A DNA stretch of 64,000 bases, taken from the NCBI GenBank assembly GCA_049512935.1, contig JBEKWR010000003.1, positions 111,025-175,024 on the forward strand, in the 5' to 3' direction. Shown one piece after another: positions 1 through 64,000 of this stretch; positions within the stretch are counted from its first letter, which is position 1; every line of letters begins with the position of its first letter. Both the position numbers and the translations under genes were made by a program. This DNA is from Candidatus Bathyarchaeia archaeon (GTDB taxonomy: Archaea > Thermoproteota > Bathyarchaeia > Bathyarchaeales > Bathycorpusculaceae). Below the pieces are notes generated by a model. That model was not told where the DNA came from, searched no databases, and worked only from the letters and a program-made list of their open reading frames with translations.

Positions 1-663
1 GTTGACCCGACAACTTACAGCGACTTCATAGGTGAAGCTGTTGAACCCTACTCGTTCATGAAGTTCCCGTACTTCAAAGCGGTCGGGTACCCAGACGGTT
101 TCTATCGTGTCGGACCCTTAGCGCGAATGAACGTTGCGTCACACTGCGGCACGCCTCTTGCAGACTTGGAGCTTAAGGAGTTCAAGAAGTTGGGCAGGAA
201 CGGCGTTGTCCAAAGCACCTTCCATTACCACTACGCGCGGCTGATTGAGTTGCTGTTCTGCGTTGAAAAGGCGAAGGAGCTGCTGGAAGACCCAGAGATT
301 CTCTCCGAGCACGTTACGTCGAAGGCTTTGGTGAACCATTACGAGGGCGTCGGCGTGGCTGAGGCGCCAAGAGGCACCCTTATTCATCATTACAAGGTCG
401 ACAAGGAAGGCATGATAACTTGGAACAACATGATCATCGCGACGGAGCACAACAACATCGCCTACAACAGGGCGGTAACTCAGGTTGCAAAGAAGTACGT
501 GAAGGCGAAGACGCTTGAGGAAGGCATGCTTAACCGCGTTGAAGCCGTAATCCGCGCTTTCGACCCGTGCCTGAGCTGCGCGACCCACGCGGTCGGTCAG
601 ATGCCGCTGGACATAAAACTGTTCGACGCCGACGGCAAGCTGGTTGACCGCAAGGTCAGGTAA
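1..663 (+). CDS. [NiFe]-hydrogenase large subunit, group 3 (MvhA/HoxH-like), 5'-truncated by the window edge
   Basis: Open from base 1; YRVGPLAR, EAPRGTLIHHY and C-terminal L2 motif RAFDPCLSCATH followed by a cleavable extension. Confidence 0.92.
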   Translation, partial: VDPTTYSDFIGEAVEPYSFMKFPYFKAVGYPDGFYRVGPLARMNVASHCGTPLADLELKEFKKLGRNGVVQSTFHYHYARLIELLFCVEKAKELLEDPEILSEHVTSKALVNHYEGVGVAEAPRGTLIHHYKVDKEGMITWNNMIIATEHNNIAYNRAVTQVAKKYVKAKTLEEGMLNRVEAVIRAFDPCLSCATHAVGQMPLDIKLFDADGKLVDRKVR

Positions 664-996
664 GCCGCTCTCCTTTTCCTCTTTCTTTTCAACCATTTTT
701 ACAATGGGTTTTTGTTGTAAATAGTAGACCCCCTCCCCTCTGTCAGCTTGATTTGACGGGGCTTGCTTCTTGTTGGTTTTTTGGTTCTGACTAAAATCCA
801 TGCAGAATCAACTGCCGCGAAACGCATGAAAGGGAGGTTTTTTCGGCTTGAGTTTTGGAATATTCCAAAACATTTTTTTGGAAATACAGCAATCCCGATT
901 TTCGGATAGCAATCTCTGCTGCACAACACCTCAAGCGGCTCATGCGTCTCGCATCAAAGCTTTTAAGCCCACAACTCACAGTAGCATGCGGTACCT

Positions 997-1584
997 ATGG
1001 GATTCCTAAAGAAGCTGGAAGAGCATTTAGTCGCTCCAAAAGCAGACGTCAACCTGCAACTCACCGACCAATACGCCGTCTTGGGCGACAATTTGGAAGG
1101 AATGTTCACGGTTACGCCGCACGAAGACATAGAGGCAGATGAAATCCGCTGCGAAATCAAATGCACGGAAACCGCGCAGGTCACGCGAACCGAGTATGAC
1201 CCTGCGCTCAAGATGGTGGTTAAGCGGCAAGTAACCGAAAATCGGGTTCTCTACCAAGCAAAACCCCCATGCAACCCAGCCACCCATCTAGCTAACGGCG
1301 TCAGCAACGCCTTTAGGTTCAGCGTAGGCATCCCCGCTGGTGCACGCCCAACCTTCATGTCCGCAGGCGACACGGTTCAGTGGGAAATCAAAGGAGTCGT
1401 CGCCGTCCACGGAAGACCCGACGTAACCACCAAAGAGATTCAGTTCCAAGTCATACCGCAAAACGAAAAACCAGCAAACGAACCGCCAGAAGCACGGCTT
1501 GTCGCATGCCAATACTGCCAAACGGAAATGCCTGAAACCACGCTTACCTGCCCAAACTGCGGAGCAAGAAGAACCGCCCAATAA
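997..1584 (+). CDS. Arrestin/SpoOM-like beta-sandwich protein with C-terminal zinc ribbon
   Basis: Beta-rich pattern with FSVGIPAGARPT and WEIKGVV; C-terminal CQYC...CPNCG. Confidence 0.6.
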   Translation: MGFLKKLEEHLVAPKADVNLQLTDQYAVLGDNLEGMFTVTPHEDIEADEIRCEIKCTETAQVTRTEYDPALKMVVKRQVTENRVLYQAKPPCNPATHLANGVSNAFRFSVGIPAGARPTFMSAGDTVQWEIKGVVAVHGRPDVTTKEIQFQVIPQNEKPANEPPEARLVACQYCQTEMPETTLTCPNCGARRTAQ

Positions 1585-1607
1585 ACCATAATTTCCCATA
1601 TTTCCCG

Positions 1608-1845
1608 ATGCCAAGAGGAGCCATCATAAAGAATTCTGAATGCACAATCCACATCATGTTCAAAGGCAGATGGACACAGAAGTTCCGAAGGGAAGCGGAT
1701 GGCTGAAAAGAATACAGCCAGAACGGCACAGTTCGCCCATGCACCGCGGAACAGTTCATCTCCCCATATCCTTCCTCCCTTGGCTGGAATTTAAGGACCA
1801 GACGTCACGGTCAAAGCCGCGCACGATTCAAAAACCAAGTCGTAG
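1608..1845 (+). pseudogene. Possible degraded small gene
   Basis: ATG 1608 reads MPRGAIIKNSECTIHIMFKGRWTQKFRREADG*KEYSQNGTVRPCTAEQFIS, then needs a frameshift to reach HILPPLAGI; in-frame TGA at 1704. Confidence 0.3.
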
Positions 1846-2089
1846 ATATGTGGTGCGACCTATATAACGAGAAAAAATTACTTCAAAACGTCCCCTTTTC
1901 TTTCTGAGCGATTGTGTTTACGTTGCAGAAGATTGTTTCAAACCCGCTCTTTTTGTTGTAATGTCTCCATTCTCCACGCTTCTATTTTTGCCCTGTTGAC
2001 CTTTCTTAGGAATTTTTTAATCAGTACGTATTTTGCGTTAAACCCCAAATTATTTATAGGTGTTACAAAGCGTTATAACATGGAGAACC

Positions 2090-2527
2090 ATGTCTGTAAA
2101 CATGACGTGTAAAGATTTCATTTTGGCAACTGTTCTCAATTCTGGAGGCACTTTTGAATCAGCCACAAAATTGCAGAAATTAGCTTTTCTTTCAATCTAT
2201 GAAAATGGAATGGAATGTTTCGCTGAATTCCATTGGCATTATTACGGGCCATTCTCCAGAGAGTTGGAAGATGCAATAGAAGACTTGAAGCGAGAAGAAT
2301 TGTTGGTTGAGCAATCATTAAACCGAACCAGTTACTCTGGAAACGAGTACACAGTAAAAAAGCTCAGTCTTACACCTAGGGGAAAGGCCGTTGCCAGTAT
2401 TATAATAACTGAAATGAGCGCAAAAAACAAGGCAGCTCTAGATGATACGATGGATGAATATGGCAGTAAGCCCTTAAGCAAGATACTTGAGTATGTATAC
2501 AATGCATATAATCCAGAAGATCTGTAG
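2090..2527 (+). CDS. YwgA/Panacea (DUF4065)-like winged-helix protein, putative antitoxin
   Basis: TKLQKLAF...FHWHYYGPFS signature; GGAG before ATG 2090; AT-rich. Confidence 0.65.
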   Translation: MSVNMTCKDFILATVLNSGGTFESATKLQKLAFLSIYENGMECFAEFHWHYYGPFSRELEDAIEDLKREELLVEQSLNRTSYSGNEYTVKKLSLTPRGKAVASIIITEMSAKNKAALDDTMDEYGSKPLSKILEYVYNAYNPEDL

Positions 2528-2539
2528 GCGGGGATTTTT

Positions 2540-3106
2540 GTGCAACTAATTGAACTGCAGGGTTTGCTTCAAGACTACTCCTTGCATTACTTTGTCAGCA
2601 CGTCCAGGGTCCTTGAGGTAGACGAGAAGCGACTAATTTGCGACACTGAAAAATCATTGACCTCTGAAGTAAGAAATTATTTGTCGAATTTGACTGACTT
2701 AATAACCCATACACATGAATTTGTCAGCGAGAATGCTCTAAGTGTGCGTTCTTACCTATCAAGACTAATAGGAACTGCTGAATCGCTAAAAACATTGGTG
2801 CAACAATGCGAAGATACGTCAAATGTTTTTGAAAGTGAGCTAAAATGGGTTAAAGCCTTGGCTGTTCGAGGAATGATTACGATATTGAATAATATCGTTC
2901 AAGAACTATCAATTGTAAGAAACCAATTAAAGAATTCGCGACTTGTGAGGAAAGCCAGAGATAAGGTTTGCATGATTATCTGGGAAAAAATCCCACAAAT
3001 ATTTAACATTTTATCCATAATGATTGGAATCGAGATGGGCCAGTCTTCGCCATCTGAGATCGTTGATGCGATAGGCAATGGTCTTGTTATTTCCGAGATA
3101 ACTTAG
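2540..3106 (+). CDS. Hypothetical helical protein, middle gene of AT-rich operon
   Basis: 188-aa ORF with 10-12 bp gaps to neighbours. Confidence 0.7.
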   Translation: MQLIELQGLLQDYSLHYFVSTSRVLEVDEKRLICDTEKSLTSEVRNYLSNLTDLITHTHEFVSENALSVRSYLSRLIGTAESLKTLVQQCEDTSNVFESELKWVKALAVRGMITILNNIVQELSIVRNQLKNSRLVRKARDKVCMIIWEKIPQIFNILSIMIGIEMGQSSPSEIVDAIGNGLVISEIT

Positions 3107-3116
3107 AGGCAAATAG

Positions 3117-3905
3117 ATGACCAATGAGCTGAAATTCGTTCCTGACTCCCAAATTATCTATCCTAGCATTTTCTTGGCTTCAAGTACGAAAATCAGCTTC
3201 CGTGCTTGTCAATATAGGGATTGCTTTAATATTTTAAAAGAGCATTACAACTATGTAATTTTACCCGCAAGCAAAAGTGATTTCAGCACCCTTATCCTAA
3301 AGAAATTTCGCAGATTTCTTGAAATTGTCGAAAATGAAATCTCAAAAGCTAGACAAAATAAGTCTACGGAAATAGAGTTTTACAAAAAGACCTACGGCCT
3401 GTTGAAAAGTTTAGATGCTTTCGGTAAAAGTTTAGGCGATTTGCTTCTATTCTGGGATGCTAACAAAGAAATCTTTTGGTCATTCGTTTCTTTAGATTAC
3501 GTTCTAACGCAAACCAGAATGACAAACATGACGCTTGAAAAAATGGCCGAGTTTTCCAAAATATGTAGAGGTCATGAGGAACAGTTCAGCGAAGAAGAGG
3601 CAAGCTTGAGTCAAGGTCTTTACCTTGTAATAAAAGAAGCCAGAGATAAAAAGTTAGTAACTAGCTTTGCCAATGACGCCGACTTGTTGATTCTTGCGGA
3701 CTGTTTTGTTTACAAAAATATGCGATTCTTTGAAGGCTTCATGTATTTGGTTACAGGGGATGATGGCTTACACAGAATTGCTGAAGAAATTGTGAAAAAG
3801 CCAAAAACCATTTTCCCCGATGATTTTACGGATACAGACAGATACGTGGGCTTTGAGCCATTAAAACCTGATTTATTCCTTACTCGATTCAAAAAGCCGA
3901 AATAG
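3117..3905 (+). CDS. Divergent PIN-like domain protein
   Basis: N-terminal FVPDS and C-terminal DADLLILAD...LVTGD acidic motifs, with a long helical insert. Confidence 0.55.
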   Translation: MTNELKFVPDSQIIYPSIFLASSTKISFRACQYRDCFNILKEHYNYVILPASKSDFSTLILKKFRRFLEIVENEISKARQNKSTEIEFYKKTYGLLKSLDAFGKSLGDLLLFWDANKEIFWSFVSLDYVLTQTRMTNMTLEKMAEFSKICRGHEEQFSEEEASLSQGLYLVIKEARDKKLVTSFANDADLLILADCFVYKNMRFFEGFMYLVTGDDGLHRIAEEIVKKPKTIFPDDFTDTDRYVGFEPLKPDLFLTRFKKPK

Positions 3906-3969
3906 CTGTTTATGTCTGTTGGTTAGACACAAACTGAGTTTTTTGTTCAACATCCCCCTACTTATGGGA

Positions 3970-5265
3970 TTACGACGTTTCTTGACGCAGTGTTTCTCTA
4001 CGGCTCTGTGTCACAGCAATGGCAATAGAAAGCACAGCGAGGAACGGGGGCAGGATTACTAGCACTGGAAACTCTGGAACAAGAGTTGAAGTTGCCTGAT
4101 TTGTCTCATTCGTTGTGGCGTACATTAAGACGGCGGTGTAGCGTGCGCCCGAGGCTGTGCGGTAGCTGATGTGTGGGTTGCCGCTGGCGTCTAATGCTAG
4201 CCAGCAGGGTCCATTGGCTGAAGTGTTTGAGCTTATGGTTTGAATGTTCCACGCGCTGCCTGAATAGGAGGCATACATGGGAACTCCGTCTGAATTGATG
4301 TAGCAGAAGTGGGGGTTACCATGCGAGTCTAAAACCAACTGGCCGACTGGATTGTCATCTCCTAAGCTGACCTTTGAAGCCACGGTCTGCGAAATCCAAA
4401 CAGTACCGTTGAAACTGGCATAAAGTATTGTGCTAAGAGTGGTTGAGTTTTGGTAAGGCTGCGTGTAAATGAAGTGCGGATAGCCCTTAGAATCGACAAC
4501 CACGTTTCCGAGATTAGCTGATGAGGGAGGCAACGGAATAGTTTGGGTATTCCAACTTGAGTTTTGGTATTTTGCAAGCTTGATAGCGCTGGAATTGGAC
4601 GTTAAGCTATACATTATGTACGGCGTATTGTTTGAGCCCAACGCGAAAGAAAACGTTGAAAAACTGTCGTTCATGTTACTGTATATGGTTTGGGTAGTCC
4701 AGCTTGTCCCTGTCCAGCTTGCATAATCCAACGCGCTGCCTAACCAAGTTACACCATATTGCAATTCAACGCCAGTAGTGTAAGCGATGTGTGGATTGCC
4801 AGATGAATCCAATGCGAGCGCTGCAGAACCTGCGTAAGATATGCCCGTGTTTTGGATGTCCCAGCCATTTCCGTTCCAACTAGCAATCTTTAAAGGGTCA
4901 ATTGGAGCCCCAAGAGGGCTTGTATTATACAATATATGTGGGTAACCGTTTGCATCGAAAACAAGACTGAAAACAACGAAAACATAACCCGAGCCATCAA
5001 CAGTTTGGTTGATCCAACCTGAACCGTTACTGCTTGTGTAAATCAAAGAATTTGTGCCAGAGGGAAAATCCATGTAGGCTATGTGGGTGACATTGTTTGA
5101 ATCTACTGCAATGGGGCAACCGCCGCCAGCCCACGCATCTTCATCCAAAGTTTGAACGTTCCAAGCCTGTTCAGACTTGGCTGAAACCGCCGATGGCAAA
5201 ACGGCTAACGAAATCAGGAACGAGGCGATAAGAATTGAAGCGTAAGTTTTGCTTCTGTTGCTCAT
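3970..5265 (-). CDS. Secreted/surface beta-propeller repeat protein with PEF-CTERM-like anchor
   Basis: Signal peptide; repeats LxLDSxGNPHIxY...YASWxGxxWxxQT; C-terminal VPEF + TM + RR. Confidence 0.85.
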   Translation of the reverse strand: MSNRSKTYASILIASFLISLAVLPSAVSAKSEQAWNVQTLDEDAWAGGGCPIAVDSNNVTHIAYMDFPSGTNSLIYTSSNGSGWINQTVDGSGYVFVVFSLVFDANGYPHILYNTSPLGAPIDPLKIASWNGNGWDIQNTGISYAGSAALALDSSGNPHIAYTTGVELQYGVTWLGSALDYASWTGTSWTTQTIYSNMNDSFSTFSFALGSNNTPYIMYSLTSNSSAIKLAKYQNSSWNTQTIPLPPSSANLGNVVVDSKGYPHFIYTQPYQNSTTLSTILYASFNGTVWISQTVASKVSLGDDNPVGQLVLDSHGNPHFCYINSDGVPMYASYSGSAWNIQTISSNTSANGPCWLALDASGNPHISYRTASGARYTAVLMYATTNETNQATSTLVPEFPVLVILPPFLAVLSIAIAVTQSRRETLRQETS

Positions 5266-5302
5266 GGCTTCTATTAGAAAGGTCTGTTGTTAAAAGGTTA
5301 TT

Positions 5303-5344
5303 CGTTAAGGGTTCTTGACTGGTTTTAGTCAAGTTTTTTTGACT
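5303..5344 (-). promoter_or_regulatory. Phased TTGAC half-site array (motif A) upstream of TATA
   Basis: cgttaa-gggttc-TTGACT-ggtttt-AGTCAA-gttttt-TTGACT; TATA-like element at about 5290-5295. Confidence 0.8.
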
Positions 5345-5370
5345 TAACTCAAAGTCGCTCTACGAGAAAT

Positions 5371-6354
5371 TTACGTTCGGGTGCTTCTTTGCCGCATCAT
5401 TGCAATGACTCCAGCCAACGCGCCGATAACAAATGCCATTATAGCGATGACGGCAATCACGGCGACGAGCCATCCTTGAACGTCGAGTCCGCTGCCCTTG
5501 GGTTGGGTGAGCGCTTGCGGCGCATTGGCTGTTGTTGTTGGAGTTGCGGTTGGGTTCTGTGTGGGGGTGGCTGTTGTGGTTTCGTTTTCGGGTGTGACTT
5601 GTGTTACTTGGCAGTTCGAGCAGTTGGTGTCGTTGTATGCTGGGGTCATCGTGATTTGCCAAGGGCAGCTTGTGCAGGAACTATCTGAGGAGAAGGCATC
5701 CGTGGGCAGTATAATGCTGACTTTCTGTGTTGCGCCATCTGCGGTTTGCTCGTGGAAGCTGAGCAGGATCGGGTAGGGCGGGTAATCCTCGTTGACCATA
5801 AGGAAGTACTGGCTGGGGTAGGGTGAACCCGAGTTCGGCGGCGGATCTTGGACGATGCCGTAGTGAATTGTGCAGTTGGGCAGTTGATACGTGAAGGTCC
5901 CGATGAAGTACGAGGCGACTTGGGGAGACGCGGTCGGACTGGGCGCCGGGGTGGAAGAGGGGAATCCGCCGTTTAGCCAGTGCATCGTGATCTGCGTGGG
6001 GAAGCCGGTGCATCCTATCGAGGTGGAGAATCCGTCGGTCGGCAAAGTCATGGTCATGTTCTGCACTGCGCCTGATCTGTCTGCTTCGAGGAAACAGATC
6101 TGGATCGGCTGGGGCGGGTAGTCTTCGTAAACCACGATGTTGTAGGCGTATGGGTTAATGGCGTCGGCGTCGGGCGGAGGCATCTGTATAATCGTATAGT
6201 TTAACGCGTAGCCAGGCAGCGTGTAGGTGTAGACTGGGCCGACTTGGTTTGGCTCTATCGGAGGTGAATACGCCGAGGCAAAACTTGTCGCGAGAAGTGC
6301 GGTGGCAAAGAGCAGAAGGGCTGTGGCGGTTGCGGTTTTGATGTTTTTAGTCAT
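5371..6354 (-). CDS. Secreted membrane-anchored protein with two internally repeated ~95-aa domains
   Basis: Signal peptide; YTYTLP..EDYPP..LPTDGFS repeated as FTYQLP..EDYPP..LPTDAFS; P/T linker; C-terminal TM. Confidence 0.8.
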   Translation of the reverse strand: MTKNIKTATATALLLFATALLATSFASAYSPPIEPNQVGPVYTYTLPGYALNYTIIQMPPPDADAINPYAYNIVVYEDYPPQPIQICFLEADRSGAVQNMTMTLPTDGFSTSIGCTGFPTQITMHWLNGGFPSSTPAPSPTASPQVASYFIGTFTYQLPNCTIHYGIVQDPPPNSGSPYPSQYFLMVNEDYPPYPILLSFHEQTADGATQKVSIILPTDAFSSDSSCTSCPWQITMTPAYNDTNCSNCQVTQVTPENETTTATPTQNPTATPTTTANAPQALTQPKGSGLDVQGWLVAVIAVIAIMAFVIGALAGVIAMMRQRSTRT

Positions 6355-6401
6355 GGCTACCAACAATGCTGCATGGCGCTGGAACGCTATAAAAACGTGT
6401 T

Positions 6402-6443
6402 CGTTAAGGTTTCTTGACCACTGTTAGTCAACATTTCTTGACT
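6402..6443 (-). promoter_or_regulatory. Motif A copy 2
   Basis: cgttaa-ggtttc-TTGACC-actgtt-AGTCAA-catttc-TTGACT; tataaaaa at 6388-6395. Confidence 0.8.
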
Positions 6444-6595
6444 GACTCTTTGAATGCAAAGAGTGGCATACACTTGCTAAGGAAAAGGACTGTTGCCTTC
6501 CATTGACTTAACTTATCGGTTTTTCGATGCCTAAGTATCGCGGCAGCAGAGATTACGCGCTAGCTGAGCTCCCAAGGGCGTCCAAGCTAATCACT

Positions 6596-8284
6596 CTACA
6601 ACTCGGGGAGGCGGCTCTTTGCTCTTGTCGTCTTTGTTATTAATTTAAGCACAACTAAAAGTGTTGCCGCGGTGGCTACGCCACCAGCTACTCCATAGAT
6701 TACTTCCAAAAGTGAACTTGACTGCGCAGATGTTCGGCTAGGTGAAATTGTTGGATTTGGCGATGAAGAGGTTTTAGTGAAGACAATGTCTATTTGATGC
6801 GTGCTGAAATGCGTTGAAAACCACACGTAGTAGTTGTCGCCATCTTGTGTGTACCCTTGGATTGAGGCTGGCTGACCATCGATGTAGACTATTGGTGTGG
6901 TTCCGTTGAGAACTGCACTTATTGGGATAGTTATGTTACCGAAACCCATGGTCCCGCTTTCCCCAGTTACAGTAAAAGACACAGTTGTTGAGTTGTTAGG
7001 TTGGTTTGTTGTGATTGTTACATTGGATATTTGGGCGCTTGTTATGTTTCCGCTGATTGCAAGGTCGATTGTTGAGCCATTGTCTGTTGTGGCGGGCAAA
7101 GTTGTTGATGATATTGGCGGTGTTGATGAGGGTGTAGGTGAAGAAGCAGCCGCGCCCAGAGCATAAATGTTGTCAGAATCAGACCCTAAGTAAACTACCC
7201 CGTCAACAACAGCAGGAGACGAAATAACACCAAAATAAGTGGCATTCCAGAGTTGGTCACCGTTAGAGGCATCCAAAGCGTAAATTGAACCGCATTGACC
7301 GCCAACGTAGACTGCTCCGCCGGCGATAACAGGAGAAGCAGAAATATTGGCGGCAACAGTGCAATTCCAGATTTGCGAACCGCTGGAAGCATCCAAGGCA
7401 TAAACGTGTCCTGACATTGACGCGATGTAAGCTATGCCGTTAAAAACAGCAGGAGAACCCTCAACGTCAGTGCCAAAAGAGTAACTCCAGATTTCAGCGC
7501 CGCTAGCAGCGTTCAAAGCATAAGCTATGCCTTGCTCAACTGAGCCTCCGTACACTCCGTAGACTACGCCGTTAACCACAATAGGAGACGACCAAACATA
7601 GGCGCCGCCAGTAGAATAACTCCAAAGTTTTGCGCCATCGGCAGCATTCAAAGCATAAATGGCGCCGTCATCAAATGAGCCTATATAGACAACATTAGCG
7701 ACAACGGCAGGCGACGAAACAACGCCGCTGAGGGGGTAGCTCCAGAGCCTTGCACCGTTATTAGCATTCAAAGCATAAAGGTTGCCGTCCTCGGAGCCCA
7801 CGTAGACTACACCGTTAACAACAGCAGGAGACGAATAAACGGAGGCGCCGGTGGAGTAATTCCAAAGTTTAGCACCGTTAGCCGCATTTAAAGCATAAAC
7901 GTTGTCATCAAATGAGCCAATGTAAACTACGCCATCAACAACAGCGGGCGATGACCGCACCACGCCGCCAGTGGTATAGCTCCAAAGCACCACGCCGTTG
8001 GTCGCGTTTAAAGCGTAGACGTTGCCGTCATCCGCGCCTGTGTAAACCACGCCATTAACAACTGCAGGAGACGAATCAAACTGATCGCTCTGATGGATGT
8101 CATTTTCACCGCCGTTGTAATCCCAAAGTATAGCGGGAGAAAGCGGCGGATTCCCTGTTCCAACGTTGCTGTGAGAAGGACCCGCGCCGTACATTGCCCA
8201 GTCTGCCTTTGCAAACGGGATCAAAATCAAGCTGAAAAGAAAAATAAAGCAGACAATTCCTGTCAAAACGCTTAACCTGTTCAT
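6596..8284 (-). CDS. PQQ-like (BamB-type) beta-propeller surface protein with C-terminal FSTH-type domain and TM anchor
   Basis: Many SSPAVVxGVVYxGS.DG.VYALNA..GAxLW repeats; signal peptide; C-terminal TM. Confidence 0.9.
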   Translation of the reverse strand: MNRLSVLTGIVCFIFLFSLILIPFAKADWAMYGAGPSHSNVGTGNPPLSPAILWDYNGGENDIHQSDQFDSSPAVVNGVVYTGADDGNVYALNATNGVVLWSYTTGGVVRSSPAVVDGVVYIGSFDDNVYALNAANGAKLWNYSTGASVYSSPAVVNGVVYVGSEDGNLYALNANNGARLWSYPLSGVVSSPAVVANVVYIGSFDDGAIYALNAADGAKLWSYSTGGAYVWSSPIVVNGVVYGVYGGSVEQGIAYALNAASGAEIWSYSFGTDVEGSPAVFNGIAYIASMSGHVYALDASSGSQIWNCTVAANISASPVIAGGAVYVGGQCGSIYALDASNGDQLWNATYFGVISSPAVVDGVVYLGSDSDNIYALGAAASSPTPSSTPPISSTTLPATTDNGSTIDLAISGNITSAQISNVTITTNQPNNSTTVSFTVTGESGTMGFGNITIPISAVLNGTTPIVYIDGQPASIQGYTQDGDNYYVWFSTHFSTHQIDIVFTKTSSSPNPTISPSRTSAQSSSLLEVIYGVAGGVATAATLLVVLKLITKTTRAKSRLPEL

Positions 8285-8364
8285 TTTAAATCCCTTCTTG
8301 CCTTCTTTTGCTCCGCTCTGAATCGCATGTATGCTGTTAAGATTGGTTTGGTTAAAAGGCTATC

Positions 8365-8406
8365 CGTAAAGGTTTCTTGACTGATTTTAGTCAACATTTC
8401 TTGACT
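8365..8406 (-). promoter_or_regulatory. Motif A copy 3
   Basis: cgtaaa-ggtttc-TTGACT-gatttt-AGTCAA-catttc-TTGACT; ttaaaa at 8352-8357. Confidence 0.8.
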
Positions 8407-9035
8407 GAGCCGCATCAAACAGGTTTATGGATGCACTTCAGAAAAATATCGATAATTTTTTTTCGTGTTAAGGCTCGCTATGGGCAATCGTTTTGGCGCT
8501 ATATTGTTTCTGATATAGCAGTGCATGTGAACTAAACTTATAAGCAAAAAAGGAGCGTTAAGATAACTTGCCGTTCGAAATGTCCGAACGTGAGAGAGGG
8601 GGAGCGTCACGAACCAAGGCGATGATGGTAGGGAAGAAAGAAAGTACCGAATCGATATCGGAGCTTTTGGAAGCATCAGCGTTGAAGCGCCCACTAAAAA
8701 GGAGTGTTTGGAGCTTTTCAAGGAAGTTACGCGGACAAGGCGTGATTCAAGGATAGAAGAAGCGATAAGATAACCGGTTTTACCAGTGCACGAGCAAAGC
8801 ATTGTGTCGACAACCCATTTTTGTACGGTTTCTACGGTGAAAACCCGAGAATTCTAATCAGCTAAGCATCCAGCTGGCGAAAAAACGGCAGTTAACGTGC
8901 CAGAACCCTTTAAAATAACAAGACTTGAAATATGGGCGAATATCCTTTGGGTTTACTTAACCTTTAAATGGTTGACTTGGACATTTTGGGTAAATAAGCA
9001 CGTATGGTGCTTCCTACCAGTCAGGTGGATTATGC

Positions 9036-9596
9036 ATGACTGAGACAGCTGTGGTAAGTCCTTCAGGCAAAGAACCGATCAAAGCGTCTGAGCTAGACCC
9101 CAAGTTCAAGTACGAACTGCTCAAGATGCATGGAAGCGAAAAAATCCTCAAATGCTTCCAGTGTGGAACATGCACCTCTGACTGTCCCGTAGCAAGGTAC
9201 AGCGACAGTTACCGCCCGAGAACCCTCATCCACATGGCTCAACTCGGCTTGAAAGACCGAGTGCTTAAAAGCGACACTTTATGGCTTTGTGCGGCGTGCT
9301 TCACCTGCACTGACCGTTGCCCCCAAGATGTCGAAGTGGCAAGCGTAATTCGCGTTTTCAGAAACTTAGCCGTCGAAAACGGCTGCATACCCCAAGTCTT
9401 CAAAGATCAAACCGCAAGCCTGCTTGAATCAGGCTACGCCTACAAGATTCCCGATTTAAGAATAAAAAAACGCGAATCCCAAGGGCTTCCGCCCCTGCCG
9501 AAAGGCAACTGCGAAAACGTCAAGAAGGCGCTTAAAGGCGTGAAATTTATAGAATCCGTCCAGAAACCCGCAGGAGGACAGCCCAATGGGCAATAA
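9036..9596 (+). CDS. hdrC: Heterodisulfide reductase subunit C
   Basis: Two CxxCxxCxxxCP 4Fe-4S motifs, LWLC; overlaps hdrB start. Confidence 0.9.
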   Translation: MTETAVVSPSGKEPIKASELDPKFKYELLKMHGSEKILKCFQCGTCTSDCPVARYSDSYRPRTLIHMAQLGLKDRVLKSDTLWLCAACFTCTDRCPQDVEVASVIRVFRNLAVENGCIPQVFKDQTASLLESGYAYKIPDLRIKKRESQGLPPLPKGNCENVKKALKGVKFIESVQKPAGGQPNGQ

Positions 9597-10479
9597 GTTC
9601 CTGCTTTTCCTCGGCTGCGCCATCCCTTACCGCGTTTCAGCCTACGAGATTTCCGCTCGGAAAGTTCTGGCTAAGCTCGGCGTTGAGCTGGTTGAGATGC
9701 CTGAGTTCAACTGCTGCGGTTTACCTTTCGACCCAGTCAGTCATGAAACCATGCTTGTTTTGGCGGCGAAAAACTTGGCGCTGGCGGAACGGGAAGGACT
9801 CAACATTCTCACGCTTTGCCCAGGCTGCGCTGGCTCACTCAAGAAAACTAACAAGATCCTCAAAGAAGACAAAGCTCTGAAAGAGGAAATTAACAGTCAC
9901 CTGAGAGAGGTCGGGTTGGAGTTCAAAGGAACCGTTGAGGCAAAGCATCTTTTGCAGTTTCTGAAGGAAGATGTCGGCGTGGAAAAAATCAAGGCGTCCG
10001 TCACCAGACCGCTCAGCATGCTTAAGGTTGCTGAACACAACGGCTGCCACATTCTGAGGCCTAAAGAGTACATCGGCTTTGACGACCCAGAGGACCCGCA
10101 GACACTAAAAATGCTTATCGAAGCAACTGGAGCAACCTGCCTCGACTACATCGACGAAACCGAATGCTGCGGAGCCCCAAGCGTAGGAGTCAGCGACAAA
10201 ATCGCCCTGCAGCTCGCAAGAGACAAGCTTAACCACGTTAAAATGGTTGAAGCGCAAGCGCTAATCACAATCTGCCCATTCTGCCACATAATGTACGACA
10301 CAAACGAGCTAAGAATAGAGAAAACGTTTAATGAAACCTATGGCATTCCCATACTCCACTACCCACAATTACTCGGCTTAGCAATGGGGTTAACCCCTGA
10401 AGAGTTAGCCTTCGGCGAACTCCGAGTAAACGCATCAAAAATAATAAAGCAAGTAACCGAGTGTGTGAACAAACCATGA
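9586..10479 (+). CDS. hdrB: Heterodisulfide reductase subunit B
   Basis: Two CCG domains (FLGC, NCCG, CPGC; HNGCH, ECCG, CPFCH), HYPQLLGLAMG. Confidence 0.93.
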   Translation: MGNKFLLFLGCAIPYRVSAYEISARKVLAKLGVELVEMPEFNCCGLPFDPVSHETMLVLAAKNLALAEREGLNILTLCPGCAGSLKKTNKILKEDKALKEEINSHLREVGLEFKGTVEAKHLLQFLKEDVGVEKIKASVTRPLSMLKVAEHNGCHILRPKEYIGFDDPEDPQTLKMLIEATGATCLDYIDETECCGAPSVGVSDKIALQLARDKLNHVKMVEAQALITICPFCHIMYDTNELRIEKTFNETYGIPILHYPQLLGLAMGLTPEELAFGELRVNASKIIKQVTECVNKP

Positions 10480-11465
10480 GCAAAAGCAAGTTAAAAATAG
10501 CCTTTTACTGGGCTGCAAGCTGCGGCGGCTGCGAGATAGCCGTCTTAGACATAAACGAGAAAATCCTTGACGTAGTGCAAATAGCCGACGTGGTTTTCTG
10601 GCCAGTAGCCTTAGACATCAAGTACAAAGATGTTGAGGAGATGGCTGACAAGTACATTGACATAACATTCTTTAACGGTTCAATACGCAACAGCGAACAG
10701 GAACATATGGCTAAGCTGCTGAGGCAAAAATCCAAAACCTTGGTCGCCTTCGGCTCATGCGCCCACCAAGGAAGCGTACCTGGACTGGCAAACCTCAACG
10801 ACAAACAAGAGATCTTCGACCAAGTCTACATAAAAGATTTGTCAAACGTGAACCCGCAGGCGGTTGAGCCTCAGACTGTAACCCACGTTAAAGAAGGCAC
10901 ACTTAAAATCCCAGAGTTCTACGACACAGTAAAAACTTTGGCGCAGACAGTCGACGTAGACTATTACCTGCCAGGCTGCCCACCGCCGGTTAAACTGATC
11001 GCGGGCGCAATAGACGCCATAGCAAGCGGCACACTGCCGCCCAAAGGCTCAGTGCTCGCGCCCCTCAAAGCCGTGTGTGACGAGTGCCCAAGAAAACGAG
11101 AAAACAAGAAAATCGGCAAAATCTACCGCGTCTACGAGAAAACCCCAGAGCCAGAAAAGTGCCTGCTTGAACAAGGCATCCTCTGCATGGGACTTGCAAC
11201 CAGAAGCGGCTGCGGCGCCCAATGCTTAAACGTTGACATGCCCTGCACAGGCTGCGGCGGACCAGCCCCGAACGTGCCCGACCAGGGAGCGGCGATGATT
11301 TCCGCTTTGGCTTCGATTCTCGGTTACGACGGTGAACCGGGCAAAACCACGTACACCGAAAAAGAGGTTGAGGAACTGCTGAGCCAGGTGAAGGACACTG
11401 TTGGCACCTTCTACATGTACAGTTTACCAGCATCTATCCTGAAACGAAAGGTGATTAAAAAATGA
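10476..11465 (+). CDS. mvhG: F420-non-reducing hydrogenase small subunit
   Basis: ASCGGC, FGSCA, PGCPP, CLLEQG..CMG...CGAQC..PCTGC; ATGA overlap with hdrB. Confidence 0.9.
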   Translation: MSKSKLKIAFYWAASCGGCEIAVLDINEKILDVVQIADVVFWPVALDIKYKDVEEMADKYIDITFFNGSIRNSEQEHMAKLLRQKSKTLVAFGSCAHQGSVPGLANLNDKQEIFDQVYIKDLSNVNPQAVEPQTVTHVKEGTLKIPEFYDTVKTLAQTVDVDYYLPGCPPPVKLIAGAIDAIASGTLPPKGSVLAPLKAVCDECPRKRENKKIGKIYRVYEKTPEPEKCLLEQGILCMGLATRSGCGAQCLNVDMPCTGCGGPAPNVPDQGAAMISALASILGYDGEPGKTTYTEKEVEELLSQVKDTVGTFYMYSLPASILKRKVIKK

Positions 11466-12916
11466 AAGAAATAGTAATAGACCCGATCACGCGTCTTGAA
11501 GGACACGGAAACGTATCCATATTCCTAAACGACCAGGGCGAAGTAGAAAACGCCTACCTCAAAGTTCCTGAGCTGCGAGGATTCGAGAAGTTCTGCATCG
11601 GCAGAAAAGCCGAGCTTATGCCGCAGTTAACCACGAGAATCTGCGGTGTCTGCCCAGTGGCGCACCACTTCGCGGCAACAAAAGCCTTAGACGCGGCATT
11701 CAACGTTGAACCGCCCTCAGCTGCAAAGAAGCTTCGGGAGCTAATGTACAGCGCCTACTACATCTACGACCACACACTGCACTTCTACTACCTCGGCGGA
11801 CCAGACTTCATAGTTGGACCAGACGCGCCGCCGGAAAAACGCAACATCCTAGGCGTCATCGAAAAAGTCGGGATGCCAGTTGCGAAAGAAGTCATAAAGC
11901 ATCGGGCTTACGGGCAAAAAATGACCGAAATCATCGGCGGAAAAGCAACCCACCCCGTCTGCGGATTGCCAGGCGGAATCAGCAAGCCTCTTAGTGAAGA
12001 GAACAGGCAAGAAATTGAGAAAATGGCGACCTCATGCGTTAGCTTCGCCCAGTTTACCCTTGATATTTTCCACAAAATCGTTTTAGGCAACACCAAGTAC
12101 GTTGACCTGATCTTGAGCCAAGCCTACACCATGCCAACCTACTACATGGGCACAGTTGACGAGAACAACAAGGTCAACTTCTACGACGGCAAAATCCGCG
12201 TGGTCGACCCATCAGGCAAAGAATTCGTCAAGTTCGAAGCAAAAGACTACCTAAACCACATCGGCGAACACGTCGAGGAATGGACGTACAGCAAGTTCCC
12301 GTACCTCAAAGCCGTCGGCTGGAAAGGACAAGTTCCAGGCAAAGACAGCGGCATCTACCGTGTCGGTCCACTGGCGCGACTGAACGCTTCAGACGGAATG
12401 GCAACACCGTTGGCGCAGGCAGAATACGAGGTCATGTACAAGACACTTGGCGGCAAACCGGTCCACAGCACCTTGGCTTTCCATTGGGCACGCTTAATCG
12501 AGCTGCTCTACGCTACGGAAAGAACGATGGAGCTTGTTAAGGACCCAGAAATCACCAGCACAAACGTCCGCAACAAGCCAGGAGAACCAGGCGAAGGCGT
12601 GGGCATAACCGAGGCGGCACGCGGCACACTCATTCACCACTACGTCCTCGACAAGGACGCTCTCGTCAAAGACGTAAACCTCATCGTCGCCACAACCAAC
12701 AACTACCCAGCAATCTGCATGAGCATACGCGACGCAGCTAAAGGCTTAATCCACGGCGGCAAAGTCGACCAAGGCATACTTAACATGGTTGAGATGGCTT
12801 TCAGAGCCTACGACCCGTGCTTCGGATGCGCAACACACAACGCAATCGGGCAAATGCCACTGACCGTTGAAGTCTACAACGCCGACAAAAAGCTAATCAG
12901 CTCAGTAAGCCGATAA
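11462..12916 (+). CDS. mvhA: F420-non-reducing [NiFe]-hydrogenase large subunit (group 3c)
   Basis: IDPITRLEGH, RGFEKF, RICGVC (L1), RAYDPCFGCATH (L2). Confidence 0.93.
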   Translation: MKEIVIDPITRLEGHGNVSIFLNDQGEVENAYLKVPELRGFEKFCIGRKAELMPQLTTRICGVCPVAHHFAATKALDAAFNVEPPSAAKKLRELMYSAYYIYDHTLHFYYLGGPDFIVGPDAPPEKRNILGVIEKVGMPVAKEVIKHRAYGQKMTEIIGGKATHPVCGLPGGISKPLSEENRQEIEKMATSCVSFAQFTLDIFHKIVLGNTKYVDLILSQAYTMPTYYMGTVDENNKVNFYDGKIRVVDPSGKEFVKFEAKDYLNHIGEHVEEWTYSKFPYLKAVGWKGQVPGKDSGIYRVGPLARLNASDGMATPLAQAEYEVMYKTLGGKPVHSTLAFHWARLIELLYATERTMELVKDPEITSTNVRNKPGEPGEGVGITEAARGTLIHHYVLDKDALVKDVNLIVATTNNYPAICMSIRDAAKGLIHGGKVDQGILNMVEMAFRAYDPCFGCATHNAIGQMPLTVEVYNADKKLISSVSR

Positions 12917-13042
12917 ACCAGCCCTGCTTAAGGGCAACCCATTCATCCATTTTTTTGGATTCTCAACTATTTCTGAAGAATGCTAAGGCACTCAATATCA
13001 ACGAAAAAACGCAGGCTTTTTTTGATGCTGCTGGTTTTCGAG

Positions 13043-13297
13043 TTAAGTCGCTTTTTTGTTTTGTGCTTCAGCGTACCTGCCGATTTCGTACCCGCCGTAC
13101 ACACCTAGCAGCACGATTGCGGTTATACCCAAGAACAGTGGCGCTACTTGACTGGATTCTAAAATGGTTAACCCGTGACTCGTAACGCCTAAAGTGTAAC
13201 TGTAAAGGCTCAAGACCAAAACAAGAGCAAAAATCACGCATAGAAGTCCAACAAAGAAGTATTTGAACCTCGGCCTTCCAACTGATGTTACCACCAT
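13043..13297 (-). CDS. Small two-TM membrane protein
   Basis: Two hydrophobic segments, basic tail. Confidence 0.6.
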   Translation of the reverse strand: MVVTSVGRPRFKYFFVGLLCVIFALVLVLSLYSYTLGVTSHGLTILESSQVAPLFLGITAIVLLGVYGGYEIGRYAEAQNKKAT

Positions 13298-13404
13298 TCT
13301 CTTTACCCCTTTGTTACATTGTTGCGGTCACAATTTAAGCTCTTCCACTTAACAAGCCTTATATGCGCTTGCAATCGAATACAGCTTTACAGGCTGATTC
13401 AAAA

Positions 13405-13881
13405 ATGAAGAGTCTCGTTGTTTTCTACTCCCGAACAGGCAACGCCCGCTTCGTCGCCCAAACCATAGCGGCGCAAATCGGAGCGGACATTGAAGAAGTC
13501 ATCGACCAAAAAAAGCGGGGCGGCGTCATCGGCTTCCTAGGCGGCGGCTCCGACGCTAGACGCGGAAAAGAAACCGAAATAGGTCCCACCCAAAAATCAC
13601 CCGCTGACTACGACCTGATAATCGTTGGAACTCCCATTTGGGCTGGAAGACCATCTCCTGCCATCACCACTTACCTGCGGAAAAACGACCTTTCGGGAAA
13701 GAAGGTTGCCGTTTTCTTCGTGCAAGGCGGCAAAAACAAATCTCAGGGAGTAAAGCAAACCATGGCGTTAGTTCCCAACTCGAATTACTTGGGAGCGCTT
13801 TCGCTGGTTAATGCTTTGAAAGATAAAGAGGACTCGGAAAAACAAATCGAGCAATGGTGCAAAATCCTGACTGCAACTTAA
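13405..13881 (+). CDS. Flavodoxin family protein
   Basis: YSRTGNA FMN-binding loop; YDLIIVGTPIW. Confidence 0.88.
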   Translation: MKSLVVFYSRTGNARFVAQTIAAQIGADIEEVIDQKKRGGVIGFLGGGSDARRGKETEIGPTQKSPADYDLIIVGTPIWAGRPSPAITTYLRKNDLSGKKVAVFFVQGGKNKSQGVKQTMALVPNSNYLGALSLVNALKDKEDSEKQIEQWCKILTAT

Positions 13882-13976
13882 GCGGCTGCGAATCCCCGTT
13901 GCCAGCGTGAAACCCGAATGTTTTAGGGTAAACCCTTATGTGCCGTCACAGCCCTATGTTTTGAACGTTGATTCCG

Positions 13977-14333
13977 ATGCAGCCGCAACCGCCTAACCCT
14001 GAACACAAGAGAATGAAGCGTGAGAAGAAAACCATAGGCTACATGGTTGACATCTACTGCAGAAACCACCATGGCACCCACGGCGACCTCTGCGCTGAAT
14101 GCAAAGAGTTCAAGGAGTACGCGTTTTTGCGGCTGGACAAGTGCCCCTTTCAAGACAAGAAAAGCACCTGCGGCAAATGCCTCATCCACTGCTACCGCCC
14201 AGACATGAAACAGAAAGTCAAAACCGTCATGCGCTACTCAGGACCAAGAATGCTTCTGTACCACCCAACCTTGGCGCTACACCACGCATGGGACAGCCAC
14301 CGAAAACCGCCCAAAATCGCAAAAAAAGTGTAA
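13977..14333 (+). CDS. YgbA / nitrous oxide-stimulated promoter family protein
   Basis: REKKTI..MV.IYC..HH...LCAEC...YA..RL.KCP...K.TC..C.IHCY...MRYSGPRML. Confidence 0.85.
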   Translation: MQPQPPNPEHKRMKREKKTIGYMVDIYCRNHHGTHGDLCAECKEFKEYAFLRLDKCPFQDKKSTCGKCLIHCYRPDMKQKVKTVMRYSGPRMLLYHPTLALHHAWDSHRKPPKIAKKV

Positions 14334-14364
14334 ACGGACTTGGCGTCAGCAACTATCACTTTAT

Positions 14365-14583
14365 TCATCGAAGTTCTTCTTCCAGCTCCTCTTCAGTAAT
14401 GTTAGTGAATGACGCATTGTGTTTTCCAAGTTCATAATTAAAGTCGATCAGAGTCAACCCTGCCAGTTTAGCCGCCTGACCAATCGAAATCTTTCGTTCT
14501 TTGTAGAGCATTATAGCTAAGTAAAGTTTGAGTTCCTTCTCGCCGACATCACCTATTAAGGCTTTAGGAAGCTTGAGCTCCAA
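14365..14583 (-). CDS. UPF0175-family small HTH protein (orphan antitoxin-like)
   Basis: LAIMLYKERKISIGQAAKLAGL and acidic tail. Confidence 0.75.
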   Translation of the reverse strand: MELKLPKALIGDVGEKELKLYLAIMLYKERKISIGQAAKLAGLTLIDFNYELGKHNASFTNITEEELEEELR

Positions 14584-14696
14584 AGAAATCCACCTACTTT
14601 TTCAACGCTTCAACTTGTTAAAATACCTTGTTAAAATTTGCGGAAACAGATTTCTGGTGGTAAGCTTTTCAAGTCTCAAAGCATATTTTCTTTTCC

Positions 14697-15191
14697 ATGG
14701 TTCGAATGACTGAATCGATTAAGACTGAGCTGAAGAATTGGTTTGCTGACGCAAAAAGAACAGTTGTGGCGGGGATCGGCAACCCTATCCGAACGGATGA
14801 TTACGTCGGCTTAAGAATCGTTGAAGACCTCAAAGAAAAGCTGCCCGCGCGTGTTCTTCTGCTTGAGGCTGAGACGGTTCCCGAAAGCTACCTCTCCGAC
14901 ATAGAGGATTTCCAGCCGTCGCACGTGCTGTTGATCGACGCCGCCTTTTTGGGGTTAAACCCGGGCGACGCCTGCCTTTTGGACGCGGAGAAAATCGATG
15001 TTTCCTCGGCGGTTACGACGCACCTTTTGCCTCTTCGGGTCTTCTGCGAGTACGTTAAGCAGGCGACTGGCGCGAAAATCGGTTTGCTGCTGATCGAGCC
15101 GAAGAGCATGGAGTTCGGCGAGGGCTTAACCGCGCAAGTTAAAGCCTCGGCAGACCGCCTTGTGAAATTGCTGCTTGACTTGCTTTCTTAG
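14697..15191 (+). CDS. hycI: Hydrogenase maturation endopeptidase (HycI-like)
   Basis: GIGNPIRTDDYVG, ETVPE, LIDAA, TTHLLPL. Confidence 0.88.
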   Translation: MVRMTESIKTELKNWFADAKRTVVAGIGNPIRTDDYVGLRIVEDLKEKLPARVLLLEAETVPESYLSDIEDFQPSHVLLIDAAFLGLNPGDACLLDAEKIDVSSAVTTHLLPLRVFCEYVKQATGAKIGLLLIEPKSMEFGEGLTAQVKASADRLVKLLLDLLS

Positions 15192-15347
15192 GCTTCTTTT
15201 CTTTTGAAAACGTAGTCGATGGTGAACCTGACCGAGCCGAGCGAGCAGTTTGCAAGGTGGTAATAAAGAGATGTGGTTGCTTCTGTGCTACAACTTCCGA
15301 GTTACGTTAATTAGCCAGTTTCAAGTTAGCATCTTTTGGGAAGCGTT

Positions 15348-15827
15348 ATGGCTGGAAAAGCGGTTATTGTTATGGGTTCAGAGCGGGATCTGGATTTTTC
15401 CCGTGGAATCGCCAAGTACCTTAAGATTTTGGGCGTGGATTACGAGTTTCGGGTTGCCTCTGCGCATAAGACGCCTGAGAAGGTGCTTGAGTTGATCAGG
15501 GAGTTCGAGGCTGAGAAGGTGGTTTACGTCACGGTTGCGGGTCGCTCGAACGCTCTTAGCGCCTTTATCGATGGGAACTCGTCGAAACCCGTGATCGCTT
15601 GTCCCCCGTACTCTGAAACTTTCGGCGGAGCTGACATTTTCTCTTCGCTCAGAGTGCCAAGCGGCATAGGCTCCTTGGTGACAATCGAACCTGAAGGCGC
15701 AGCGATTGCCGCAGCCAAAATGCTTGCCTTAGAAGACGCCGCCGTAGCTGACAGCGTCAGGAACTATCAGGCTTCAAAGAAGGCTGAGCTTGAAAAAGCC
15801 AACGAGTCAGTTAAGAAACTAAAGTAA
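15348..15827 (+). CDS. purE: AIR carboxylase / N5-CAIR mutase
   Basis: MGSERD, VASAHKTP, AGRSNAL, VIACPP. Confidence 0.92.
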   Translation: MAGKAVIVMGSERDLDFSRGIAKYLKILGVDYEFRVASAHKTPEKVLELIREFEAEKVVYVTVAGRSNALSAFIDGNSSKPVIACPPYSETFGGADIFSSLRVPSGIGSLVTIEPEGAAIAAAKMLALEDAAVADSVRNYQASKKAELEKANESVKKLK

Positions 15828-15917
15828 CAGCTGTTTGAGCCTGCAATTCTTATATAAAGCGGTATAAGCTAAAATAGAATATTCTGCTAAGAGCAAGGTA
15901 ACTTGGGGATAAAGGCT

Positions 15918-16970
15918 ATGGGTAGCGTGAAAGACCTCGAAGTAATCAAGACACCAACAGCTGAAGCCATGGGCATCGGCAGGTTCCACTTTTCAGACCG
16001 TTACAGCGTTTTCGACTGGGGAGAAATGCCTGACCACATCGGAGCCAAAGGAGCCGCTCTCTGCCTCATGGGGGCATACTGCTTTGAGCAGCTTGAGCGG
16101 AAAGGCGTTAAGACGCACTATCGGGGTTTGGTCGACACAAACGGAAGGGCGGTTAAGATCAAAGAAGTGAATCAACCCACCAGCATCATGGAAGTCTGCT
16201 TGATTAACGTTTACAAACCGAAGATAACTGTGGAAGACGGCAAACTCGTGCATGACTACGCCGCGTATACGCCGCAACTGAAGAACTGCCTGATTCCGCT
16301 GGAAATCATCTACCGAAACGGCTTGCCCGAAGGCTCATCAGTTTTCAAGCGGCTTCAAGAGGGGAAAATAAGTCTTAAAGATTTAGGATTAGACCATTAC
16401 CCCGTGCCAGGCGAGCAGTTGGCGAAGCCGATTTTCGACGTCAGCACAAAACTGGAGGAAACTGACCGCTACGTTACTTGGCAAGAAGCGCAGAAAATCG
16501 CTGGTTTAACCGATCAGGAACTTGGCAAGATCAAGGATTTGCTGCTCAAGGCAGATGAAACAATCAACGAGATGGCTTCGAAGGCTGGGCTGCGAAATGA
16601 AGATGGAAAAATCGAGTTGGCTTTCGATGATAAGAGGGAGCTCATGGTTGTTGACGTTGTCGGAACGCTTGACGAGTGCAGGTTCACCTATGGAGGCATG
16701 CACGTAAGCAAGGAAATTGCGAGGCAATTCTACAAGAAGACAAGCTGGTACGCCGATTTGGAGCAGGCCAAGAAAGAGGGCGAAGCCAGAGGCATAGAGG
16801 ACTGGAAGTCTCTCTGTAAGTCGCAGCCGCCGAAACTGGACCCTAAGCTTAAAACTATTATAAGCGAAATGTACATGGCTGCGGCGAACGAGATGACGGG
16901 GTACAAGTTGTTTAATGCGCCTTTGCTCTCGCAGGTTATAGCCGATTATAAATGTTACATGAAGGAATAA
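15918..16970 (+). CDS. purC: SAICAR synthetase (archaeal long form)
   Basis: MGSVKD, FSDRYSVFDWG, DGKIE, VDVVGTLDECR. Confidence 0.92.
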   Translation: MGSVKDLEVIKTPTAEAMGIGRFHFSDRYSVFDWGEMPDHIGAKGAALCLMGAYCFEQLERKGVKTHYRGLVDTNGRAVKIKEVNQPTSIMEVCLINVYKPKITVEDGKLVHDYAAYTPQLKNCLIPLEIIYRNGLPEGSSVFKRLQEGKISLKDLGLDHYPVPGEQLAKPIFDVSTKLEETDRYVTWQEAQKIAGLTDQELGKIKDLLLKADETINEMASKAGLRNEDGKIELAFDDKRELMVVDVVGTLDECRFTYGGMHVSKEIARQFYKKTSWYADLEQAKKEGEARGIEDWKSLCKSQPPKLDPKLKTIISEMYMAAANEMTGYKLFNAPLLSQVIADYKCYMKE

Positions 16971-16974
16971 AGAG

Positions 16975-18069
16975 ATGGAGAACAGCATCAAGCAAGTGAT
17001 AGAAAAGTATGATCCCAAGCAGGTTCGCATCGGCGTTTTGGGATCCCACTCGGCGCTTGAAATTGCTTCAGGCGCGAAGCAAGAAGGCTTCGAAACCGTG
17101 GTCGTTTGCCAGAGGGGAAGAGACAAGACCTACACGAAGTACTACCGAAACATCTTCGACCACGTCATCATGCTTGACAAGTTCTCAGAAATAACCAGCG
17201 CGGCATCCGTGAAAGCTCTCACCGACTTGAACACGGTTTTTGTTCCCAACCGCTCATTCTCAGTGTACGCGGGCTACGAGGCTATAGAAAACCAGTTCGC
17301 CGTACCCCTAATGGGTAACCGCTCGATGCTGCGAACTGAAGAGCGCAACACCCCCCGAAACCAGCTCTACCTGCTACAGAAGGCAGGGATAGCGACGCCG
17401 AAAACCTTCAAGGGGCCAAGCGAAATCGACCGCCTCACAATTGTAAAAGTGCCTGAAAAGCAGCGGGCAATCGAAAGAGCCTTCTTCTACGCCTCTTCCC
17501 CAGAAGAGTACGAGAAAACAGCGCAGAAACGCATAAAACAGGGTATCATCACCGTGGAAGCGCTGAAAAACTCGGTAATAGAAGAATACGTTATCGGCGC
17601 CAAATTCAACGCTAACCTTTTCTGGTCGCCCTTAACCGACGAAATCGACCTACTAGGCTTTGACAGGCGAATTCAAACGGACCTTGACGGCGTCTTGGAC
17701 TTGCCAGCACAGGAGCAACTGGAACTGAACGTTCCCACCCAGAACATCGAGATCGGGCACATGGGCGCAACCATGCGGGAAAGCCAGATCGAGAAGGTTT
17801 TCGAGGCGGCGGAAAAATTCGTTGGCACCTGCAAGAAAGAGTACCCGCCGGGCATGGTCGGCTTGTTCGCGTTGCAGGGTGCGGTAACGAAGGATTTGGA
17901 GTTCTATGTTTTCGACGTTAGCCCGCGGGTTCCAGGCTGCCCATGCGTCGAGCCTACTTCGCCTTACATGAAGTACAAGTACGGCATGGAAGTTGGCCCG
18001 GGCAGGCGCGTGGCGACGGAAGTTAAGCGCGCGGTTAAGGAAGGCAGACTTGCGGAAGTGGTAACGTGA
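16975..18069 (+). CDS. purP: PurP-family ATP-grasp ligase (DUF1246/DUF1297), paralogue 1
   Basis: IGVLGSHSALE, VPNRSF, IEEY, FALQG, DVSPRVPG. Confidence 0.85.
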   Translation: MENSIKQVIEKYDPKQVRIGVLGSHSALEIASGAKQEGFETVVVCQRGRDKTYTKYYRNIFDHVIMLDKFSEITSAASVKALTDLNTVFVPNRSFSVYAGYEAIENQFAVPLMGNRSMLRTEERNTPRNQLYLLQKAGIATPKTFKGPSEIDRLTIVKVPEKQRAIERAFFYASSPEEYEKTAQKRIKQGIITVEALKNSVIEEYVIGAKFNANLFWSPLTDEIDLLGFDRRIQTDLDGVLDLPAQEQLELNVPTQNIEIGHMGATMRESQIEKVFEAAEKFVGTCKKEYPPGMVGLFALQGAVTKDLEFYVFDVSPRVPGCPCVEPTSPYMKYKYGMEVGPGRRVATEVKRAVKEGRLAEVVT

Positions 18070-19151
18070 TAACCAGCGCCGACATCGCCAAAATCCTCGA
18101 CAAGTACGATCAGAAAAAGCTGGCCATAGGCACGTTGGGTTCTCATAGTTCACTTAACATTTTCAAGGGCGCCAAAGAGGAAGGGTTCCGCACGGTTTGC
18201 GTATGCAAAGAAAAAGACGCGATAATGTACAAGAAGTACCCGCTCGTTGACGACTTAATCATCGTGAAAGACTTCACGGAACTCTTAAGCGAGCAAATAC
18301 AGGAGAAACTCCGCGGGCTGAACGTCATTTTGATTCCCCACGGCTCCTTCACCGCCTACCTCAGCACCGAAGAATTAACCAGCAGCCTCATGGTGCCCAT
18401 GTTCGGCAACCGCCAGCTCCTCCACTGGGAAGCCAACCGCAAATCCCAGGAAGAGTGGCTGCGGCAGGCAGGGCTGCGTTTGCCAGCCACGTTCAAAACG
18501 CCCGAGGACATCGACCGCTTAGTCATCGCCAAGCTGCCAGGCGCCAAAGGCGGAAGAGGATACTTTTTGGCGAATTCGCCTAAAGCCTTCCACAAGAAAT
18601 TCAGCGAACTCGTGAAGCGCGGCTTGCTCAGAGAAGATGATTTAGCCGCTATTCACTTGCAGGAGTACGCGTTGGGCGTTAACGTTTACCCCAGCTACTT
18701 CAGCTCCATCCTAAACGACGAGGTTGAACTGCTAGCCATGGACAGGCGTTACGAGTCAGCGGTGGACTCCATCGGCAAAATCCCCGCGAGCGAACAGCTG
18801 GAGATTGACATTAACCCAACCTACACCATCGTGGGCAACTTCCCAATCGTGCTCCGCGAATCGCTGCTGCCCGAAATCATGCGCATGGGCGACAACGTGC
18901 ACAAAAAAGCCAAAGAGCTGGCGCCGCCAGGAATCATCGGACCCTTCTGCCTAGAAACTGTGATAACCGACGACCTCAAAATCTTCACGTTCGAAATCTC
19001 CGCGCGCATCGTTGCGGGAACCAACGTCGGCATCGGCACTTCACCCTACGCTTACCTGAAGTACGGCGAGAACATGTACATGGGAAGACGCATCGCCAAG
19101 GAAATAAAGGAAGCAAGAGAAACTAAAAGACTACTGGAGATTCTAGCATAA
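18066..19151 (+). CDS. purP: Formate-dependent AICAR formyltransferase PurP, paralogue 2
   Basis: GSHSSL, IPHGSF, GAKGGRGYF, DRRYES, GPFCLE, FEISARIVAGTN. Confidence 0.9.
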   Translation: MITSADIAKILDKYDQKKLAIGTLGSHSSLNIFKGAKEEGFRTVCVCKEKDAIMYKKYPLVDDLIIVKDFTELLSEQIQEKLRGLNVILIPHGSFTAYLSTEELTSSLMVPMFGNRQLLHWEANRKSQEEWLRQAGLRLPATFKTPEDIDRLVIAKLPGAKGGRGYFLANSPKAFHKKFSELVKRGLLREDDLAAIHLQEYALGVNVYPSYFSSILNDEVELLAMDRRYESAVDSIGKIPASEQLEIDINPTYTIVGNFPIVLRESLLPEIMRMGDNVHKKAKELAPPGIIGPFCLETVITDDLKIFTFEISARIVAGTNVGIGTSPYAYLKYGENMYMGRRIAKEIKEARETKRLLEILA

Positions 19152-19152
19152 G

Positions 19153-19935
19153 CTAAGCAAGGCAAACCTTAAGCAACCCTTCAAAGTTGCCTCTGGTTTT
19201 GTTAATCTTGTAAGCCCGCAACGTGCCAATCAATTCCAACATATTCTTTTCGCCTAAAATTTGAGCCAGAATTTGTGCTGCAGTGCTTTTGCCGCCAAAA
19301 AGATACTGGCAAACCGCGGTGACATTTGCTACCCTTCGTTCGACGCTGGCGGTTTCAAAATCAACGATAAACGGCTTCTCAGCCTTGTCCAGCAGCACAT
19401 GCTTGGGTGCTTTGCTGAGTTCGCCATGGTCCAAGCCTGCTTGGTCCAGTCTGAAACATTGCTCTAAGATTTCCCTTAGAACCGCCTTGACGACGGTGGG
19501 GTCTTTGTGTGTTTCCAACCAGTTGGGAAGCAACTCTCCGTCAATCAGCTGCATCACAAGGAAGTTTTTGCTTGCCGAAATCAGCTTGGGCGCCACGTTA
19601 ACAGAGTTTGCCACCGACAACATTCGAGCTTCATGAAGCAGGTCGGCTCGGTCCGCGTCTACCCTTCGGATTTTGACCGCCACTCTCTCCCCGTTGAGAT
19701 GCACTATTACCACGATTCCGACGAAGCCCTTGCCCAAAACTGGAACCTTGACGCCGAAGAGGCTGGCTGACCCCGAGAACTCAAGAGCCGTGACGCCGTG
19801 GCTGCGCAGTTCTTGGATGCGGCTTTGCACTTCGGCTTCGCTGGGTTTTGGGAAGCACAGAACCGAAGCGTAAGGCTCTTGGATTAGTTGGTCAACTGGT
19901 ACGATTATGGGTTCTTTCACAGTTGGTTCCTTCAC
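19153..19935 (-). CDS. Archaeal Ser/Thr protein kinase (RIO-like fold)
   Basis: LGKGFVG, VAVKIRR, DHGELS, IVDFETAS. Confidence 0.85.
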   Translation of the reverse strand: MKEPTVKEPIIVPVDQLIQEPYASVLCFPKPSEAEVQSRIQELRSHGVTALEFSGSASLFGVKVPVLGKGFVGIVVIVHLNGERVAVKIRRVDADRADLLHEARMLSVANSVNVAPKLISASKNFLVMQLIDGELLPNWLETHKDPTVVKAVLREILEQCFRLDQAGLDHGELSKAPKHVLLDKAEKPFIVDFETASVERRVANVTAVCQYLFGGKSTAAQILAQILGEKNMLELIGTLRAYKINKTRGNFEGLLKVCLA

Positions 19936-20079
19936 GAACGGGAATTAGTAGGGTAGGGGTGATTATAAATTTAGTATCGCAAGAGGAAGAAGAATCCATT
20001 GAAAACGCTGGTATTTCCACCATTTTTTCTTGATTATGTCATGCGAACGCACTTAAGCGGCGAAGCCTGTTTGACAGGA

Positions 20080-20277
20080 ATGGAACCTAATCAACAGAGG
20101 AGCCAAATCAAGTCGGGCATCCGCGTAAAAATCGTTTTGAAGCAGGACCAGCGGAGCGGCAAATTAACCGAAGGCGTTGTCAAAGATATCCTCACCAACA
20201 GCCCGACTCACCCTCACGGAATCAAGGTGCGGCTTACAGACGGCAAAGTCGGCAGAGTACAAACAATAATAAAATAG
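20080..20277 (+). CDS. YwbE family protein
   Basis: IVLKQDQRSGKLTEGVVKDILTNSPTHPHGIKVRL. Confidence 0.88.
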   Translation: MEPNQQRSQIKSGIRVKIVLKQDQRSGKLTEGVVKDILTNSPTHPHGIKVRLTDGKVGRVQTIIK

Positions 20278-20338
20278 TGACCAGCCTGAAGAATTATAAA
20301 TTTAATAGGGCGACAACATAATTGAGATTCTGTTTGGT

Positions 20339-22453
20339 ATGGCTATGCCGCGGTTCAAGCAGACAGCGCAGATTCAACAGCTCATGGGCAGAAAAGAGCT
20401 TATTCGAAACATTGGCATAATCGCCCACATAGACCACGGGAAAACCACGCTTGCCGACAGCCTGCTGGCAGGTGCAGGTTTGCTTTCTCCCACGATGGCT
20501 GGCTCCGCTAGGGTGCTTGATTACCTTGAAGAAGAGCAGAAACGCAAAATCACAATTAAAACCGCAAACATAACCCTCCTCTACAAGGCAGCCGACAACC
20601 CCTACGTAATCAACCTTGTAGACACTCCTGGGCATGTTGACTTCACGGGCAAAGTGACCAGAGCCTTGCGGGTCATCGACGGCGCCGTGGTGGTTGTAGA
20701 CGCCGTTGAGGAGATTATGGCTCAAACCGAAATCCTGACTCGGCAGGCGCTTGAGGAACGGGTTTGCCCCGTCCTGTTCATCAACAAAGTCGACAGGCTC
20801 ATCACCGAACTGCACCTGAGCGAGGAGCAAATCCAAAAGAAACTCGACCACATCATCAGCGGCTTCAACGACCTCATACAACTCTACGCTCACGAGCCGT
20901 TTAAGAGCCGATGGAAAGTCGACGCTGAACTGGGCAACGTGGCTTTCGGCGCGGCGCTGCACGGCTGGGGCTTCACATTAAACATGGCTAAACACGGGGG
21001 CGTAAAGTTCACCGACGTGATAAAAGCCTACGAGAAAGGAGAATGGGGGAAACTGCAGAAGAACCTGCCCGTGTACGAAGCCATCTTTGAAATGGTAACC
21101 AACAAGGTCCCCGACCCGCGCCAGGCTCAAGCCTACAGAATCGAGGAGATTTGGGATGGGCAGGTTGACTCAGCCATCGGCAAGGCGCTGGTCGGATGCG
21201 GCGATGAGGGACCCGCGGTTTTCTGCGTAACCAACGTCAACTCAGACGGAGACGGCGGCACGGTTGCCACTGGCAGACTGTTCTCTGGGCGGCTAAAGAA
21301 GGGTGACAGGCTGCATCTTGTGGATGCCTTGGCTGAAACCGTCGTGAACCAGGTTTCTGTTGACATGGGCGCGCTCAGGGAAGAGGTCGGTTGGGTTTCA
21401 GCGGGCAACCTGGCGTCGTTAAGCTTAACTGGCGAAGTCAGGGCGGGCGAAACCCTCGTTGACGCCGCGCACAAGACTGGAATGGTGCCTTTCGAAGGCA
21501 TAAGCTACGTGTCGGAGCCAGTTGTAACCTTGGCTGTTGAGCCGAAGAACCCACAGGACATTCCCGTCCTGCTTGAGGCGCTTGAGAAACTTGCCAGCGA
21601 AGACCCAAACCTCAAAGTGACAACGGACAACGAGACGGGGGAGTACCTGCTCAGCGGCATGGGCGAACTGCATTTAGAAGTCGCGATGAACCAGTTGAAA
21701 AGCAGCTGCGGTCTCGCCGTGTCGGTTTCTTCGCCAAGGGTCGTTTACATGGAGAGCGTCGAGGCGAAGGGCGCCGTTGCTTTGGCGAAGAGTCCAGATA
21801 AGCAGAGCAGTTTCTGGGTGCAGGTTGCGCCTGACGGCGGCGAGATCGAAGGGAAAGCAAGTGTCCTGTCAGTCGACGAGCGCCGCAATGTGCTGTTGGA
21901 TTGCAGCGGAAAAACCGAGCCTCTGCCCGAAAAGGTTTTAGAGGCGATCATCGGCGGATTCGAGTTCGCATGCAAGGCTGGTCCATTATGCGGCGAACCC
22001 GTGCGTCACTTGAAGGTGAACCTGGTCGATTTCCAGCTGAGCAGCGATTTTGTCTCCGACGAGGTCATGCGCGGGGTGGGAAAGGCGGTTTTCGGGTCTT
22101 TCCTGACGGCACAGCCAGTCTTGCTTGAACCCGTCAACAAAATAATTCTCACCGTTTCATCAGAGTTGACAAGCGAAACGTCAAGAATACTTGAGACGAG
22201 ACGAGGAAAAGTAACACTGTTTGAACAGAAGGGGCTCCAAACGGTCATAAGCGGATTTATCCCAGTTTCTGACACATTCGGCTTATCAAAGGAACTGCGG
22301 TCGGCAACTTCAGGCAAGGCTTTCTGGCAGTCGTTCTTTGACCACTGGGAAAAAATGCCTCCGAAACTCGCTGGGCAGGTTGTCGGCGAATTGCGGCGGC
22401 GCAAAGGCTTATCGCCCCAGTTGCCCAAGCCTGAAAAGTTCATGGAGCAGTAA
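20339..22453 (+). CDS. Elongation factor 2 paralogue (divergent aEF-2p type)
   Basis: AHIDHGKTT, DTPGHVDF, NKVD, GMGELHLE; lacks the HRG diphthamide loop in domain IV. Confidence 0.85.
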   Translation: MAMPRFKQTAQIQQLMGRKELIRNIGIIAHIDHGKTTLADSLLAGAGLLSPTMAGSARVLDYLEEEQKRKITIKTANITLLYKAADNPYVINLVDTPGHVDFTGKVTRALRVIDGAVVVVDAVEEIMAQTEILTRQALEERVCPVLFINKVDRLITELHLSEEQIQKKLDHIISGFNDLIQLYAHEPFKSRWKVDAELGNVAFGAALHGWGFTLNMAKHGGVKFTDVIKAYEKGEWGKLQKNLPVYEAIFEMVTNKVPDPRQAQAYRIEEIWDGQVDSAIGKALVGCGDEGPAVFCVTNVNSDGDGGTVATGRLFSGRLKKGDRLHLVDALAETVVNQVSVDMGALREEVGWVSAGNLASLSLTGEVRAGETLVDAAHKTGMVPFEGISYVSEPVVTLAVEPKNPQDIPVLLEALEKLASEDPNLKVTTDNETGEYLLSGMGELHLEVAMNQLKSSCGLAVSVSSPRVVYMESVEAKGAVALAKSPDKQSSFWVQVAPDGGEIEGKASVLSVDERRNVLLDCSGKTEPLPEKVLEAIIGGFEFACKAGPLCGEPVRHLKVNLVDFQLSSDFVSDEVMRGVGKAVFGSFLTAQPVLLEPVNKIILTVSSELTSETSRILETRRGKVTLFEQKGLQTVISGFIPVSDTFGLSKELRSATSGKAFWQSFFDHWEKMPPKLAGQVVGELRRRKGLSPQLPKPEKFMEQ

Positions 22454-22458
22454 CAGTC

Positions 22459-23319
22459 ATGCGCCTAACCGTCCCGTTCGACCTAAATTTCACCCTCTGC
22501 TGCGGGCAAGTTTTCAGATGGCGGAAAATCGGCGACTGGTGGTACGGTGTCGCAGGGGAAAACGTGTTCAAGATTCGCCAGTGCGGCGCGGAACTTGAGT
22601 TCGTCGGGGTTGACGGTGAGTTTGTCACCCGCTACTTCGGTTTAAACGACGATTTGGAACAAATAAGCCGCTGCATCGGGAAAGACGCTTACATTCGCAG
22701 GGCACTGCGCCGCTTTGAAGGGCTACGGATGGTTCGGCAGGAACCCTGGGAATGCCTCATCAGCTTCATCTGCGCAACCTACAAGAGCATAGCAGCCATC
22801 CAGCACATGCTCCGCCAAGTCTGCGAAAAATACGGGGAAAAGAAAGCGTTCGACGGGCAGGACTTCTACGTTTTTCCCACGCCTGCCAAGCTGGCTTGCG
22901 CAAGCGAGGACGGTCTGCGGCAATGCGGGTTAGGCTACAGGGCGAAGTACGTGCAAGCAACCGCCAGAAAAATCCACGACGGCGAAGTACAGCTTGAACC
23001 TTTGAAAGCCATGCCTTACCTTGAAGCACGAAAAGCTCTCGTCGAGTTTCCAGGGGTCGGGTTGAAGGTGGCTGACTGCGTGCTGCTGTTTTCGCTTGAG
23101 AAAACAGAGGCTTTTCCCGTTGACGTCTGGATTAAACGGGTAATCCTGAACCATTACTCAAGCCTTCTGCCAAAGCCGCTTGTCGAGAAGATGTCGGCGC
23201 ACAATTCCCTGACCAACGGCGAGTACGAGACGGTTAACGCTTTCGGCAGAAGCTACTTCGGCAAGTACGCTGGCTACGCTCAGGAATACCTTTTCCATTA
23301 CGAGCGAACCCAGCGGTAG
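22459..23319 (+). CDS. ogg: 8-oxoguanine DNA glycosylase (OGG1-type)
   Basis: CGQVFRW, RQEPWECLISFI, GLGYRAKY, PGVGLKVADC, FPVDVW, YAGYAQEYLF. Confidence 0.9.
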   Translation: MRLTVPFDLNFTLCCGQVFRWRKIGDWWYGVAGENVFKIRQCGAELEFVGVDGEFVTRYFGLNDDLEQISRCIGKDAYIRRALRRFEGLRMVRQEPWECLISFICATYKSIAAIQHMLRQVCEKYGEKKAFDGQDFYVFPTPAKLACASEDGLRQCGLGYRAKYVQATARKIHDGEVQLEPLKAMPYLEARKALVEFPGVGLKVADCVLLFSLEKTEAFPVDVWIKRVILNHYSSLLPKPLVEKMSAHNSLTNGEYETVNAFGRSYFGKYAGYAQEYLFHYERTQR

Positions 23320-23494
23320 ACTGCTTTGCGTTTAAGAAAGATTCAAACAATAAATGATATTAATCAAGCATCTCTAGCTAAATTTGGGGTGTTAGGTGTG
23401 GCATCTGAAGAGGGTAAAGCTTAACCAGTTGATTAGGCAAAAGAGGGTTTTTCTTAGGGATACTTTGAAGGATTATTCTTCGGGCGGTAACGAC

Positions 23495-23659
23495 ATGCTT
23501 GATGACGTTGAAAGGTGCCTTGAAGAGGCAAAGGCGGAACTTACCCACCGTTTGGACGTCGTGAGCTGCCTGCGGGAAGATGAGGGCGAAGCGGCTTGGC
23601 GCAAAGAATGCCTCGCGCTCTATGCCGCGTGGTTCGAAAAATGGTTCGGCGCGCCTTAA
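23495..23659 (+). CDS. Small hypothetical protein
   Basis: ATG after a GGT-containing RBS-like sequence; ends WFEKWFG. Confidence 0.5.
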   Translation: MLDDVERCLEEAKAELTHRLDVVSCLREDEGEAAWRKECLALYAAWFEKWFGAP

Positions 23660-25312
23660 CTACCGAGTTTTCTTTCCTATGCGTACAAAGCTGCCGATTG
23701 CTACAGTTGCCAAAACCAGTAATCCTGCTATGATTGCTATCTGAAGCGGACCTATAGTTGTGGTTGATGCGTTGCCTTTGTCTGCGAAGACAATTGACAC
23801 TTGGTGTGTGCTGAAGTGTGTTGTGAACCATACGTAGTAGTTTTCGGCGTCTTGGCTGTAGCCTTGGTTTTCAGCTTTCTGGTGGTCAATGTAGATTGTG
23901 GGCGCTGCACCATATGACACCGAGTTTTTGGGAATGGTTAAGTTGCAAAAGCCCCAGTCGCCCGCTTGCCCTGCAACGGTGAAGTTGATGGTGGTTTCAG
24001 CGCTTGACTGGTCAGTTACAAGGGAGGCGTTGGATATCTGCGAGGTGGTTATGTTGCCGCTGAAGCTTAGGCTAAGGATGGTTCCGTTAGTTTTAGTGAC
24101 TTCGACAGTTGAAGGCGAAGGGCTATGTGCGGGTTGAGGTGCCGGAGGCAGTGGTTTCGCGTTGCCAAAGGCGTAGAGACAGCCGTAGAATGAAGCTATG
24201 TAGACTTCTCCGTTGTCGGCGGCTGGGCTGGATGAAATTACTGAGCCGTTGTCGCCGAAAATGGGTGTTGCAAACTTCCATAATTCAGCGCCGTTCGTCC
24301 CGTTTATGGCATAGACCATCCCGTCCCATGTTCCAAAGTAGACTACACCGCCTGCCACGGCTGGAGAATCGCTAATACCCCATCCTGATTCAGTCGTGAA
24401 GTTCCAGAGTTTGGAACCGTCGGAGGCGTTTAAGGCATAGAGGTTTCCGTTGGTTGACCCCGCATAGACGACGCCGTTTGCAACTGCCGGGTTCCCACTC
24501 CAAGCTGCTTGGGCGATGTTGAACTCCCAGACTTTGGCGCCGTTTTTCGCATTTAAGGCGACGAAGTTTTCCCAGCCTTCGCTTAGATAGACTATGCCGT
24601 TGTAGACCGACGGAGACCCGCCTTCACTGGTGGGGTAGCTCCATATTTTGGCTCCTGTAGCGCCGTTTAGAGCGTACACCGCGCCGTCTTCTCCATTCAC
24701 ACTGAAGATTACCATGTTGCCGAAGACTGCTGGCGCACCATTTGTTATGTCAGATAAGACGCAGTTCCAAAGTTGCTTGCCGCTGGCTTCGTCCAACGCG
24801 TAGAAACGGTTGTCAACACCGTAATATGCGCCTGAGCTGCCTGCGTAGACGACGCCGTTGGCGACTGTTGGGTCTGTAAAACTTCGATTTGCACTGAATA
24901 TCCAAAGAGTCATACCTGTGGATGCGTTCAAGGAGTACATAGAGTAGTTTGCTCCAATGAACACTCTTCCGTCAGCAACCGCGGGGCTAGAAGAAATGTC
25001 ATTGACTTCATATCGCCATATGAATGCGCCGGTTGCGGCGTTGAAAGCGTCAACGTAACTTTTCCAGTTGCCCAATGCGCCGTCATCTAAGCCGATGTAA
25101 ACCACCCCGTTCACTACGACAGGCGAAGCCACAATCGGGTCGTTAGGCGTTGTGTAATTCCAAAGTTGTTTTGGTTCAAGAACAGGGTTGCCGTCTCCAG
25201 CTCCGCTGTGGACTGGGTCGTGACCCATCATCGACCAATTTGCATTGGCGGAGGGAAAAACAATAATTAAGCTGAAAAGTACGAATATGCAAATGACAGC
25301 TTTAGCGTTCAT
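23660..25312 (-). CDS. PQQ-like beta-propeller surface protein, paralogue of 6596..8284
   Basis: PQQ repeats; shared C-terminal domain GNIT..QISN...YYVWFTTHFSTH; TM anchor. Confidence 0.9.
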   Translation of the reverse strand: MNAKAVICIFVLFSLIIVFPSANANWSMMGHDPVHSGAGDGNPVLEPKQLWNYTTPNDPIVASPVVVNGVVYIGLDDGALGNWKSYVDAFNAATGAFIWRYEVNDISSSPAVADGRVFIGANYSMYSLNASTGMTLWIFSANRSFTDPTVANGVVYAGSSGAYYGVDNRFYALDEASGKQLWNCVLSDITNGAPAVFGNMVIFSVNGEDGAVYALNGATGAKIWSYPTSEGGSPSVYNGIVYLSEGWENFVALNAKNGAKVWEFNIAQAAWSGNPAVANGVVYAGSTNGNLYALNASDGSKLWNFTTESGWGISDSPAVAGGVVYFGTWDGMVYAINGTNGAELWKFATPIFGDNGSVISSSPAADNGEVYIASFYGCLYAFGNAKPLPPAPQPAHSPSPSTVEVTKTNGTILSLSFSGNITTSQISNASLVTDQSSAETTINFTVAGQAGDWGFCNLTIPKNSVSYGAAPTIYIDHQKAENQGYSQDAENYYVWFTTHFSTHQVSIVFADKGNASTTTIGPLQIAIIAGLLVLATVAIGSFVRIGKKTR

Positions 25313-25358
25313 GTTACTTCATGATTTCATTTCCTTGTCTTCTAAATAAAAGACTTTT

Positions 25359-25399
25359 CGTCAAGGTTTCTTGACTCGGTCAGTCAATTTTTCTTGACC
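25359..25399 (-). promoter_or_regulatory. Motif A copy 4
   Basis: cgtcaa-ggtttc-TTGACT-cggtc-AGTCAA-tttttc-TTGACC; taaataaaa at about 25343-25351. Confidence 0.78.
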
Positions 25400-25514
25400 T
25401 GATTTTTAGGTTCTCTTTCATGTGTTTGTTGCTTAGTCAATTGTTGCCTGCGGAAAATGTCAACAAATAAGCTGAGAAAACCGCTTGAATTGAAAAGAAA
25501 AGGAACGTGGTTTG

Positions 25515-26078
25515 CTAAACGTATTTTTTGTCGTTGTAGCAGTACCATCGGCTGTACTGTGGAATCCAAGTGAGGGGCTTGTTGCATGTGGGACACAGAG
25601 GCGGAGAAGACTGTTTCTTGGGCTCTGCCTTCTCAGGCTTTTTCTCGTCGAACACTTCCTGCCAGTCTTCCTGTTTTCCAAGCTGGCTCATGTCAGGGTA
25701 CTTCTTTTCGTTGTAGCAGTACCATCTGCTGTACTGAGGAATCCACGTAAGCGGCTGATTGCATGTTGGACACATCGGCTGAGTGGATTTTGAGGCGGAA
25801 GCGGCAGGCTGCGTGGTTTTAACTTGCTCCTGCTGAGGCTCAACGTTGGCGGTGCTTTGCCCCGCGGGCTTCAAAATAATGAAGTCGCTGGCGGCTTGAA
25901 TATCCTTCCACTCGATGGTTTGGATTTCCCCGCTTTCGTCTTCAACTGCTAACGAGATGCCTGATTTTCCAACTTCAAAGACCACGTCCTTGACCTTCCC
26001 CACAAGTCGACCTTTCGAGTCGATGACCTGCATCGAGGCCAATGCGTCTTTAGTTAACGGCTTATCTTTTTTCGGCAT
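25515..26078 (-). CDS. PRC-barrel domain protein with two C-terminal zinc-ribbon-like repeats
   Basis: VIDSKGRLVGKVKDV (PRC); CPTCNxPLTWIPQYSRWYCYN x2. Confidence 0.8.
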   Translation of the reverse strand: MPKKDKPLTKDALASMQVIDSKGRLVGKVKDVVFEVGKSGISLAVEDESGEIQTIEWKDIQAASDFIILKPAGQSTANVEPQQEQVKTTQPAASASKSTQPMCPTCNQPLTWIPQYSRWYCYNEKKYPDMSQLGKQEDWQEVFDEKKPEKAEPKKQSSPPLCPTCNKPLTWIPQYSRWYCYNDKKYV

Positions 26079-26160
26079 GTTACCACTCCCTCTTTGATTA
26101 GCGTTCTTGTTTAAAGAATTTTCGTTTTTTCAGCCGAAAACGCGCCGGCTGCCTCGTTGC

Positions 26161-26222
26161 GCCGGGATTTCCGAGTAGCTGATGACGTCGCCTTTCACCC
26201 ATTTGCCGCCTAAACTTCTGAC
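26161..26222 (-). repeat. 62-bp direct repeat, copy 1 (displaced 3' end of gene 27673..28200)
   Basis: 59/62 identical to 27686..27747. Confidence 0.9.
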
Positions 26223-26454
26223 GAAATTCATAAGAAAAACAAATTGCCGATTTCTTGCATTCTCTCAAATTTTACGCTCAATAGACGTTTCTTCTGCTTT
26301 GAAGTAACATCTACTTGCAATCTAAGCCTTTTATCAGAAAAATTTGCTTGCAAAAATGGCGCTTTTTCGGTTGTATGGTTCTCTAAAGAGAACCATACCG
26401 TTCTGCAGGGAGAGTTATTAACGACACAACCAAAATAGAATTTTGGGAAAAGTG

Positions 26455-27162
26455 ATGAAAACAAGCACCAGATTGGTAGCAATTGGCATTGGCGCTTTGC
26501 TGATTGGAGTACTCTTGGCATATCCCCTTCTCACCACAAACCTAAACTATGCTCCGCCGAAGAACTCTATTGGCAGAGTGAGAATAGGCGTAGATGTGGT
26601 TTATGCCTATTTTGCTTTAGACCCTAACCAGACTGATACTGGTTTTTGGCAATCTTACGGCTTAAACGCTGAAGCAGGTATAGTAAATTACCTCATAATT
26701 CTAAACGTTACAAATTATTCGAACGAAACCGTCTACATGGATCATTTCGACGTAGATGCTGCAGAGTCCTATTACTCTGTTAATAACCAAACGACGGTTA
26801 TAAGCGACATAAGAAGCCCATTCCTAGAGTGCAGCAGGGAAACTACTGGTGAGTACGATAGACTCCACCAAGTAGCACCTGCAGCCACGAGGTGGGAATC
26901 AGGGGAATCACGCTTAGTCGCTTTTTCAGGAACAGATGAAATAACTAATACCACACTGTTACGAACTGGATCGTTTTACATTGGCGGGGAAGCGGAAGGT
27001 GCCCCAATAAACGGAGTCGCCTCGCAAGCATACGGCGTGGGGTCAAAACTAATCGAAACAACTATTTCTGGAAATGAGTTTATTTACAATAATCTCTTAT
27101 TTGGAAATGAAATATTGCATTTTGAGTACGATGGACAGATTGCATATGTGGGCGAAGGGTAA
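26455..27162 (+). CDS. N-terminally anchored extracellular hypothetical protein
   Basis: N-terminal TM, several N-x-S/T sequons, AT-rich. Confidence 0.75.
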   Translation: MKTSTRLVAIGIGALLIGVLLAYPLLTTNLNYAPPKNSIGRVRIGVDVVYAYFALDPNQTDTGFWQSYGLNAEAGIVNYLIILNVTNYSNETVYMDHFDVDAAESYYSVNNQTTVISDIRSPFLECSRETTGEYDRLHQVAPAATRWESGESRLVAFSGTDEITNTTLLRTGSFYIGGEAEGAPINGVASQAYGVGSKLIETTISGNEFIYNNLLFGNEILHFEYDGQIAYVGEG

Positions 27163-27167
27163 CTGCG

Positions 27168-27653
27168 ATGGCATTTAACAGTGATGAGCTTGAAGGCACC
27201 ACTTTTGACGTCTACCTTTTTGTTGCTAAAGAAAATCGACCGGTGGGAACTCGTGATGTCATACGCGGCCTGAATCTAAGCAGTCCGAGTGTTGCTTTCA
27301 GGCATTTGCAAAAACTTGAAGCATTGGGTTTACTTCAAAAGAGCGAATTCGGGGAATATACTCTCAAAGAGAAAGCAGGCATTCAAGGCCACATATGGAT
27401 AGGCCGAAATCTTATTCCTCGTTTGATTATCTACTCACTGTTTTTTCTAGGCTTATTCATTGCAGAGGTAGCAATATTAATCACTCTTTTTTTTATCCGA
27501 CACCAATCCCCAGGAATCGATTTTGTTTACCTCACTCTTGTGACCGCGCTAGCGATTATTCTCTTATCTACTGAAGGCGCACTCCTTTTATTAAAAACCA
27601 AGAATGGATTTAGGGGCAGTCAAAAGAAAATCAAGGGAACCACCGCGCCTTAG
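27168..27653 (+). CDS. Winged-HTH protein with two C-terminal TM helices (membrane-bound regulator)
   Basis: LEGTTFDVY...GTRDVIRGLNLSSPSVAFRHLQKL...GEY; two TMs. Confidence 0.8.
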   Translation: MAFNSDELEGTTFDVYLFVAKENRPVGTRDVIRGLNLSSPSVAFRHLQKLEALGLLQKSEFGEYTLKEKAGIQGHIWIGRNLIPRLIIYSLFFLGLFIAEVAILITLFFIRHQSPGIDFVYLTLVTALAIILLSTEGALLLLKTKNGFRGSQKKIKGTTAP

Positions 27654-27672
27654 CTGTGCTCAAACCAGACTG

Positions 27673-28200
27673 TCAACTCTGCTGTGCCGGGATTTCCCAG
27701 TAGCTGATGATGTCGCCTTTCACCCATTTTCCGCCTAAACTTCTGACAACCTCGTTTATGTCATCCCACTCTTCTTTCAGAAACTGAATAGGCTTAACCA
27801 CCACGCAGTCGCCCTTGACCTGGAAGCTGAGGACTTTGCGCTGGTCTGGGCTGAACTCGTTTTCCCACTTGCCAGTGGATTTGACTGGCTGAGCCTGCAT
27901 GGTCTTCGCGGCTACTGGCTTAGGCTCACCTTTAGGTTCTGCCTTGGCTGTTGCAACAGGCTTAGACGCTGCCTTAAGCTCCGCGCCCTTAGTTAAGGTC
28001 AACTCGGGAATCGGCATGCACTCTGCGATGTCTTCAAACGTGTCGCTTCTAACCACGGCAAGCACCTGCCTGGAAAACAGGTCAAGCTTAAGGTCTAACA
28101 GTTCGGCGTCTGCGGGCAGGTTTGACGCAAAAGCTGAGGCTTCTCCCTGCAGCAACTTCATGAGCATTTCTGGGGTTAGTTTGATAACTCTGATTTTCAT
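27673..28200 (-). CDS. Conserved hypothetical protein
   Basis: Two domains joined by an A/K/P linker; ends VRSLGGKWVKGDIISYWEIP. Confidence 0.75.
   Translation of the reverse strand: MKIRVIKLTPEMLMKLLQGEASAFASNLPADAELLDLKLDLFSRQVLAVVRSDTFEDIAECMPIPELTLTKGAELKAASKPVATAKAEPKGEPKPVAAKTMQAQPVKSTGKWENEFSPDQRKVLSFQVKGDCVVVKPIQFLKEEWDDINEVVRSLGGKWVKGDIISYWEIPAQQS
27686..27747 (-). repeat. 62-bp direct repeat, copy 2 (inside the CDS 3' end)
   Basis: Matches 26161..26222. Confidence 0.9.
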
Positions 28201-28299
28201 GTTTTTAGCTCTCAAGGTGCCTTTAGGTCATCGATAACTTAAAAGCATTATCCACAGGTATGCGGCAAAGCCTTTCCCGCGTTTAATTAAGCTATTTTT

Positions 28300-28926
28300 T
28301 CAGGCTTGGTTTGCTTGGGCTTTGGCTCTCAAGGCTCTCCAATCGGCGAAGTTGCCAGAATAAACCCCCCAGTTTTTCAGCTTGGGTGTAACCGCTTTGA
28401 GTAAAGCCGGGCAGACAGCAAGTTGGATAACCAAGTTTAGGCTGTAGGTGGAAACAAGGACAAGTGTGAAGGAGAACTTGCCTATGAAATTGAAGGGGAG
28501 AAGTCCTATGTTGAAGAGGTACAGGTACTGCCACAGGATGTAGGTGGTGCCTACGAAAAGGGTAACCGCGTACACAATCATGAGAAGAACCAAGTTTCTT
28601 TTGTTTCTGCCTTCCACAGCGTTCCGAGGTATGAGAACCCAGTTTAAGCCGAAGATGATTAGTGCAGTAACCGATTCTACCCATGCAGCGTAAGGAGGTA
28701 CTCCCTCAACGTACAATCCTCCGATGAAAGCGCCAATCATGCTGCCGACGAGTCCTGGCCAGCCAAACCAAACTGGGAGGACACCTAGTAGAATGACTGG
28801 AAGGTAAAGAAGCGTGAAACCCGGTAACATACCTATTGCTGACCCATAGAATAATACGGCGTAAAGTGCGGCTACCATCGCCATTATTGAAACTTGTTTT
28901 GCTTTGCTTTGTTTTTGAGGCAGCAT
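28300..28926 (-). CDS. Multi-TM protein, QueT/ECF S-component-like
   Basis: AMVAALYAV start and about 6 TMs. Confidence 0.6.
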   Translation of the reverse strand: MLPQKQSKAKQVSIMAMVAALYAVLFYGSAIGMLPGFTLLYLPVILLGVLPVWFGWPGLVGSMIGAFIGGLYVEGVPPYAAWVESVTALIIFGLNWVLIPRNAVEGRNKRNLVLLMIVYAVTLFVGTTYILWQYLYLFNIGLLPFNFIGKFSFTLVLVSTYSLNLVIQLAVCPALLKAVTPKLKNWGVYSGNFADWRALRAKAQANQA

Positions 28927-29132
28927 GTTATTCGTCCTTCAGGCTGGGCTTGAGGGGTTGGAATCGGATAAAAGTGTTTTCCCGTGTAAGACGATTGTAA
29001 CACGCGGCGGGCGAAGACCTGTGTTCAAACCTTTTTGCCGCCTATGTGGTGGAGAGTTGAACCTCAATTTCGGCTAAAGTATAAAAGTTTCAGCAATAGT
29101 AATAAGTAAAAATCGCCGATCGCGGGTAAACA

Positions 29133-30062
29133 ATGACTTCCAAACTACCATCAGCCAAAACCATTTTCGTAATAGCAGTCGCAGTAGTCATCGCACTGAA
29201 CCTGTACACTCTCGTGTTGGCTTACCCGCAGACATACACGCCTTCACACGGAATCACCCCTTCGGCGCCAATACTTGCAAAAGACTTCTCAGCCTACTAC
29301 ATGGGCGCATGGCGCCTCTGGCACAACCCATCACACATATACACTTCAGGCTCCCTAAACGATGGAGAACCAGTCATCTTGCCGCACCCTGAAACCTACA
29401 AGTACCTGCCTTCGTTTCTGCTCCTCGTCTCGCCCTTTCTTTCGCTAAGCTATCAGCAAGCGCTCACAGCCTTCGACATCGTCCAGTTCCTCATGCTTCC
29501 CCTCATGGCATACTTCATCTACAAAATCCTGAGTGACAAACCTCTTGCAGTGACCTTCATAGTCATTCTAATCGCACTTTTTCTGCCCCTCCCGTTCCCG
29601 CAGTGGGGCTTCTCGCCGAGCTACTATTGGCAGTGGGGCGAAGGACAAGCCAAAGTCTTCATCACCTTCCTGCTACTGCTCTCCTTCTACCTCGGCTGGC
29701 GCGGCAAACCAGTCCTGTCTGGAGTTGCCTTTGCGTTTGGGTTCTTTGACCCAAGGTTCGGATTGCTCGCGATACCCCTCTTCGTGTCGTACAACCGAAA
29801 AAACCTCAAACTCGCCAGTGCAAGCGCGGTCGTCTCGGTGCTGCTATCAAATGGAATGTTGCTGGTTTCAGGCATCGGCTCAGGCTTCCTATCCATGGTT
29901 TTCTCCAATGCCGTAGCAACACCGCTCTTCTACTACTCGTACATCCCGCTAGTCACGCTGTCTGCTTTAATCGCGGTTAACTTCAAAGAGGAAGGTCGCG
30001 CCTTCGGCTTAATTAAAACTAAAAGTCGTCCTAAAAACACGGAAAAACCGCAAAAAGACTAG
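29133..30062 (+). CDS. GT87/DUF2029-like membrane glycosyltransferase
   Basis: KDFSAYY, IY, YKYLP, GQ motifs with multiple TMs. Confidence 0.7.
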   Translation: MTSKLPSAKTIFVIAVAVVIALNLYTLVLAYPQTYTPSHGITPSAPILAKDFSAYYMGAWRLWHNPSHIYTSGSLNDGEPVILPHPETYKYLPSFLLLVSPFLSLSYQQALTAFDIVQFLMLPLMAYFIYKILSDKPLAVTFIVILIALFLPLPFPQWGFSPSYYWQWGEGQAKVFITFLLLLSFYLGWRGKPVLSGVAFAFGFFDPRFGLLAIPLFVSYNRKNLKLASASAVVSVLLSNGMLLVSGIGSGFLSMVFSNAVATPLFYYSYIPLVTLSALIAVNFKEEGRAFGLIKTKSRPKNTEKPQKD

Positions 30063-30200
30063 TCAAAGCAAGCCCTTGTTGCTGCCGCGTTTCGTCTGCC
30101 TGCAAAATAGACTAAATACCCAAATGTTATAGGCAACATACGTGTTTAGCTTCTCATGCGCTCGACTGACGCATCCAATCCTGATCATCGGTGAGAGAGA

Positions 30201-31697
30201 ATGGGTGCACGTTCACGAAACAAACAAAGAAGGCAGGAAACGCTCTCTAGCGAGACGAAAATAATCGTTATCGGCTTAGTGGTCGCCATAATCGGGTCAG
30301 TGATAGCGAGCTCCTACCAGAAGGCGACGCTTACAAACTACGCTGGCTTCGGCATGCTGCTCGCCGGAATATCCGTTCTCATCTTCGGCACGTGCGCCAC
30401 GGCTTGCGCAACGGTTAACGACCGCTTCGCCCAGTTTCCCGCGAAAAAAGCGGGCAAACCAAGAATGCTGGCTCTGAGCATATGGACTATCGGAATCGGC
30501 TTAATCCTCAGCATCATCGGCTCCATACTGAGCAGCAACTACGCCAAAAACTCATTCATGAATGTCGACGGATTCAGGATGCTTTTGGTTGGCATATGTT
30601 TTTTCGTTCTCGGAATATTCGGGACGCTTTTAGGCACTTTGCAGGCTAACTTGAACAGGAACAGGCGCCAAGCAGGTTTGCGGGGTGCCTGCCCAAGGTC
30701 TCTGTCCTCCAGCATACTGTCCATCGGCGTCGGGCTGGCCCTGATTATCGTGGGCTCAATTGTGGCTGGTTCCGCCGCGAAGGAAACAATCACGAACTAC
30801 ACGGGTTTTGGAATGCTGTTGGTAGGCATAGCCACCTTGACTCTGGGAATGTCAGGAACCGCCGTGACAATCGTCAAAAGCATCTTGGACTTGAACAAAG
30901 AGGATAGCGATGAAGGCAGGCCTGTGCTGGGCAGCATCTGGGCAATCGGCATAGGCGTAATGCTCCTTATCATCGGCTCCTTGATTGCTGGCTCCTACGC
31001 CAAAACAACCACGATGAACTACTCGGGCTTCGGCCTGATGCTGTCAGGTACAGGTATCTTCGTGTACGGACTTTTCGAAACCGCGCGTTTCTCAGCCATG
31101 GGCTACCTGAGCGGCAGATGGGCTGGAAACCGCGAAAAAAGCGACAGCGAACCCAGAGCCAGAAACTTCTGGGGAAACATTGTGAAATCAACCGCCGTGC
31201 TCAACCTTGCAGGGGTGATGGTTGCTATGGGACTGCTTTTCTTCAGCCTCTGGCAACTTGACCTTATCGTGAGTGGACCAGTATGGTGGCAGTCGCCGAC
31301 GAATCCTTACGGCGCAGGATGGAGTTGGCCTGGGCCTGGTGCCTACGCGAAAGACCGCTTCCAATGCTTCCTGTGGGTAACCACCGTCGGACAGGCATAC
31401 GATACCCTGTTCATGCTGATCTTCATCTCATTCATAATCCTGTTTGCAAGCGCATTCTTCTGGCCGCGCTCAAGAGGAAACCTCGATTTGGCTCCTAAAC
31501 CCAAGTCCCGCAGCACAACAAGAAATCCCAAGACCACGGCGCGAAGAAGCAACGCACAGAAAAGTCAGCCCACAGCCACTGAATCCACGGACGCTCCTCC
31601 AGAAAAACCTGCCGAATCGCCTGTTGTTTCCCAAGAGGAAACGCCGCAATCTCCTGTCTATGCTCAAGAAGACGATGGCGCCTTGGGTGGGACTTGA
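30201..31697 (+). CDS. Polytopic membrane protein built from repeated TM hairpins
   Basis: Four repeats of IIGSxxAxSYAKxxxxNYxGFGMLLxG; low-complexity tail; stop codon lies in a tRNA-derived fragment. Confidence 0.8.
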   Translation: MGARSRNKQRRQETLSSETKIIVIGLVVAIIGSVIASSYQKATLTNYAGFGMLLAGISVLIFGTCATACATVNDRFAQFPAKKAGKPRMLALSIWTIGIGLILSIIGSILSSNYAKNSFMNVDGFRMLLVGICFFVLGIFGTLLGTLQANLNRNRRQAGLRGACPRSLSSSILSIGVGLALIIVGSIVAGSAAKETITNYTGFGMLLVGIATLTLGMSGTAVTIVKSILDLNKEDSDEGRPVLGSIWAIGIGVMLLIIGSLIAGSYAKTTTMNYSGFGLMLSGTGIFVYGLFETARFSAMGYLSGRWAGNREKSDSEPRARNFWGNIVKSTAVLNLAGVMVAMGLLFFSLWQLDLIVSGPVWWQSPTNPYGAGWSWPGPGAYAKDRFQCFLWVTTVGQAYDTLFMLIFISFIILFASAFFWPRSRGNLDLAPKPKSRSTTRNPKTTARRSNAQKSQPTATESTDAPPEKPAESPVVSQEETPQSPVYAQEDDGALGGT

Positions 31698-31700
31698 ACC
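31676..31700 (-). repeat. Degenerate tRNA 3'-end fragment (att-like), most distal
   Basis: Minus strand GGTTCAAGTCCCACCCAAGGCGCCA: T-arm plus acceptor-like strand and CCA; core ggtgggacttgaacc at 31686. Confidence 0.65.
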
Positions 31701-31787
31701 TATAAAAGCCATCGGCTCGCAGACAGGTTTTTTACTACGAAATTGTAGTAATTCCTTATTAGTGGGAAATGCTAATAAATACTGAGA

Positions 31788-32048
31788 ATGAGACAGATGG
31801 CTTCAGTAACGGTCACAAGGCATTCACAAGTCACAATACCCAAAGAAATACGTGAAGAAGTGGGCATAACGGAAGGAGATAAGCTGAAAATGAGCGTAGT
31901 GGAAGGCAACAAGATAGTGATTGAAAAAGCTAACCCAGACGCGTGGAAAGATTGCACAGACTTTTTGCCTGAGGACTTCGAAAAAGTGCTAGCATCTCTA
32001 CGCTCCGACTCAACCAACAGATTCAAGCGCCTAGGGCTGGTTCCCTGA
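31788..32048 (+). CDS. vapB: AbrB/MazE/SpoVT-type antitoxin
   Basis: VTRHSQVTIPKEIREEVGITEGDKL. Confidence 0.88.
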   Translation: MRQMASVTVTRHSQVTIPKEIREEVGITEGDKLKMSVVEGNKIVIEKANPDAWKDCTDFLPEDFEKVLASLRSDSTNRFKRLGLVP

Positions 32049-32049
32049 A

Positions 32050-32514
32050 TTGCCAGAAAAAAAGAAAGCGGCTGCAAAAGAACTGAAAACTGTATTCGTT
32101 GACACCTCGATAATTGTGGATGTCGACAGGGGAAAAGAGGACGTAATAGAGCTTTGTAAAACATTAACGAGCACCAATAGCGCTTTTATAAGCACCGTAA
32201 GCGTTTCCGAAATATTGACTGGGGCATATCTGAGAAAAGACTACAAGGCCGCCGTAAAGAAAGCGGAAAAGGTGCTTGGTCAATTTCGCTGGGTCACATT
32301 AAACGGTGAGGCAGCAAAGCTTGTTGCTGAACTGAATGCGTATCTGCTCTCAAAAGGGCAACCGATAGAGTACCAAGATGTGGCAATTGCCGCTTCCTTT
32401 CTTCTGGAGTGCTGCGATGTGATGCTGACCGAAAATAAAGACCATTTTGAGAGGCTTCCTAACCTGAAAGGCAAAGTAATGACTCCCAAAGAGTTTCGCC
32501 AAGAATTCTATTAA
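32050..32514 (+). CDS. vapC: VapC PIN-domain toxin
   Basis: VFVDTSII, ISTVSVSEI, DVAIAA, LTENKDHF. Confidence 0.88.
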   Translation: MPEKKKAAAKELKTVFVDTSIIVDVDRGKEDVIELCKTLTSTNSAFISTVSVSEILTGAYLRKDYKAAVKKAEKVLGQFRWVTLNGEAAKLVAELNAYLLSKGQPIEYQDVAIAASFLLECCDVMLTENKDHFERLPNLKGKVMTPKEFRQEFY

Positions 32515-32581
32515 TGGTAACCTCCTTTTTTGTTGCTTTAACTCAAAAATTAGTAACTTTGATTTTACTAAGGTTACTCAG

Positions 32582-32605
32582 TAGCGCCCAGGTGGGACTT
32601 GAACC
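32582..32605 (-). repeat. Degenerate tRNA 3'-end fragment (att-like)
   Basis: tagcgcccaGGTGGGACTTGAACC; core at 32591. Confidence 0.65.
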
Positions 32606-32998
32606 TAAAATCGGCAGAAATATCAGCCACATTTCCCTTTTTTAATCTAAAGTGAATGTTAGAACAGTTTCCTAAACAAAGTCAAGTCTTTTCTCTTCAA
32701 ACCGACAAATGAATATAAATCCCTGAAAACGGAATAGCTAAGATATTAGCCACCCAGATTTTTATTAACAACCCGTTGAATGCTTTTTACCGTTGCTTCC
32801 ATTCCTTTTTTCCTTTGTTTTTTGTCTGTCCTTTTACGTCGCTTTTCGGTTTGTTTTTAGTTTTGTTTTTTATTTTGAACCCTCCTTACTCATCATTCAA
32901 CTATTCAATTGTCCTCCACGCTTATTCGGTTTGCCTCTCTCGAACTATAAATAGTGCACATTGTAAATTTTAAAACCGCCAAAGGACCCTAATTCTAT

Positions 32999-33103
32999 CT
33001 AGCCTATTTTAATTGCAATCGGCTTCTCGTTTTCTTCAACTTGTTTTTCCATCGCTTTTCTTGAAATGGTCATATCTGCTTGATCAAAGACTACAACAAT
33101 CAT
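32999..33103 (-). pseudogene. Possible truncated PIN-toxin remnant
   Basis: MIVVVFDQ... directly after the AbrB gene resembles a PIN beta-1 start; stops after 34 aa. Confidence 0.3.
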
Positions 33104-33117
33104 TGCAATTTCAAGCC

Positions 33118-33417
33118 CTATTTCTTTTTAGCCCTTGCCGCTTTCTCTTTTCTGTATTTTTGTATTTCCTCTTCTATGTCATCTTGGGTTAACTCGCCGT
33201 ATTTTGCGATTCTTTCATCAACTCGCCTGTATATGGCTTCAAGCTCTTTTGACAAGTCTGGTTCTTCAAATTTTTTCAGTATTACGGAATTGTTGTACTC
33301 GTAAACGAGAAATTTTGTTTTCGGTTTCAAGCCCATTCTTGACCTTATTTTTGCAGGTATGACAACTTGGCCTTTTTCGCTGAGAATCGTGAGTTCGGCT
33401 TTTTCATTCTGACCCAT
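33118..33417 (-). CDS. AbrB/MazE-type antitoxin
   Basis: LSEKGQVVIPAKIRSRMGLKP; tail DIEEEIQKYR. Confidence 0.85.
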   Translation of the reverse strand: MGQNEKAELTILSEKGQVVIPAKIRSRMGLKPKTKFLVYEYNNSVILKKFEEPDLSKELEAIYRRVDERIAKYGELTQDDIEEEIQKYRKEKAARAKKK

Positions 33418-33563
33418 TTGCAGCCACCGAATGTTATCTTACTTTCTTACCTAAAGAACATATCTCCTCTGCAAATCATCAACACTCTGACCATCAATAA
33501 TGTGCACTAAATTCCGATTTATGGAAAGTATTGGCCGTTTGAAAAAAATAACCTCGTATTTAG

Positions 33564-33636
33564 TGGTGCCGGGGGTGGGACTTGAACCCACGAAGGCCTG
33601 CGCCAGAGGATCTTAAGTCCTCCTCCATATCTTAGG
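33564..33636 (-). repeat. 73-bp duplicate of the tRNA-Leu 3' portion (attR-like)
   Basis: 71/73 identical to 34416..34488, including anticodon arm, CCA and 10 nt of the intron. Confidence 0.95.
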
Positions 33637-33639
33637 CAC

Positions 33640-34062
33640 TCACTGAGTCTGATTTTTTTGGCGATTTTGAGCAATCTCGTCAAGCGTTAGGGTTTTGATA
33701 TTTGGGGCAATCTTCTTTGTCAGACGCAGATCCTCAGTTACCAAAATCGACGCTTTCGACTTGGCAAAATAAGTATAGGACGCATCGTAGAAAGTAATTC
33801 CAAATTGCCCTGAAGTTTCCAAGATTTCTTCTTCCTTGGGAACTATCTGATGGATTTCCATTGCGTTTAGAGCGTGTTTGATTGCGTTCATTAGCGATCG
33901 GGCTTCCTCTTTGGAGATTTTTGCTTGCAACAAGTAGTCTTTCCAGACTATGTTTCCGAGTTCATATCTTGCGATTTCTAACGTGCCGTTTCCTGTTAGA
34001 AGGTCAATATTGTTTTCCTTAATGGCCCTGATAATCGCTGAGGAATCAAAGAGATACCTCAT
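33640..34062 (-). CDS. vapC: VapC PIN-domain toxin
   Basis: YLFDSSAI, YELGN, ITFYDASY, LVTEDLRL. Confidence 0.9.
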   Translation of the reverse strand: MRYLFDSSAIIRAIKENNIDLLTGNGTLEIARYELGNIVWKDYLLQAKISKEEARSLMNAIKHALNAMEIHQIVPKEEEILETSGQFGITFYDASYTYFAKSKASILVTEDLRLTKKIAPNIKTLTLDEIAQNRQKNQTQ

Positions 34063-34292
34063 CGGCTTTCCCGATCTTCCCTTATGCTTCTTACTATTTC
34101 TTCCATGCTGACTTTGTCGAGTATCGGCTTTAGCTTGGTTATTTCTTCTTTTAGCTCTTCGATTTCCTTTCTCTTAACCTCATCCTCTATTGCTTTTCGT
34201 AGAAGCTTGGACGGCTTGATTTTGAGCTTTATCATCTTCTCTTTGAGTGGCTTGGGAATTTTCGTTGATACCGTTACGCATTCACTGGTCAA
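34059..34292 (-). CDS. vapB: VapB-type (RHH-like) antitoxin
   Basis: VTVSTKIP...LLRKAIEDE...IRSIREDRESR; ATGA overlap with the toxin. Confidence 0.85.
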   Translation of the reverse strand: MTSECVTVSTKIPKPLKEKMIKLKIKPSKLLRKAIEDEVKRKEIEELKEEITKLKPILDKVSMEEIVRSIREDRESR

Positions 34293-34415
34293 TTTCTCAC
34301 CGAGAAGTAGTAATAAAAAGTAGTAGAAAAGGTTTGCTTAAACTGTTTTACCAAAATGGCGACCCACAACGCAAGCGACAAACTGCACAGAAGGTCGTTT
34401 TTATGTTGGCGTTTT

Positions 34416-34536
34416 TGGTGGCGGGGGTGGGACTTGAACCCACGAAGGCCTGCGCCAGAGGATCTTAAGTCCTCCTCCCTATCTTAGGTGAAGTTTTTTC
34501 TGGCCACCTATTTAGACCTGGCTCGGATACCCCGCC
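34416..34536 (-). tRNA. tRNA-Leu(UAA) with a 33-nt D-loop intron and encoded CCA
   Basis: Acceptor GGCGGGG/CCCCGCC-A-CCA; anticodon arm GAGGA-CTTAAGA-TCCTC; long variable arm; T-arm GTGGG-TTCAAGT-CCCAC; intron 34479..34511 in a BHB (helix GTCT/AGAT, bulges AAA and AGG). Confidence 0.93.
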
Positions 34537-34919
34537 ACCAGCACCGATACTTCACGGCGCGGTATTGTTTAAGTTTTATGCATAAGGCACCTTGGACCCA
34601 GAGCTGGCTGTTTCTTTGCACTGGCAGTGAACAAGTTGCACGGTTTTTTGCGTCGTGCATAAAGATAAGGCGGATTCTTCGATGGATTTGGACCCACAAC
34701 TTGCTGGTAACATCGCCAATTCTTCCTGCGCAGCCGCTTTCTCTTTTTTTTAAATAATTTACGGCATTCCGCATCAGCCCATTACCCTTAAACCCTCGTC
34801 ATACATCAAAACCTCGACCCGTTGCTGAATTGAAGAATATGGTCAATAACATAATCATACCAAACTTTTCTTGAGTCTGCAAATGGCATTGAAAAAAATA
34901 AAAAAAGGCGAGGTGGTGT

Positions 34920-36839
34920 CTAATAGTAGTATTGGAGCAATACGGTTGTGTCTCCTACTGCCCACAGATTTCCGTTGCCGTCCACGAATCCAAGAGACGC
35001 AGACATTCCCATTAGCATTGCTTCACCATATAAGGGGTCGTAAGCATACTGATCTGCGCTTAGAGGATATACACCAAGAGGCAAAGAGATTGTTAAATAG
35101 CCAGTATTTGGATCTGTGACTCCCACCCAATTATTGTTTATGTAAACATCGGTAGAAACTGGATAATAGCTTGGGTCATACGCCCAAAAAGTAATGGAGT
35201 ATGTCGGTATATATTTGTAGTATGCGGTTATGCTTTCACTCCCTACGATTGGTATGTCTACAGAGTTTCCGTAGTAATTGCTGCCGTCGAAAAAGCAACT
35301 GAAAGCTCCTCCTACATCTGAATCAGGCGCGTAGAATAATGGATCAGGATCTAGCAAATTAACAGTGTTGCCGCTTGTAACCCAGTTGCCATCCACTGCG
35401 ATTGGGATGCCACTAACATAACTCCCGGTGGACTCATCATAAGCGAGTATAGTCACACTCGGATCACCGCTTGCCCAAACTGCGCCTATATACAATGATA
35501 CTCCGCGGTCGGGATTATACCCTGCAACAGCGAGGTATTTGAAATCAGCGTAGTAACCAATCGGGATCCACTGCGCGTTAGAAGGGGAAACTTCAATAGG
35601 GCTATTGATTTGGTACCAAGTATTGTCATCCATTGAAACGAACACGTAAAGATCGCTGGGGTATGTCGAATCTGAACAGCCATATACATAGATGTTTCCG
35701 CCTGCAACTCCACTCATCTGTCCTACTATATTACCGCCGTCTCCGGCACTTTCTCCATATATGTGTGCGAAACTGCCATCGGGTTTTTTTGTGGCTAAGT
35801 CATCCGGGTTACTAACGTAACCATTACCGTATGGTGCAGAACTAACTTCACTGGAAACATAGAAATATTGTTGACTAAGCATTGACCAATAGTAATTACC
35901 GTTGCCTGAACCAACTTTTGTTTCGATGCCACTAGGTGCACTTCTTTGATTAGAGGGACCACGATAACAACCCGTTGCGTTTGTATTAAGCGTTGTCTCG
36001 ACATATGGGCAATTATCCACCGTAATTCCCGTGTCCAAATTCCCTGTCTCAACACAGCTTGCAGGAGAATACTCAACGTCATTAAAAAGCAAACTTATGC
36101 CCGGCGGTGTGATTTCATTAAAGGAATGAGTGGACCAACAATCTTGCGGATTATTCAAGTCTTGGATCCAAAAAGTCACTTGAGGTGTTCCATCAACCAT
36201 TGCCGCTGAGAAATTACATTCATAATAGTCGCCAATATGGGGCATTATATCATCGTCAATAGGCGTGTTATAGGTGCCAACGCCATAGAAATCTATAGCG
36301 CTAATACAAAATGACACTTCGCCGCCTGGCATAATCTATGTAAAATTGATACCACACGTAGCCCACGCCTGGTGTACCGAAATCTATGTTCACAGGCTCA
36401 TAGTAAACATAACCATCTCCAAGGTTACCGAACGTGTTTGGCTCTACCTGAAATGTTGGATACATATCTGCCATATTGTTTTGAGAATTAGCAAAATAAG
36501 TTACGTCCCACGTGACGTTAGCTCCACTATCCTGGTCTTCTTGGGATACCAATTGATTAGTCCACTTATTAGAGGAACTCGACGTTATGTTGGCAGGTGA
36601 AACGGGTGCCGTAGGTATATGATTGGTGAATTAACTTTGATTATTTGGGACGAGCCGCCAATGCTCGGCGGAGAGAGCGGAATGTTTGCAGTTGGGTTAG
36701 CCGACGTTTGTGGTGTTGTATCCGCGTTGATGTTTTGTGGCAGAGCTTTTACATTTTTTGTTGATATTGCAAAGGCGCTAGAACAAAGAATCATTAGCAG
36801 AATTGTTGCAACCAATAGCTTTGGTCCTTTTTTTGTCAT
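34920..36839 (-). pseudogene. Large secreted/surface protein gene split by two frameshifts
   Basis: Signal peptide in 36585..36839, continuing in another frame (about 36620-36330), then 34920..36332; composition is continuous (Y/G/S/N-rich). Confidence 0.6.
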
Positions 36840-37132
36840 TTTCTTTTACCTCCCGGGTTTTAAGGAAAGTTGCTTCTTTCCCGTATTGGCTATTTAGCGG
36901 TTGTTGCTTAAATGATTTTAGTTTTTCTTCAATCAATAGAATACACAAAAAAAAAGAATAACTTTGGAAAATAGGGTTAAATTGCGACAAGATTTTGCGC
37001 AAAAATCAACAAAATGTTAATTTTGGTCAAAAAATAATCAAATCGCTAAGCTAAAAATTATAAATAAACACATGAAATTAGAGAAAATAAGGTTATTTTA
37101 ATCTCCTAAGCTCTTAGGCAATCAGGCCGCCG

Positions 37133-37663
37133 TTAAGCTGCGGGGATACCTTCCAGATACCTGAAGATTAAGCTATAGCGGTCAACGTCGCGGCTGCTTG
37201 TGGCCATGTAGATGGCCAGAGATGTGGTTTGACCGTCGTTCAACTCGACCATCCAATAACCAAAAGGCTCACCGGCCGGATAGTATAAGTTTGAATTAAT
37301 CCGAGCGCCGTTTTTATCGTAAAGATCAGCGTACAAAATGAAGAATACCCTCGAGCCGTTAAACTGAGGCTGAATAATGTTCGGAGGCGGCTGCTGGAGT
37401 GTGTAGTCGCTTCTGACAGTTACGTTTATCATGAAGACAGCTGTTCCCCGATAGGTGCCGTAGTATGGTTTTGCCGATATTAGGTAGATGCTGCTGTTTC
37501 CTATGTAGCCGGGTGCTGCAGGTTCAAGAACCGCCGTTGAGGGGCTAACGCTGTTCGCTGGCTTCATGGCTAACTGTTGGAAAACGACGACGCCGATTGT
37601 AACGGCTATGATTACGATAAGTAACGCTCCAAGAGTTCGACTAAATTTCAAGACATACCACAT
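37133..37663 (-). CDS. N-terminally anchored hypothetical protein
   Basis: N-terminal TM, beta-rich domain. Confidence 0.7.
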   Translation of the reverse strand: MWYVLKFSRTLGALLIVIIAVTIGVVVFQQLAMKPANSVSPSTAVLEPAAPGYIGNSSIYLISAKPYYGTYRGTAVFMINVTVRSDYTLQQPPPNIIQPQFNGSRVFFILYADLYDKNGARINSNLYYPAGEPFGYWMVELNDGQTTSLAIYMATSSRDVDRYSLIFRYLEGIPAA

Positions 37664-38495
37664 TTACTTGTTGTATATCAGTGCTAATATATTTATGTGA
37701 AAAATTCCCCTTTCTCATAGTTACGGTGTGGTGTTGTTCAAGTTTTTTGCATGAGCGGTTTCTTTGCGTAGGTTTTTTTTCTGACCCTGGGATGGGATGG
37801 GTTTTTCTTGCGGGTTCGGGTCTGCGGATTTCTTTTCGTTTCTTGCGCCTTGTAGCCCATGCCGCTGGAGGAGTTACCGCTGACCGGGAACCGTCGAGTT
37901 TGGTATAAGCCGATTTATACCAGACTTTTCCACAATTTTCCTCGTTTTCGAGCAGAAAAGCAAAATTTGAAGAGGCTGATTTACGCTCTAAAACAAAAAA
38001 ACAATCAGAGTCAGCCCCTAAGCAGACCCAGTCTACTGAAGGAGGGGGCTACTTTTTACATCAAAATCCCAACGTAAAAAGCATCAACTCTCACGCCGTT
38101 GTTTCTAGCATTGGGCTACAACATAACGTTATATTCCATGTTGAGTCACTATTTTTTGCCAGTTGGGGAACACGCTTCGCGTAAGCATCAATTTGCTCTG
38201 GCAAAAGTTAGATGTTATCTGAGATAACGTCAAAGAAACATTTTGGCAATGCGGAAACTTATGATGCAAAAAAACGTGGGGTTTTGACCCAACTGGCACT
38301 TCAAATTTTCTCGCAGCTGCGGATGCAGAGTGCAGATGCTTCATCCCCCTACCGGGTAACCTTCCCACATAACAAACCAAAACAAAGCTCAAACCAGCCA
38401 TTTTTCTCCGCAAAAAACAACCTCAAGCACGGAACTTTCTGCTACGCTTATATCTCCCGACTGCGGTATGTTGTTTCTGAGGAGATGACTCAAGG

Positions 38496-38774
38496 ATGCC
38501 CGCTATAGAAGTTGGCAGAATATGCGTAAAGCAAGCCGGTCGAGAGAACGGCAAAAAATGCGTCGTCATAGACGTGATGGATAAAAGTTTCGTACTGGTA
38601 ACAGGCCCAAAAAAGGTCACTGGGATCAAGCGGCGACGCGTAAACATCAACCACGTTATGCCTCTTCAAGAGAAAATCGAGGTTAAACGAGGCGCCTCAG
38701 ACGAAGAGGTAGCGCAGGTTTTAGAGGCAGCCGGCAAACTGCAGGAAATGACTCAGCCCGTTAAACTCGCATAG
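38496..38774 (+). CDS. rpl14e: 50S ribosomal protein L14e
   Basis: [26 protein letters not shown]...GIKRRRVN. Confidence 0.95.
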
Positions 38775-38836
38775 TTTAAGCTTTAATATCTCATGTTTCT
38801 TTTTTCTTATCAACCCGATTAGGACCTGAACACTTT

Positions 38837-39859
38837 ATGCCCAGAACGACGCCGCCTTGGGAAATCAAACATGAACTGTTTACGAAAGCCGAGGACACCA
38901 CCGACCCGAAATACGGGCATCAGCCTTCCCAGCGGCCCGCCAAAGAGTACATCAAATACGGCACCATCAACCTGGACAAGCCCGCTGGACCCACAAGCCA
39001 CGAGGTTGCAGCATGGGTAAAAAAAATCATGAAGCTAAAAGGCATCGGGCACGGAGGCACCTTAGACCCTAAGGTAACAGGCGTTTTACCCATCACGCTT
39101 GAGGCTGCCACAAAGATTGTTCAGGCGTTCCTCTACGGCGGCAAAGAGTACGTCTGCGTCATGAAGCTGCACGGTGACGCGCAGGAACCCCAGATCAAGC
39201 AAGTTCTGAGCGAGTTTGAGGATGAGATTTACCAGCGCCCGCCCTTGCGGTCTTCGGTCAGGCGGCAACTTCGCACACGACGCATCTACTACATCGACTA
39301 TTTGGAGTCTGATGGGCGCAACGTGCTCTTCATCGTCGGCTGCGAGGCAGGCACTTACATACGCAAACTCTGCTTTGACATCGGCGAAATCCTCGGAGTA
39401 GGCGCGCACATGCAAGAGCTGCGAAGAACCCGCTCTGGGCCATTCACCGAGAACAGCGCCTCCAAGGTGACTTTGCATGATGTTGCCTACTGGTTCGGCG
39501 AGTGGGAACAGAAGAAGGACGAGGCGATTCTGCACAGGTTCATCGTGCCTATGGAGGAAGCGTTGAGCCTGCTGCCGAAAGTCGTCGTTCGAGACTCCGC
39601 CGTTGACGCACTGTGCCACGGCGCCAACTTGACTGCTCCCGGCGTGCTTCAGGTTGAGAGCGGAATCAAGAAGGGTTCGATCTTAGCCGTTTTCACGTTG
39701 AAAGGCGAGGCGGTGGCGCTGGGAAAGGCGCTTGCCTCCACTGAGGAGATGCTGGATCTGAAGCATGGCGCGGTCGTCGGGCTGGAGCGGGTTTTGATGG
39801 AGCGGGGCACTTACCCGAAGGTTTGGAAGTCAGGGTCGGAGCATGAACCCGAAAAATAA
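38837..39859 (+). CDS. cbf5: H/ACA pseudouridine synthase Cbf5
   Basis: LDKPAGPTSH, GHGGTLDPKVTG, CEAGTYIR, C-terminal PUA domain. Confidence 0.95.
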   Translation: MPRTTPPWEIKHELFTKAEDTTDPKYGHQPSQRPAKEYIKYGTINLDKPAGPTSHEVAAWVKKIMKLKGIGHGGTLDPKVTGVLPITLEAATKIVQAFLYGGKEYVCVMKLHGDAQEPQIKQVLSEFEDEIYQRPPLRSSVRRQLRTRRIYYIDYLESDGRNVLFIVGCEAGTYIRKLCFDIGEILGVGAHMQELRRTRSGPFTENSASKVTLHDVAYWFGEWEQKKDEAILHRFIVPMEEALSLLPKVVVRDSAVDALCHGANLTAPGVLQVESGIKKGSILAVFTLKGEAVALGKALASTEEMLDLKHGAVVGLERVLMERGTYPKVWKSGSEHEPEK

Positions 39860-40466
39860 CGGCGTCGATCACTATTTCACAAGCGCGCCCAAGTCTAAAG
39901 AACGCTTCGGTCTTGTTCGAACCTGCCTCCGAGGAAGAAACTTCGAGTTTTTGACTGCTTCAAGCGTTTTTTCGAAGCGCCGCATAGACTTAGGCACGAG
40001 GCTGCTTATTGAATCGATGCTGCTGCCCGCGGAAGGCTGCGTTTTGGACATCGGCTGCGGCTACGGCCCGGTCGGTATCGTCGCCGCATCGCTTAACTCG
40101 AAGCTGCGCGTGGTGATGACGGACGTGAACATGAGAGCTGTCCGCCTGGCAAGAAAAAATGTTGAATTAAACAACATCGGCAACACTGAGGTGCGTTACG
40201 GACACTTCTACGAGCCAGTTGACGACTTAGTTTTCAGCTGTGTCCTGTCTAACCCTCCAGTCAGCGCTGGCATGGAAACCGTGAAAGCCATCGTGAAGGG
40301 AGCGCCGCAGGTTCTTGCGGATCAAGGGACTTTTCAGATGGTCATCCGATCCAAGATAGGCTCTAAGGCTTTGCCGGCTTTTTTCGAGGAAACGTTTGGG
40401 AACGTTAAGATTCTTTCACGAGGCAGCGGGTTCCGTGTGCTTCTGGGGCAACGCGTCACGGTGTAG
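39843..40466 (+). CDS. Class I SAM methyltransferase (RsmC/MTS family)
   Basis: DHYF, VFS..IDLGT, LDIGCGYG, SNPP. Confidence 0.88.
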   Translation: MNPKNNGVDHYFTSAPKSKERFGLVRTCLRGRNFEFLTASSVFSKRRIDLGTRLLIESMLLPAEGCVLDIGCGYGPVGIVAASLNSKLRVVMTDVNMRAVRLARKNVELNNIGNTEVRYGHFYEPVDDLVFSCVLSNPPVSAGMETVKAIVKGAPQVLADQGTFQMVIRSKIGSKALPAFFEETFGNVKILSRGSGFRVLLGQRVTV

Positions 40467-40590
40467 TTTTAGGTTTTTGGGGTTGCGCCTGATTATTTGG
40501 CTGACAAATGGGGAATGTTTATCTGCCATGATTTTATATGGATAGGCTTCAGCATGTAAATTGGCGTAGCATCTAAATGGTGACTGAAAG

Positions 40591-40806
40591 GTGTCAGAAG
40601 ATAACAAGCGTGAACGCATAACTATTCGTCTAACGAAAAGGTACCTTGACCTGTTGAACATGCTGATTGAGAAAGGCGTCTACAACAGCCGCAACGAAGC
40701 CATCCGCGACGCGCTTCGGATCATGTATGAGTACCACGGGCTGAAGGTTTCGCCTGACAAGAAGCATGCATTTAACACAAAAAGCGAAGATTCCTCCGAA
40801 GACTAA
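40591..40806 (+). CDS. Ribbon-helix-helix (CopG/Arc) regulator
   Basis: RITIRL...LIEKGVYNSRNEAIRDALR. Confidence 0.85.
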   Translation: MSEDNKRERITIRLTKRYLDLLNMLIEKGVYNSRNEAIRDALRIMYEYHGLKVSPDKKHAFNTKSEDSSED

Positions 40807-40829
40807 GCGTTTTCGTTGAACAAATCTTG

Positions 40830-40876
40830 GCGGGGTTCACGGGTCCTCCCCGCTGAGCACAAATTTTTTTCTTTCC
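40830..40876 (+). terminator. Hairpin plus T-tract at the edge of the accessory block
   Basis: gcgggg...ccccgc followed by tttttttcttt. Confidence 0.45.
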
Positions 40877-40950
40877 TTAAAGTTGCGGCAATTTAAAAGG
40901 CAATCGTGGATTTTGTCCTTCTTTTTTTCTCTAATTGCGACTGTTCATGA

Positions 40951-42981
40951 TTATGGGTCCTCTATGGCCGGGCATAGGACAAAAGCGGAGCGAGCGGGCA
41001 GATAGAGGCTGAGCACATGTTGACTTTTTGCTTCAGTAGTGTCCACCATAGTGAAGTGGATCTGCTGCGGTAACAGCCGACCGTATCCGCCGTACTTTGG
41101 TGCATCACAGTCTAGAATCATCATGTATTTTCCAGGGGGAGCTTCAAATCGATAATCAGTAAAGGATTGATAGGGATTAAAATTGAAGGCAAAAATCAGA
41201 TCAGCCCTTTTGAAGATGATTACTTTTTTCTCGGAATCTTCATGCAGCAGTTGCGGGATGGATGTTTCAAGAAGGTGATGTGTCTTGACAAGTGCAATCA
41301 TGTCGCGGTCGAATCGGGCTAGTAAATGGTACTTTAGGTGAACGTCGTCTGCGAGGTGCCATTGTCGATGTGCATGCTTGAATGACCAGTTGTTTCCCTC
41401 GCGGGGAAAATCTATCCAGTCCGGGTGGCCAAATTCATTACCCATAAAGTTTAGATAACCGTGGCTGGCCGTGCACAGGGTTATCAAGCGGATCATCTTA
41501 TGCAACGCTATTCCACGGGCGACCTTTGAGTTGTTATCATCGATTCCCATGTGATGGTACATGTCTTCGCCGATCAGTCGGAAAATAAGTGTCTGATCTC
41601 CCACCAACGCTTGGTCGTGAGATTCAGCGTAACTAATGGTTTTTTCATCTGTCCTGCGGTTAGTAAGTTCAAACCAGAGATGGCCGATGGGCCAGTCCTC
41701 ATCTTTGAAATCTTTTATTAGGCGGATCCAGTAATCAGGAACCCCCATTGCAAAGCGATAGTCAAAACCGAACCCGCCCTCTGACTGGGAAACGGCCAAA
41801 CCTGGCATGCCGCTGACATCTTCGGCTATGGTGACGGCGCGGGGTCGGATATCATGAATCACTCGGTTGGCTAGAGCCAAATAGGTCAAGGCATTTTCAT
41901 CCACGCTGCCATCGAAGTAATCGGTGTATGAAGTGAATACTCTTCTAAGACCGTGTTCCAGGTAAAGCATGCTGGTGACGCCGTCGAACCGAAACCCGTC
42001 AAAGTGGAATTCGTCTAGCCAGTATCGGCAATTGGAAAGTAAAAAATGCAAAACCTGAGGTTTGTCGTAATCGAAGCAACGTGAATCCCATGCTATGTGT
42101 TTTCCGCGCGGGCCCTCATGAAAATACTGAAATAGTGTCCCGTCGAAGCGGCTCAATCCCTCCACTTCGTTAGATACGGAGTGGGAATGGATCAGATCCA
42201 TGAAAACGGTGATCCCTTGGGCGTGAGCCGTGTCAATCAGGAGTTTCAAATCCTCTGGCGTCCCGTACCGTGATGAAGGGGCAAAAAAGCTTGATACCTG
42301 ATATCCAAATGATCCGTAGTAAGGATGTTCTTGAATGGCCATCAACTGTAACGTGTTGTAACCAGCATTGGCGATTCTCGGAAGCACCCCGAAAGTAAAT
42401 TCGCGGAAGGAACCGATTTTTTCTTCTTCCTGTGCCATACCGATATGCGCTTCATAGATTAATGGAGCTTCTTTAGGTGGGTTGAAATCGATTTTCCACT
42501 GATACGACTCCGGCGGTAACCATACTTGGGCGTTAAAAATCAAAGTTTTGGGATCTTGAACAACCCGTCGAGCATAGGCTGGAATACGATCACCTTCGCC
42601 CCCTGCCCAATGAATACGGAGCCGAAACAGATCGCCATGCGTCAATTTGTCGGCGGTCAGGTGAATTTCCCAGACATCAGAGTCGTTGATCTTTTCCAGC
42701 GTAAATTCTTTTTGCTCTTGCCATTTGCTCATGTCTCCTATCAGGTAAATTGCCGTTGCATTTGGCGCCCATTCACGGAAAACCCATTCGCCTCGTTGAA
42801 AATGTAGACCGAAATATTCGTGGCCAGACGCAAACTCTGCAAGGCTCATTTTTCCCTGTGTGAGACGTTGCTCTGTCTCTTCGATACGCTCCAACCGATG
42901 TCGAATCTGTTCAGAAAACGGCGCGAGGTACGAATCGCTTCTCAGCAGACAGCTCAATCGGCTTTCAAGACCACTCATCAA
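40951..42981 (-). CDS. glgB: 1,4-alpha-glucan branching enzyme (GH13)
   Basis: FREWAPNA, IYEAHIGM, YGSFGYQV, FDGFRFDGVTSM, AEDVSG, YAESHDQ, FMGNEFGHP. Confidence 0.93.
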   Translation of the reverse strand: MMSGLESRLSCLLRSDSYLAPFSEQIRHRLERIEETEQRLTQGKMSLAEFASGHEYFGLHFQRGEWVFREWAPNATAIYLIGDMSKWQEQKEFTLEKINDSDVWEIHLTADKLTHGDLFRLRIHWAGGEGDRIPAYARRVVQDPKTLIFNAQVWLPPESYQWKIDFNPPKEAPLIYEAHIGMAQEEEKIGSFREFTFGVLPRIANAGYNTLQLMAIQEHPYYGSFGYQVSSFFAPSSRYGTPEDLKLLIDTAHAQGITVFMDLIHSHSVSNEVEGLSRFDGTLFQYFHEGPRGKHIAWDSRCFDYDKPQVLHFLLSNCRYWLDEFHFDGFRFDGVTSMLYLEHGLRRVFTSYTDYFDGSVDENALTYLALANRVIHDIRPRAVTIAEDVSGMPGLAVSQSEGGFGFDYRFAMGVPDYWIRLIKDFKDEDWPIGHLWFELTNRRTDEKTISYAESHDQALVGDQTLIFRLIGEDMYHHMGIDDNNSKVARGIALHKMIRLITLCTASHGYLNFMGNEFGHPDWIDFPREGNNWSFKHAHRQWHLADDVHLKYHLLARFDRDMIALVKTHHLLETSIPQLLHEDSEKKVIIFKRADLIFAFNFNPYQSFTDYRFEAPPGKYMMILDCDAPKYGGYGRLLPQQIHFTMVDTTEAKSQHVLSLYLPARSAFVLCPAIEDP

Positions 42982-43230
42982 AATACCTTATTCTGCTTAA
43001 CGTACAAGTAGTTTAATTCTTTTTCTAAAAGCCGAGAACAAATCGAAATATATTGATAGCGCATATTTCAGTTTGAAAAAGGATTCCATTTCGGTAACTT
43101 GTACAAGAAGGCTGTAAACCTAACGAACTTCCAGAAAAATTTAAGCATGCGGGAATAGCTAAATATTAGAAAATAGATAAAGAAAAATTGGAAAGTGTTG
43201 TCCAGAGGACTATTAAACAAGGGTGAATTC

Positions 43231-43368
43231 ATGTCCAGAAGGTATTATGAGCGTGATGAAGATTGGCTAGTCACATGTCCTGAATGCCATGGTAAAGGGA
43301 CCATAGGTACTGGGGATTCTAGAGTTCGATGCTCAAAATGTGATGGAGCAGGAAAAATTAGACAATAG
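43231..43368 (+). CDS. 45-aa DnaJ-type zinc-finger microprotein (not in the ORF track)
   Basis: GGTGA RBS; MSRRYYERDEDWLVTCPECHGKGTIGTGDSRVRCSKCDGAGKIRQ has two CxxCxGxG motifs. Confidence 0.7.
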   Translation: MSRRYYERDEDWLVTCPECHGKGTIGTGDSRVRCSKCDGAGKIRQ

Positions 43369-43477
43369 CAAAGACCGTTTAGGTGCGCATGCCTGCGGTT
43401 GGTAACAAAATAATTTTACAGTCCGCTTCTATCTATAGCAACGAGAAATAGTGAGCATAAAAATGCTACTGTACCGA

Positions 43478-44059
43478 CTATTTCACTGTCACTTTGTGTT
43501 TTTTAGGCACGGGTGCAATCGTCTTCTTTGGGATGCTGACTGTAAGTAACCCGTCCCTAAATGTGGATTCAGCTTGCTCAGGGATTACTTCTTCGGGGAA
43601 AGATAGTTGTTTGTAAATGTGCGAGTAAATGCGTTCTCTGACAACAAAGTTCTTCTCCGTATCTTCCGTTTCAACATCGGTTTCAGCCGAGATTTCGATA
43701 CCATTTTTCGTCAGGGCTACGTCGATCTTGTCTTTAGCTACACCAGGCATCTCAGCATGAACCACAAACTTGTTTCCCTCATCAACCAGGTCTACAGTCG
43801 CCTCACGAACCGGAACAACAGGCTCAAGACTTACCCACTCAAATGGAAAAGCTATGCTTTCAATGAAATTTTTGCGAAAATCATCCATCAAGTCCTCAAA
43901 GGTCGTTAGAACATGAACTGCAGGAACTTGTTTGGCAGGAATACCTTTAGCAGGAACTTTAGTAGGAACGTGTTTAGCAAGAACATGTTTTACAGGTTTT
44001 GTCGTGATTTCAGATTTTGCGATCGCCTTTACCGGCGCCTTTTTTTGTTCTGTGCTCAT
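43478..44059 (-). CDS. hsp20: Small heat-shock protein Hsp20
   Basis: VDLVDEG...AEMPGV.KDKI...FRDGLLTVSIPK alpha-crystallin domain. Confidence 0.92.
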   Translation of the reverse strand: MSTEQKKAPVKAIAKSEITTKPVKHVLAKHVPTKVPAKGIPAKQVPAVHVLTTFEDLMDDFRKNFIESIAFPFEWVSLEPVVPVREATVDLVDEGNKFVVHAEMPGVAKDKIDVALTKNGIEISAETDVETEDTEKNFVVRERIYSHIYKQLSFPEEVIPEQAESTFRDGLLTVSIPKKTIAPVPKKHKVTVK

Positions 44060-44182
44060 TTTTTTTCACCTCGATTAAATCCATTATTGGAATCTTGAAG
44101 GTAATCAATTGTGCCTGAGCTATTTTTGGCTCGAGGCAGTTCTCATTTGGGTTAAGGCGGCCGTTTTATTTGGGTGTGGGAT

Positions 44183-44326
44183 CTATTCTTTCTTGGTGAC
44201 CCACGTTTTTACTGCTTCTTCGACAGCTCGGGATAAGTCGCCTTTTTTTCCGCCGAACCTCTCGATTGTTTTTAATCTGAGCTGTTTTTCCAACTCATTC
44301 GGGAGATCCGCAGTTATTCGACCCAT
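44183..44326 (-). CDS. 47-aa ribbon-helix-helix protein (not in the ORF track)
   Basis: MGRITADLPNELEKQLRLKTIERFGGKKGDLSRAVEEAVKTWVTKKE. Confidence 0.7.
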   Translation of the reverse strand: MGRITADLPNELEKQLRLKTIERFGGKKGDLSRAVEEAVKTWVTKKE

Positions 44327-44342
44327 ATTTAATCATCCGCTT

Positions 44343-44444
44343 TTATTTAGATTTTTTTTGCACGGTTGCACGTGTCAGATGTTCTTCCAGTAAGCGAGCT
44401 GCCAAACGCCCAGTTCTAATCTTGTTTTTGTTATCATTTTTCAT
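44343..44444 (-). CDS. 33-aa basic microprotein
   Basis: GGAG RBS; MKNDNKNKIRTGRLAARLLEEHLTRATVQKKSK upstream of the RHH and hsp20 genes. Confidence 0.4.
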   Translation of the reverse strand: MKNDNKNKIRTGRLAARLLEEHLTRATVQKKSK

Positions 44445-44750
44445 TTACTCCAATTCGCTTATCTGCATAAGCTACTATGTGCTTACTGACTTATAAACGT
44501 ATTTGTTTATGTGTTTAATCTCTAAAGTGATTACCTATTACATAAAAGCAACTATTGAAGTGGTCTCTCATCTTCCTTTTGGCTTGAACTCTAATCCCAA
44601 CAATTGCTTTATTACCATAGGAAGCGCAAATCTACTTTCAGTTGATGAAATAAATGGAAACGTTTTTTCTAAAGTCTTTTGGTTGCATTTAAAAATCTTG
44701 GCGCACCATTCTCAATTAGTTACCGTTCTATCCACCTTAAAGTGGAGAAA

Positions 44751-45092
44751 CTAAGTATCGTTTTGTGCGCTGATTTTTACTAGTAAAAGTTGGCTTAACA
44801 GTTTACTGATGTTGCTGGAAGCGATTACGTTGCTCTGTTCGCTTCTTTTTTTCTTTCTGTGTTCTGCAGTATGAGCTTTGATGGCGCGGTTCATGGCCTG
44901 TAAATCTGGCAGCAGCAGTATTTCGGCTCCGCATTCGCACTTAATTGTTGGCAAGCGTTCCTTCAAATGCTTATCCGCATCAGCGATGTTGTCTCCTATG
45001 TTCTCGGCAATTACCGCCGCCTCAGTCGGCAACAGTTTCTGAAGCTTCTCAACTCTATTCCGCTTCATCAGAACTTGAAAATCTCCGTTCAC
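44751..45092 (-). CDS. Small putative zinc-binding protein
   Basis: IKCECGAEILL...AIKAHTAEH (C2H2-like). Confidence 0.6.
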   Translation of the reverse strand: MNGDFQVLMKRNRVEKLQKLLPTEAAVIAENIGDNIADADKHLKERLPTIKCECGAEILLLPDLQAMNRAIKAHTAEHRKKKRSEQSNVIASSNISKLLSQLLLVKISAQNDT

Positions 45093-45143
45093 TTTCCTAA
45101 TGGAGTAAATATATTCTTGTAGAGCCTTTTATGGTCATGTCTG

Positions 45144-45161
45144 TGTAGCTCCCCACCTACA
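45144..45161 (+). promoter_or_regulatory. 18-bp box (motif B)
   Basis: TGTAGC-tcccca-CCTACA followed by ttaaaa. Confidence 0.55.
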
Positions 45162-45189
45162 ACGTTAAAATGTCTTCGGAGGCACCCGT

Positions 45190-45502
45190 AGCACTAAAAC
45201 AGCAGGGGGATTTCAGATATTTCTCCATGGAAACTGGCACAATAGTGATGCACCTATCTATACCGGTGGTTTATGGGCTTTGGAATCCGCAAGTCACGTG
45301 AATATAATAGAAACGTTTCTGTGAAGAATAAGTTGTGGTGTGAGGATATAAATCCAAGAACGTGCTTTGGCGGACCCACACACGTTATCAGGAAGCGAAC
45401 ATAAGAGAAGTGACGAAAGTTACAAACTATTCGCATCCCTTTTAACGCTGATCCGCCAAAGCAGTGGGTAGATTCACGCTATCAGGACTTCGCCTTGTGG
45501 AT
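45190..45502 (+). ncRNA. Candidate structured ncRNA
   Basis: Nested complementary segments including a perfect 12-bp helix and a GAAA-tetraloop hairpin; no convincing ORF. Confidence 0.45.
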
Positions 45503-45511
45503 AAATAACTT

Positions 45512-45529
45512 TGTGACTGGAAGGTCACA
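45512..45529 (-). promoter_or_regulatory. Motif B
   Basis: TGTGAC-tggaag-GTCACA (perfect arms) + gcaac; ataaata adjacent. Confidence 0.8.
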
Positions 45530-45705
45530 GCAACAAGATTATCCCTTAAAAGGCCCAAAAGAAAACTTCCCTGAGGAAAAGTGGTAGGAATCAGTTCTTG
45601 CGGCTAATATTAAACCGTCATATTGACCAAGCCTATCATGACCTTTGAGAACCGACAAACAGAGAGGCTTCTAAACGCAAAATTAGAATAAAAAAGAAAA
45701 GAAGT

Positions 45706-46758
45706 TTAGGTTAGTTCATGGCTTTTAGATGCTTTTTGTTTAACTACCTTAACCAAGATAAACGAGCACGTAGCAATCGCCAAGGTCAGCAACAGAATGG
45801 ACGAAGTTAATTCAGGGACTTTTGGAGTTGATGTTGGACTTGTTGAACTTGATTTTGATGTTGGAGCCGGTGTAGCTGTTGATTTTGAACTTGAAGTTGT
45901 TGTTGGACTTGGGGAACTTGATTTTGATGTTGATGTTGGAGTAGATGTTGAACTTGATGTTGGAGTTGGAGTTGACGTAGTTGTCGAAATTGGTGATACG
46001 ATGGTGTTAGACTGTAAAGTAACTGCACTTTGTGCCAATGCCAAACCATTCAACGTTGCACCAGTAGTTAGTGCAATCGCTGTTTTGTCAAGAATAATTC
46101 CACTAAAGGCCGAGTGTGTTCCAAGTGTCGTTTGTCCAGCGACCACCCAGAAGATGTTACTTGCCTGTGCGCCACCACTCAAAATAATTTGTACGTTAGA
46201 ACTGACAGTGAGAGTTCCTGCTATCTGGAATACCCATTCAGCACTTGAACTTCCTGAGAGAGTGACAGCTGATGGTATTATCACATTGGTACCCCACTTG
46301 TAAATGCCAGCAGTTATTGTTAATCCACCGATGTTTCCTGCACCTAATGCATTGACGGGAGCAGGAGTGGTTAGTCCAGCCACAGTAGTATATGCCGTTT
46401 GCATATCGCTTATAGCCGTAGTCATCATAGTTGGAGTAGGTGCTGCATAGTTAGATGCGTATACCTTTCCAGTCACCAGAGAGGATGTCGAAAATGTATT
46501 CGAGGAATCCATTATCAACCCGAAGCCTGTTATGTATGAAGCAGCAGCTGGGCTTACTCCAATATTTCCAGTTATTGAAGTAGTTCCAGTGGTTGAGATT
46601 CCTGTTTTTGCTAAAATAGCAAAATTTCCTGCTGTACCAAGAACGTTAGCTGGTAACGTGTTTGCTGATACATTAGAGATCTGTATGATACCTAATAATG
46701 CTATGAAACAGAAGAAAGTGAAAAATACGCTTAATTGAGTCCTAGTCTTTTTCTTCAT
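45706..46758 (-). CDS. Ice-binding-like protein (DUF3494) with S/T linker and PEF-like C-terminal anchor
   Basis: LGTAGNFAILAKTGIS, ITGNIGVSP, AISDMQTAY, GIYKW, WVFQI, NIFWVV, LAQSAVTL; VPEL + TM + KQK. Confidence 0.9.
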   Translation of the reverse strand: MKKKTRTQLSVFFTFFCFIALLGIIQISNVSANTLPANVLGTAGNFAILAKTGISTTGTTSITGNIGVSPAAASYITGFGLIMDSSNTFSTSSLVTGKVYASNYAAPTPTMMTTAISDMQTAYTTVAGLTTPAPVNALGAGNIGGLTITAGIYKWGTNVIIPSAVTLSGSSSAEWVFQIAGTLTVSSNVQIILSGGAQASNIFWVVAGQTTLGTHSAFSGIILDKTAIALTTGATLNGLALAQSAVTLQSNTIVSPISTTTSTPTPTSSSTSTPTSTSKSSSPSPTTTSSSKSTATPAPTSKSSSTSPTSTPKVPELTSSILLLTLAIATCSFILVKVVKQKASKSHELT

Positions 46759-47017
46759 TTTTAATCACCACCTTTACACCTTGCTTTTTAATCACTTTAT
46801 TATTTTCTAATTTGGATCAAAACTTACCAAAAAAGGGGTTTAGTTTATTTCCATAACTTTTTGCCGGTCAACAGCCAAACGACTACGAAGATTACGGCAA
46901 TCACAAGCAGTATATTTATCAGTAGACCTATGCCTGGCAAAGCAAAGAACCCAACCGCCCAGAGTATCACAAGAATAATAGCAATCGTCAACCACTTATT
47001 CATAGCAAACTCTCCAA

Positions 47018-47308
47018 CTAAGTCTTAACTACTGGTCTTAGGTACATGTGAAGCTGATCTTTCGAAACTTTTAAGTGCAATCCATTGTCTGTCCAGCGAG
47101 CAACCCCTTTCTCCAGGGATGAAACGGCCAGCATGTTTCGCACTCCACCTTTCTTTACGCCAAGAACTGATTCAGCTATTTCCTTTTTCAATTCGATTTC
47201 AAGATGAGTTATTTTCCACTCTTCTGGATCTACTTCTATACTTTTGACTGTGCCGATTTTCTCGTCTAACGCAAAAACACTTCTGTTTATAAACTCTCTA
47301 GTCCTCAT
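47018..47308 (-). CDS. PRC-barrel domain protein
   Basis: EFINRSVFALDEKIGTVKSIEVDPEEWKITHL; GGAGG RBS. Confidence 0.75.
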   Translation of the reverse strand: MRTREFINRSVFALDEKIGTVKSIEVDPEEWKITHLEIELKKEIAESVLGVKKGGVRNMLAVSSLEKGVARWTDNGLHLKVSKDQLHMYLRPVVKT

Positions 47309-47382
47309 ACTTTCTCTATCCCTCCTTTCTACTCTCACAATTCGGAATACTTTATAAATGGTCATTGACTGGGTTAAGCGCT

Positions 47383-47400
47383 TGTGAATGTAAGCCCACA
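47383..47400 (-). promoter_or_regulatory. Motif B
   Basis: TGTGAA-tgtaag-CCCACA, 5 bp from TTAA. Confidence 0.7.
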
Positions 47401-47516
47401 CCGACATTCTGGCAGCTGCGCCTGCGCTAATCGGCAAAACTACTGAAAAGAATTTGAAACTTGAAGCGACAAGAAAAATGAAGTTTTAAATAAAAAAAGG
47501 AAAGGAAATGTTAAGT

Positions 47517-48524
47517 TTAAGTCACTGCAGTGGTTTGATCGATGATCTTGGCCTTTAGAGCATTCGTCTTCACTGATGCTATGCCATTTTCGGCTGCCTG
47601 TTTGGATAGGTAGGATTGGCTTACAGCGATTATTTGCCCGTTAGCTGCTTTCAGATGGAAACGGAACCTTTCAGGAGCATTGAATTGAATTTCGAAAACT
47701 GGGTCTTGGACAATTCCAGGTTCATGTTTTGTCTTTGCCAAAGCCCCTGCTGCCGTTGTGAGATCAGCAATCTTTGCGATTGGCGCGTTCTTCTTTATTG
47801 AATCAATGCCTTCTATGGCCGACTCTTTTGCTCCGTAGGCTTGGCTTACAGCGATTATTTGCCCGTTAGCTGCTTTCAGATGGAAACGGAACCTACCAAC
47901 AGTATCAATGAAAACCTCAAAAATTCCTGTAACTTTCGCTATTACAGGTGTCTGTTCCGTTATCACTTCAGTGGGTGGCAATGGTTTAGGCGCCGCCGGC
48001 ATCGGTTCTGGAACTTTCTCAGCTACGTGACCCATCTTTGTATGAGCATCCAGGGCTTCCTTGGTCATAAAGCCCATTCCGCACACAGGACACGTAAGCT
48101 CCATGTTTGGCATAAGCACTCTGTCCACAACTTGTATTATGCCGTTGTCTGTTACTATGTCTGTGCTTATAATGTGTGCGTCATTATTGATTATTGGGTT
48201 CATGTGAAGAGACCACCAATGATGGGCGTCAATCTTAACTTCTTGGCCTTGAAGAGTTTTAACGGTTTTCATTTGACTTATTTCGTCAATTGTAAACTTT
48301 CCAGGAATAACATGGTACATCAGAATCGCCTTGAGCTTTGGAACATTTTTCATTAGTCCATCGACTGTGCCTGCGGGAAGCAATGCAAAAGCGCGATCAT
48401 CTGGCGCAAGAATCGTGAACGGTCCTTTACCTTTCAATGTTTTAACTAATCCTGCCGCTTCTACTGCTGCGACAAGTTTTTCGAAACCCCCAGCCTCTAC
48501 AGCAATATCAACTATATCTGCCAT
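47517..48524 (-). CDS. Fasciclin (FAS1) - C2H2 zinc finger - tandem YegP (DUF1508) fusion protein
   Basis: DIVDIA..AG.F..LVAAV...GPFTILAP.D.AF...DNGIIQVVDRVL; CPVCG.GF...LDAH..MGH; two FRFHLKAANGQIIAVSQ repeats. Confidence 0.85.
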   Translation of the reverse strand: MADIVDIAVEAGGFEKLVAAVEAAGLVKTLKGKGPFTILAPDDRAFALLPAGTVDGLMKNVPKLKAILMYHVIPGKFTIDEISQMKTVKTLQGQEVKIDAHHWWSLHMNPIINNDAHIISTDIVTDNGIIQVVDRVLMPNMELTCPVCGMGFMTKEALDAHTKMGHVAEKVPEPMPAAPKPLPPTEVITEQTPVIAKVTGIFEVFIDTVGRFRFHLKAANGQIIAVSQAYGAKESAIEGIDSIKKNAPIAKIADLTTAAGALAKTKHEPGIVQDPVFEIQFNAPERFRFHLKAANGQIIAVSQSYLSKQAAENGIASVKTNALKAKIIDQTTAVT

Positions 48525-48594
48525 TCATTTTCACCTCCTTCCAACAATTTTCAAGTTCCATGAGTTTGTATAGTGCTCTTACAATAAAGAGCTG

Positions 48595-48612
48595 TGTGAC
48601 TGGGGAGCCCCA
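48595..48612 (-). promoter_or_regulatory. Motif B
   Basis: TGTGAC-tgggga-GCCCCA + gcaac; aataaa adjacent. Confidence 0.75.
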
Positions 48613-48790
48613 GCAACGAGCCTGCAAGCTAACTGTTAATAGCTGAGAGAAACGTGGTTTTCAGGTTAGTCTTCAGCTTTTTTTCCAGTCGAATTCACAA
48701 CCTGTTCCCGAAGTCTTAGCCAAAATTGCTTTCTTTTCCGCCGGTTGAAGGTTATGCCGAAATGTCAAAATTGTGACACTGATTGATAAC

Positions 48791-48985
48791 TCATCGAATT
48801 CGTAGATCCTTTTTTCTTTCAATCAAATCTGTAATTTCATCAAATTCGCTTGTGTAGTCCGTATGTTCTTTAACCAACCTTTTGAGTCTGTTTTGGTTAA
48901 AGTATCCTTCATAAAATCCGAAGAACATAATCGCAAAGAACCCATACACAAGATAATCTTGGCCAAACCTGCTTTCCGTTCCCAT
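48791..48985 (-). CDS. Small membrane protein or gene fragment
   Basis: One TM plus a charged tail. Confidence 0.4.
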   Translation of the reverse strand: MGTESRFGQDYLVYGFFAIMFFGFYEGYFNQNRLKRLVKEHTDYTSEFDEITDLIERKKDLRIR

Positions 48986-49023
48986 AGAGTTGATGTGTCG
49001 CTGAAGTCAATCCATTGGCTAGC

Positions 49024-49536
49024 CTAAAAGTGATTCATGATAAAATTCCTAACGGTTCTATGACTAGCCATGATTTCGACGATCTTTTTTGTGACTTGTG
49101 TTATTTGCGCATCAAACAGTCTAGTTATAAGCAATGAAAGCGCAAACGTAAATATGCCAAAGAAATAAAATGTAACAGCGTTTATTTTGCCAAGGTACAA
49201 GATGAAAAAGAATGTAACGGTTGAAGCTATCAGTCCCATGATGTAGGATCTTATAATGAAATAAAGTCTCTGCAACCACGTAGAAAACAATAGAACCTTG
49301 ATTACGGCTCTTTTCTCGATTTCACTTTCAGTTCCATTGCTTTGCTTTGTAATACTTCCTATCTGTTGCAGTACCCTTTTTGCGTAATGAATGTCTGCTA
49401 AATGTAATATTTTTTTTGCATAACGAGCGTCTGATAAATTTGTGGCAGTTGCGCTTTCAAGCTCTTTCAAGATCCTTTGTGCTATTTCGTCTATTTCGGC
49501 ATCTACTCGGTCTGCTTTAGCCTCCTTAGTTACCAT
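49024..49536 (-). CDS. Hypothetical protein with two C-terminal TMs
   Basis: 170 aa, with an internal ADxxYAKxxL duplication. Confidence 0.7.
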   Translation of the reverse strand: MVTKEAKADRVDAEIDEIAQRILKELESATATNLSDARYAKKILHLADIHYAKRVLQQIGSITKQSNGTESEIEKRAVIKVLLFSTWLQRLYFIIRSYIMGLIASTVTFFFILYLGKINAVTFYFFGIFTFALSLLITRLFDAQITQVTKKIVEIMASHRTVRNFIMNHF

Positions 49537-50190
49537 TATCTCACTTGAATATTCTAGTATCTTATTCCATCTGTGCTTCTAAATCTTTGTTTATAAAAAG
49601 AGCAACACGTATACACGCCTACTCCTAATCTTACCCACGCACGCTCCCATGAATGTAATGTCTGTCTCTCTGTTACCGTTTCAGTCACTGTCTCAGTCAG
49701 TCACGCATACATGCAATATTGTTGCGCGGCGCGCGCTGGGTATAGGCGCAGTTGTAGTGTGTGGGGATCTTGAGGTGTTTTTGGGATAGATTTATGGAAA
49801 AAGTGAAAAGCCGCATTAAGGCTCTACTTACATCGTGAGCCATACTTTAGTCACTTTCTTATGTACAGAGCGATTGAGGTATGGTTTACGATAAAACGTT
49901 AACGGCTCAAAGCACCTTCGAAACTGCTGATTCAGCAACACAATTTATTTATAAAGAAAGACTCTCGTTTAATTTGTTGCAGACGGAATATGACAATTAA
50001 CGGATTCAAGTCGAGTGTTTGGCACATTGCTACAATCGGAGTTGTAACAACCATGATGGCAGAAGATTACTCTGAGAAATCTATAAGTATGGAAAAGATG
50101 AAGAAGCCGATCGATCGATTCCTTCGATAAAGTGGACGACTTCTCGTTTATTTGCAACGGTCCCGCTATATGTAGGGTGAGGTGTGAAGC

Positions 50191-51303
50191 ATGAGTCAGG
50201 AGACCACGGATCCGACTGAAACACCGACGGGCGGCTTTCAGTTACCCAAATCGGTCATAAGGTGGATAGCCGTGGGCTTGGTTCTAACATCCGCCGTTGT
50301 TATCATTATCACTCTATATTCTGGCGTGAAGTTCTCGGATTTTGAAAGTATCGGTTTCTTGGCATTCGGCCTAGCAGCTGCTGCATCTGTGGCCAGGCTC
50401 CTCGTCCAGATCGTGCGGTTCAGAGTGATAACGGTAGGTTTGGCTGATGACCCAAAAATGGATTTGAATGGCTTGGCGATTACCAGAGTAAGCAGCGAGT
50501 TCATCTCGATAGCGACACCTGCATCGAGTACGGGCGTCTTTCTACGCACTGCTTGGCTGTCGAGCAAAGGGGTGACTGGCGGCAAGGCGCTCTGGATTGG
50601 CTATTTTGAGGTGCTCATCGAGGTATATGTTGGTGTTGGTCTCGGAATTGCTGGGGGCGTGTACGCCTTCTTGAACGGCGCGGTCGTCCTGGGGTCAACA
50701 ATTGCTGTGATTGCGCTGATCGTGCTTACGGGGTACACGATTATTTTCATAATTCCGGCTATGAGACCCATCAAGGTTCCTCATTTTGTTTTCAGGATTG
50801 CGGAGTTTCTGGTAGGTGGTCCAAGAGCTACAGCCCTCTATCTTCACGCTGTCGTCGGCTCTTTGAATTTTTCAGTTTCCGCGCGCTCGATTCTAACGAG
50901 ACGTATGTTGCCTGTAGCGGTAAAGGCTGTTGTTCTGACCATCGTTGAGGATTTTTTGGAGGGTGCGACTCTTTGGTTTGTGCTAAACGCCGCAGGCTTG
51001 AAGATCGACCTGTTTTCCTCAACCATTGTAGTCTTCGGTATCGACACCATCGCTCAACTTCCGATATCCATTGGCGGAGCGGGAATAACGGAGCTCACCA
51101 TACAGGCCTACCTAACTGGAGTCTATGGATTCTCCTCGTGGGCGTCCATTATAATATGGAGAATTGCCACTTATCAAGTCCTACTAGCGACAACTGGCAT
51201 CGTGTTTCTGTTCTTCGTGCGCAAGTATACGAGGCATGTCGAGAAGCCACATGAAGTGGAGCATCAGAAGGATGCTAAGGGATTCTTGCAAGATGGGGGA
51301 TAG
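50191..51303 (+). CDS. Lysylphosphatidylglycerol-synthase TM region / flippase-like (UPF0104) protein
   Basis: ATPAS.TG, PISIGGAGITE, IIIWRIATY; about 8 TMs; GAGGTG RBS. Confidence 0.8.
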   Translation: MSQETTDPTETPTGGFQLPKSVIRWIAVGLVLTSAVVIIITLYSGVKFSDFESIGFLAFGLAAAASVARLLVQIVRFRVITVGLADDPKMDLNGLAITRVSSEFISIATPASSTGVFLRTAWLSSKGVTGGKALWIGYFEVLIEVYVGVGLGIAGGVYAFLNGAVVLGSTIAVIALIVLTGYTIIFIIPAMRPIKVPHFVFRIAEFLVGGPRATALYLHAVVGSLNFSVSARSILTRRMLPVAVKAVVLTIVEDFLEGATLWFVLNAAGLKIDLFSSTIVVFGIDTIAQLPISIGGAGITELTIQAYLTGVYGFSSWASIIIWRIATYQVLLATTGIVFLFFVRKYTRHVEKPHEVEHQKDAKGFLQDGG

Positions 51304-51651
51304 AAAGGGATATCCCAGAGCAGAGCATTTCAGAGCAAGAACAACGAGCAGGAATCACGCATTGAGGCCGTAGTACTTCTACTCCGCGGGAATCATCTAG
51401 AACGCGTGGTTTCCAGCGAAGCTGATCATTGCGAGGGCGTTCTCGAAGGTTATCATGAAGCCAATCATCGGGTGCAGGCAATCGGGGTCACGTCTCAAAT
51501 GCCCACAGGATACAGTCTATGCTTGACTCCTTGCAACATTCTGAAGTAGTCTACGCATCAACATTGTAGCATGCGCGCAATCCAATATCCTGACGCTACC
51601 AAAATACTGAAATAGTTGTGTTAGTTGTATTTTTCGTCGTAAGGCTGGTCG

Positions 51652-51981
51652 TTGAATTCATTGTCAGCAACTTCAGGGATGGAAGACTTTGCAACCACGT
51701 TTGCAAATGCGGTGCACGGTGGACTGGATAAGGTTCTAGGTCAGAGCGGGGCGGCGGCGGTCTTAACTCACATGAAGATGACTAATAATCTTCCCGACCC
51801 GGCTGAATTCCATAAGAAGTTGCTCACACTTTTCGGCAAAGAAGCAACACTTTCGCTAGAAAGAGCGATAGTTAGGGACCTTGTTACGAGGCTCAAGTGG
51901 GCGCTAGAACTTTTGAGTATAGAAGGTCCCTTCGATTTCAACACGACCATGCTCAAGATACAGAAGGGTATGAAAAAATGA
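51652..51981 (+). CDS. Small DUF3227-like helical protein coupled to the ATPase
   Basis: LDKVLGQSG...PAEFHKKLLTLFG.EAT.SLERAI; ATGA overlap with the next gene. Confidence 0.6.
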   Translation: MNSLSATSGMEDFATTFANAVHGGLDKVLGQSGAAAVLTHMKMTNNLPDPAEFHKKLLTLFGKEATLSLERAIVRDLVTRLKWALELLSIEGPFDFNTTMLKIQKGMKK

Positions 51982-53408
51982 CGACTAGAAAAAGCCCAGG
52001 ATTGAAACCCCTTGTTCAAGTGAATAGCCAAGGGGGTACTGCTGATTCTGGAGCAGATGATCTAGCGGAGACACGGATAGCTGCTGTACTTGGTCTGAAA
52101 CAATTCACGCAGCGACCCGTCAGAACCTTACTCGTCAAAGGTCTCGCAGGTACTGGCAAGACAACAATCGCCCTTGAAATTCTCAAAGCAGCGGGCAAAG
52201 GGAAAGGCGCGTACATATCCTCAAGAGTTCCAAAAGAACTCCTTGAAATGCAGATTCCAGCCATGAAGGGGACCTTACAGAATCACGAGTTTTTGGACAT
52301 TAGACTCGAGGACGCGACATCAGCACTGGATTTTGTCATCCAACTGACGGCCAAGAAAGTCAGAACCATTGTGTTTGATAGTTGGGATGGTCTCGCGAAG
52401 GAATTGGAACCGAAGGAAAGGTTACGAGCCGAGAAGACTCTGTTGGCCCTTGCAAATAATTCCGGCGCCCAACTTGTCTTTGTTAGCGAGGAACCCGGCG
52501 CCACGACCATAGACTATCTCGTCGATGGTATCCTCGAGTTGGTGAGGGTTGAAGAACAAGACCGTGCGGTAAGAGAATTCATCATACACAAACTGCGTGG
52601 GACAAAGATACCCCAACACAAGTATCTCTTTACACTTCTAGAAGGAAAATTCACTTTCTTCGGACCCTACGCCATTCCCGATTACTCGAACGTGGACAAG
52701 TTTGTTCGAAGACCTGACATCGATGGATGCTATTCTTTCGGGAGTGGGGCTCTGGATAGACTGTTTGGAGGCATAATTCCTGGGAGCACCATGGCTATCG
52801 AATATGATGAGAATGTTCCCTACTCTGCGCTCAGAGCAATCGAGTTGCCTCCAATCATCAACTTTCTGTCAATGGGAAGGAGTGCGATCCTTCTCCCATT
52901 ACCCGGCGCAAATGACGAGCGAACGAACTCGATTCTGACCAAAACGCTTGGCAAAAGTGTTGTAGGTGACCGACTCAACATTCTCAACGTAGTCAGAACT
53001 AGTGACCTTGAGACCACGCAATTGCTGAAAAATGTCACGCCCAATGAAATCCATGAAATGGTAACTAGGGAGACGACGCGACTGCGGGAGAAATCGAAGG
53101 ACCGATCCGTGTTACTCGTAAAGTCCGTGAGTGCTCTAGAGAACTTATTCGCTTCGGATTTGGATTCACTGCTCGAAGTGACCTCCCAAGAGATAATCAC
53201 CCTCGCACAGTCGCATGATGCGCACATTCTCTTCTTGGCAAAGGATTCTCCTATCCGGTCGCGCATCCTCTCGATGAGTTCCAGTTACGCAAAATTGTTC
53301 GTCAGAGATGGCACCGTTCTAATGTTTGGCGTGAAGCCTCACACCGGGATTTACGTATTACAACACCTCGAGGATCCCACTTCTCCATCACTAACCCAAA
53401 TGGTGTGA
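51978..53408 (+). CDS. KaiC/RAD55-like ATPase (GvpD-type), second ATPase domain degenerate
   Basis: Walker A GLAGTGKT, FDSWD, DYLVDG, KLRG, YLFTL; second half FG..ALDRLFGG lacks a Walker A. Confidence 0.8.
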   Translation: MTTRKSPGLKPLVQVNSQGGTADSGADDLAETRIAAVLGLKQFTQRPVRTLLVKGLAGTGKTTIALEILKAAGKGKGAYISSRVPKELLEMQIPAMKGTLQNHEFLDIRLEDATSALDFVIQLTAKKVRTIVFDSWDGLAKELEPKERLRAEKTLLALANNSGAQLVFVSEEPGATTIDYLVDGILELVRVEEQDRAVREFIIHKLRGTKIPQHKYLFTLLEGKFTFFGPYAIPDYSNVDKFVRRPDIDGCYSFGSGALDRLFGGIIPGSTMAIEYDENVPYSALRAIELPPIINFLSMGRSAILLPLPGANDERTNSILTKTLGKSVVGDRLNILNVVRTSDLETTQLLKNVTPNEIHEMVTRETTRLREKSKDRSVLLVKSVSALENLFASDLDSLLEVTSQEIITLAQSHDAHILFLAKDSPIRSRILSMSSSYAKLFVRDGTVLMFGVKPHTGIYVLQHLEDPTSPSLTQMV

Positions 53409-53869
53409 TCCGTTTCCACATCCATCTATCATATTGTTTAGGTTTCAAGCCTGATTAGGCGTTTTGGAAAGCGTGCCGGCTTGTCCCCTTATTATGTGTT
53501 GAAGAATGTTAAGGAGGGCTGCTTTGTCTGCCTAATAGCCGTGCCTACTTTATCTTTTTGAGAACGGTTTCTGTAAACGTGAGTGATCTCTCCATGCCTA
53601 ACTACACGACCAGAAGCATGCGTAGACGCACAAGACAGGCATAACTGCAAAAACGCTCACCAAAACTTTCAGCTCTTTAAGTCATAATTTTCAAAATTGA
53701 GGCTTTGGCTAATCTGAAGGCTGGGTAAAGGCTAAAAAGGAACTCTGACTCTAATGCGACGCTTGATCAATTATCCTTTAAGCCTCGTCGCTACGCGGAT
53801 TATCTGTTTAAGTTTAAAAAAAATAGCCATTGAAAGTTCTCAGTTATAATTTGAACTTAAATGGTTATG

Positions 53870-54022
53870 TTATAATTTGCGGCCTCGAAGCAGCCTGAGC
53901 GCTACTAGAATTATTACGACAATGATCAGAAGGTCTATCAATCCGCCAATTGTGAAAAAGCCAACAAGCCAAAGGACAAATATTATAACGGCAAGCAGAA
54001 TTAACAAATCGTCATTTTTCAT
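53870..54022 (-). CDS. 50-aa Lmo0937/DUF5670-like two-TM protein (not in the ORF track)
   Basis: MKNDDLLILLAVIIFVLWLVGFFTIGGLIDLLIIVVIILVALRLLRGRKL. Confidence 0.75.
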   Translation of the reverse strand: MKNDDLLILLAVIIFVLWLVGFFTIGGLIDLLIIVVIILVALRLLRGRKL

Positions 54023-54070
54023 AGCTATTCCATCATCCCTTTAATGTATGAAAAAATCTATTTAAATAGC

Positions 54071-54088
54071 TGTGAATGTGAGGTCACA
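54071..54088 (-). promoter_or_regulatory. Motif B
   Basis: TGTGAA-tgtgag-GTCACA + gcaac; tatttaaa adjacent. Confidence 0.8.
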
Positions 54089-54315
54089 GCAACAGTTAAG
54101 GTCAACTCTTTTTTTCTTCTGTTGTGAAATCATATGTTCATAATAATCGCTTATAAACTACCAAATGGATCAGAGTTTCACTATGAACACTTTGGCCGTT
54201 GTATGATTCGCGTCTAAACATACTGGAAAAACGAAGAATCTACCCCTAATTACTTTATATTCTTAAAAGTTATTCATATTCTAATTGCCCAGTGAGAAGA
54301 CGACGGGTTGCTCTC

Positions 54316-55236
54316 ATGAATCTGTCTACCCACATAATGTTTGGTATCCTTATTGGAATCTTATTCTTTGGCAGTCCAGAAATAGCGCTAATGGTTGGTG
54401 TGGGTTCGGCAATTAATGATCTAGATAGGGAATATGGTTTTTTTAACAAGGAGTCCTTTCGACGCCTACAAATACACCGTGCCTTATTCCACAATTTTTT
54501 ATTTATCGGCGCAGTATATTTGGTAAACCCTTTTTTTGGCATCGGCGCGTTTCTTCACTCGTTCTTGGATTCATTCACCACGACAAGGGATAGAGGTGTC
54601 GAATGGCTATTCCCATTTTCAAGAATTGTAACCAAGGCGGTTTATGATTCGGATGGCAACAAATTGCCGCTTGATCCGAAACATAGGATCTACTTTCTTT
54701 CAAATGATCTACCTGGGCTGACGCGAAGAACTACCAAAGACATTAAACCCGGTGAAACTCCTGTGCCAAACAGAAGAACTTACGGTCCAGCTCTCTCAGG
54801 GAAGTTTCTTGACAGGTGCATCTTTTTTGGATCCATAGCTCTTGTTCTGCTAATGGTTCTCTTTTCTGTTCTTGGCTTGCATCATTTCATCAATTTCAGC
54901 GCGCGTAACGAAACCCTTTCTGTAACAATTCCGTTCCTAATTGGTTCAGCAGGAGTTTTCTTGAATTTTCTTGTAGGCGAGCTAGACAGAAAGAAGCTGG
55001 TTAAGACTAAGTCAGATAGGCCCTACAAGTTTTCGTTTCTCCTTTCCGTTGGAATCATGATTTTTGCGATAATTCTTGGCGGGATTTTGAATCCAGCAGC
55101 CGTATTCGCCACCCTAAGCATAATGCCCTTCATTGCTGCCGGCGTAGTCGTTTTTGTTTTTGTTGCCTTGGGTGTACTGTTTTTTTCTACGCGCGGTTTT
55201 TCAAAAGACAGTAAGAAAGAGCCACTAATTGTGTAA
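54316..55236 (+). CDS. YdjM-like membrane metal-dependent hydrolase
   Basis: TH, NDLD, HRALFH, HSFLD, GVEWLFP. Confidence 0.8.
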   Translation: MNLSTHIMFGILIGILFFGSPEIALMVGVGSAINDLDREYGFFNKESFRRLQIHRALFHNFLFIGAVYLVNPFFGIGAFLHSFLDSFTTTRDRGVEWLFPFSRIVTKAVYDSDGNKLPLDPKHRIYFLSNDLPGLTRRTTKDIKPGETPVPNRRTYGPALSGKFLDRCIFFGSIALVLLMVLFSVLGLHHFINFSARNETLSVTIPFLIGSAGVFLNFLVGELDRKKLVKTKSDRPYKFSFLLSVGIMIFAIILGGILNPAAVFATLSIMPFIAAGVVVFVFVALGVLFFSTRGFSKDSKKEPLIV

Positions 55237-55344
55237 CAAGCTCGGAAGCCCGCATCTGAATTGTTTTTTTAGGGTCAGACCCTAATTCATAGGGGTCGAC
55301 AAAATTTGGGTTATGAAACCACACGAAAAAATGAGGTTTTGAGG

Positions 55345-56142
55345 TTAGTCTTCAGTTTCTTTCCAGTCGGATTCAAAACTTGTTCTGAGTACGCCTATGA
55401 GGTTGCTGTTGTTTGTCCAAAGAGAAGGGCTTTCGCCTAATCCGCTTTCTTTGGAGGCAGTAATCAACGCTTCTTTATCATCAGACATTATGAAGTGATT
55501 CAAAGGTTCACGATGAAACTTTACGTGAACCGAAGCGCCATCGATGAGTTTCTGCACTTTTTCTTTGAGCAAAGCGTCCGGGCTTTCTCCTTCAAAAATT
55601 AGTCGAACCTGAGCCCCTTTCTTTATCGCCCGCTTGCATTCATCTGAAAACTGAGACAAAACCGGTATGATTCTTCCCTTGTCGGCAATCAACGCGACTT
55701 CTTTACTCGAGTTCTTAATTAGTTCTGAAGTCTTTGCCAAAATTGCTTTCTTTTCTGCTATCAGTATGTAGATGCTTTCTTCTCCGGGAAGCGGCTGCTT
55801 CCAGTCTTTAAGGGACAGCCTTTGGACACTGCTCCTCATACCCGTCAGCCGTTCATCCGATTTGCTTTTTTCTTCCGATACCAAGAGGCTTAATGCATCC
55901 GAAATCGGGGTCGCTCGAATCTTAGCTGGTTTGCCCAGTAATCTTTCAATCAAGCCCATTTTTTCGAGTGTCGGCAGAATTCTGTAGACGTCTTCCCTAC
56001 GCACTTTTGAAAACTTCGCTACCTGTCCTACCGTAGTTTTTTCCAGTTTAAGTATAGCTAAGTAAACCCTTGCCTGATTAAGACTTAAACCCAAACCAAG
56101 CAGGAGGTCAGTGTTTTCGTCGTCGGTCATTCTCACTGCCAT
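55345..56142 (-). CDS. TrmB-family transcriptional regulator
   Basis: LGLSLNQARVYLA...VRREDVYRILPTLEKMGLIE; C-terminal effector domain (FIMSDDKEA...LWTN...FESDW). Confidence 0.9.
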   Translation of the reverse strand: MAVRMTDDENTDLLLGLGLSLNQARVYLAILKLEKTTVGQVAKFSKVRREDVYRILPTLEKMGLIERLLGKPAKIRATPISDALSLLVSEEKSKSDERLTGMRSSVQRLSLKDWKQPLPGEESIYILIAEKKAILAKTSELIKNSSKEVALIADKGRIIPVLSQFSDECKRAIKKGAQVRLIFEGESPDALLKEKVQKLIDGASVHVKFHREPLNHFIMSDDKEALITASKESGLGESPSLWTNNSNLIGVLRTSFESDWKETED

Positions 56143-56401
56143 TACTTTTTTTTAGCTCAAATTATTTTTAAATCTTTTGGTTGTTTTCGCAAACTATACA
56201 ACTATCTTTGCTTTTCGAATGGTTGTGTTATTTTGATTTTGAAGGTTTCTATTTGTGCTAAGAGGATAAAAATTGTGCTGAACAGCGTGCACAGGTCTCA
56301 TCTGAAATACCGCTGGAAAAATTTTGAGGCTGGGTTAAAGTAGTAACTTTACAATTAGTCATCGATTGTTCTCTAAAGATTGAAAAAGAGAATGGTTGAG
56401 T

Positions 56402-56728
56402 TTACGCGAATACGAAGCCGATGATTAGGCCTATTATGAATCCGATGCTTAGCGGTAGTATGCCTATGATGAGTGCTCCGTATTGATATACGATGGAGCC
56501 GTATTGGGTTGCGTAATTTTTCAGCTCGCTAAGGCTTAATCCGAAGAAGCCGAAGTAGGCGGCTATGAAGAGTATGATTGCAGCTATGATGGCGATTTCT
56601 AGGAATAAATGGATCAGATAGCCTATAATTAATCCAACGACAAATATTATAATCATTAAAACAATCGGCGGCAAACCACCGATGCTTCCAGAAGTGATAA
56701 AATGAAATACTTGATCTATCGCGCCCAA
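56402..56728 (-). CDS. Small multi-TM membrane protein
   Basis: 3 TMs; GAGGAG RBS. Confidence 0.75.
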   Translation of the reverse strand: MGAIDQVFHFITSGSIGGLPPIVLMIIIFVVGLIIGYLIHLFLEIAIIAAIILFIAAYFGFFGLSLSELKNYATQYGSIVYQYGALIIGILPLSIGFIIGLIIGFVFA

Positions 56729-56768
56729 ACTTCACAACTCCTCAGTTAAGCAATAGGAGTGCAAATTA

Positions 56769-56807
56769 CTATTAAACTTGTGTAGCTGTAGCCCCCCAGC
56801 AACAGAG
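56769..56807 (-). repeat. 39-bp promoter repeat containing TATA and motif B (56781..56798)
   Basis: Identical to 58872..58910. Confidence 0.9.
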
Positions 56808-56977
56808 TGGCAACCCGAAAGACCTTCCTGTTTGCGTTGTCTTCTATGCTACAATAACGTAGGCTATGCGGTAACATAACATTTTTCGCTTTTTCAACGC
56901 GTCGCAGACAACAATATCTTCTATCCCAAGATAGTTTCAAAAATGAAATATCAAGAAAAGAGGGTATAGTTGGTTTT

Positions 56978-57928
56978 TTATCGTTTTAGTGTCTTGCGCG
57001 CTTTCATCTTCACAATGCCAAATGCAGCGAAACTGACTCCTATAGCCATTAATGCGCCTAAAGCACTTTCAGGCAACGGGAAAGGAGGGTTCATTTGGCC
57101 GGTGGTGTTATTGATAGTGCTACCGTTTAATGTAACCGCGCCGTTGAGTGCAAACGCTCTGCCATCCACCGTAGCAGTAGTGCCTACCCCGATCGATGAG
57201 TAAGCCAGAATGGTTCCCACGAAAGTAGAGCCTGATCCAAGAGTCGCTGAACTGCCAACTTGCCAAATTACGTTGCAGGGCTGGGTATCGCCGATGTAAC
57301 TTATTACGCTACTCGATGCAGTGATAAGCGTGCTCGCGCATTGGAAGACGAAAACAGCATTGGGGTTGCCCTCACCATTGAGAGTGAGAGTCCCTGTCAG
57401 CGGATTCGCAGACGTGAAGACGTAGACGCCGGGCGTCAGAGTTAGACCACTGAGGTCGGAGTAGGTCGCCGAAGATGGCAGATTGGAAGCTTCCGTATAA
57501 GCATTTGAAATATCGCCTGCAACTGTAGTCAACAGGGTGGGAGTAGATCCCCCATTTCCTGTATAATCAGCCGCAAATACCTGTCCAGTAACAAGAGAGG
57601 ATGTTGAAAATGTGTCTGTAGCATCCACTGTTAGCGGCGAAAAATCTCCCGTGATGGCCGTCGAAGTATAGCCCGTGCTTATCCCTACATCACCGACAAC
57701 CGTCATGGGTCCAGCGTTACTGATCCCAGAGTAGGCAAAAACCGCGAAAGGTTGAGCGCTTCCAAGATTTACGGAACTTGCAGTTATAGATGAAGTTGGA
57801 GCAGCTTTGACTGCGATTATACCTGTTGCAAGAAGCAGAAGACCTAAAACAAAAATTGTTCCAACGATTTTTTTATTCAGAATTATCTTATTCAAATTTA
57901 TAACCCTTCCTTTGATAATATTACCCAT
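56978..57928 (-). CDS. Ice-binding-like protein (DUF3494) with PEF-like anchor
   Basis: [56 protein letters not shown]; LPES + TM + KARK. Confidence 0.9.
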   Translation of the reverse strand: MGNIIKGRVINLNKIILNKKIVGTIFVLGLLLLATGIIAVKAAPTSSITASSVNLGSAQPFAVFAYSGISNAGPMTVVGDVGISTGYTSTAITGDFSPLTVDATDTFSTSSLVTGQVFAADYTGNGGSTPTLLTTVAGDISNAYTEASNLPSSATYSDLSGLTLTPGVYVFTSANPLTGTLTLNGEGNPNAVFVFQCASTLITASSSVISYIGDTQPCNVIWQVGSSATLGSGSTFVGTILAYSSIGVGTTATVDGRAFALNGAVTLNGSTINNTTGQMNPPFPLPESALGALMAIGVSFAAFGIVKMKARKTLKR

Positions 57929-58412
57929 CTTTTAGTGGCGGCTGCGAATATTTAAGCATGCATGGAAGTTGTCTCCTATTTGTCTATTAGTCGAGTTAGA
58001 AACTGCATGTTGTTATCAAAGGGTTGGTAGCCTGCAGCTTGGCGGAAGAGAGATAGACGAAACCGTCGTTGAAATGGGAGTAACTTAGAAAGCGGTCTTT
58101 CAGACGTTATCAGAGAACTCAGGAAGGAAAACGGAGCAAAATCACCAAATTATTTGATTCCTTATCGCGGTCTAGCAAAAATAAAGTTAAAAGTTTTTCC
58201 AGCTCACCCCCTTTACATCTGCCCATTCTATCTAGAAAATGACTGACTGCACGTTTCACATACTTATTGTGCAGTAATATTGCGCGCTTTCCAATTGTTT
58301 AAGCGTTTATTATTTTTTCCAGGTAAATAGCATTTGAGGTGAGTTTAGCCTTTTTTTCAGTTGTTCTGGTTGACATTTATACGCAGTCTATTGAATGCTT
58401 GTTGTGGTTTTT

Positions 58413-58835
58413 CTATATGTGGGGGAAGAAGGTTCCCGGAACCACCACTCCGAAGAGGGCTCCAAATATTATGCTTACCACGACGAAGATTATCCATGCC
58501 AATATGGCTATTCCGATGCCGGCCAGCCAGCCCGTTCTGAAGCTTGCTTTGTAAACCCATATCCAAGCTATGAGGGCTAAAACTAATGCGATTATGTATG
58601 CCGATGAGCCGATTGCCCCTCCCAGAAAGTAACCCACAACAAACAATACGACAGCATAAACTATTGGACCAAACAACGTAGCAATCATAGCGTCGCCAAA
58701 GGTGGCTTTTCCGCCAGTTACTGCTTTGCCAGCTAACCACACGGGTATTGAGACTATTATCCACAGAATAATCAAGCCAATTATGGTTACAATCAGACTC
58801 GTCAAAGTCATATTTCCAATAATCACATTGCTCAA
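58413..58835 (-). CDS. Four-TM membrane protein
   Basis: PVWLAGKAV...ATFGDAM...WVYKASF.TGWL. Confidence 0.8.
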   Translation of the reverse strand: MSNVIIGNMTLTSLIVTIIGLIILWIIVSIPVWLAGKAVTGGKATFGDAMIATLFGPIVYAVVLFVVGYFLGGAIGSSAYIIALVLALIAWIWVYKASFRTGWLAGIGIAILAWIIFVVVSIIFGALFGVVVPGTFFPHI

Positions 58836-58871
58836 AGGCTACACCTGTTAAGCTACTAGGCGTAAAAATGG

Positions 58872-58910
58872 CTATTAAACTTGTGTAGCTGTAGCCCCCC
58901 AGCAACAGAG
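58872..58910 (-). repeat. 39-bp promoter repeat containing TATA and motif B (58884..58901)
   Basis: Identical to 56769..56807. Confidence 0.9.
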
Positions 58911-59137
58911 CGGCGGCTATAGGATTAGGGAATACTCTTCTAGTTAACGATCAAACTTATTAGGCCTTGCAAAAAGGAAGCTATTTGTTTCTTTGAAGGG
59001 AGACCTTCTCTTTGTTAGGTTAAACATAAAATCTCACACTTTCCAACACAAAATAACACTATTCGAATATGCGTTTCCGAATTTTGTGTTCCATGCATGA
59101 GCAGCTGACAAGTTTTAAATAGAAACTGCAGAATACA

Positions 59138-59350
59138 ATGGTTGAGGAGAATTTTATGACTCAAGAAGTTGAAAAGGGGCTGGGGAAAATCGGTGTTACA
59201 GTGTCCAAACCAATACTGGCTTTGATAGCAATAGTCTTCGGCATACTTGTCATAGTCTTTCAAGGTTTGCTTCCATTGCTTGTTGGGCTATACTTCATAA
59301 TACAAGGTTTACTGTTCTTCATAGAATACCTCGAACAGAGAAGACGATAA
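59138..59350 (+). CDS. DUF3096-like small membrane protein
   Basis: PILALIAIVFGILVIVF..LL..LVGLYFIIQGLL. Confidence 0.7.
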   Translation: MVEENFMTQEVEKGLGKIGVTVSKPILALIAIVFGILVIVFQGLLPLLVGLYFIIQGLLFFIEYLEQRRR

Positions 59351-59645
59351 CAAGGAAAACTACCAACTTCTATCCTTTTTTTTCTTCTGCCTCAAAAGCC
59401 AAGTCAAAAAAGAAAAAAGGCAGGTTTATGCTCGCCAAGTCTTTTCTCAATGTGGCGCACGCTACACAAAATAGTTTTGGTTAATAGTTCTAATGTAGAA
59501 CCTACCATCTTAGCATGAGGAGAGCTATTACAAGGGTATGTATCATGGCCAACTACAATTCCGAAGGCAGTAGCAAAAAGAAGCGACAACTTAGATACTC
59601 GACTCCAATTCTCGAGCAAAACTTCGGTTGATGCCCAGATGTTGT

Positions 59646-59663
59646 TGTGGCTTCACAATCACA
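59646..59663 (+). promoter_or_regulatory. Motif B
   Basis: gttgt-TGTGGC-ttcaca-ATCACA-cacac-TTAAA. Confidence 0.75.
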
Positions 59664-59734
59664 CACACTTAAACCTGCCAATAAACTACATATAAAGTAG
59701 ATCATTTGGCTACCTAAAGCAGGAAAGGTTACCA

Positions 59735-61493
59735 ATGAGAAAGCAAACTACTTTTAAAAGAATAACTTGGGATAAAAAAAGCGTTAGCGCGATTATTGTT
59801 TTAGGTATTCTGCTTTTGGCAACATGTACAATCGCGTTCAAAGTTGAACTAATTTCAGCTGTAAGTCCAACGCCTGTACTTCTTGGAACGGCTTCTTATT
59901 TCTCTATTTTGGCCGGCTCCGGGATCACCAACACAGGTACGACCACAATTACTGCAGACGCGGGCACCTATCCCACTACCTCAGAGACAGGATTTAATAC
60001 TGTAACTTTTGTGGATGGAACTAACCACGCAGGCGATGCTGTCACACAGGGAGCCAAAGGTGACTTGTTAACTGCGTATAATGACGCCGCTGGACAAACA
60101 CCTATTACCGTGCCAACTGAACTCGGCGATACAACCCTGACGCCTGGCGTCTACAACTCCACATCTGGTACGTTTGATATAACCGGAACTCTCACCCTCA
60201 ATGGTGAAGGCAACCCCAATTCTATTTTCATCTTCCAGACAGCATCCACACTCATCACTGCAGCGGGTAGCGTCTCTACACCAGCTAGCGTTGTGAGCCT
60301 CATCAACGATACCCAGGCCTGCAACGTCTTTTGGGTAGTTGGCAGTTCAGCAACTATTGGTACATACTCTGTTTTCGCGGGAAACATTCTGGCTTATACA
60401 TCGATTACGGTGACTACTGGCGCTACGGTGAATGGCAGAGTGTTGGCACGCAATGGCGCGGTTACATTAGACAATGACACCATCTACACGGCAGATTATG
60501 ATAACATAGTTTTAGCTCCTGCATCTGCCACAAATCCCGTTGGCACCAACCATACCGTTACCGCAACGGTGGCTGGCACAGGAAATCCGCAGCCTGGTTT
60601 GAATATCACTTTTAATGTTGTTTCAGGTCCTAATACGGGAGCAACGGGTTCCAACATAACTGACAGCAAAGGGCAAGCATCATTCACCTATACGTCGAAC
60701 GGTTCACCAGGCACCGACCATATTACGGCAAGCTTCTTAAACGAGCAAAATGCGACAGTGACTTCAAACACAGTTACGAAAACCTGGACAACTCCGTCTC
60801 CAACTCCAACTCCAACACCTACACCAACTCCTTCGCCTTCGCCAACTCCAACGCCGACACCGACCCCAACGGCCACTCCAACTCCCACCCCAACTATAAC
60901 TCCTACACCAACGCCTACTGCAACACCTAAGCCTACTTGCACACCCAAACCGACATGTACGCCAAAACCTACGCCAACGCCCACTTGTACGCCAAAACCT
61001 ACCTGCACACCAAAGCCAACTTGCGCGCCAACTCCCACTTGCACACCTAAGCCTACTTGCACACCCAAACCGACATGTACGCCAAAACCTACGCCAACGC
61101 CCACTTGTACGCCAAAACCTACCTGCACACCAAAGCCAACTTGCGCACCAACCCCCACTCCCTCTCCCTGTTCAACCCAAGAAAAAGTACGAACCGACAT
61201 AATGAACTACATAAAAACATACCATTGTGAAATGGCACAGTATATGCAGGCTCTCTCTTGGACCGGCGGGTTAGTCAACACAGGCACGGTGGGAACAGCA
61301 ACCTACAAGTACCTAAGCAAACGGCTGGACAGTAATGATGACCTACCACATGGTTAATAACCCAGTGTACTCGGTGACCGTAACGTACGATAGGCAGGCT
61401 TCGTGTTTCACCCTTGAAAAAGTCATTGTGTATTGGCAGGGCACTTGGCAAAGCGGAGCAATCAGACAAACAACCTACAGATACACGCCGTAG
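59735..61493 (+). CDS. DUF3494 ice-binding-like + Ig-like (Big_1) + PT/CTPKPT repeat protein, with a probable single-base frameshift near 61320
   Basis: DUF3494 motifs; HTVTATV...[11 protein letters not shown]; uninterrupted ORF ends 61357; removing one A from agcAAAcggc extends it as NGWTVMMTY...WQGTWQ...YTP* to 61493. Confidence 0.8.
60790..61170 (+). repeat. Intragenic PT / CTPKPT tandem repeats with a 120-bp duplication
   Basis: 60923..61026 identical to 61043..61146. Confidence 0.9.
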
Positions 61494-61715
61494 CTTAAGC
61501 AGACAGCTGGCAATCTACCGTCCCCTTCTTTTTTATTGTGTGTTTAGCAATTTTAGGTGATTTTCCAAGCTTTAAAGGCAAACCTAACTATAACCAGTCA
61601 TCGCAACAGGATAAGATTCTGAAACTTTAATGTCGAGAAATCCCTCGAAAACGTGCTGTCTAAGCCACCGAAATCTTACGGAGCAATTACATCTCGCAGG
61701 GTATTCGCTTGTCTA

Positions 61716-61733
61716 TGTAGCCTCACAGTCACA
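61716..61733 (+). promoter_or_regulatory. Motif B
   Basis: TGTAGC-ctcaca-GTCACA-tagct-ATTAAT. Confidence 0.8.
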
Positions 61734-61787
61734 TAGCTATTAATCCCCTCGTCTGCTTATAGTTAAAAATAAAGTTGGTTGAATGTT

Positions 61788-62201
61788 ATGGCTGCTCCTG
61801 ATGATATAGCGAAAATTCTTGGTCCAAACGAGAAGGTAGAGTTATACATTAAGCAGAAAATCTACCATCCTCAGATTAATATTGACTCTGCAGTTTTTAC
61901 GAACGAACGCATGATTCTGCGGCATCCTCACGCGCTCGGTTTGAAAAAGAATTACACCGATTACAATTACCGAGACATAGCTAACGTGGTGTTGGAAAAA
62001 GGTGTACTGCGGTCAACTATCAAATGCACCCTCAGGCTGGGTGGAGAGCCTCTGGCGTTGGGCGACTTGCCTAACTCCGAAGCACAACAGGCATACGGAA
62101 TCATCCGAGAGAACATTGGCAAATTCCAAGCACCATTTTCAACAGGATATAATGATCCTAATCCGTCCAACACTCCAGATGCGGCTAAGACGCCAAAATA
62201 A
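61788..62201 (+). CDS. Bacterial-type PH-domain (bPH) protein
   Basis: ILGPNEKV...AVFTNERMIL...DYNYRDIANV...KG.L.STI. Confidence 0.75.
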   Translation: MAAPDDIAKILGPNEKVELYIKQKIYHPQINIDSAVFTNERMILRHPHALGLKKNYTDYNYRDIANVVLEKGVLRSTIKCTLRLGGEPLALGDLPNSEAQQAYGIIRENIGKFQAPFSTGYNDPNPSNTPDAAKTPK

Positions 62202-62282
62202 TCGCTTCGGTAATTCCGTTAAGTCTGGAAGGTTCATTCACCGCTTCCTTCTTTTAAGGACAACTTGTCAAAATCATGTTAC

Positions 62283-62300
62283 TGTGACCTCACAGCCACA
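62283..62300 (+). promoter_or_regulatory. Motif B
   Basis: gttac-TGTGAC-ctcaca-GCCACA-cagac-TTAAT. Confidence 0.8.
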
Positions 62301-62346
62301 CAGACTTAATTGTGCAATAACCGACCTTTAGTTAGAGGTGATATGA

Positions 62347-62484
62347 ATGGTTGACGAAAAGAAAAAAATTGAAAACGCCGCTGAGAAAACTGGAGAAGCA
62401 GTCGGCAAAGGAATCAAAAGAGGCGCTAAAGCCGTAGAAGACTTTGGGAAGGGCGTAAAGAAAGAACTCAAGAAAAAAGAATAA
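62347..62484 (+). CDS. 45-aa hydrophilic LEA/CsbD-like microprotein (not in the ORF track)
   Basis: GAGGTGA RBS; MVDEKKKIENAAEKTGEAVGKGIKRGAKAVEDFGKGVKKELKKKE; T-rich terminator after it. Confidence 0.7.
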   Translation: MVDEKKKIENAAEKTGEAVGKGIKRGAKAVEDFGKGVKKELKKKE

Positions 62485-62648
62485 GGGAGCAAAATCCCCC
62501 TTTCTTCGAAACAAAAAAGAAAAGTACTTGTTTTTATCTATGTGAATTCGCAGAGCAATGGTTAGCAAGAGTGTTCGGTGAAAAAGCTTAAGCATTAGAA
62601 CGTTATTGTTTATAGCGTGTTTTTGTAGCTAGGGAAGTGTAGGTTGTT

Positions 62649-62900
62649 ATGGGTTATTCAAGAAGGCAAGGTGGTAGTTACGAGGGAAGGCGGGGTCATG
62701 GCAAGGGGTCTAAACGTTGCCCTGTTATGGTAGGAGAAGAATTAGAAGTGGATATTGTGGAATTGAGCCCAAAAGAGGAAGGCATAGCTAGAGTTCAAGG
62801 ATTAGTGATACACGTTGCCGACACAAAGCCCAAAGATCACGTTAAGATAAAGATAACGCGGATTGGCGGCGCAACGGCAGAAGCAAAAGTCATAGAGTAG
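62649..62900 (+). CDS. Stand-alone TRAM-domain protein
   Basis: G/R-rich N-terminus; PV..GEE..V.I.......EGIARVQGLVI.V...K..D.VKIKI. Confidence 0.85.
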   Translation: MGYSRRQGGSYEGRRGHGKGSKRCPVMVGEELEVDIVELSPKEEGIARVQGLVIHVADTKPKDHVKIKITRIGGATAEAKVIE

Positions 62901-62977
62901 CACGCGCGCCTAAAAACGCGATTAAATTTTGAAAAAATCGACGTTAAGATTTGTGGCGAAATTTAAGGTTTCATTGT

Positions 62978-62995
62978 TGGTTGAGTACAGTCACA
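62978..62995 (+). promoter_or_regulatory. Motif B (degenerate left arm)
   Basis: TGGTTG-agtaca-GTCACA-tagtc-TTAAG. Confidence 0.6.
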
Positions 62996-63053
62996 TAGTC
63001 TTAAGTGTTTTTTCGCTTCTCCATACCTTTATTCTCGCCAGTTGGGGAGGTGA

Positions 63054-63215
63054 ATGTTTTTGTCTAAGAAAACCAGTCCTGAAAGCATGGAGCCCAAGAT
63101 GACTTCAGAAGGCAAATTCCAGTGCGAAGCTGACAACAGAACCTTCAATACACGAGAAGAGTACGACAGGCACTGCAGCGAATCTCACATGCGAAGCGGC
63201 AGCAAAGGATGGTAG
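63054..63215 (+). CDS. About 53-aa C2H2-like zinc-finger microprotein (not in the ORF track)
   Basis: GGAGGTGA RBS; ...GKFQCEADNRTFNTREEYDRHCSESH... Confidence 0.65.
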   Translation: MFLSKKTSPESMEPKMTSEGKFQCEADNRTFNTREEYDRHCSESHMRSGSKGW

Positions 63216-63344
63216 GCACCCAACAGGCGTGGCATGCTTTCCTCCTTTTTCGCTGCGAACCCGCGGAGAAAATTGCTTTGAAGCATGTTTTTTGCACGTT
63301 TACGGCGGGCGTCTGCGTCTGGGGAATGTTTATCTCGCTGTTAA

Positions 63345-63655
63345 AGAAATGTTTATATGGATTACATGCGCTTCTGTTAGAATTCAGCTATAATTGCTAG
63401 CCCCGCAATTTTCACATGGCGGCGGCTCAACCCGTACCGAAACGGCGATTGCCTTGCAGGGATGATGGGGTTGGCCTCCAGTTGCGGGGACACGTATGTA
63501 GACCTGACTAATTGCTCAGTTAGGTCTGAATTGGGCTTTGACGTATATGAGTGGAATGTTTTTCCCTCCAAATCCAGTTAGGCACAAGAATGCGAAAATA
63601 TTCGTACCACACAAAAAACATAGTAGTATCCGCAGAAACAACATGGAGTGTCACA
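63345..63655 (+). promoter_or_regulatory. rRNA operon promoter and 5' leader
   Basis: gaaatgTTTATA (BRE/TATA) at about 63346-63357; GC-rich structured leader before 16S. Confidence 0.55.
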
Positions 63656-64000
63656 ACTCCGGTTGATCCTGCCGGACCCCACTGCTATCGGGATAGGACT
63701 AAGACATGCTAGTCGAGTGCCTCAGCCAAAACGAGGCACGGCGCACAGCTCAGTAACACGTGGCTAACCTGCCCTTGGGATAGGAATACTCCCGGGAAAC
63801 TGGGGCTAATTCTCAATAGGCGAAGAACTCTGGAATGAGTCTTTACTTAAAAGACGCTGAGGTTATGCTCTTCGGTGTCGCCCAAGGATGGGGCCGCGAC
63901 CGATCAGGTTGTTGGTGAGGTAATGGCTCACCAAGCCTTTTACCGGTGCGGGCCGTGGGAGCGGGAGCCCGGAGATGGGCACTGAGACAAGGGCCCAGGC
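63656..64000 (+). rRNA. rrs: 16S rRNA, 5' part (truncated by the window edge)
   Basis: ACTCCGGTTGATCCTGCCGGA start; GCTCAGTAACACGTGG; GGGAAACTGGG; ACTGAGACAAGGGCCCAGG. Confidence 0.97.

Follow-up and report, generated by a model that had tools for sequence, protein, structure and literature searches.

In chromosomal integrons, an anchored site gathers small cassettes of which the newest lies by the anchor; the content of these arrays varies, and toxin-antitoxin cassettes stabilise them. CIMEs (cis-mobilizable elements) usually measure several kb or more. Those of streptococci are described in PMC5704250 as decayed ICEs or IMEs. In archaea, integrated elements have the 3' part of the tRNA gene duplicated as att, successive integrations at one tRNA gene are possible and captured elements degenerate (PMC3119797, PMC3718332 and PMC8371274). 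PMC6563490 notes tandem tyrosine-recombinase arrays among the cryptic integrated elements of Thaumarchaeota, the smallest reported of which is 2.6 kb long with its own integrase.

The locus presented here lies in a window of 64,000 nucleotides (the whole stretch of DNA that was analysed) from a Candidatus Bathyarchaeia archaeon. It is a row, at a tRNA-Leu gene, of tiny integrase-less units. Most of them are toxin-antitoxin pairs, and every unit has a copy of the tRNA end as its boundary. On balance, we take positions 31676-34536 to be an integration hot spot at tRNA-Leu(UAA), filled by successive att-site insertions of small units. From left to right the order is host gene, copy 3, cassette 3, copy 2, interval 2, copy 1, cassette 1 and tRNA, with the following features:

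30201-31697, + strand: host flank, gene of a 498-aa membrane protein whose tail reads into att copy 3
31676-31716, + strand: att copy 3, outermost and decayed, with the exact core at 31686-31700, where the 3' end of the tRNA formerly lay
31701-32590, + strand: cassette 3 (family C), predicted abrB and PIN-domain vapC, with an upstream region that bears a palindrome
31788-32048, + strand: abrB of cassette 3, AbrB/MazE-type (Pfam domain search)
32050-32514, + strand: vapC of cassette 3, PIN protein (Pfam domain search)
32581-32605, + strand: att copy 2, exact 15-nt core at 32591-32605 and a decayed acceptor part
32632-32939, no strand assigned: segment X of interval 2, conserved and non-coding, 73-82% identical in L024, L054, L077, L107 and L099
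32998-33103, - strand: fusion ORF of 34 codons seen in translation, a deletion scar
33118-33417, - strand: antitoxin-type gene of cassette 2 (AbrB/SpoVT family, 99 aa; family B), Pfam MazE_antitoxin 5e-7 and TIGR01439
33564-33636, + strand: att copy 1, a displaced 73-nt copy of the tRNA 3' part that begins at the CCA and takes in the 3' edge of the intron; 2 mismatches
33637-34415, - strand: cassette 1 (family A), predicted vapB and PIN-domain vapC with a 123-nt upstream region
33640-34062, - strand: vapC of cassette 1, PIN protein (PDB PAE2754, E 3.9e-11; Pfam PIN at only E 0.024)
34059-34292, - strand: VapB-like gene of cassette 1 (NCBIfam E 4e-9, below the cutoff)
34416-34536, - strand: tRNA-Leu(UAA) gene, anchor (attB) of the array, CCA encoded; ARAGORN returns tRNA-Leu(taa) after removal of an insertion in silico

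The insertion in the anchor gene is a non-canonical intron of ~31-36 nt located between the D-loop and the anticodon stem. The cloverleaf, the UAA anticodon and the long variable arm are satisfied only once it is removed in silico, and its splice sites are approximate. No tRNA was called when the intact window was scanned with ARAGORN and with the Rfam gathering cutoffs; a partial Rfam match of the tmRNA/tRNA clan spans 34416-34536. What the preliminary description called an intact tRNA is this intron-bearing tRNA-Leu(UAA) gene.

The 15-mer GGTGGGACTTGAACC occurs on the + strand of the window at 31686, 32591, 33574 and 34426, and the distances between successive copies (905, 983 and 852 bp) are those already reported for this T-arm core. 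Four occurrences compare with 0.09 expected, at least four were found in none of 100 shuffles, and the distal 15-mers are thus not chance matches. Copy 1 is 97% identical over 73 nt to 34416-34488, which confirms the 71/73 identity given earlier, and its acceptor and intron-edge variants have the form common among relatives. The two distal copies, put earlier at only ~15-25 bp, are decayed longer copies and not bare 15-mers. On its left, copy 2 can be aligned with a single gap to the acceptor part of its homologue in L075, a full copy that forms the right end of a family C unit; its flanks show no match to the tRNA in register. The flanks of copy 3 do show one, at 7/10 positions (p 0.003) and at 9/16 (p 0.008). 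The non-tRNA flank that the two were said to share is, in copy 3, best read as decayed variable-arm sequence, and may be so in copy 2. The copy adjoining the tRNA is the least decayed in the window, which supports the previous proposal that the newest unit lies next to the tRNA.

The position of copy 3 corresponds to the tRNA end in L072 and to the outermost copy in L070. Homologues of the flanking membrane protein are present in both, and also in L038, L047 and L026. In L072, which is syntenic, the stop of this gene is followed by 22 nt and then by the tRNA 3' end, with no cassettes; in L070, as in the window, it reads on into the displaced copy that lies farthest out. Since the flanking gene of the empty site stops 22 nt from the tRNA end, the array is placed exactly where integration at a tRNA 3' end predicts.

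Cassette 3 is encoded on the + strand and the other two cassettes on the - strand, each with its own upstream sequence of 90-125 nt. In cassette 1, vapB and vapC overlap by 4 nt and the vapC stop is 3 nt from copy 1; a unit homologous to the cassette, with 84% identity, lies between copies in L101. The AbrB and PIN proteins of cassette 3 are recognised by Pfam at 2e-13 and 5e-9, and related cassettes (73-87% identity over ~775 nt) are found in L023, L062, L075, L101 and L102. Cassettes 1 and 3 have the layout expected of type II VapBC systems, a putative PIN toxin gene after the gene of a small DNA-binding antitoxin. The VapB-VapC, AbrB and AbrB-VapC genes are as previously described; the claim of one toxin-antitoxin unit per interval does not extend to interval 2, which is a mosaic.

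There, cassette 2 consists of the antitoxin gene alone, and the toxin gene is gone. In L030 and L036, the family B homologue has an intact PIN_3 toxin gene after the antitoxin gene. The first codons of the fusion ORF resemble the start of this family B toxin; the remainder (33001-33076) comes from elsewhere, being the 3' end of the gene of a 119-aa HTH protein from another unit. It is 91-93% identical to L021, L070, L075 and L097 and corresponds in position to where the 117/119-aa HTH ORFs of relatives end, and a fragment of this HTH protein was also matched in interval 2 by tblastn. Segment X has no conserved ORF in L024, L054, L077, L107 and L099, where it lies beside tRNA-Leu. Interval 2 is a deletion mosaic and not one clean unit, the toxin gene of cassette 2 having been lost by a deletion that fused the cassette to the remnant of another unit.

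Such a deletion into a neighbouring unit is also what the main rival explanation would produce. According to it, each interval was a larger integrase-bearing plasmid or provirus, internally deleted down to its att copies and a toxin-antitoxin pair, the pair surviving decay because its loss kills or arrests the cell. We regard this as a serious but doubtful alternative. Given the mosaic of interval 2 and the remnants of integrase-bearing elements at this site in relatives, whittling to ~1 kb is possible.

The absence of an integrase from the window, as first reported, was borne out. None of the 73 scanned ORFs has a recombinase domain, and the relatives' integrases, compared with the window by tblastn, matched translated tRNA copies only, with no fragment at E<10. 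No N- or C-terminal gene fragment of an SSV-type integrase borders the window units. The integron-like character that had been proposed for the array does not extend to its machinery. A true integron would share with it a superficial likeness, that of a cassette array with repeated boundaries, but no IntI-type integrase gene was found beside the array, and the units are bounded by direct repeats copied from the tRNA 3' part, not by the imperfect inverted repeats of attC. Unlike the promoterless one-way cassettes that an integron reads from a common promoter, they lie in both orientations and have upstream sequence of their own. The array is thus not an integron, chance is excluded by the 15-mer counts, and an assembly artefact is highly improbable; the same architecture is present in independent assemblies, chromosome-level ones included (L018).

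Relatives were collected by a pattern scan that gave 119 tiles with tRNA-Leu, almost all of them belonging to Bathyarchaeia MAGs; a tile is a block of 8 kb, and its downstream side is often cut. The tRNA-Leu gene is kept across all 119. Extra copies of the tRNA 3' part are present downstream of the gene in 20 tiles, so that with the window 21 of 120 sources have at least two copies. These 20 tiles and the window contain 33 copy-bounded intervals of 96-3494 bp. Toxin-antitoxin markers were detected in 19 of them (625-1942 bp, median 932), a XamI restriction-modification system in one, and TIR and USP genes in one. An intact integrase is found in none of the 33 intervals and integrase fragments in two.

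Toxin-antitoxin families A-F occur in 19 of the 119 tiles, in every case downstream of the tRNA, and the three cassettes of the window all recur elsewhere in other combinations. Family C adjoins the tRNA in L023 and L102, is second in L075 and third in L101, where family A comes directly after it. L075 has the order D...C in common with the L023/L097 contig and an extra MFS unit adjoining the tRNA. The flanking GT87 gene is 95% identical in L048 and L070; their arrays are unlike. The comparison of this locus among relatives, suggested at the outset, thus reveals units that vary in number, kind and order and, with L072, an empty site, so that gene content is not fixed. Relatives carry different sets of units at the same gene, and the site therefore works like a cassette-collecting hot spot.

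The members of family D, from six genomes, are 93.2-95.8% identical in 15/15 pairs. Among the five genomes with a visible tRNA-upstream flank, the flanks show no homology in 7/10 pairs and 85-92% in 3/10, a comparison weakened by the possibility that these flanks themselves vary. Between L048 and L070, identity is the same in family D (94.9%) as in a host gene (95.0%), and the sharing is therefore partly vertical. What lies to the left of family D varies (a host gene, an AsnC-like unit, a glyoxalase unit, an integrase pseudogene), and this variation argues against decay in place, as does the near-equality in length and ends of same-family units across several genomes: 844-934 bp for family D (bounded by copies on both sides), 906-993 bp for family C and 838-973 bp for family B. 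The vapC stop directly at the att copy in both members of family A points the same way.

Whole-unit differences between close relatives such as L048 and L070 are also what repeat-mediated deletion would give. The units are flanked by long, nearly identical direct repeats, and the tRNA-derived repeats of 60-90 nt could serve as homology arms for the host's general recombination, by which units would loop out, re-enter, swap with incoming DNA or be deleted, integrases being needed for the first insertions only. For archaea, PMC8371274 discusses how tandem integrated elements may exchange modules by homologous recombination. We nevertheless find this integrase-free explanation unlikely: it accounts neither for the origin of the tRNA-like site of the units nor for the two length classes of the copies in the arrays (~24-31 nt and 60 nt or more), and the distal copies of the window, in their present state of decay, could no longer sustain such exchange. 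The short class bounds two intervals in which remnants of a type A integrase persist (L002, L101). A point against our own reading is that copies farther from the tRNA are not consistently less identical to it in all arrays.

Integrase matches were obtained in 34 of the 119 tiles and belong to two tyrosine-integrase families at the same tRNA, which we presume to be of SSV-type (type A) and pNOB8-type (type B). In type A (Pfam Phage_integrase 1.5e-14), the integrase ORF begins within the tRNA. The type B integrase (415-453 aa) has a Zn ribbon and its stop lies 51-236 nt before the tRNA. Both types abut the gene, and the lineage thus has integrases for this site. Over 63 nt, the att shares 83% identity with a segment within the gene annotated as an SSV-type integrase in Aeropyrum pernix ovoid virus 1.

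Remnants of such elements favour the decay of larger plasmids or proviruses. Type B 3' fragments, encoding C-terminal pieces, adjoin the tRNA or a copy in 11 tiles; one of these is L048, where the fragment belongs to a glyoxalase unit of 1 kb. Type A has left 5' fragments in L002, L036, L101 and L104. Some toxin-antitoxin units (L016, L062, L102) contain a hairpin that resembles the type B right-end motif; it is absent from the window cassettes. Remnants of integrated elements at tRNA genes are moreover the rule in Sulfolobales, according to PMC3718332 and PMC3119797. However, typical decay leaves an integrase fragment, and none of the 19 toxin-antitoxin intervals has one at E<1e-6. Likewise, none of the 47 ORFs beside intact integrases (10 tiles) has a toxin-antitoxin domain, although the distal ends of these elements are outside the tiles and toxin-antitoxin genes could therefore sit there.

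The best reading of these data is that small toxin-antitoxin units behave as non-autonomous cassettes and that older units decay. We infer that the ~0.9-kb units entered as units and were not whittled down in place, and that ~0.9-kb circles would be mobilised and captured by an integrase in trans. In this hot spot, small units with a tRNA-like attachment site would recombine serially with the 3' part of the tRNA gene. Every insertion would preserve a working tRNA and push the prior tRNA end, with all that lies behind it, outward as a displaced copy. The recombinase would be a tyrosine integrase supplied in trans or by a tandem element. The cargo consists for the most part of toxin-antitoxin pairs, each with regulatory regions of its own; being self-stabilising, such pairs would make loss of a unit difficult. 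With age, copies and units decay through point mutations and through deletions that can take out a toxin gene while sparing its antitoxin gene. Between cells, units would most likely travel by a tandem ride with a plasmid or virus using the same site.

Among known systems, the array resembles CIMEs and other accretion arrays of site-specific integrated elements. As in the account of these in PMC5704250, att-bounded units without integrase and transfer genes are in tandem at a tRNA 3' end, and newcomers enter on the side where the gene is rebuilt. The units have direct repeats of the tRNA 3' part on either side, with the intact gene at one end, and a related genome (L072) has the empty site with the same flank. 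In contrast to CIMEs, the units here measure 0.6-1 kb, are mostly a single toxin-antitoxin operon with no trace of a former integrase, recur unchanged in kind across several species and have an archaeal host. We know of no conjugative partner for a Bathyarchaeia host. With the SSV-type enzymes, the relatives' type A integrase shares an ORF that runs through att; unlike captured elements of this type, the window units are not flanked by the integrase fragments seen in L101, L104, L002 and L036. The units are far smaller than the described archaeal remnants, which have several genes each, and the target differs from that of archaeal integrated elements in being an intron-bearing tRNA gene, so that the long att copies take in part of the intron. 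The cryptic elements of Thaumarchaeota, a related archaeal phylum, are likewise small and integrated at tRNA genes; the present units reach about one third the size of the smallest one reported in PMC6563490, and lack its integrase. Finally, whereas chromosomal integrons use IntI, attI and attC, this locus uses direct tRNA-derived repeats and cassettes in both orientations with their own upstream regions, and yet follows the same logic of anchored cassette collection.

The 15-mer that corresponds to the T-arm core of tRNA-Leu is found on the + strand of the window at positions 31686, 32591, 33574 and 34426. Four matches are thus present where 0.09 are expected, and none of 100 shuffles contained four, which rules out a chance origin of these copies. 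The repeat finder returned the spacings 905, 983 and 852 bp, together with a repeat of 73 nt (33564-33636 versus 34416-34488, 97% identity), so that the four copies and the spacings reported in the preliminary description are borne out. The window is archaeal, as indicated by the 5' end of an archaeal SSU rRNA at 63656-64000. A search of the whole 64 kb with ARAGORN (also with the intron option) and with Rfam at the gathering score recovered no tRNA. The gene described previously as intact is indeed a tRNA-Leu gene, located at the repeat 34416, but it is recognised only once an insertion is removed in silico: ARAGORN then calls a tRNA-Leu (anticodon TAA) for cut points spread widely, the splice sites being approximate. 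This trial removal was needed because the insertion lies outside the anticodon loop, which leaves the ARAGORN intron option blind to the gene. The position of the insertion, between the D-loop and the anticodon stem, conceals the tRNA-Leu(UAA) from both ARAGORN and Rfam. The gene and the three intervals bounded by displaced copies of its 3' part (att copies), numbered from the tRNA outwards, are the following:

34416-34536, minus strand: tRNA-Leu gene with encoded CCA and an insertion of ~31-36 nt between the D-loop and the anticodon stem
33637-34415: interval 1, VapB-like protein of 77 aa and PIN protein of 140 aa
32606-33563: interval 2, AbrB-type gene, without toxin gene
31701-32590: interval 3, AbrB-type antitoxin (Pfam 2e-13) and PIN toxin (Pfam 5e-9; VapC models)

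The proximal repeat begins at the CCA of the tRNA, crosses the anticodon arm and reaches into the 3' end of the insertion, and a scan of 31500-34800 with Rfam by E-value detected nothing beyond the tRNA and its copy. Since the long att copies contain the 3' part of the insertion, an intron-bearing tRNA gene serves here as an integration hot spot. This contrasts with the idea, quoted in PMC3119797, that introns protect archaeal tRNA genes. Concerning the acceptor stem (34420-34426 versus 33568-33574), the live tRNA displays the pair G2-C71 whereas the displaced copy has G71, as do relatives with C2-G71; in relatives, live tRNAs of both acceptor types are found. The difference arose either from a crossover at the extreme 3' end or from a change of the stem by integration that was compensated later.

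In interval 1, the VapB-like protein matches the NCBIfam model VapB_Sulfo with an E-value of 4e-9, under the curated cutoff, with a full-length alignment, and the PIN protein matches PAE2754 in the PDB (E 3.9e-11) and Pfam PIN only at E 0.024. The antitoxin and toxin genes overlap by 4 nt, and 3 nt separate the toxin stop from the repeat. One toxin-antitoxin unit had been attributed to each interval. This holds for intervals 1 and 3, both composed of an antitoxin and a PIN protein, but not for interval 2, a mosaic without toxin gene. Elsewhere in the window are three ice-binding-like proteins (45706-46758, 56978-57928 and 59735-61357), a hydrogenase cluster with heterodisulfide-reductase-like subunits (9036-12916) and two adjoining PurP-type paralogs (16975-19151).

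A degenerate pattern of the tRNA T-arm and anticodon arm recovered at least 119 stretches from the genome collection. The 119 listed are 8-kb tiles (designated L followed by a number) that represent 111 assemblies, almost all with the label Bathyarchaeia or Bathyarchaeota; three tiles come from MAGs with other labels, and the window's own contig is absent from the list. In 93 of the 119, the sequence visible beyond the tRNA copy on the downstream side measures 1 kb or more. Extra copies of the tRNA 3' part, downstream and in the same orientation, were detected by short-word BLAST with the tRNA region in at least 20 of the 119 listed tiles; this number is a lower bound, since tile ends truncate the downstream region at random points. 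These 20 tiles and the window contain at least 33 copy-bounded intervals, including a 96-nt oddity in L059. Toxin-antitoxin markers are present in 19 of the 33, with lengths of 625-1942 bp (median 932 bp). The remaining cargo includes transporters with regulators (two intervals), a glyoxalase (one), a complete XamI-type restriction-modification pair (one; L114, 3698-6622) and a universal stress protein accompanied by a TIR-domain protein of the CAP12/Pycsar effector TIR family (one; L068, 5592-7440). No interval has an intact integrase and two contain integrase fragments. In L059 (1030-1227), the tRNA 3' part occurs twice, 96 nt apart, beside an intact integrase of the type A defined below; one of the two is whole up to the CCA, and the final 28 nt are missing from the other. 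A HicA unit is located between two tRNA-Leu 3' copies in L032 (1013-1700), on a contig other than that of the live tRNA-Leu of the assembly (L017), which is adjoined by a type B integrase. Copy-bounded units may therefore also be found away from the tRNA.

The families A, B and C are those of cassettes 1, 2 and 3 of the window. The toxin-antitoxin families A-F are found in 19 of the 119 listed tiles, every time downstream of the tRNA. Family C displays 73-87% identity over ~775 nt in L023, L062, L075, L101 and L102; it adjoins the tRNA in L023 and L102, is second in L075 and third in L101, where it is directly followed by family A (84% identity with cassette 1). Homologs of the AbrB gene of family B occur in L030, L036, L016 and L074, and in the first two an intact PIN_3 toxin gene follows, the pair being bounded by copies. 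Family D, a fourth AbrB-PIN family, is present in seven assemblies among those listed.

These intact family B units alone allow recognition of the toxin stub of interval 2: tblastn of 32560-33140 with the toxin-antitoxin proteins of the window revealed no toxin remnant at a significant level (best E 0.29). Behind the AbrB gene, an ORF with a family B toxin-like start breaks off within a few codons and runs into a 76-nt segment (33001-33076). This segment shares 91-93% identity with the 3' end of an HTH gene of 117/119 aa, a component of other units in L021, L070, L075 and L097. This fusion of a toxin start to a foreign HTH tail indicates that a deletion took the toxin gene and most of the neighbouring unit. 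The stretch 32632-32939 is non-coding and 73-82% identical in five genomes, in which it follows an AsnC-like gene of 93 aa close to tRNA-Leu. Rfam gave no match to this stretch, which could be a small RNA or the tail of a gene. The array of the window formerly comprised at least five units.

The left flank of the array, a GT87-like gene followed by the gene of a 498-aa membrane protein, is conserved in several tiles (coordinates of L070 and L072 are given in the orientation of the window). L072 represents the empty site: the stop of the membrane-protein gene is followed by 22 nt, then by the tRNA 3' end. In L070 and in the window, the membrane-protein gene reads into the outermost displaced copy. 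The protein has there a low-complexity tail of ~70 aa that reads into this copy, with the stop codon inside the copy (window 31400-31697; L070 5866-6117), and in L072 (5350-5580) it ends shortly past an FFWPR motif. The distal copies had been described as only ~15-25 bp long, with a shared flank unrelated to the tRNA. The flanks were compared with the tRNA in register, a test that replaced a gapped alignment rendered uninformative by free end gaps. Those of copy 3 match at 7 of 10 positions on the acceptor side (p 0.003) and at 9 of 16 on the variable-arm side (p 0.008); those of copy 2 show no match to the tRNA by this test, and its left side aligns, with one gap, with the acceptor part of the corresponding copy of L075. 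The distal copies are consequently longer copies that have decayed, and the flank is, at least in copy 3, decayed tRNA sequence.

Compared across relatives, the tRNA-Leu locus varies in unit number and order, as the preliminary description had anticipated, and the empty-site allele of L072 was found. L048 and L070 share a GT87 gene 95% identical and their arrays differ by several units; relative to the L023/L097 contig, L075 has one additional unit, which adjoins the tRNA. The arrays change fast, as these pairs show, and the position of the extra unit of L075 fits insertion at the tRNA end. We consider it improbable that homologous recombination between the repeats is the main driver.

Integrase-related sequence was detected by tblastn beside tRNA-Leu in 34 of the 119 listed tiles and belongs to two tyrosine-integrase families, types A and B (a naming separate from that of the unit families). 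Type A (~310 aa; Pfam Phage_integrase, E 1.5e-14) is intact in L005, L059, L078 and L091; its ORF opens within the tRNA 3' part, in the same sense as the tRNA. The decayed element of L101 has at its far end a short ORF, start codon included, that runs in the same frame into the displaced copy and would be the leftover expected of an SSV-type integrase gene split on integration. The left copies of the intervals with type A remnants (L002 and L101) are short (24 and 31 nt). In the PDB, the chalcone-isomerase matches of the truncated integrase of L101 were spurious and the HP1 integrase match was weak; full-length homologs settled the family. Type B (415-453 aa, with an N-terminal zinc ribbon) points to the tRNA, with its stop 51-236 nt before it, past a conserved motif. 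Near full-length genes are present in nine listed tiles, and a C-terminal fragment alone stands by the tRNA or a copy in 11. The conserved right-end motif of type B elements is absent from the cassettes of the window. Over 63 nt, the att sequence shares 83% identity with a segment within the SSV-type integrase gene annotated in Aeropyrum pernix ovoid virus 1; this sets a precedent for an archaeal integrase gene that contains a tRNA-Leu-like site. Cassette 1 with its att had no match in the plasmid collection, and in the phage collection only att was matched.

Several observations favour the entry of the cassettes as small non-autonomous units, which we regard as somewhat probable. None of the 19 toxin-antitoxin intervals contains an integrase fragment (E<1e-6), and the window has none at E<10; together with the lack of recombinase domains in 73 scanned ORFs, this upholds the claim that the window has no integrase. 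Decay of both integrase types, where visible, leaves fragments. Within one family, lengths and ends are alike across genomes. No toxin-antitoxin domain was found in 47 ORFs beside intact integrases (10 tiles, the distal parts of the elements lying outside them). Finally, identity within family D is 93.2-95.8% for 15 of 15 pairs. The flank upstream of the tRNA is visible in five of these assemblies; of their 10 pairs, seven have unrelated flanks and three have flanks 85-92% identical. The left neighbour of family D varies by genome (host gene, glyoxalase unit, AsnC-like unit or integrase pseudogene). Against small-unit entry stands the decay of larger elements of which the addictive genes were retained. 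Decay is real, as seen in interval 2 and in the 1-kb glyoxalase unit of L048 with its type B fragment; between L048 and L070, family D (94.9%) and the host gene (95.0%) are equally similar; and the distal parts of integrase-bearing elements fall beyond the 8-kb tiles. Such leftovers seem to us a rather unlikely origin.

If small units did enter as such, the tRNA-Leu(UAA) gene would act as a fixed docking site for sub-kilobase cassettes, each combining a tRNA-derived attachment site with one addiction or defence module (VapBC, HicA, HEPN-MNT, restriction-modification or TIR) and encoding no recombinase. Tyrosine integrases of plasmids or viruses targeting the same tRNA would insert, excise and shuffle these cassettes, which would form a pool common to several species. 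It is conceivable, though we hold it only tentatively, that Bathyarchaeia have in this way an integron-like gene capture assembled from different parts, with shared recombinase-less cassettes moved by borrowed integrases. The preliminary description is confirmed in its observation and supported in part in its interpretation.

Units that move as such would be the smallest site-specific integrative elements described, and would show that integron-like cassette capture can arise where a borrowed integrase acts on an ordinary tRNA attachment site. They would also offer a tangible way for toxin-antitoxin and defence genes to spread through an archaeal class that is both abundant and uncultured. The old question of whether chromosomal toxin-antitoxin pairs are selfish hitch-hikers or stabilisers of variable regions becomes testable here. 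Even in the case of decay, the locus would be a clean natural case of addiction modules outlasting the elements that carried them in, and shows that an intron-bearing tRNA gene is able to serve as an integration hot spot.

In the literature (supplementary files aside), we found no account of sub-kilobase toxin-antitoxin units that lack an integrase and have tRNA-derived repeats as boundaries, nor, for Bathyarchaeia, of arrays of this kind or of integrated elements at tRNA-Leu. The logic of capture is like that of integrons, but the machinery is not: a true integron is rejected, as the window has neither IntI nor attC and the orientation is mixed. The smallest integrase-bearing archaeal element found in print, a cryptic integrated element of Thaumarchaeota, measures 2.6 kb according to PMC6563490, and the present units are about one third of this size. 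For archaea, it is established that elements integrate in tandem at a single locus and that captured elements degenerate (PMC8371274, PMC3119797 and PMC3718332). In streptococci, the CIMEs are att-bounded units without integrase that occur in tandem at tRNA genes, as described in PMC5704250.

Follow-up and report, generated by a model that had tools for sequence, protein, structure and literature searches.

A conserved promoter-proximal dyad element defines a gene set in Bathyarchaeia, probably an archaeal transcription-factor regulon

A short palindromic box recurs in a 64,000-nucleotide stretch of DNA from a Candidatus Bathyarchaeia archaeon (the window; contig JBEKWR010000003.1, positions 111,025 to 175,024). 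This conserved cis-element lies close to promoters and marks out a defined set of genes. The set is probably the regulon of an archaeal transcription factor, and its gene content resembles that of bacterial general-stress regulons. The initial annotation of this DNA had interpreted the box as the mark of a stress regulon, and that interpretation is partly supported by the results below. Our literature search found no paper describing this box or regulon.

In degenerate form, the box is captured by a skeleton of nine fixed bases, GT-N3-TG-N8-CA-N3-ACA. The skeleton has 19 strand matches in the window, corresponding to 10 sites, compared with 0.52 ± 0.90 strand matches expected; the maximum in shuffled sequence was 4, and 0 of 100 shuffles reached 19. 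Nine of the ten sites are matched on each strand, with the two matches offset by one base, and all ten are confined to positions 45138–62300. Positions 1–45000, the housekeeping half said to hold no comparable copy, indeed contain no skeleton match and no match of 12 bits or more to a PWM built exclusively from other genomes; the single match there to the window's own box PWM, of 8.3 bits at 42755, lies within the GlgB ORF. The estimate of about 11 copies is borne out by these ten sites and an eleventh, at 62973 (62978), which we consider weak because it fails the skeleton and scores only 3.8 bits in a leave-one-out PWM, compared with 15.7–31.4 bits at nine sites.

The palindrome originally proposed, TGTGAC-N6-GTCACA, is enriched in the window, with 7 matches at up to 2 mismatches (2.0 ± 1.4 expected; none of 100 shuffles gave as many), but these cover only 6 of the 11 listed positions and the dyad register is off. 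Read in gene orientation, the 11 sites follow a longer, oriented pattern, GTTGC-TGTGRC-nTCACA-nTCACA, with TTAAnn, ATTTAT or CTTTAT after a 5-nt gap. The dyad axis falls between box positions 11 and 12 and the half-site is TGTnRCTGT; the symmetry is better given as a 24-bp dyad, TGTnRCTGT-N6-ACAGYnACA. Cross-arm covariation is absent, as half-site complementarity equals that expected from column composition at every pair. This lack of excess complementarity points to a protein site and not a nucleic-acid structure.

Every box site in the window is intergenic and lies about 5 nt 5′ of a TATA-like element. Six boxes are on the minus strand. The one at 45512–45534 is followed after 5 nt by ATTTATCC and scores 33.7 bits, or 41.4 bits with a PWM from other loci; no conserved ORF is found 3′ of it. 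The box at 47383–47405, 5 nt from TTAACCCA, precedes a 96-aa PRC-barrel gene (PRC96; 47018–47308, minus), and that at 48595–48617 precedes a FAS1-DUF1508 (YegP-like) gene (47517–48524, minus). The box at 54071–54093 is 5′ of the gene for a 50-aa lmo0937-family (DUF5670) membrane protein (53870–54022, minus), which scores 30.8 bits against NCBIfam NF033488 (cut-off 30). At 56781–56803, the box precedes the gene for a 108-aa membrane protein, mem108 (56402–56728, minus), with a TrmB gene next on the same strand; the order box, mem108, TrmB is kept in locus L001. The sixth, at 58884–58906, is 5′ of a gene for a 140-aa membrane protein (58413–58835, minus), whose orthologue in L028 likewise has a box.

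The boxes on the plus strand precede genes for a 540-aa surface protein with Ice_binding (DUF3494) and Big_1 domains (box 59641–59663; gene 59735–61357, plus), a bPH-domain protein (61711–61733; 61779–62201, plus), a 45-aa lysine-rich protein (62278–62300; 62347–62484, plus) and a 53-aa Cys/His protein (62973–62995; 63054–63215, plus). The last of these is the weak, probable box; TTAAGTGT lies 5 nt downstream of it, and it scores 19.4 bits with a PWM trained on other loci. The boxes had been described as oriented with their downstream genes. This is qualified by the site at 45144 (45139–45161), where orientation is ambiguous: the skeleton matches both strands, the PWM prefers the plus strand (13.5 bits) and the TATA-like score prefers the minus side. 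The site adjoins the p113 gene (44751–45092, minus) and faces an ncRNA-like region; p113 orthologues in L031, L048 and L050 adjoin the same box type.

Several genes assigned to the programme by the initial annotation fall outside the box set. The window's Hsp20, GlgB and TRAM genes carry no box directly 5′, and neither does its TrmB gene. The 540-aa ice-binding protein gene has one, but two of the three ice-binding-like genes in the window do not. The 45-aa lysine-rich protein, listed there as LEA/CsbD-like, matches no CsbD or LEA model; its orthologues in L002, L019, L050 and L055 have boxes of 31–34 bits.

Downstream of the box at 45512–45534 is a conserved region of about 109 nt with a long hairpin (45358–45466, minus), which we regard as a candidate structured ncRNA. 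The region is conserved 3′ of boxes of this type in L005, L031, L054 and L058, and has no conserved reading frame across loci. Its consensus fold contains 30 pairs (−34 kcal/mol), one of them compensatory. A comparison with Rfam gave no match at E ≤ 1.

Across about 50 Bathyarchaeia genomes, orthologous genes keep the box in their upstream region. Using a PWM trained on other genomes, we found 172 matches of at least 15 bits in 59 Bathyarchaeia loci (989 kb), which are 20-kb pieces around one gene family and biased towards this island; the same PWM gave none in 20 bacterial control loci (290 kb). The skeleton box lies 5′ of 42 of the 46 FAS1-DUF1508 homologues, compared with 57 of 2473 background windows; a box is also present upstream of 9/10 genes of the PRC96 family, 8/9 of mem108 and 5/10 of bPH. 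In other genomes, it is also found 5′ of PRC-barrel, bPH, lmo0937-family, CsbD, Hsp20 and membrane-protein genes, and the proteins encoded behind it in other loci include CsbD (47.5 bits, cut-off 40), Hsp20, Holin-X and a flavodoxin-DUF1508 protein. A true CsbD stands behind a box in locus L009 only. Gene order around the box sites is reshuffled among genomes. The Bathyarchaeia genomes sharing the box are those of related uncultured soil archaea.

The placement of the box is that of a promoter element. None of 184 oriented matches lies inside an ORF interior, though interiors account for 54.6% of the sequence. ORF starts most often follow the end of the box by 40–80 nt. Outside the PWM positions, TTAA-T appears at a fixed offset with an information content of about 1 bit. 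At 157 of 169 skeleton sites, one or both sides carry, at the fixed offset, a TATA-like element scoring above the 95th background percentile, in agreement with the roughly 5-bp spacing first noted. Eight of the 169 have such an element on both sides and are divergent promoters. No site overlaps the TATA element or falls 3′ of it; all stand 5′ of it at a single offset. The spacer of 5 nt shows no richness in A, and an EM motif search of 280 box-free upstream regions returned no clear BRE/TATA consensus for comparison. Activator-dependent promoters of the TrmBL1-upstream, TFB-RF1, Ptr2 and OxsR type have their operator next to BRE/TATA on the upstream side, and box promoters share this layout.

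The best candidate for the box-binding regulator is the 265-aa TrmB-family protein encoded at 55345–56142 (minus), judging from domain content, predicted structure and genomic linkage. The protein contains a PF01978 winged helix-turn-helix (residues 16–80; 55.3 bits, cut-off 25.6) and a marginal PF11495 match (24.8 bits, cut-off 22.2). With phmmer, it aligns full-length to PDB entry 5bpd (residues 17–264, E 3.3e-9). Its AlphaFold model (pLDDT 81) has 5bpd as best Foldseek match (E 5e-16), and 3qph is matched at E 1.8e-11. A sugar-sensing TrmB/TrmBL1 type (~340 aa) was rejected, as the protein is 265 aa long and its best matches are to the 264-aa TrmBL2, in which the C-terminal sugar-binding domain is missing (PMC4158304). 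Orthology to TrmBL2 was also rejected: the NCBIfam equivalog NF041141 gives 35.7 bits (cut-off 530), although the two proteins share their architecture. Like TrmBL2 (5bpd, 5box, 5bqt), the protein combines this length with a winged helix, a long helix and a PLD-like C-terminal domain, at an identity of just 18–20%. The DNA-binding domain is nearly invariant across orthologues. The tyrosine of its RTYDVL motif aligns with DVYRIL of 5bpd, and this residue, Y53, is invariant in 14 sequences; tyrosine at that position is described as a DNA-recognition residue in TrmB and TrmBL2 (PMC4158304).

Genomic linkage also points to this protein, as the initial annotation had proposed from proximity. TrmB is the family found most often near the query gene (18 sources: 17 loci and the window), followed by a family with 11. 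A same-strand box lies within 160 nt after 13 of 16 TrmB orthologues (76–93% identity), mostly at 82–92 nt, compared with 25 of 860 other genes of at least 100 aa. It is this combination that makes TrmB the best candidate. The window's own TrmB gene has no box after it, and a box directly upstream of a TrmB gene was seen in 0 of 18 cases.

Based on these observations, we favour, with moderate confidence, a reading in which the box serves as operator for a regulon, the factor is likely the cluster TrmB, likely an activator, and the targets are of stress type. The box would be recognised by a sequence-specific transcription factor, and the dispersed promoters would form its regulon in Bathyarchaeia. 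With the proximal edge about 5 nt 5′ of the TATA-like element, the operator would roughly cover the DNA that begins about 30 nt 5′ of the TATA element and ends just short of the BRE position. The TrmBL2-like protein would bind the box, presumably as a dimer, and would most likely activate by aiding TBP or TFB binding, given that the site is always upstream of TATA at one fixed offset.

By site and mode, TFB-RF1 of Pyrococcus furiosus (PF1088) is the closest model for this proposed mechanism. Its palindrome, TCTG-N5-CAGA, is just 5′ of BRE/TATA, like the box; the factor binds immediately 5′ of a weak BRE and activates by recruiting TFB, and two target promoters are described (PMC5937170). OxsR of Haloferax volcanii is, like the candidate here, a TrmB-family protein with a motif 5′ of BRE/TATA, and it activates under stress (PMC9426492). 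It consists of a lone winged-helix domain that carries a redox-sensing cysteine, and it reads a CG-rich motif; the candidate here has a single cysteine, which its orthologues do not conserve. The regulon of TrmBL1 (Tgr) and the Thermococcales glycolytic motif (TGM) resembles the proposed one in that a TrmB-family factor acts at many promoters through a palindrome of spaced half-sites, and TrmBL1 activates from sites upstream of BRE/TATA (PMC4706686). The TGM operator is TATCAC-N5-GTGATA, in contrast to the dyad here, and TrmBL1 has a sugar-binding domain. As described there, TGM sites are mostly downstream of the promoter and repressing, and the targets are sugar-metabolism genes, in contrast to the small stress-type proteins behind the box.

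The same regulon could be controlled by a repressor, the bound dimer occluding BRE/TATA in normal growth and being released by stress. The half-site on the TATA side borders the BRE position, overlapping the TFB contact, and on geometry occlusion is equally possible. For the closest relatives with solved structures, TrmB and TrmBL2, the literature describes repressor or chromatin roles; TrmB represses by sterically blocking BRE/TATA, TrmBL2 when promoter-bound (PMC4706686, PMC4158304), and TrmBL2 is the best structural match here. TrmBL2 is chromatin-like and occupies coding as well as intergenic DNA (PMC4158304), whereas the box is strictly intergenic and sequence-specific. Occlusion does not need strict phasing, and a single fixed offset upstream of TATA is the position tied to activation (PMC4706686, PMC9426492, PMC5937170). 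We consider repression unlikely, though credible. Another factor encoded elsewhere, such as a transcription factor or a specialised TFB/TBP paralogue reading an extended upstream element, might instead bind the box, with TrmB a member or neighbour of the regulon. TrmB often follows a box-driven gene (mem108 or p113) on the same strand and could thus itself be among the targets instead of being the regulator; an orthologue of at least 70% identity occurs in only 14 of 59 loci, and some box loci lack one within 10 kb. The arrangement of gene followed by box is nevertheless specific to TrmB: a box lies within 200 nt downstream of 12 of 18 TrmB genes, but of 5/75 FAS1, 1/10 PRC96 and 1/9 mem108 genes. 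In addition, a domain search of 43–64 kb turned up neither a TFB or TBP gene nor any further canonical DNA-binding regulator. A 24-bp dyad suits a dimeric winged-helix factor, while the BRE contact covers only about 6–7 bp, which counts against a TFB/TBP paralogue. A factor encoded elsewhere seems to us quite improbable.

That the box serves something other than transcription, as a recombination site of the integron attC or MITE-end type, a replication-origin box or an RNA/DNA hairpin, is hardly credible. Its palindromic form and the shuffled gene order around it would suit such a role. The 43–64 kb region encodes no integrase, transposase or Orc1/Cdc6 domain, however; the sequence itself is conserved across genomes, not structure alone; and the offset to the TATA-like element and to downstream starts is that of a promoter. 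An integron attC or recombination site was rejected on the missing enzymes, the conserved sequence and the absent cross-arm covariation.

Under the favoured reading of a TrmB-family activator, the small targets would comprise DUF1508/YegP fusions, PRC-barrel and bPH proteins, the lmo0937 family, CsbD, Hsp20 and small membrane proteins, with the structured small RNA as a further target. Of the stress-type families, DUF1508/YegP, lmo0937, PRC barrel and bPH are behind boxes in the window, and CsbD, Hsp20 and Holin-X elsewhere. Families of small proteins of uncharacterised function are common to the box set and the bacterial general-stress regulons (sigma-B, RpoS, EcfG), and Hsp20 is a general-stress regulon member. 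In bacteria, csbD is under sigma-B (PMC2248587), yegP is under RpoS (PMC2907692) and a PRC-barrel gene has an EcfG promoter (PMC6599016). The lmo0937 family had been counted as a sigma-B member; the family assignment stands, but in PMC3225968 lmo0937 is tied to sigma-B only via an inhibitor study and PrfA. Bacterial stress regulons use alternative sigma factors, whereas here a dyad operator stands beside an archaeal TATA element. Because the targets are of kinds found in bacterial general-stress regulons, the regulon is probably a stress or stationary-state programme of these archaea, with stress as its putative signal.

Allowing up to two mismatches, the palindrome proposed in the initial annotation, TGTGAC-N6-GTCACA, occurs seven times in the window against an expectation of 2.0 ± 1.4. 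None of 100 shuffled sequences reaches seven, and the seven matches recover only 6 of the 11 positions originally listed. Oriented by the nearest gene, the 11 sites read GTTGC-TGTGRC-nTCACA-nTCACA, followed after 5 nt by a TATA-like element (TTAAnn/ATTTAT/CTTTAT), in agreement with the spacing first reported. The skeleton of this 24-bp box, GT-N3-TG-N8-CA-N3-ACA, gives 19 strand matches in the window, corresponding to 10 sites that all lie within 45138–62300. The expectation is 0.52 ± 0.90 strand matches, the shuffle maximum is 4, and 0 of 100 shuffles reach 19. Scored with a leave-one-out position weight matrix (PWM), nine sites fall between 15.7 and 31.4 bits. The box copies are thus real in ten of the eleven cases by the skeleton, and the site at 62978 is weak, with only 3.8 bits. 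The boxes are limited to the last 19 kb of the window, as had been claimed: neither the window PWM, nor a PWM from other loci, nor the skeleton finds a comparable box in positions 1–45000.

The symmetry of the operator was analyzed in 94 sites, all from other genomes. Complementary pairs are found at box positions 0/23, 1/22, 2/21, 5/18, 6/17, 7/16 and 8/15, clustered around an axis between positions 11 and 12, which gives the operator TGTnRCTGT-N6-ACAGYnACA. Positions 9–11 have low information content, and an axis at 11.5 yields symmetric conservation. The register of the original palindrome, with its axis at 14.5, pairs only the outer TGT/ACA triplets and had to be abandoned. At two positions the halves are consistently unlike, with WG on the distal side and, on the opposite strand, GA on the proximal side, so the site has a direction. 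For all 13 pairs, half-site complementarity equals that expected from column composition. There is therefore no sign of hairpin selection, and a structural reading of the box was rejected. Complementarity at this level is the pattern that a protein dimer reading its half-sites independently would give.

The FAS1-DUF1508 (YegP-like) protein encoded at 47517–48524 (−) has 655 homologues in the protein collection, the best of them 60–89% identical. An alignment of 34 sequences, the window protein and 33 of 120 listed homologues, served as query for a protein-profile scan of genome contigs. The scan returned 79 loci (L001 and so on), each a genome piece of no more than about 21 kb, of which 59 were treated as Bathyarchaeia (989 kb) and 20 as bacterial controls (290 kb). 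At 14 bits or more, the window-derived PWM finds many matches in the Bathyarchaeia loci, but not one in 12 of these 59 or in any of the 20 bacterial loci. A 40-nt PWM trained anew on the other loci alone, which is not fully independent because it descends from the window sites, finds at 15 bits or more 172 matches in Bathyarchaeia, 0 in bacteria, 12 in the window and 0 in window positions 1–45000. The skeleton, a more neutral measure, has two single-strand matches in the bacterial loci. Three loci counted among the 59, L014, L027 and L043, are titled Desulfosporosinus, Sulfotelmatobacter and Acidoferrum. They match the FAS1-DUF1508 query at 54–71% identity (full-length in L014 and L027, residues 1–195 in L043), and L014 carries a 28.5-bit box; they are probably Bathyarchaeia contigs mis-binned into bacterial MAGs.

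The initial annotation had named conservation upstream of orthologues as a check on the box. This was assessed in the 46 loci whose match extends to the N-terminus and which have 300 nt or more of sequence upstream, leaving aside loci matching the C-terminal DUF1508 only, L026 (where the match starts at residue 21) and L043 (90 nt upstream). A same-strand skeleton lies within 300 nt upstream of FAS1-DUF1508 in 42 of the 46, compared with 57 of 2473 other 300-nt windows from the same loci, a background in which genuine sites of other genes are counted. The skeleton is missing from four loci, L021, L025, L027 and L054, the last with a 21-bit PWM match that departs from it at one base. In a subclade of six loci (L004, L006, L009, L012, L016 and L030) the box has diverged, with skeleton and spacing kept. 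We have high confidence in the reality and conservation of both the cis-element and its regulon.

Placement of the box is that of a promoter element. ORF interiors make up 54.6% of the sequence and hold 0 of 184 oriented matches. A same-strand ORF start lies between −80 and +250 nt of the box in 140 of the 184, with a peak at 40–80 nt; the other 44 show no such start under crude ORF calling. Columns beyond the 23-nt PWM carry independent information, namely TTAA at 29–32 and T at 34. The fixed TATA spacing extends to other genomes. The skeleton was located at 169 sites, in 147 of them on both strands. At 157 sites one flank or both show, at the fixed offset, a TATA-like score exceeding the 95th percentile of the background, and at 12 neither flank does. 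In eight of the 169 the TATA-like element is present on both sides, suggesting that one box serves two divergent promoters. Five boxes score in both orientations (L052 1812/1813, L053 8408/8409, L017 10573/10574, L002 949/950 and L015 12620/12621). In four of these, L052, L017, L002 and L015, a TATA-like element stands 5 nt off each side, between divergent genes, and a single operator appears to serve two promoters; the L053 case is doubtful because only its + side shows such an element. The figure of eight in 169 given above rests on a stricter score. An EM motif search of 280 box-free upstream regions gave only a diffuse AT-rich pattern without a positional peak, and thus no BRE/TATA consensus by which to judge whether the BRE of the box promoters is weak.

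The gene at 55345–56142 (−), initially singled out as a candidate regulator, encodes a 265-aa TrmB-family protein (PF01978, 55.3 bits; PF11495, 24.8 bits). Among proteins of known structure it is closest to the 264-aa TrmBL2 proteins (phmmer E 3.3e-9, residues 17–264), although it falls far under the cut-off of the TrmBL2 equivalog (35.7 versus 530 bits). Its AlphaFold model (pLDDT 81, pTM 0.49) matches 5bpd (E 5e-16) and TrmB 3qph (E 1.8e-11) in Foldseek, with TM-scores of only ~0.41–0.45 because domain orientations differ. TrmB is the commonest family in the loci after the query family, with 18 sources (17 loci and the window) against 11 for the next. Sixteen orthologues, counting the window copy, are 76–93% identical, with a near-invariant winged-helix region. 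A same-strand box follows TrmB within 160 nt in 13 of the 16, mostly 82–92 nt past the match end, whereas only 25 of 860 other genes of at least 100 aa are followed in this way, which strengthens the case for TrmB. The gene behind that box varies (PRC96, a 96-aa PRC-barrel family, FAS1 and others), and no box follows the window TrmB itself. TrmB could instead be a mere target of the regulon, as it often lies downstream of box-driven genes for mem108, a 108-aa membrane protein, or p113. True targets, however, are seldom followed by a box (FAS1 5/75, PRC96 1/10, mem108 1/9), and the position of TrmB behind box-driven genes could also represent autoregulation by read-through. On this association, we consider it fairly probable that the TrmBL2-like protein regulates the boxes. 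The p113 gene (44751–45092 (−) in the window) encodes a protein of 105–113 aa with a Cys/His patch and no Pfam family. An atypical box (45139–45161 in the window) is kept beside it in the window, L020, L031, L048 and L050. The p113 gene immediately precedes the TrmB orthologue in L020, L048 and L050 and stands ~1 kb upstream of it in L031, an arrangement that could reflect an autoregulatory operon or a co-factor.

A factor on the box would sit ~5 to 29 nt upstream of TATA, the position of known archaeal activators, and may contact TBP or TFB. Such contact is favored over simple occlusion because the offset does not vary and both sides of the dyad are used. TrmBL1 acts as an activator when its sites precede BRE/TATA and as a repressor when they lie downstream (PMC4706686). 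TFB-RF1 recruits TFB from a site immediately upstream of a weak BRE (PMC5937170), and OxsR, a stress regulator of the TrmB family, is an activator whose motif lies 5′ of BRE/TATA (PMC9426492). The predicted operator resembles these activating sites in lying upstream of BRE/TATA. Repression is nevertheless a live rival, since the box directly adjoins the BRE position and both TrmB and TrmBL2 act as repressors. Of the two modes, activation is the more likely.

In the window, start codons lie 46–75 nt from the box ends, as counted from coordinates. The boxes at 47383, 48595, 54071, 56781 and 58884 precede genes for a 96-aa PRC barrel, the FAS1 protein with two DUF1508 domains, a 50-aa lmo0937-family (DUF5670) membrane protein and membrane proteins of 108 and 140 aa. 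Those at 59641, 61711 and 62973 precede an Ice_binding + Big_1 surface protein, a bPH protein and a 53-aa Cys/His protein. The box at 62278 precedes a 45-aa lysine-rich protein without a family match, previously described as LEA/CsbD-like, and the box at 45512 faces a region without a credible ORF. In the PWM scan no box lies directly upstream of the window Hsp20, GlgB, TRAM or TrmB genes or of two of the three ice-binding-like genes; Hsp20, GlgB and TRAM had been thought to fit the programme. Across loci, a box precedes FAS1-DUF1508 and relatives in 46/75, PRC96 in 9/10, mem108 in 8/9, bPH in 5/10 and a 68-aa family in 5/8, and TrmB in 0/18, YdjM in 0/11 and a radical-SAM protein in 0/9. Further box-driven families in other genomes include a true CsbD (47.5 bits, cut-off 40), a 240-aa PRC-barrel protein, flavodoxin-DUF1508 fusions, Holin-X-like proteins, an RPE65 oxygenase and Hsp20, whose gene in L022, unlike that of the window, carries a box.

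Several of these small-protein families are, by family membership, shared with bacterial general-stress regulons. Expression of csbD depends on sigma-B (PMC2248587), the yegP gene of E. coli O157 is listed under RpoS (PMC2907692), and an EcfG promoter precedes a PRC-barrel gene (PMC6599016). For lmo0937, which the initial annotation also assigned to SigB/RpoS regulons, we found only that a sigma-B inhibitor down-regulates it and that PrfA controls it (PMC3225968). These precedents make the parallel reasonable for the set as a whole, and the stress role of the box regulon rests on this analogy. We would describe the system as a putative TrmB-family transcription-factor regulon whose promoter phasing is unusually strict and whose gene content parallels bacterial general-stress regulons.

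Behind a box promoter lies a conserved element of ~109 nt without a conserved reading frame, found at window 45358–45466 (−), L005 5503–5611 (−), L058 15693–15798 (−), L031 4567–4677 (−) and L054 2182–2291 (+). It folds into a 30-pair hairpin (−34 kcal/mol), with one compensatory pair among the five sequences. Rfam gives no match in window 45100–45560 at E ≤ 1, and over the whole window matches only the start of the 16S rRNA gene at 63656. We take the element as a candidate for a new small RNA belonging to the regulon.

Other features of the window were recorded. No tRNA genes were found in it, and its FAS1-DUF1508, GlgB and TrmB proteins are 87–93% identical to those of L001, a 'Candidatus Bathyarchaeota' MAG contig. 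The window encodes three paralogous Ice_binding (DUF3494) proteins, 37–46% identical, at 45706–46758 (−), 56978–57928 (−) and 59735–61357 (+); just one of these genes carries a box of its own. A hydrophobic stretch at the N-terminus of each protein is probably a signal peptide; two have long Pro/Thr(/Cys)-rich linkers, and a hydrophobic tail ends both shorter proteins. Mid-island, 51897–53408 (+) encodes a P-loop ATPase of the KaiC/GvpD type (GvpD_P-loop, E 1.5e-15). The GvpD protein of haloarchaea modulates an activator. No tblastn counterpart of at least half length turned up in the 79 loci for this ATPase gene, an LPG-synthase-like gene or the three ice-binding-like genes, which lie outside the conserved core seen here. 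In the housekeeping half, a Fer4/CCG (HdrBC-like) pair adjoins NiFe-hydrogenase small and large subunits and a HycI-type maturation protease (9036–12916 (+) and 14697–15191 (+)). At 16975–19151 (+), two tandem DUF1246 + DUF1297 paralogues, an architecture we take to be PurP-type FAICAR synthetase, stand beside purE- and purC-like genes.

A full-text search of a limited literature collection returned no report of a promoter motif or TrmB regulon in Bathyarchaeia, and only bacterial work for an archaeal general stress regulon; as far as we found, the box regulon is without earlier description. Soils, peat and sediments are rich in Bathyarchaeia, most of which are uncultured, and to our knowledge almost nothing is known of their gene regulation. 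Taken jointly, the observations may tentatively be read as a class-wide, sigma-free general stress response: a TrmBL2-type factor turned sequence-specific activator, bound to a 24-bp dyad exactly 5 bp from TATA, would fire promoters on either or both sides, with targets convergent with the sigma-B/RpoS/EcfG regulons and a dedicated structured small RNA. We regard this full combination as possible rather than probable. The analysis provides an operator sequence, a named candidate regulator that can be tested without culturing the organism, and ~15 target families, most without known function, with which metatranscriptomes become readable for a defined regulon. The results also tie DUF1508/YegP, CsbD, lmo0937, PRC barrel and bPH, widespread families of unknown role, to one shared programme in a second domain of life, arguing that these 'general stress' families act together. 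If the class-wide response is real, a general stress regulon would have been reached a second time, independently, and the physiology of an archaeal class that is abundant but uncultured would become more accessible.

Follow-up and report, generated by a model that had tools for sequence, protein, structure and literature searches.

An intergenic locus of peat-dwelling Bathyarchaeia that probably holds an undescribed small RNA gene on its minus strand

The window (the whole stretch of DNA that was analysed, 64,000 nt) lies on contig C3 of a 2.30-Mb Bathyarchaeia genome, which consists of 49 contigs and has a G+C content of 47.7%. Peat and sediments harbour abundant Bathyarchaeia, of which, to our knowledge, few if any have been cultured. 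Matching DNA is present in 22 DNA runs and 2 metatranscriptome runs, which come from peat, wetland or unspecified metagenomes. The RNA contigs found in contig-level metatranscriptomes fall only on parts of an hsp20 gene and on the repeat part of an ice-binding-like gene, and 45100-45750 is uncovered. An archaeal SSU rRNA, which starts at 63656, is the sole match at the Rfam gathering threshold in the whole window. The locus considered here is a 613-nt gap between two minus-strand genes, that of a 105-aa protein and that of the ice-binding-like protein (Table 1). Judging from its sequence, this gap probably contains an undescribed small RNA gene, which would be transcribed from the minus strand. 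The original prediction had proposed a larger RNA at 45170-45530, read from the plus strand between two convergent promoters and possibly accompanied by an antisense partner. An unannotated, rod-like structured RNA is indeed predicted at this locus and is conserved in relatives, but the conserved unit is limited to about 134 nt. By BLAST, the stretch considered here is single-copy in its own genome, except for a 64-nt likeness of the region around box 1 on contig C2, and no tandem repeats were found within the RNA.

Table 1. Coordinates of the genes, regulatory elements and predicted RNA parts at the locus (window positions; helices are given by their 5' strand).
Feature	Position	Strand	Remarks
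105-aa protein gene ('p113')	44751..45068	-	no known family; 113 aa from an upstream GTG
Box 1, palindrome TGTAG-N8-CTACA	45144..45161	.	in the upstream region of the 105-aa gene, outside the RNA gene
Predicted type-A small RNA	45345..45478	-	about 134 nt; from covariance-model match and fold
T-rich tail after P1	45348..45361	-	possible termination signal; T-rich run in all subtypes
Variable apical region	45403..45427	-	from the alignments; 3' side pyrimidine-rich (CUUCUC) in type A
P3, 5' strand	45428..45439	-	pairs with 45391-45402
P2, 5' strand	45443..45447	-	pairs with 45383-45387
P1, 5' strand	45450..45463	-	pairs with 45363-45376; holds UUGGCGG; perfect 12-bp repeat
P0, 5' strand	45469..45477	-	pairs with 45348-45356, closing the rod; in the minimum-energy fold
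Putative TATA box (TATTTAT)	45501..45507	-	follows the motif-B element directly; heptamer or near variant kept in type A
Motif-B promoter element, 29 nt	45508..45536	-	TGTGAC-N6-GTCACA, directly upstream of the TATA box
Ice-binding-like gene	45706-46758	-	flank of the 613-nt gap
TrmB-family gene orthologue	55345-56142		10 kb from the RNA

Six stems had been listed for the larger RNA, and all of them are present in the sequence: (i) 45285-93 with 45494-502 (9 pairs, one of them G-T); (ii) 45297-303 with 45472-78 (7 pairs); (iii) 45363-74 with 45452-63 (12 pairs, perfect); (iv) 45383-87 with 45443-47 (5 pairs); (v) 45395-99 with 45430-34 (5 pairs); and (vi) an apical GTGAC-GAAA-GTTAC hairpin. 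Comparison with relatives divides this list. A BLAST search of the stretch over all 120 genomes of the genus matched 45356-45540 in 13 genomes (72-88% identity), and the sequence to the left of about 45355 (45195-45355) is kept only in the three closest relatives. In the alignment of homologues, the three inner helices of the list form the conserved core, which is followed by a variable spacer of 25-40 nt and, beyond it, by a highly conserved block with a TATA-like heptamer and the palindrome 45508-45536. The onset of conservation coincides, by eye, approximately with the predicted start site. The inner three stems are thus conserved, but the two outer stems and the GAAA hairpin fail, by eye, in G075 and G074 (loci L013 and L014).

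The spread of the RNA was followed with two covariance models, one built from 13 type-A sequences (R1) and the other from 28 members (R2), which match 45348-45478 on the minus strand of the window with 134.4 and 122.8 bits, respectively. Within the genus, R1 matches 62 of the 120 genomes and R2 matches 102 (64 of the 73 high-quality ones), with 1-5 R2 matches per genome. Matches to R2 extend to 4 of the 70 sampled genera of the family, and there were none in 135 genomes that represent 31 further families of this class. These matches are paralogous hairpin RNAs of three types (A, B and C) within one Bathyarchaeia family, and the RNA in the window is of type A. Type B is distinguished by a 5' tail of about 33 nt, which is conserved, and by an additional apical hairpin, and type C by a CU-rich apex. 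A second copy in the source genome (C9:45597-45730, minus strand; 45.9 bits with R1) has the same build, i.e., a box, a TATA, the three-helix hairpin and a CTTTT run. It belongs to type B, which is more widespread than type A. The type-B RNA stands in a constant gene order (Lon-type protease, 70-aa membrane protein, RNA, DUF559 gene) at 11 of 12 loci. A mobile, MITE-like repeat was considered and rejected, as BLAST finds a single full copy in the source genome, the paralogues have diverged and type B is syntenic at those 11 of 12 loci. When named genomes were scanned with a pattern, 38 loci were recovered, namely 29 in Bathyarchaeota/Bathyarchaeia MAGs, one in a genome labelled Nitrososphaeria archaeon and 8 in bacteria, where by rough arithmetic about 8 loci would be expected by chance.

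Covariation between the arms of the hairpin was counted in two alignments. In a MAFFT alignment of the 13 type-A sequences (A1), 95.7% of the cells are paired, against 38-42% in slid controls, and both sides have changed at 5 of 27 pairs. In a model-fitted alignment of 28 sequences (A4), 94.5% of the cells are paired, against 31-46% in slid controls, a value that, like the other counts from this alignment, is inflated, as the alignment is fitted to the model's own structure and the sequences are related. Compensatory changes occur in A4 at 14 of the 27 pairs; this level was reached by 0 of 500 shuffles, and the 52 compensatory cells stand for fewer independent events, since the changes largely separate the three subtypes. 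Unaided, RNAalifold proposes 24 pairs, 14 of them with compensatory change. A further MAFFT alignment of all three subtypes (A3) was excluded from the counts because the 3' arm of P3 is misaligned in it. Among the individual helices in the 28 members, P1 has 94.6% of its cells paired with compensatory change at 5 pairs, P2 has 94.5% paired with such change at 2 of 4 pairs, and the core of P3 has 96.9% paired with such change at 6 of 7 pairs. The four added pairs of the P3 extension are less well kept (73% paired). Conservation lends weak support to the closing helix P0, in which 70% of the cells are paired in the 13 type-A sequences, against about 40% in slid controls.

Folding was better than that of dinucleotide shuffles on both strands, as had been anticipated for the longer region. 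For 45270-45515 (246 nt), the plus strand gives a z-score of -2.25 (5 of 200 shuffles as good) and the minus strand one of -3.20 (0 of 200). For 45345-45480, the minus strand folds at -52.4 kcal/mol (z -5.95), and the plus strand at -39.3 kcal/mol (z -4.31, 136 nt). G-U pairs and the GNRA loop had been taken to favour the plus strand; instead, the minus strand folds better both here and in most of the genus, and among 28 members there are 25 in which the sense hairpin exceeds its complement in stability (mean -39.7 vs. -31.6 kcal/mol). Likewise, A4 read on the minus strand contains 99 G-U cells vs. 15 A-C cells. This strand bias is a property of the genus only, because it is absent in the 8 matches from three other genera, where the sense hairpin is the more stable one in 3 cases and the less stable one in 4, with one tie. 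The direction in those genera rests on the T-run and on the scores of the motif-B box (30.4, 28.6, 26.7, 19.9, 19.8, 10.9, 10.9, and -2.7). Taken together, the promoter, the T-rich tail and, within the genus, the G-U pairs point to the minus strand as the RNA strand.

The promoter in question lies directly upstream of the predicted start. Using a position matrix for motif B built from 8 good sites, the box at 45508-45536 scores 36.9, which is the third best value in the genome; 32 sites in the genome score at least 16, compared with 2 in a reversed-sequence null, and 29 null sites score at least 12. A box at 45512 had been read as the promoter of an antisense partner. It is kept here as a predicted promoter, but not in an antisense role: it reads on the minus strand and is thus directed towards the conserved hairpin, as expected of the RNA's own promoter. 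The box occupies the same place and orientation at 12 of 12 homologous loci. A sense-side box with TATA is found at 15 of 15 type-A loci, where the distance from the end of the box to P1 is 35 or 45-48 nt, and at 12 of 12 type-B loci, where it is 60-66 nt. Five of the 8 matches from other genera have a box scoring at least 19.8, and the type-C copies have no good motif-B match (8.3, -4.0, -0.2, and 2.4). In each case, a stand-alone promoter was recognized by consensus matching.

The ends of the RNA are predicted from these surroundings. In archaeal promoters the TATA box lies at about -26, and the heptamer that follows the motif-B element would, by this layout, act as the TATA box. With its centre at about 45504, it would place the transcription start at 45477-45479, which is the first base of the outermost helix in the minus-strand fold. 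The 3' end is presumably near 45345-45348, where the T-rich tail ends and conservation is lost. The T-rich run on the 3' side of the hairpin, which is of the TTCTT kind in type A while types B and C have CTTTT, may act as a terminator. The tail of the RNA in the window has no run of at least 5 T, which is a point against the proposed RNA gene.

Motif B is common to a set of genes. In the window its sites share a layout of TTGT, TGTGAC-like half-sites and a 6-nt spacer, located 2-4 nt upstream of a TATA-like stretch. For instance, boxes of this kind lie about 40-70 nt upstream of two same-strand genes, those of a bPH-domain protein at 61779 and of a 45-aa lysine-rich ORF at 62347. Across the genome the motif precedes some 20-30 other genes, many of them of stress type. 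The genes behind it include those of two KGG-repeat stress proteins, MsrA-like, bPH, PRC-barrel and ice-binding-like proteins, fasciclin/DUF1508 proteins, and small membrane proteins. The stress-type regulation proposed originally agrees with a promoter element that stress-type genes have in common. Given these other genes, the RNA is most likely the non-coding arm of the regulon, and the locus is probably a stand-alone gene for a minus-strand small RNA of this motif-B (stress-type) regulon.

The longer plus-strand RNA, which would run from about 45195 to 45500 or beyond, depends on box 1 and the TATA-like sequence at 45144-45170 as its promoter. Box 1 is better in the plus orientation (8.4 vs. 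1.2) and is followed by TTAAAA, the sequence past this TATA-like stretch is conserved among the upstream regions of the 105-aa family, and the plus strand does fold better than shuffles over both lengths given above. However, a score of 8.4 is below the noise of the matrix, given the 29 null sites that score at least 12, and the position of box 1 is fixed to the 105-aa gene and not to the hairpin. Box 1 and a TATA-like element are part of a conserved upstream region of about 190 nt that is common to 16 homologues or paralogues of the 105-aa gene, and that is kept even where there is no RNA nearby. In G013, box 1 is inverted together with a truncated 105-aa gene and faces away from the hairpin, and in G118, G103, and G113 it is found beyond the promoter of the RNA. 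The supposed pair of convergent promoters thus dissolves, as the box at 45144 is part of the region upstream of the 105-aa gene and accompanies this gene in other genomes. Further, the outer stems and the GAAA hairpin of the plus-strand fold are not kept (by eye), the right arm of its outermost stem coincides in part with the minus-strand promoter's TATA box, and 45195-45355 is conserved in the closest relatives only. The plus-strand RNA fails because of this pattern of conservation and is considered quite improbable.

The 105-aa protein has 143 homologues, which are labelled Bathyarchaeia; the named ones (about half of the 120 matches listed) are all hypothetical. Its residues C44, C46, H66, and H70 (CxC...HxxxH) are invariant and might make up a zinc site, perhaps of a kind that binds nucleic acids. 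Searches with the protein gave no Pfam or NCBIfam match above cut-off, no PADLOC or PDB-profile match, and only unnamed clusters in the Atlas. Its gene is found beside the type-A RNA at 9 of 15 loci in three arrangements, i.e., downstream on the same strand (5), divergent (3), or convergent and truncated (1), and is absent from the locus in the other 6. This neighbourhood bears on the possibility that the hairpin is a cis-acting 5' leader or attenuator, which would control read-through into the downstream gene on the same strand (the 105-aa gene or, for type B, the DUF559 gene). A hairpin followed by a T-run does resemble an attenuator. In the window and at 4 other type-A loci the 105-aa gene starts 161-256 nt downstream on the same strand, and a same-strand DUF559 gene follows type B at 11 of 12 loci (at 51-87 nt in 10 and at 398 nt in one). 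On the other hand, the divergent, convergent, and missing genes at the remaining type-A loci do not suit a leader, and the 105-aa gene has its own upstream region with a TATA-like element in the 16 homologues. At the type-B locus of the source genome there is, by eye, also a TATA-like stretch between the hairpin and the start of the DUF559 gene. As the position of the neighbouring gene varies, a leader role is disfavoured for type A; for type B, where the position is constant at 11 of 12 loci, it is a possible role. Overall, a cis-acting leader is judged unlikely. Pairing of the RNA with the leader of the neighbouring gene was examined with RNAduplex for 9 type-A RNAs and their adjacent 105-aa genes, and for 8 of them the z-scores stayed within -1.2 to +1.2; the ninth value (-5.4) arises because the palindrome resembles an arm of the hairpin.

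Another alternative to a small RNA gene is that the inverted repeat acts at the level of DNA, either as inverted half-sites bound by a symmetric protein or as a cruciform, in which case mirrored changes in the two arms would mimic covariation. The sequence of both arms is conserved more than pairing requires, the strand bias is absent in other genera, and the locus is surrounded by palindromic regulatory sites, with the gene of a DNA-binding regulator as a frequent neighbour. Still, the distance between the arms is not constant, since the hairpins measure 89-110 nt and their apices about 10 to 45 nt across family members. The conserved bulges are one-sided (at the P1/P2 junction, 4-5 nt on the 3' side compared with 1 nt on the 5' side), G-U cells far outnumber A-C cells in A4 within the genus, and each type-A and type-B copy sits between a promoter and a T-run. 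Because of the varying arm distance, the one-sided bulges, and the framing promoter and T-run, a DNA palindrome is improbable.

A small protein gene is hardly credible. Two frames are open in the window, a minus-strand ORF at 45254..45436 (60 aa) and a plus-strand ORF at 45367..45471 (34 aa), and the plus frame is, by eye, also open in the G075 homologue (L013). The minus ORF, whose conservation as a protein would have contradicted the original prediction, is open over anything from 9 to 102 aa among 11 homologues examined, 4 of which have no start codon for it. The plus frame is interrupted by a stop in G123 (L016) and shifted in G013 (by eye). Moreover, the substitutions are paired between the arms rather than placed at third codon positions.

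Known RNA families do not account for the hairpin. A search of 44900-45800 against Rfam 15 at E-values up to 10 gave only matches of 13.7-14.2 bits, none of them on the hairpin. No Rfam match was obtained for the type-B locus either, and 20 further family loci gave one miRNA match of 21.7 bits against a cut-off of 72. ARAGORN found no tRNA or tmRNA gene in 44500-46000. The archaeal SRP RNA (RF01857) and RNase P RNA (RF00373), which had been set aside from the start, have no match here and lie elsewhere in the genome, at C3:55941-56255 (144.5 bits) and C26:9428-9730 (189.5 bits), respectively. In H/ACA guide RNAs, a large internal loop serves as the pseudouridylation pocket, the upper stem holds a K-turn or K-loop, and an ACA box follows the lower stem directly on its 3' side. 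By eye, the internal loops of the hairpin are of 1-5 nt without tandem G-A pairs, and the three bases after P1 vary by subtype without a conserved ACA, so that this class was rejected. C/D box sRNAs carry C (RUGAUGA) and D (CUGA) boxes at their ends and measure about 50-70 nt; they were likewise rejected, as the only matches to C/D families are weak (13.7-14.2 bits) and are all outside 45345-45478. Among titles and abstracts returned by full-text searches of a limited literature, none describes a small RNA of Bathyarchaeia. The RNA family is therefore rated as new, being without an Rfam match, while the kind of element to which it belongs is already known.

If the locus is a stand-alone small RNA gene, the following mechanism may be proposed. 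Transcription would start about 25 nt downstream of the TATA box at 45501-45507, behind the 29-nt motif-B element, and the RNA would fold into one long irregular hairpin (P0-P1-P2-P3 and a variable apex) with the T-rich tail at its end. A factor binding upstream of the TATA box could switch the RNA on together with the regulon, and a TrmB-family regulator is a candidate for this factor. A role of the RNA as a trans-acting regulator is favoured, in which the rod would supply stability or a protein-binding surface, and targets could be contacted by the CU-rich apex, which is unpaired, in types A and C, and by the conserved 5' tail in type B. Short-match BLAST of the tails and apices against the genome, with a strand setting not specific to antisense matches, returned hits at chance level only.

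The TrmB-family protein is put forward as a reader of motif B on the grounds of gene neighbourhood and analogy. A TrmB-family gene is located directly 5' of the type-A RNA at 6 of 15 loci. An orthologue lies in the window, and on contig C2 a TrmB-family paralogue adjoins a paralogue of the 105-aa gene.

The hairpin RNAs may also be protein-binding regulators rather than antisense RNAs, with the rod and its nearly invariant helices (UUGGCGG/CCGCCAA among them) titrating a protein of the regulon. This is a speculative reading that is unlikely as matters stand. Candidates for the titrated protein would be the zinc-type 105-aa protein encoded next to the RNA and the TrmB-family regulator itself. 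If true, it would make the RNAs a feedback arm of the regulon and the archaeal equivalent of RNAs like 6S or CsrB, and each genome of a large lineage that has rarely or never been cultured would carry 1-5 specialized paralogues. Apart from this reading, the locus provides an RNA family that is supported by covariation and nearly universal within one large genus, a well-defined promoter element of 29 nt by which a regulon of some 20-30 stress-type genes can be recognized, and a candidate regulator gene that adjoins the RNA. RNA family, promoter element and regulator together amount to a testable regulatory circuit that could be traced in metatranscriptomes, and the covariance model can be used for annotating Bathyarchaeia genomes.

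The circuit has likenesses to several known systems. According to passages of one study (PMC4706686), TrmBL1 of Pyrococcus binds TATCAC-N5-GTGATA, the Thermococcales glycolytic motif (TGM), and activates when its site is upstream of the promoter but represses when the site is downstream. Like the TrmBL1 motif as given in those passages, motif B is an inverted repeat of hexamers with a short spacer, in the activating position upstream of the TATA box. In contrast, its half-sites are TGTGAC/GTCACA with N6, and its regulon is of stress type and not one of sugar metabolism. Membership in a TrmB-type (TGM) regulon, as far as those passages define it, was rejected, since both half-sites and spacer differ.

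Among structured RNAs, the archaeal SRP and RNase P RNAs are of similar or larger size, and SRP RNA is also rod-like. The sigma-E-dependent RybB and MicA are bacterial sRNAs embedded in a stress regulon. They resemble the predicted RNA in being short, stand-alone RNA genes that share the promoter element of a regulon, and in having a stable terminal hairpin with a U-rich end. The RNA in the window differs in that its promoter is of the archaeal TATA type, preceded by a palindrome, instead of a sigma-factor promoter, and in that its hairpin is far longer (about 40-45 bp). Neither its sequence nor a model comparison shows similarity to these sRNAs; the sole match to RybB has 13.8 bits against a cut-off of 40 and lies outside the RNA, at 45658-45705. 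As for 6S and Y RNA, of which we know no archaeal counterpart, the predicted RNA, at about 130 nt, differs from them in having neither the large central bubble of 6S RNA nor a Ro-type bulged helix. On the other hand, it shares with them paired 5' and 3' ends, one long irregular helix and conserved internal loops, and the sequence of its helices is kept beyond the needs of pairing, which suggests recognition by a protein, as in 6S and Y RNA.

Promoter sites of motif B, the 29-nt palindromic element that lies 5' of the TATA box, crowd the right half of the window, with position-matrix scores of 13.1-33.0. Behind them lie genes for PRC-barrel and fasciclin/DUF1508 proteins, small membrane proteins, and proteins of the ice-binding-like and bPH types, as well as a 45-aa lysine-rich ORF. 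This half of the window looks like a stress-gene island under one regulon.

Features of the window and of the same genome
Feature	Location	Strand	Basis
Ice-binding-like secreted protein, long Ser/Thr/Pro-rich tail	window 45706-46758	minus	PF11999
Ice-binding-like secreted protein, long Ser/Thr/Pro-rich tail	window 59735-61357	plus	PF11999
105-aa protein gene	window 44751-45068	minus	
Paralogue of 105-aa protein	C2:126321-126626		
TrmB-family regulator gene	window 55345-56142	minus	PF01978 + PF11495
Motif-B sites	window 47407, 48619, 54095, 56805, 58908	minus	position matrix
Motif-B sites	window 59639, 61709, 62276	plus	position matrix

The gene for the TrmB-family regulator has an ortholog that directly adjoins the type-A RNA (the predicted hairpin sRNA of about 134 nt) in 6 of 15 related loci, and its paralog on contig C2 adjoins the C2 paralog of the 105-aa gene. 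In two related genomes, G013 and G087, the counterpart of the minus-strand ice-binding-like gene is missing at the syntenic position, and there the promoter of the RNA is directly adjoined by DUF5670 and PRC-barrel genes instead.

The 105-aa protein belongs to a family for which 143 homologs were found; about half of the 120 listed bear a name, in each case "hypothetical," and the source organisms, where named among the matches listed, are Bathyarchaeia. Cys44, Cys46, His66, and His70 (CxC...HxxxH) are invariant in this family and may form a zinc site. Approximately 190 nt 5' of the gene are unusually conserved and include a TGTAG-N8-CTACA palindrome. In G013, the gene and its palindrome are flipped relative to the RNA gene (locus L005, G013:C38, 1680-1910); here the 105-aa gene is shortened to 76 aa, with the break right behind the CxC site, and reads into the 3' end of the RNA gene.

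The type-B paralog of the RNA in the same genome (C9:45560-45770; loci L068 and L069) carries a 5' tail that is conserved over some 33 nt, counted from the predicted start site. Another strong motif-B promoter, at C17:23815, is followed by a 17-nt stretch that resembles this tail with one mismatch.

On the minus strand of contig C10, a stretch of about 150 nt located 3' of the motif-B site at 19052 has a very strong fold, a long hairpin with a folding energy of -57.7 kcal/mol (175 nt), and terminates with a run of seven U residues. Searches of the same genome with the covariance models of 13 type-A sequences (R1, E ≤1) and of 28 family members (R2, E ≤1e-5) did not match this stretch, which may represent another sRNA of the motif-B regulon.
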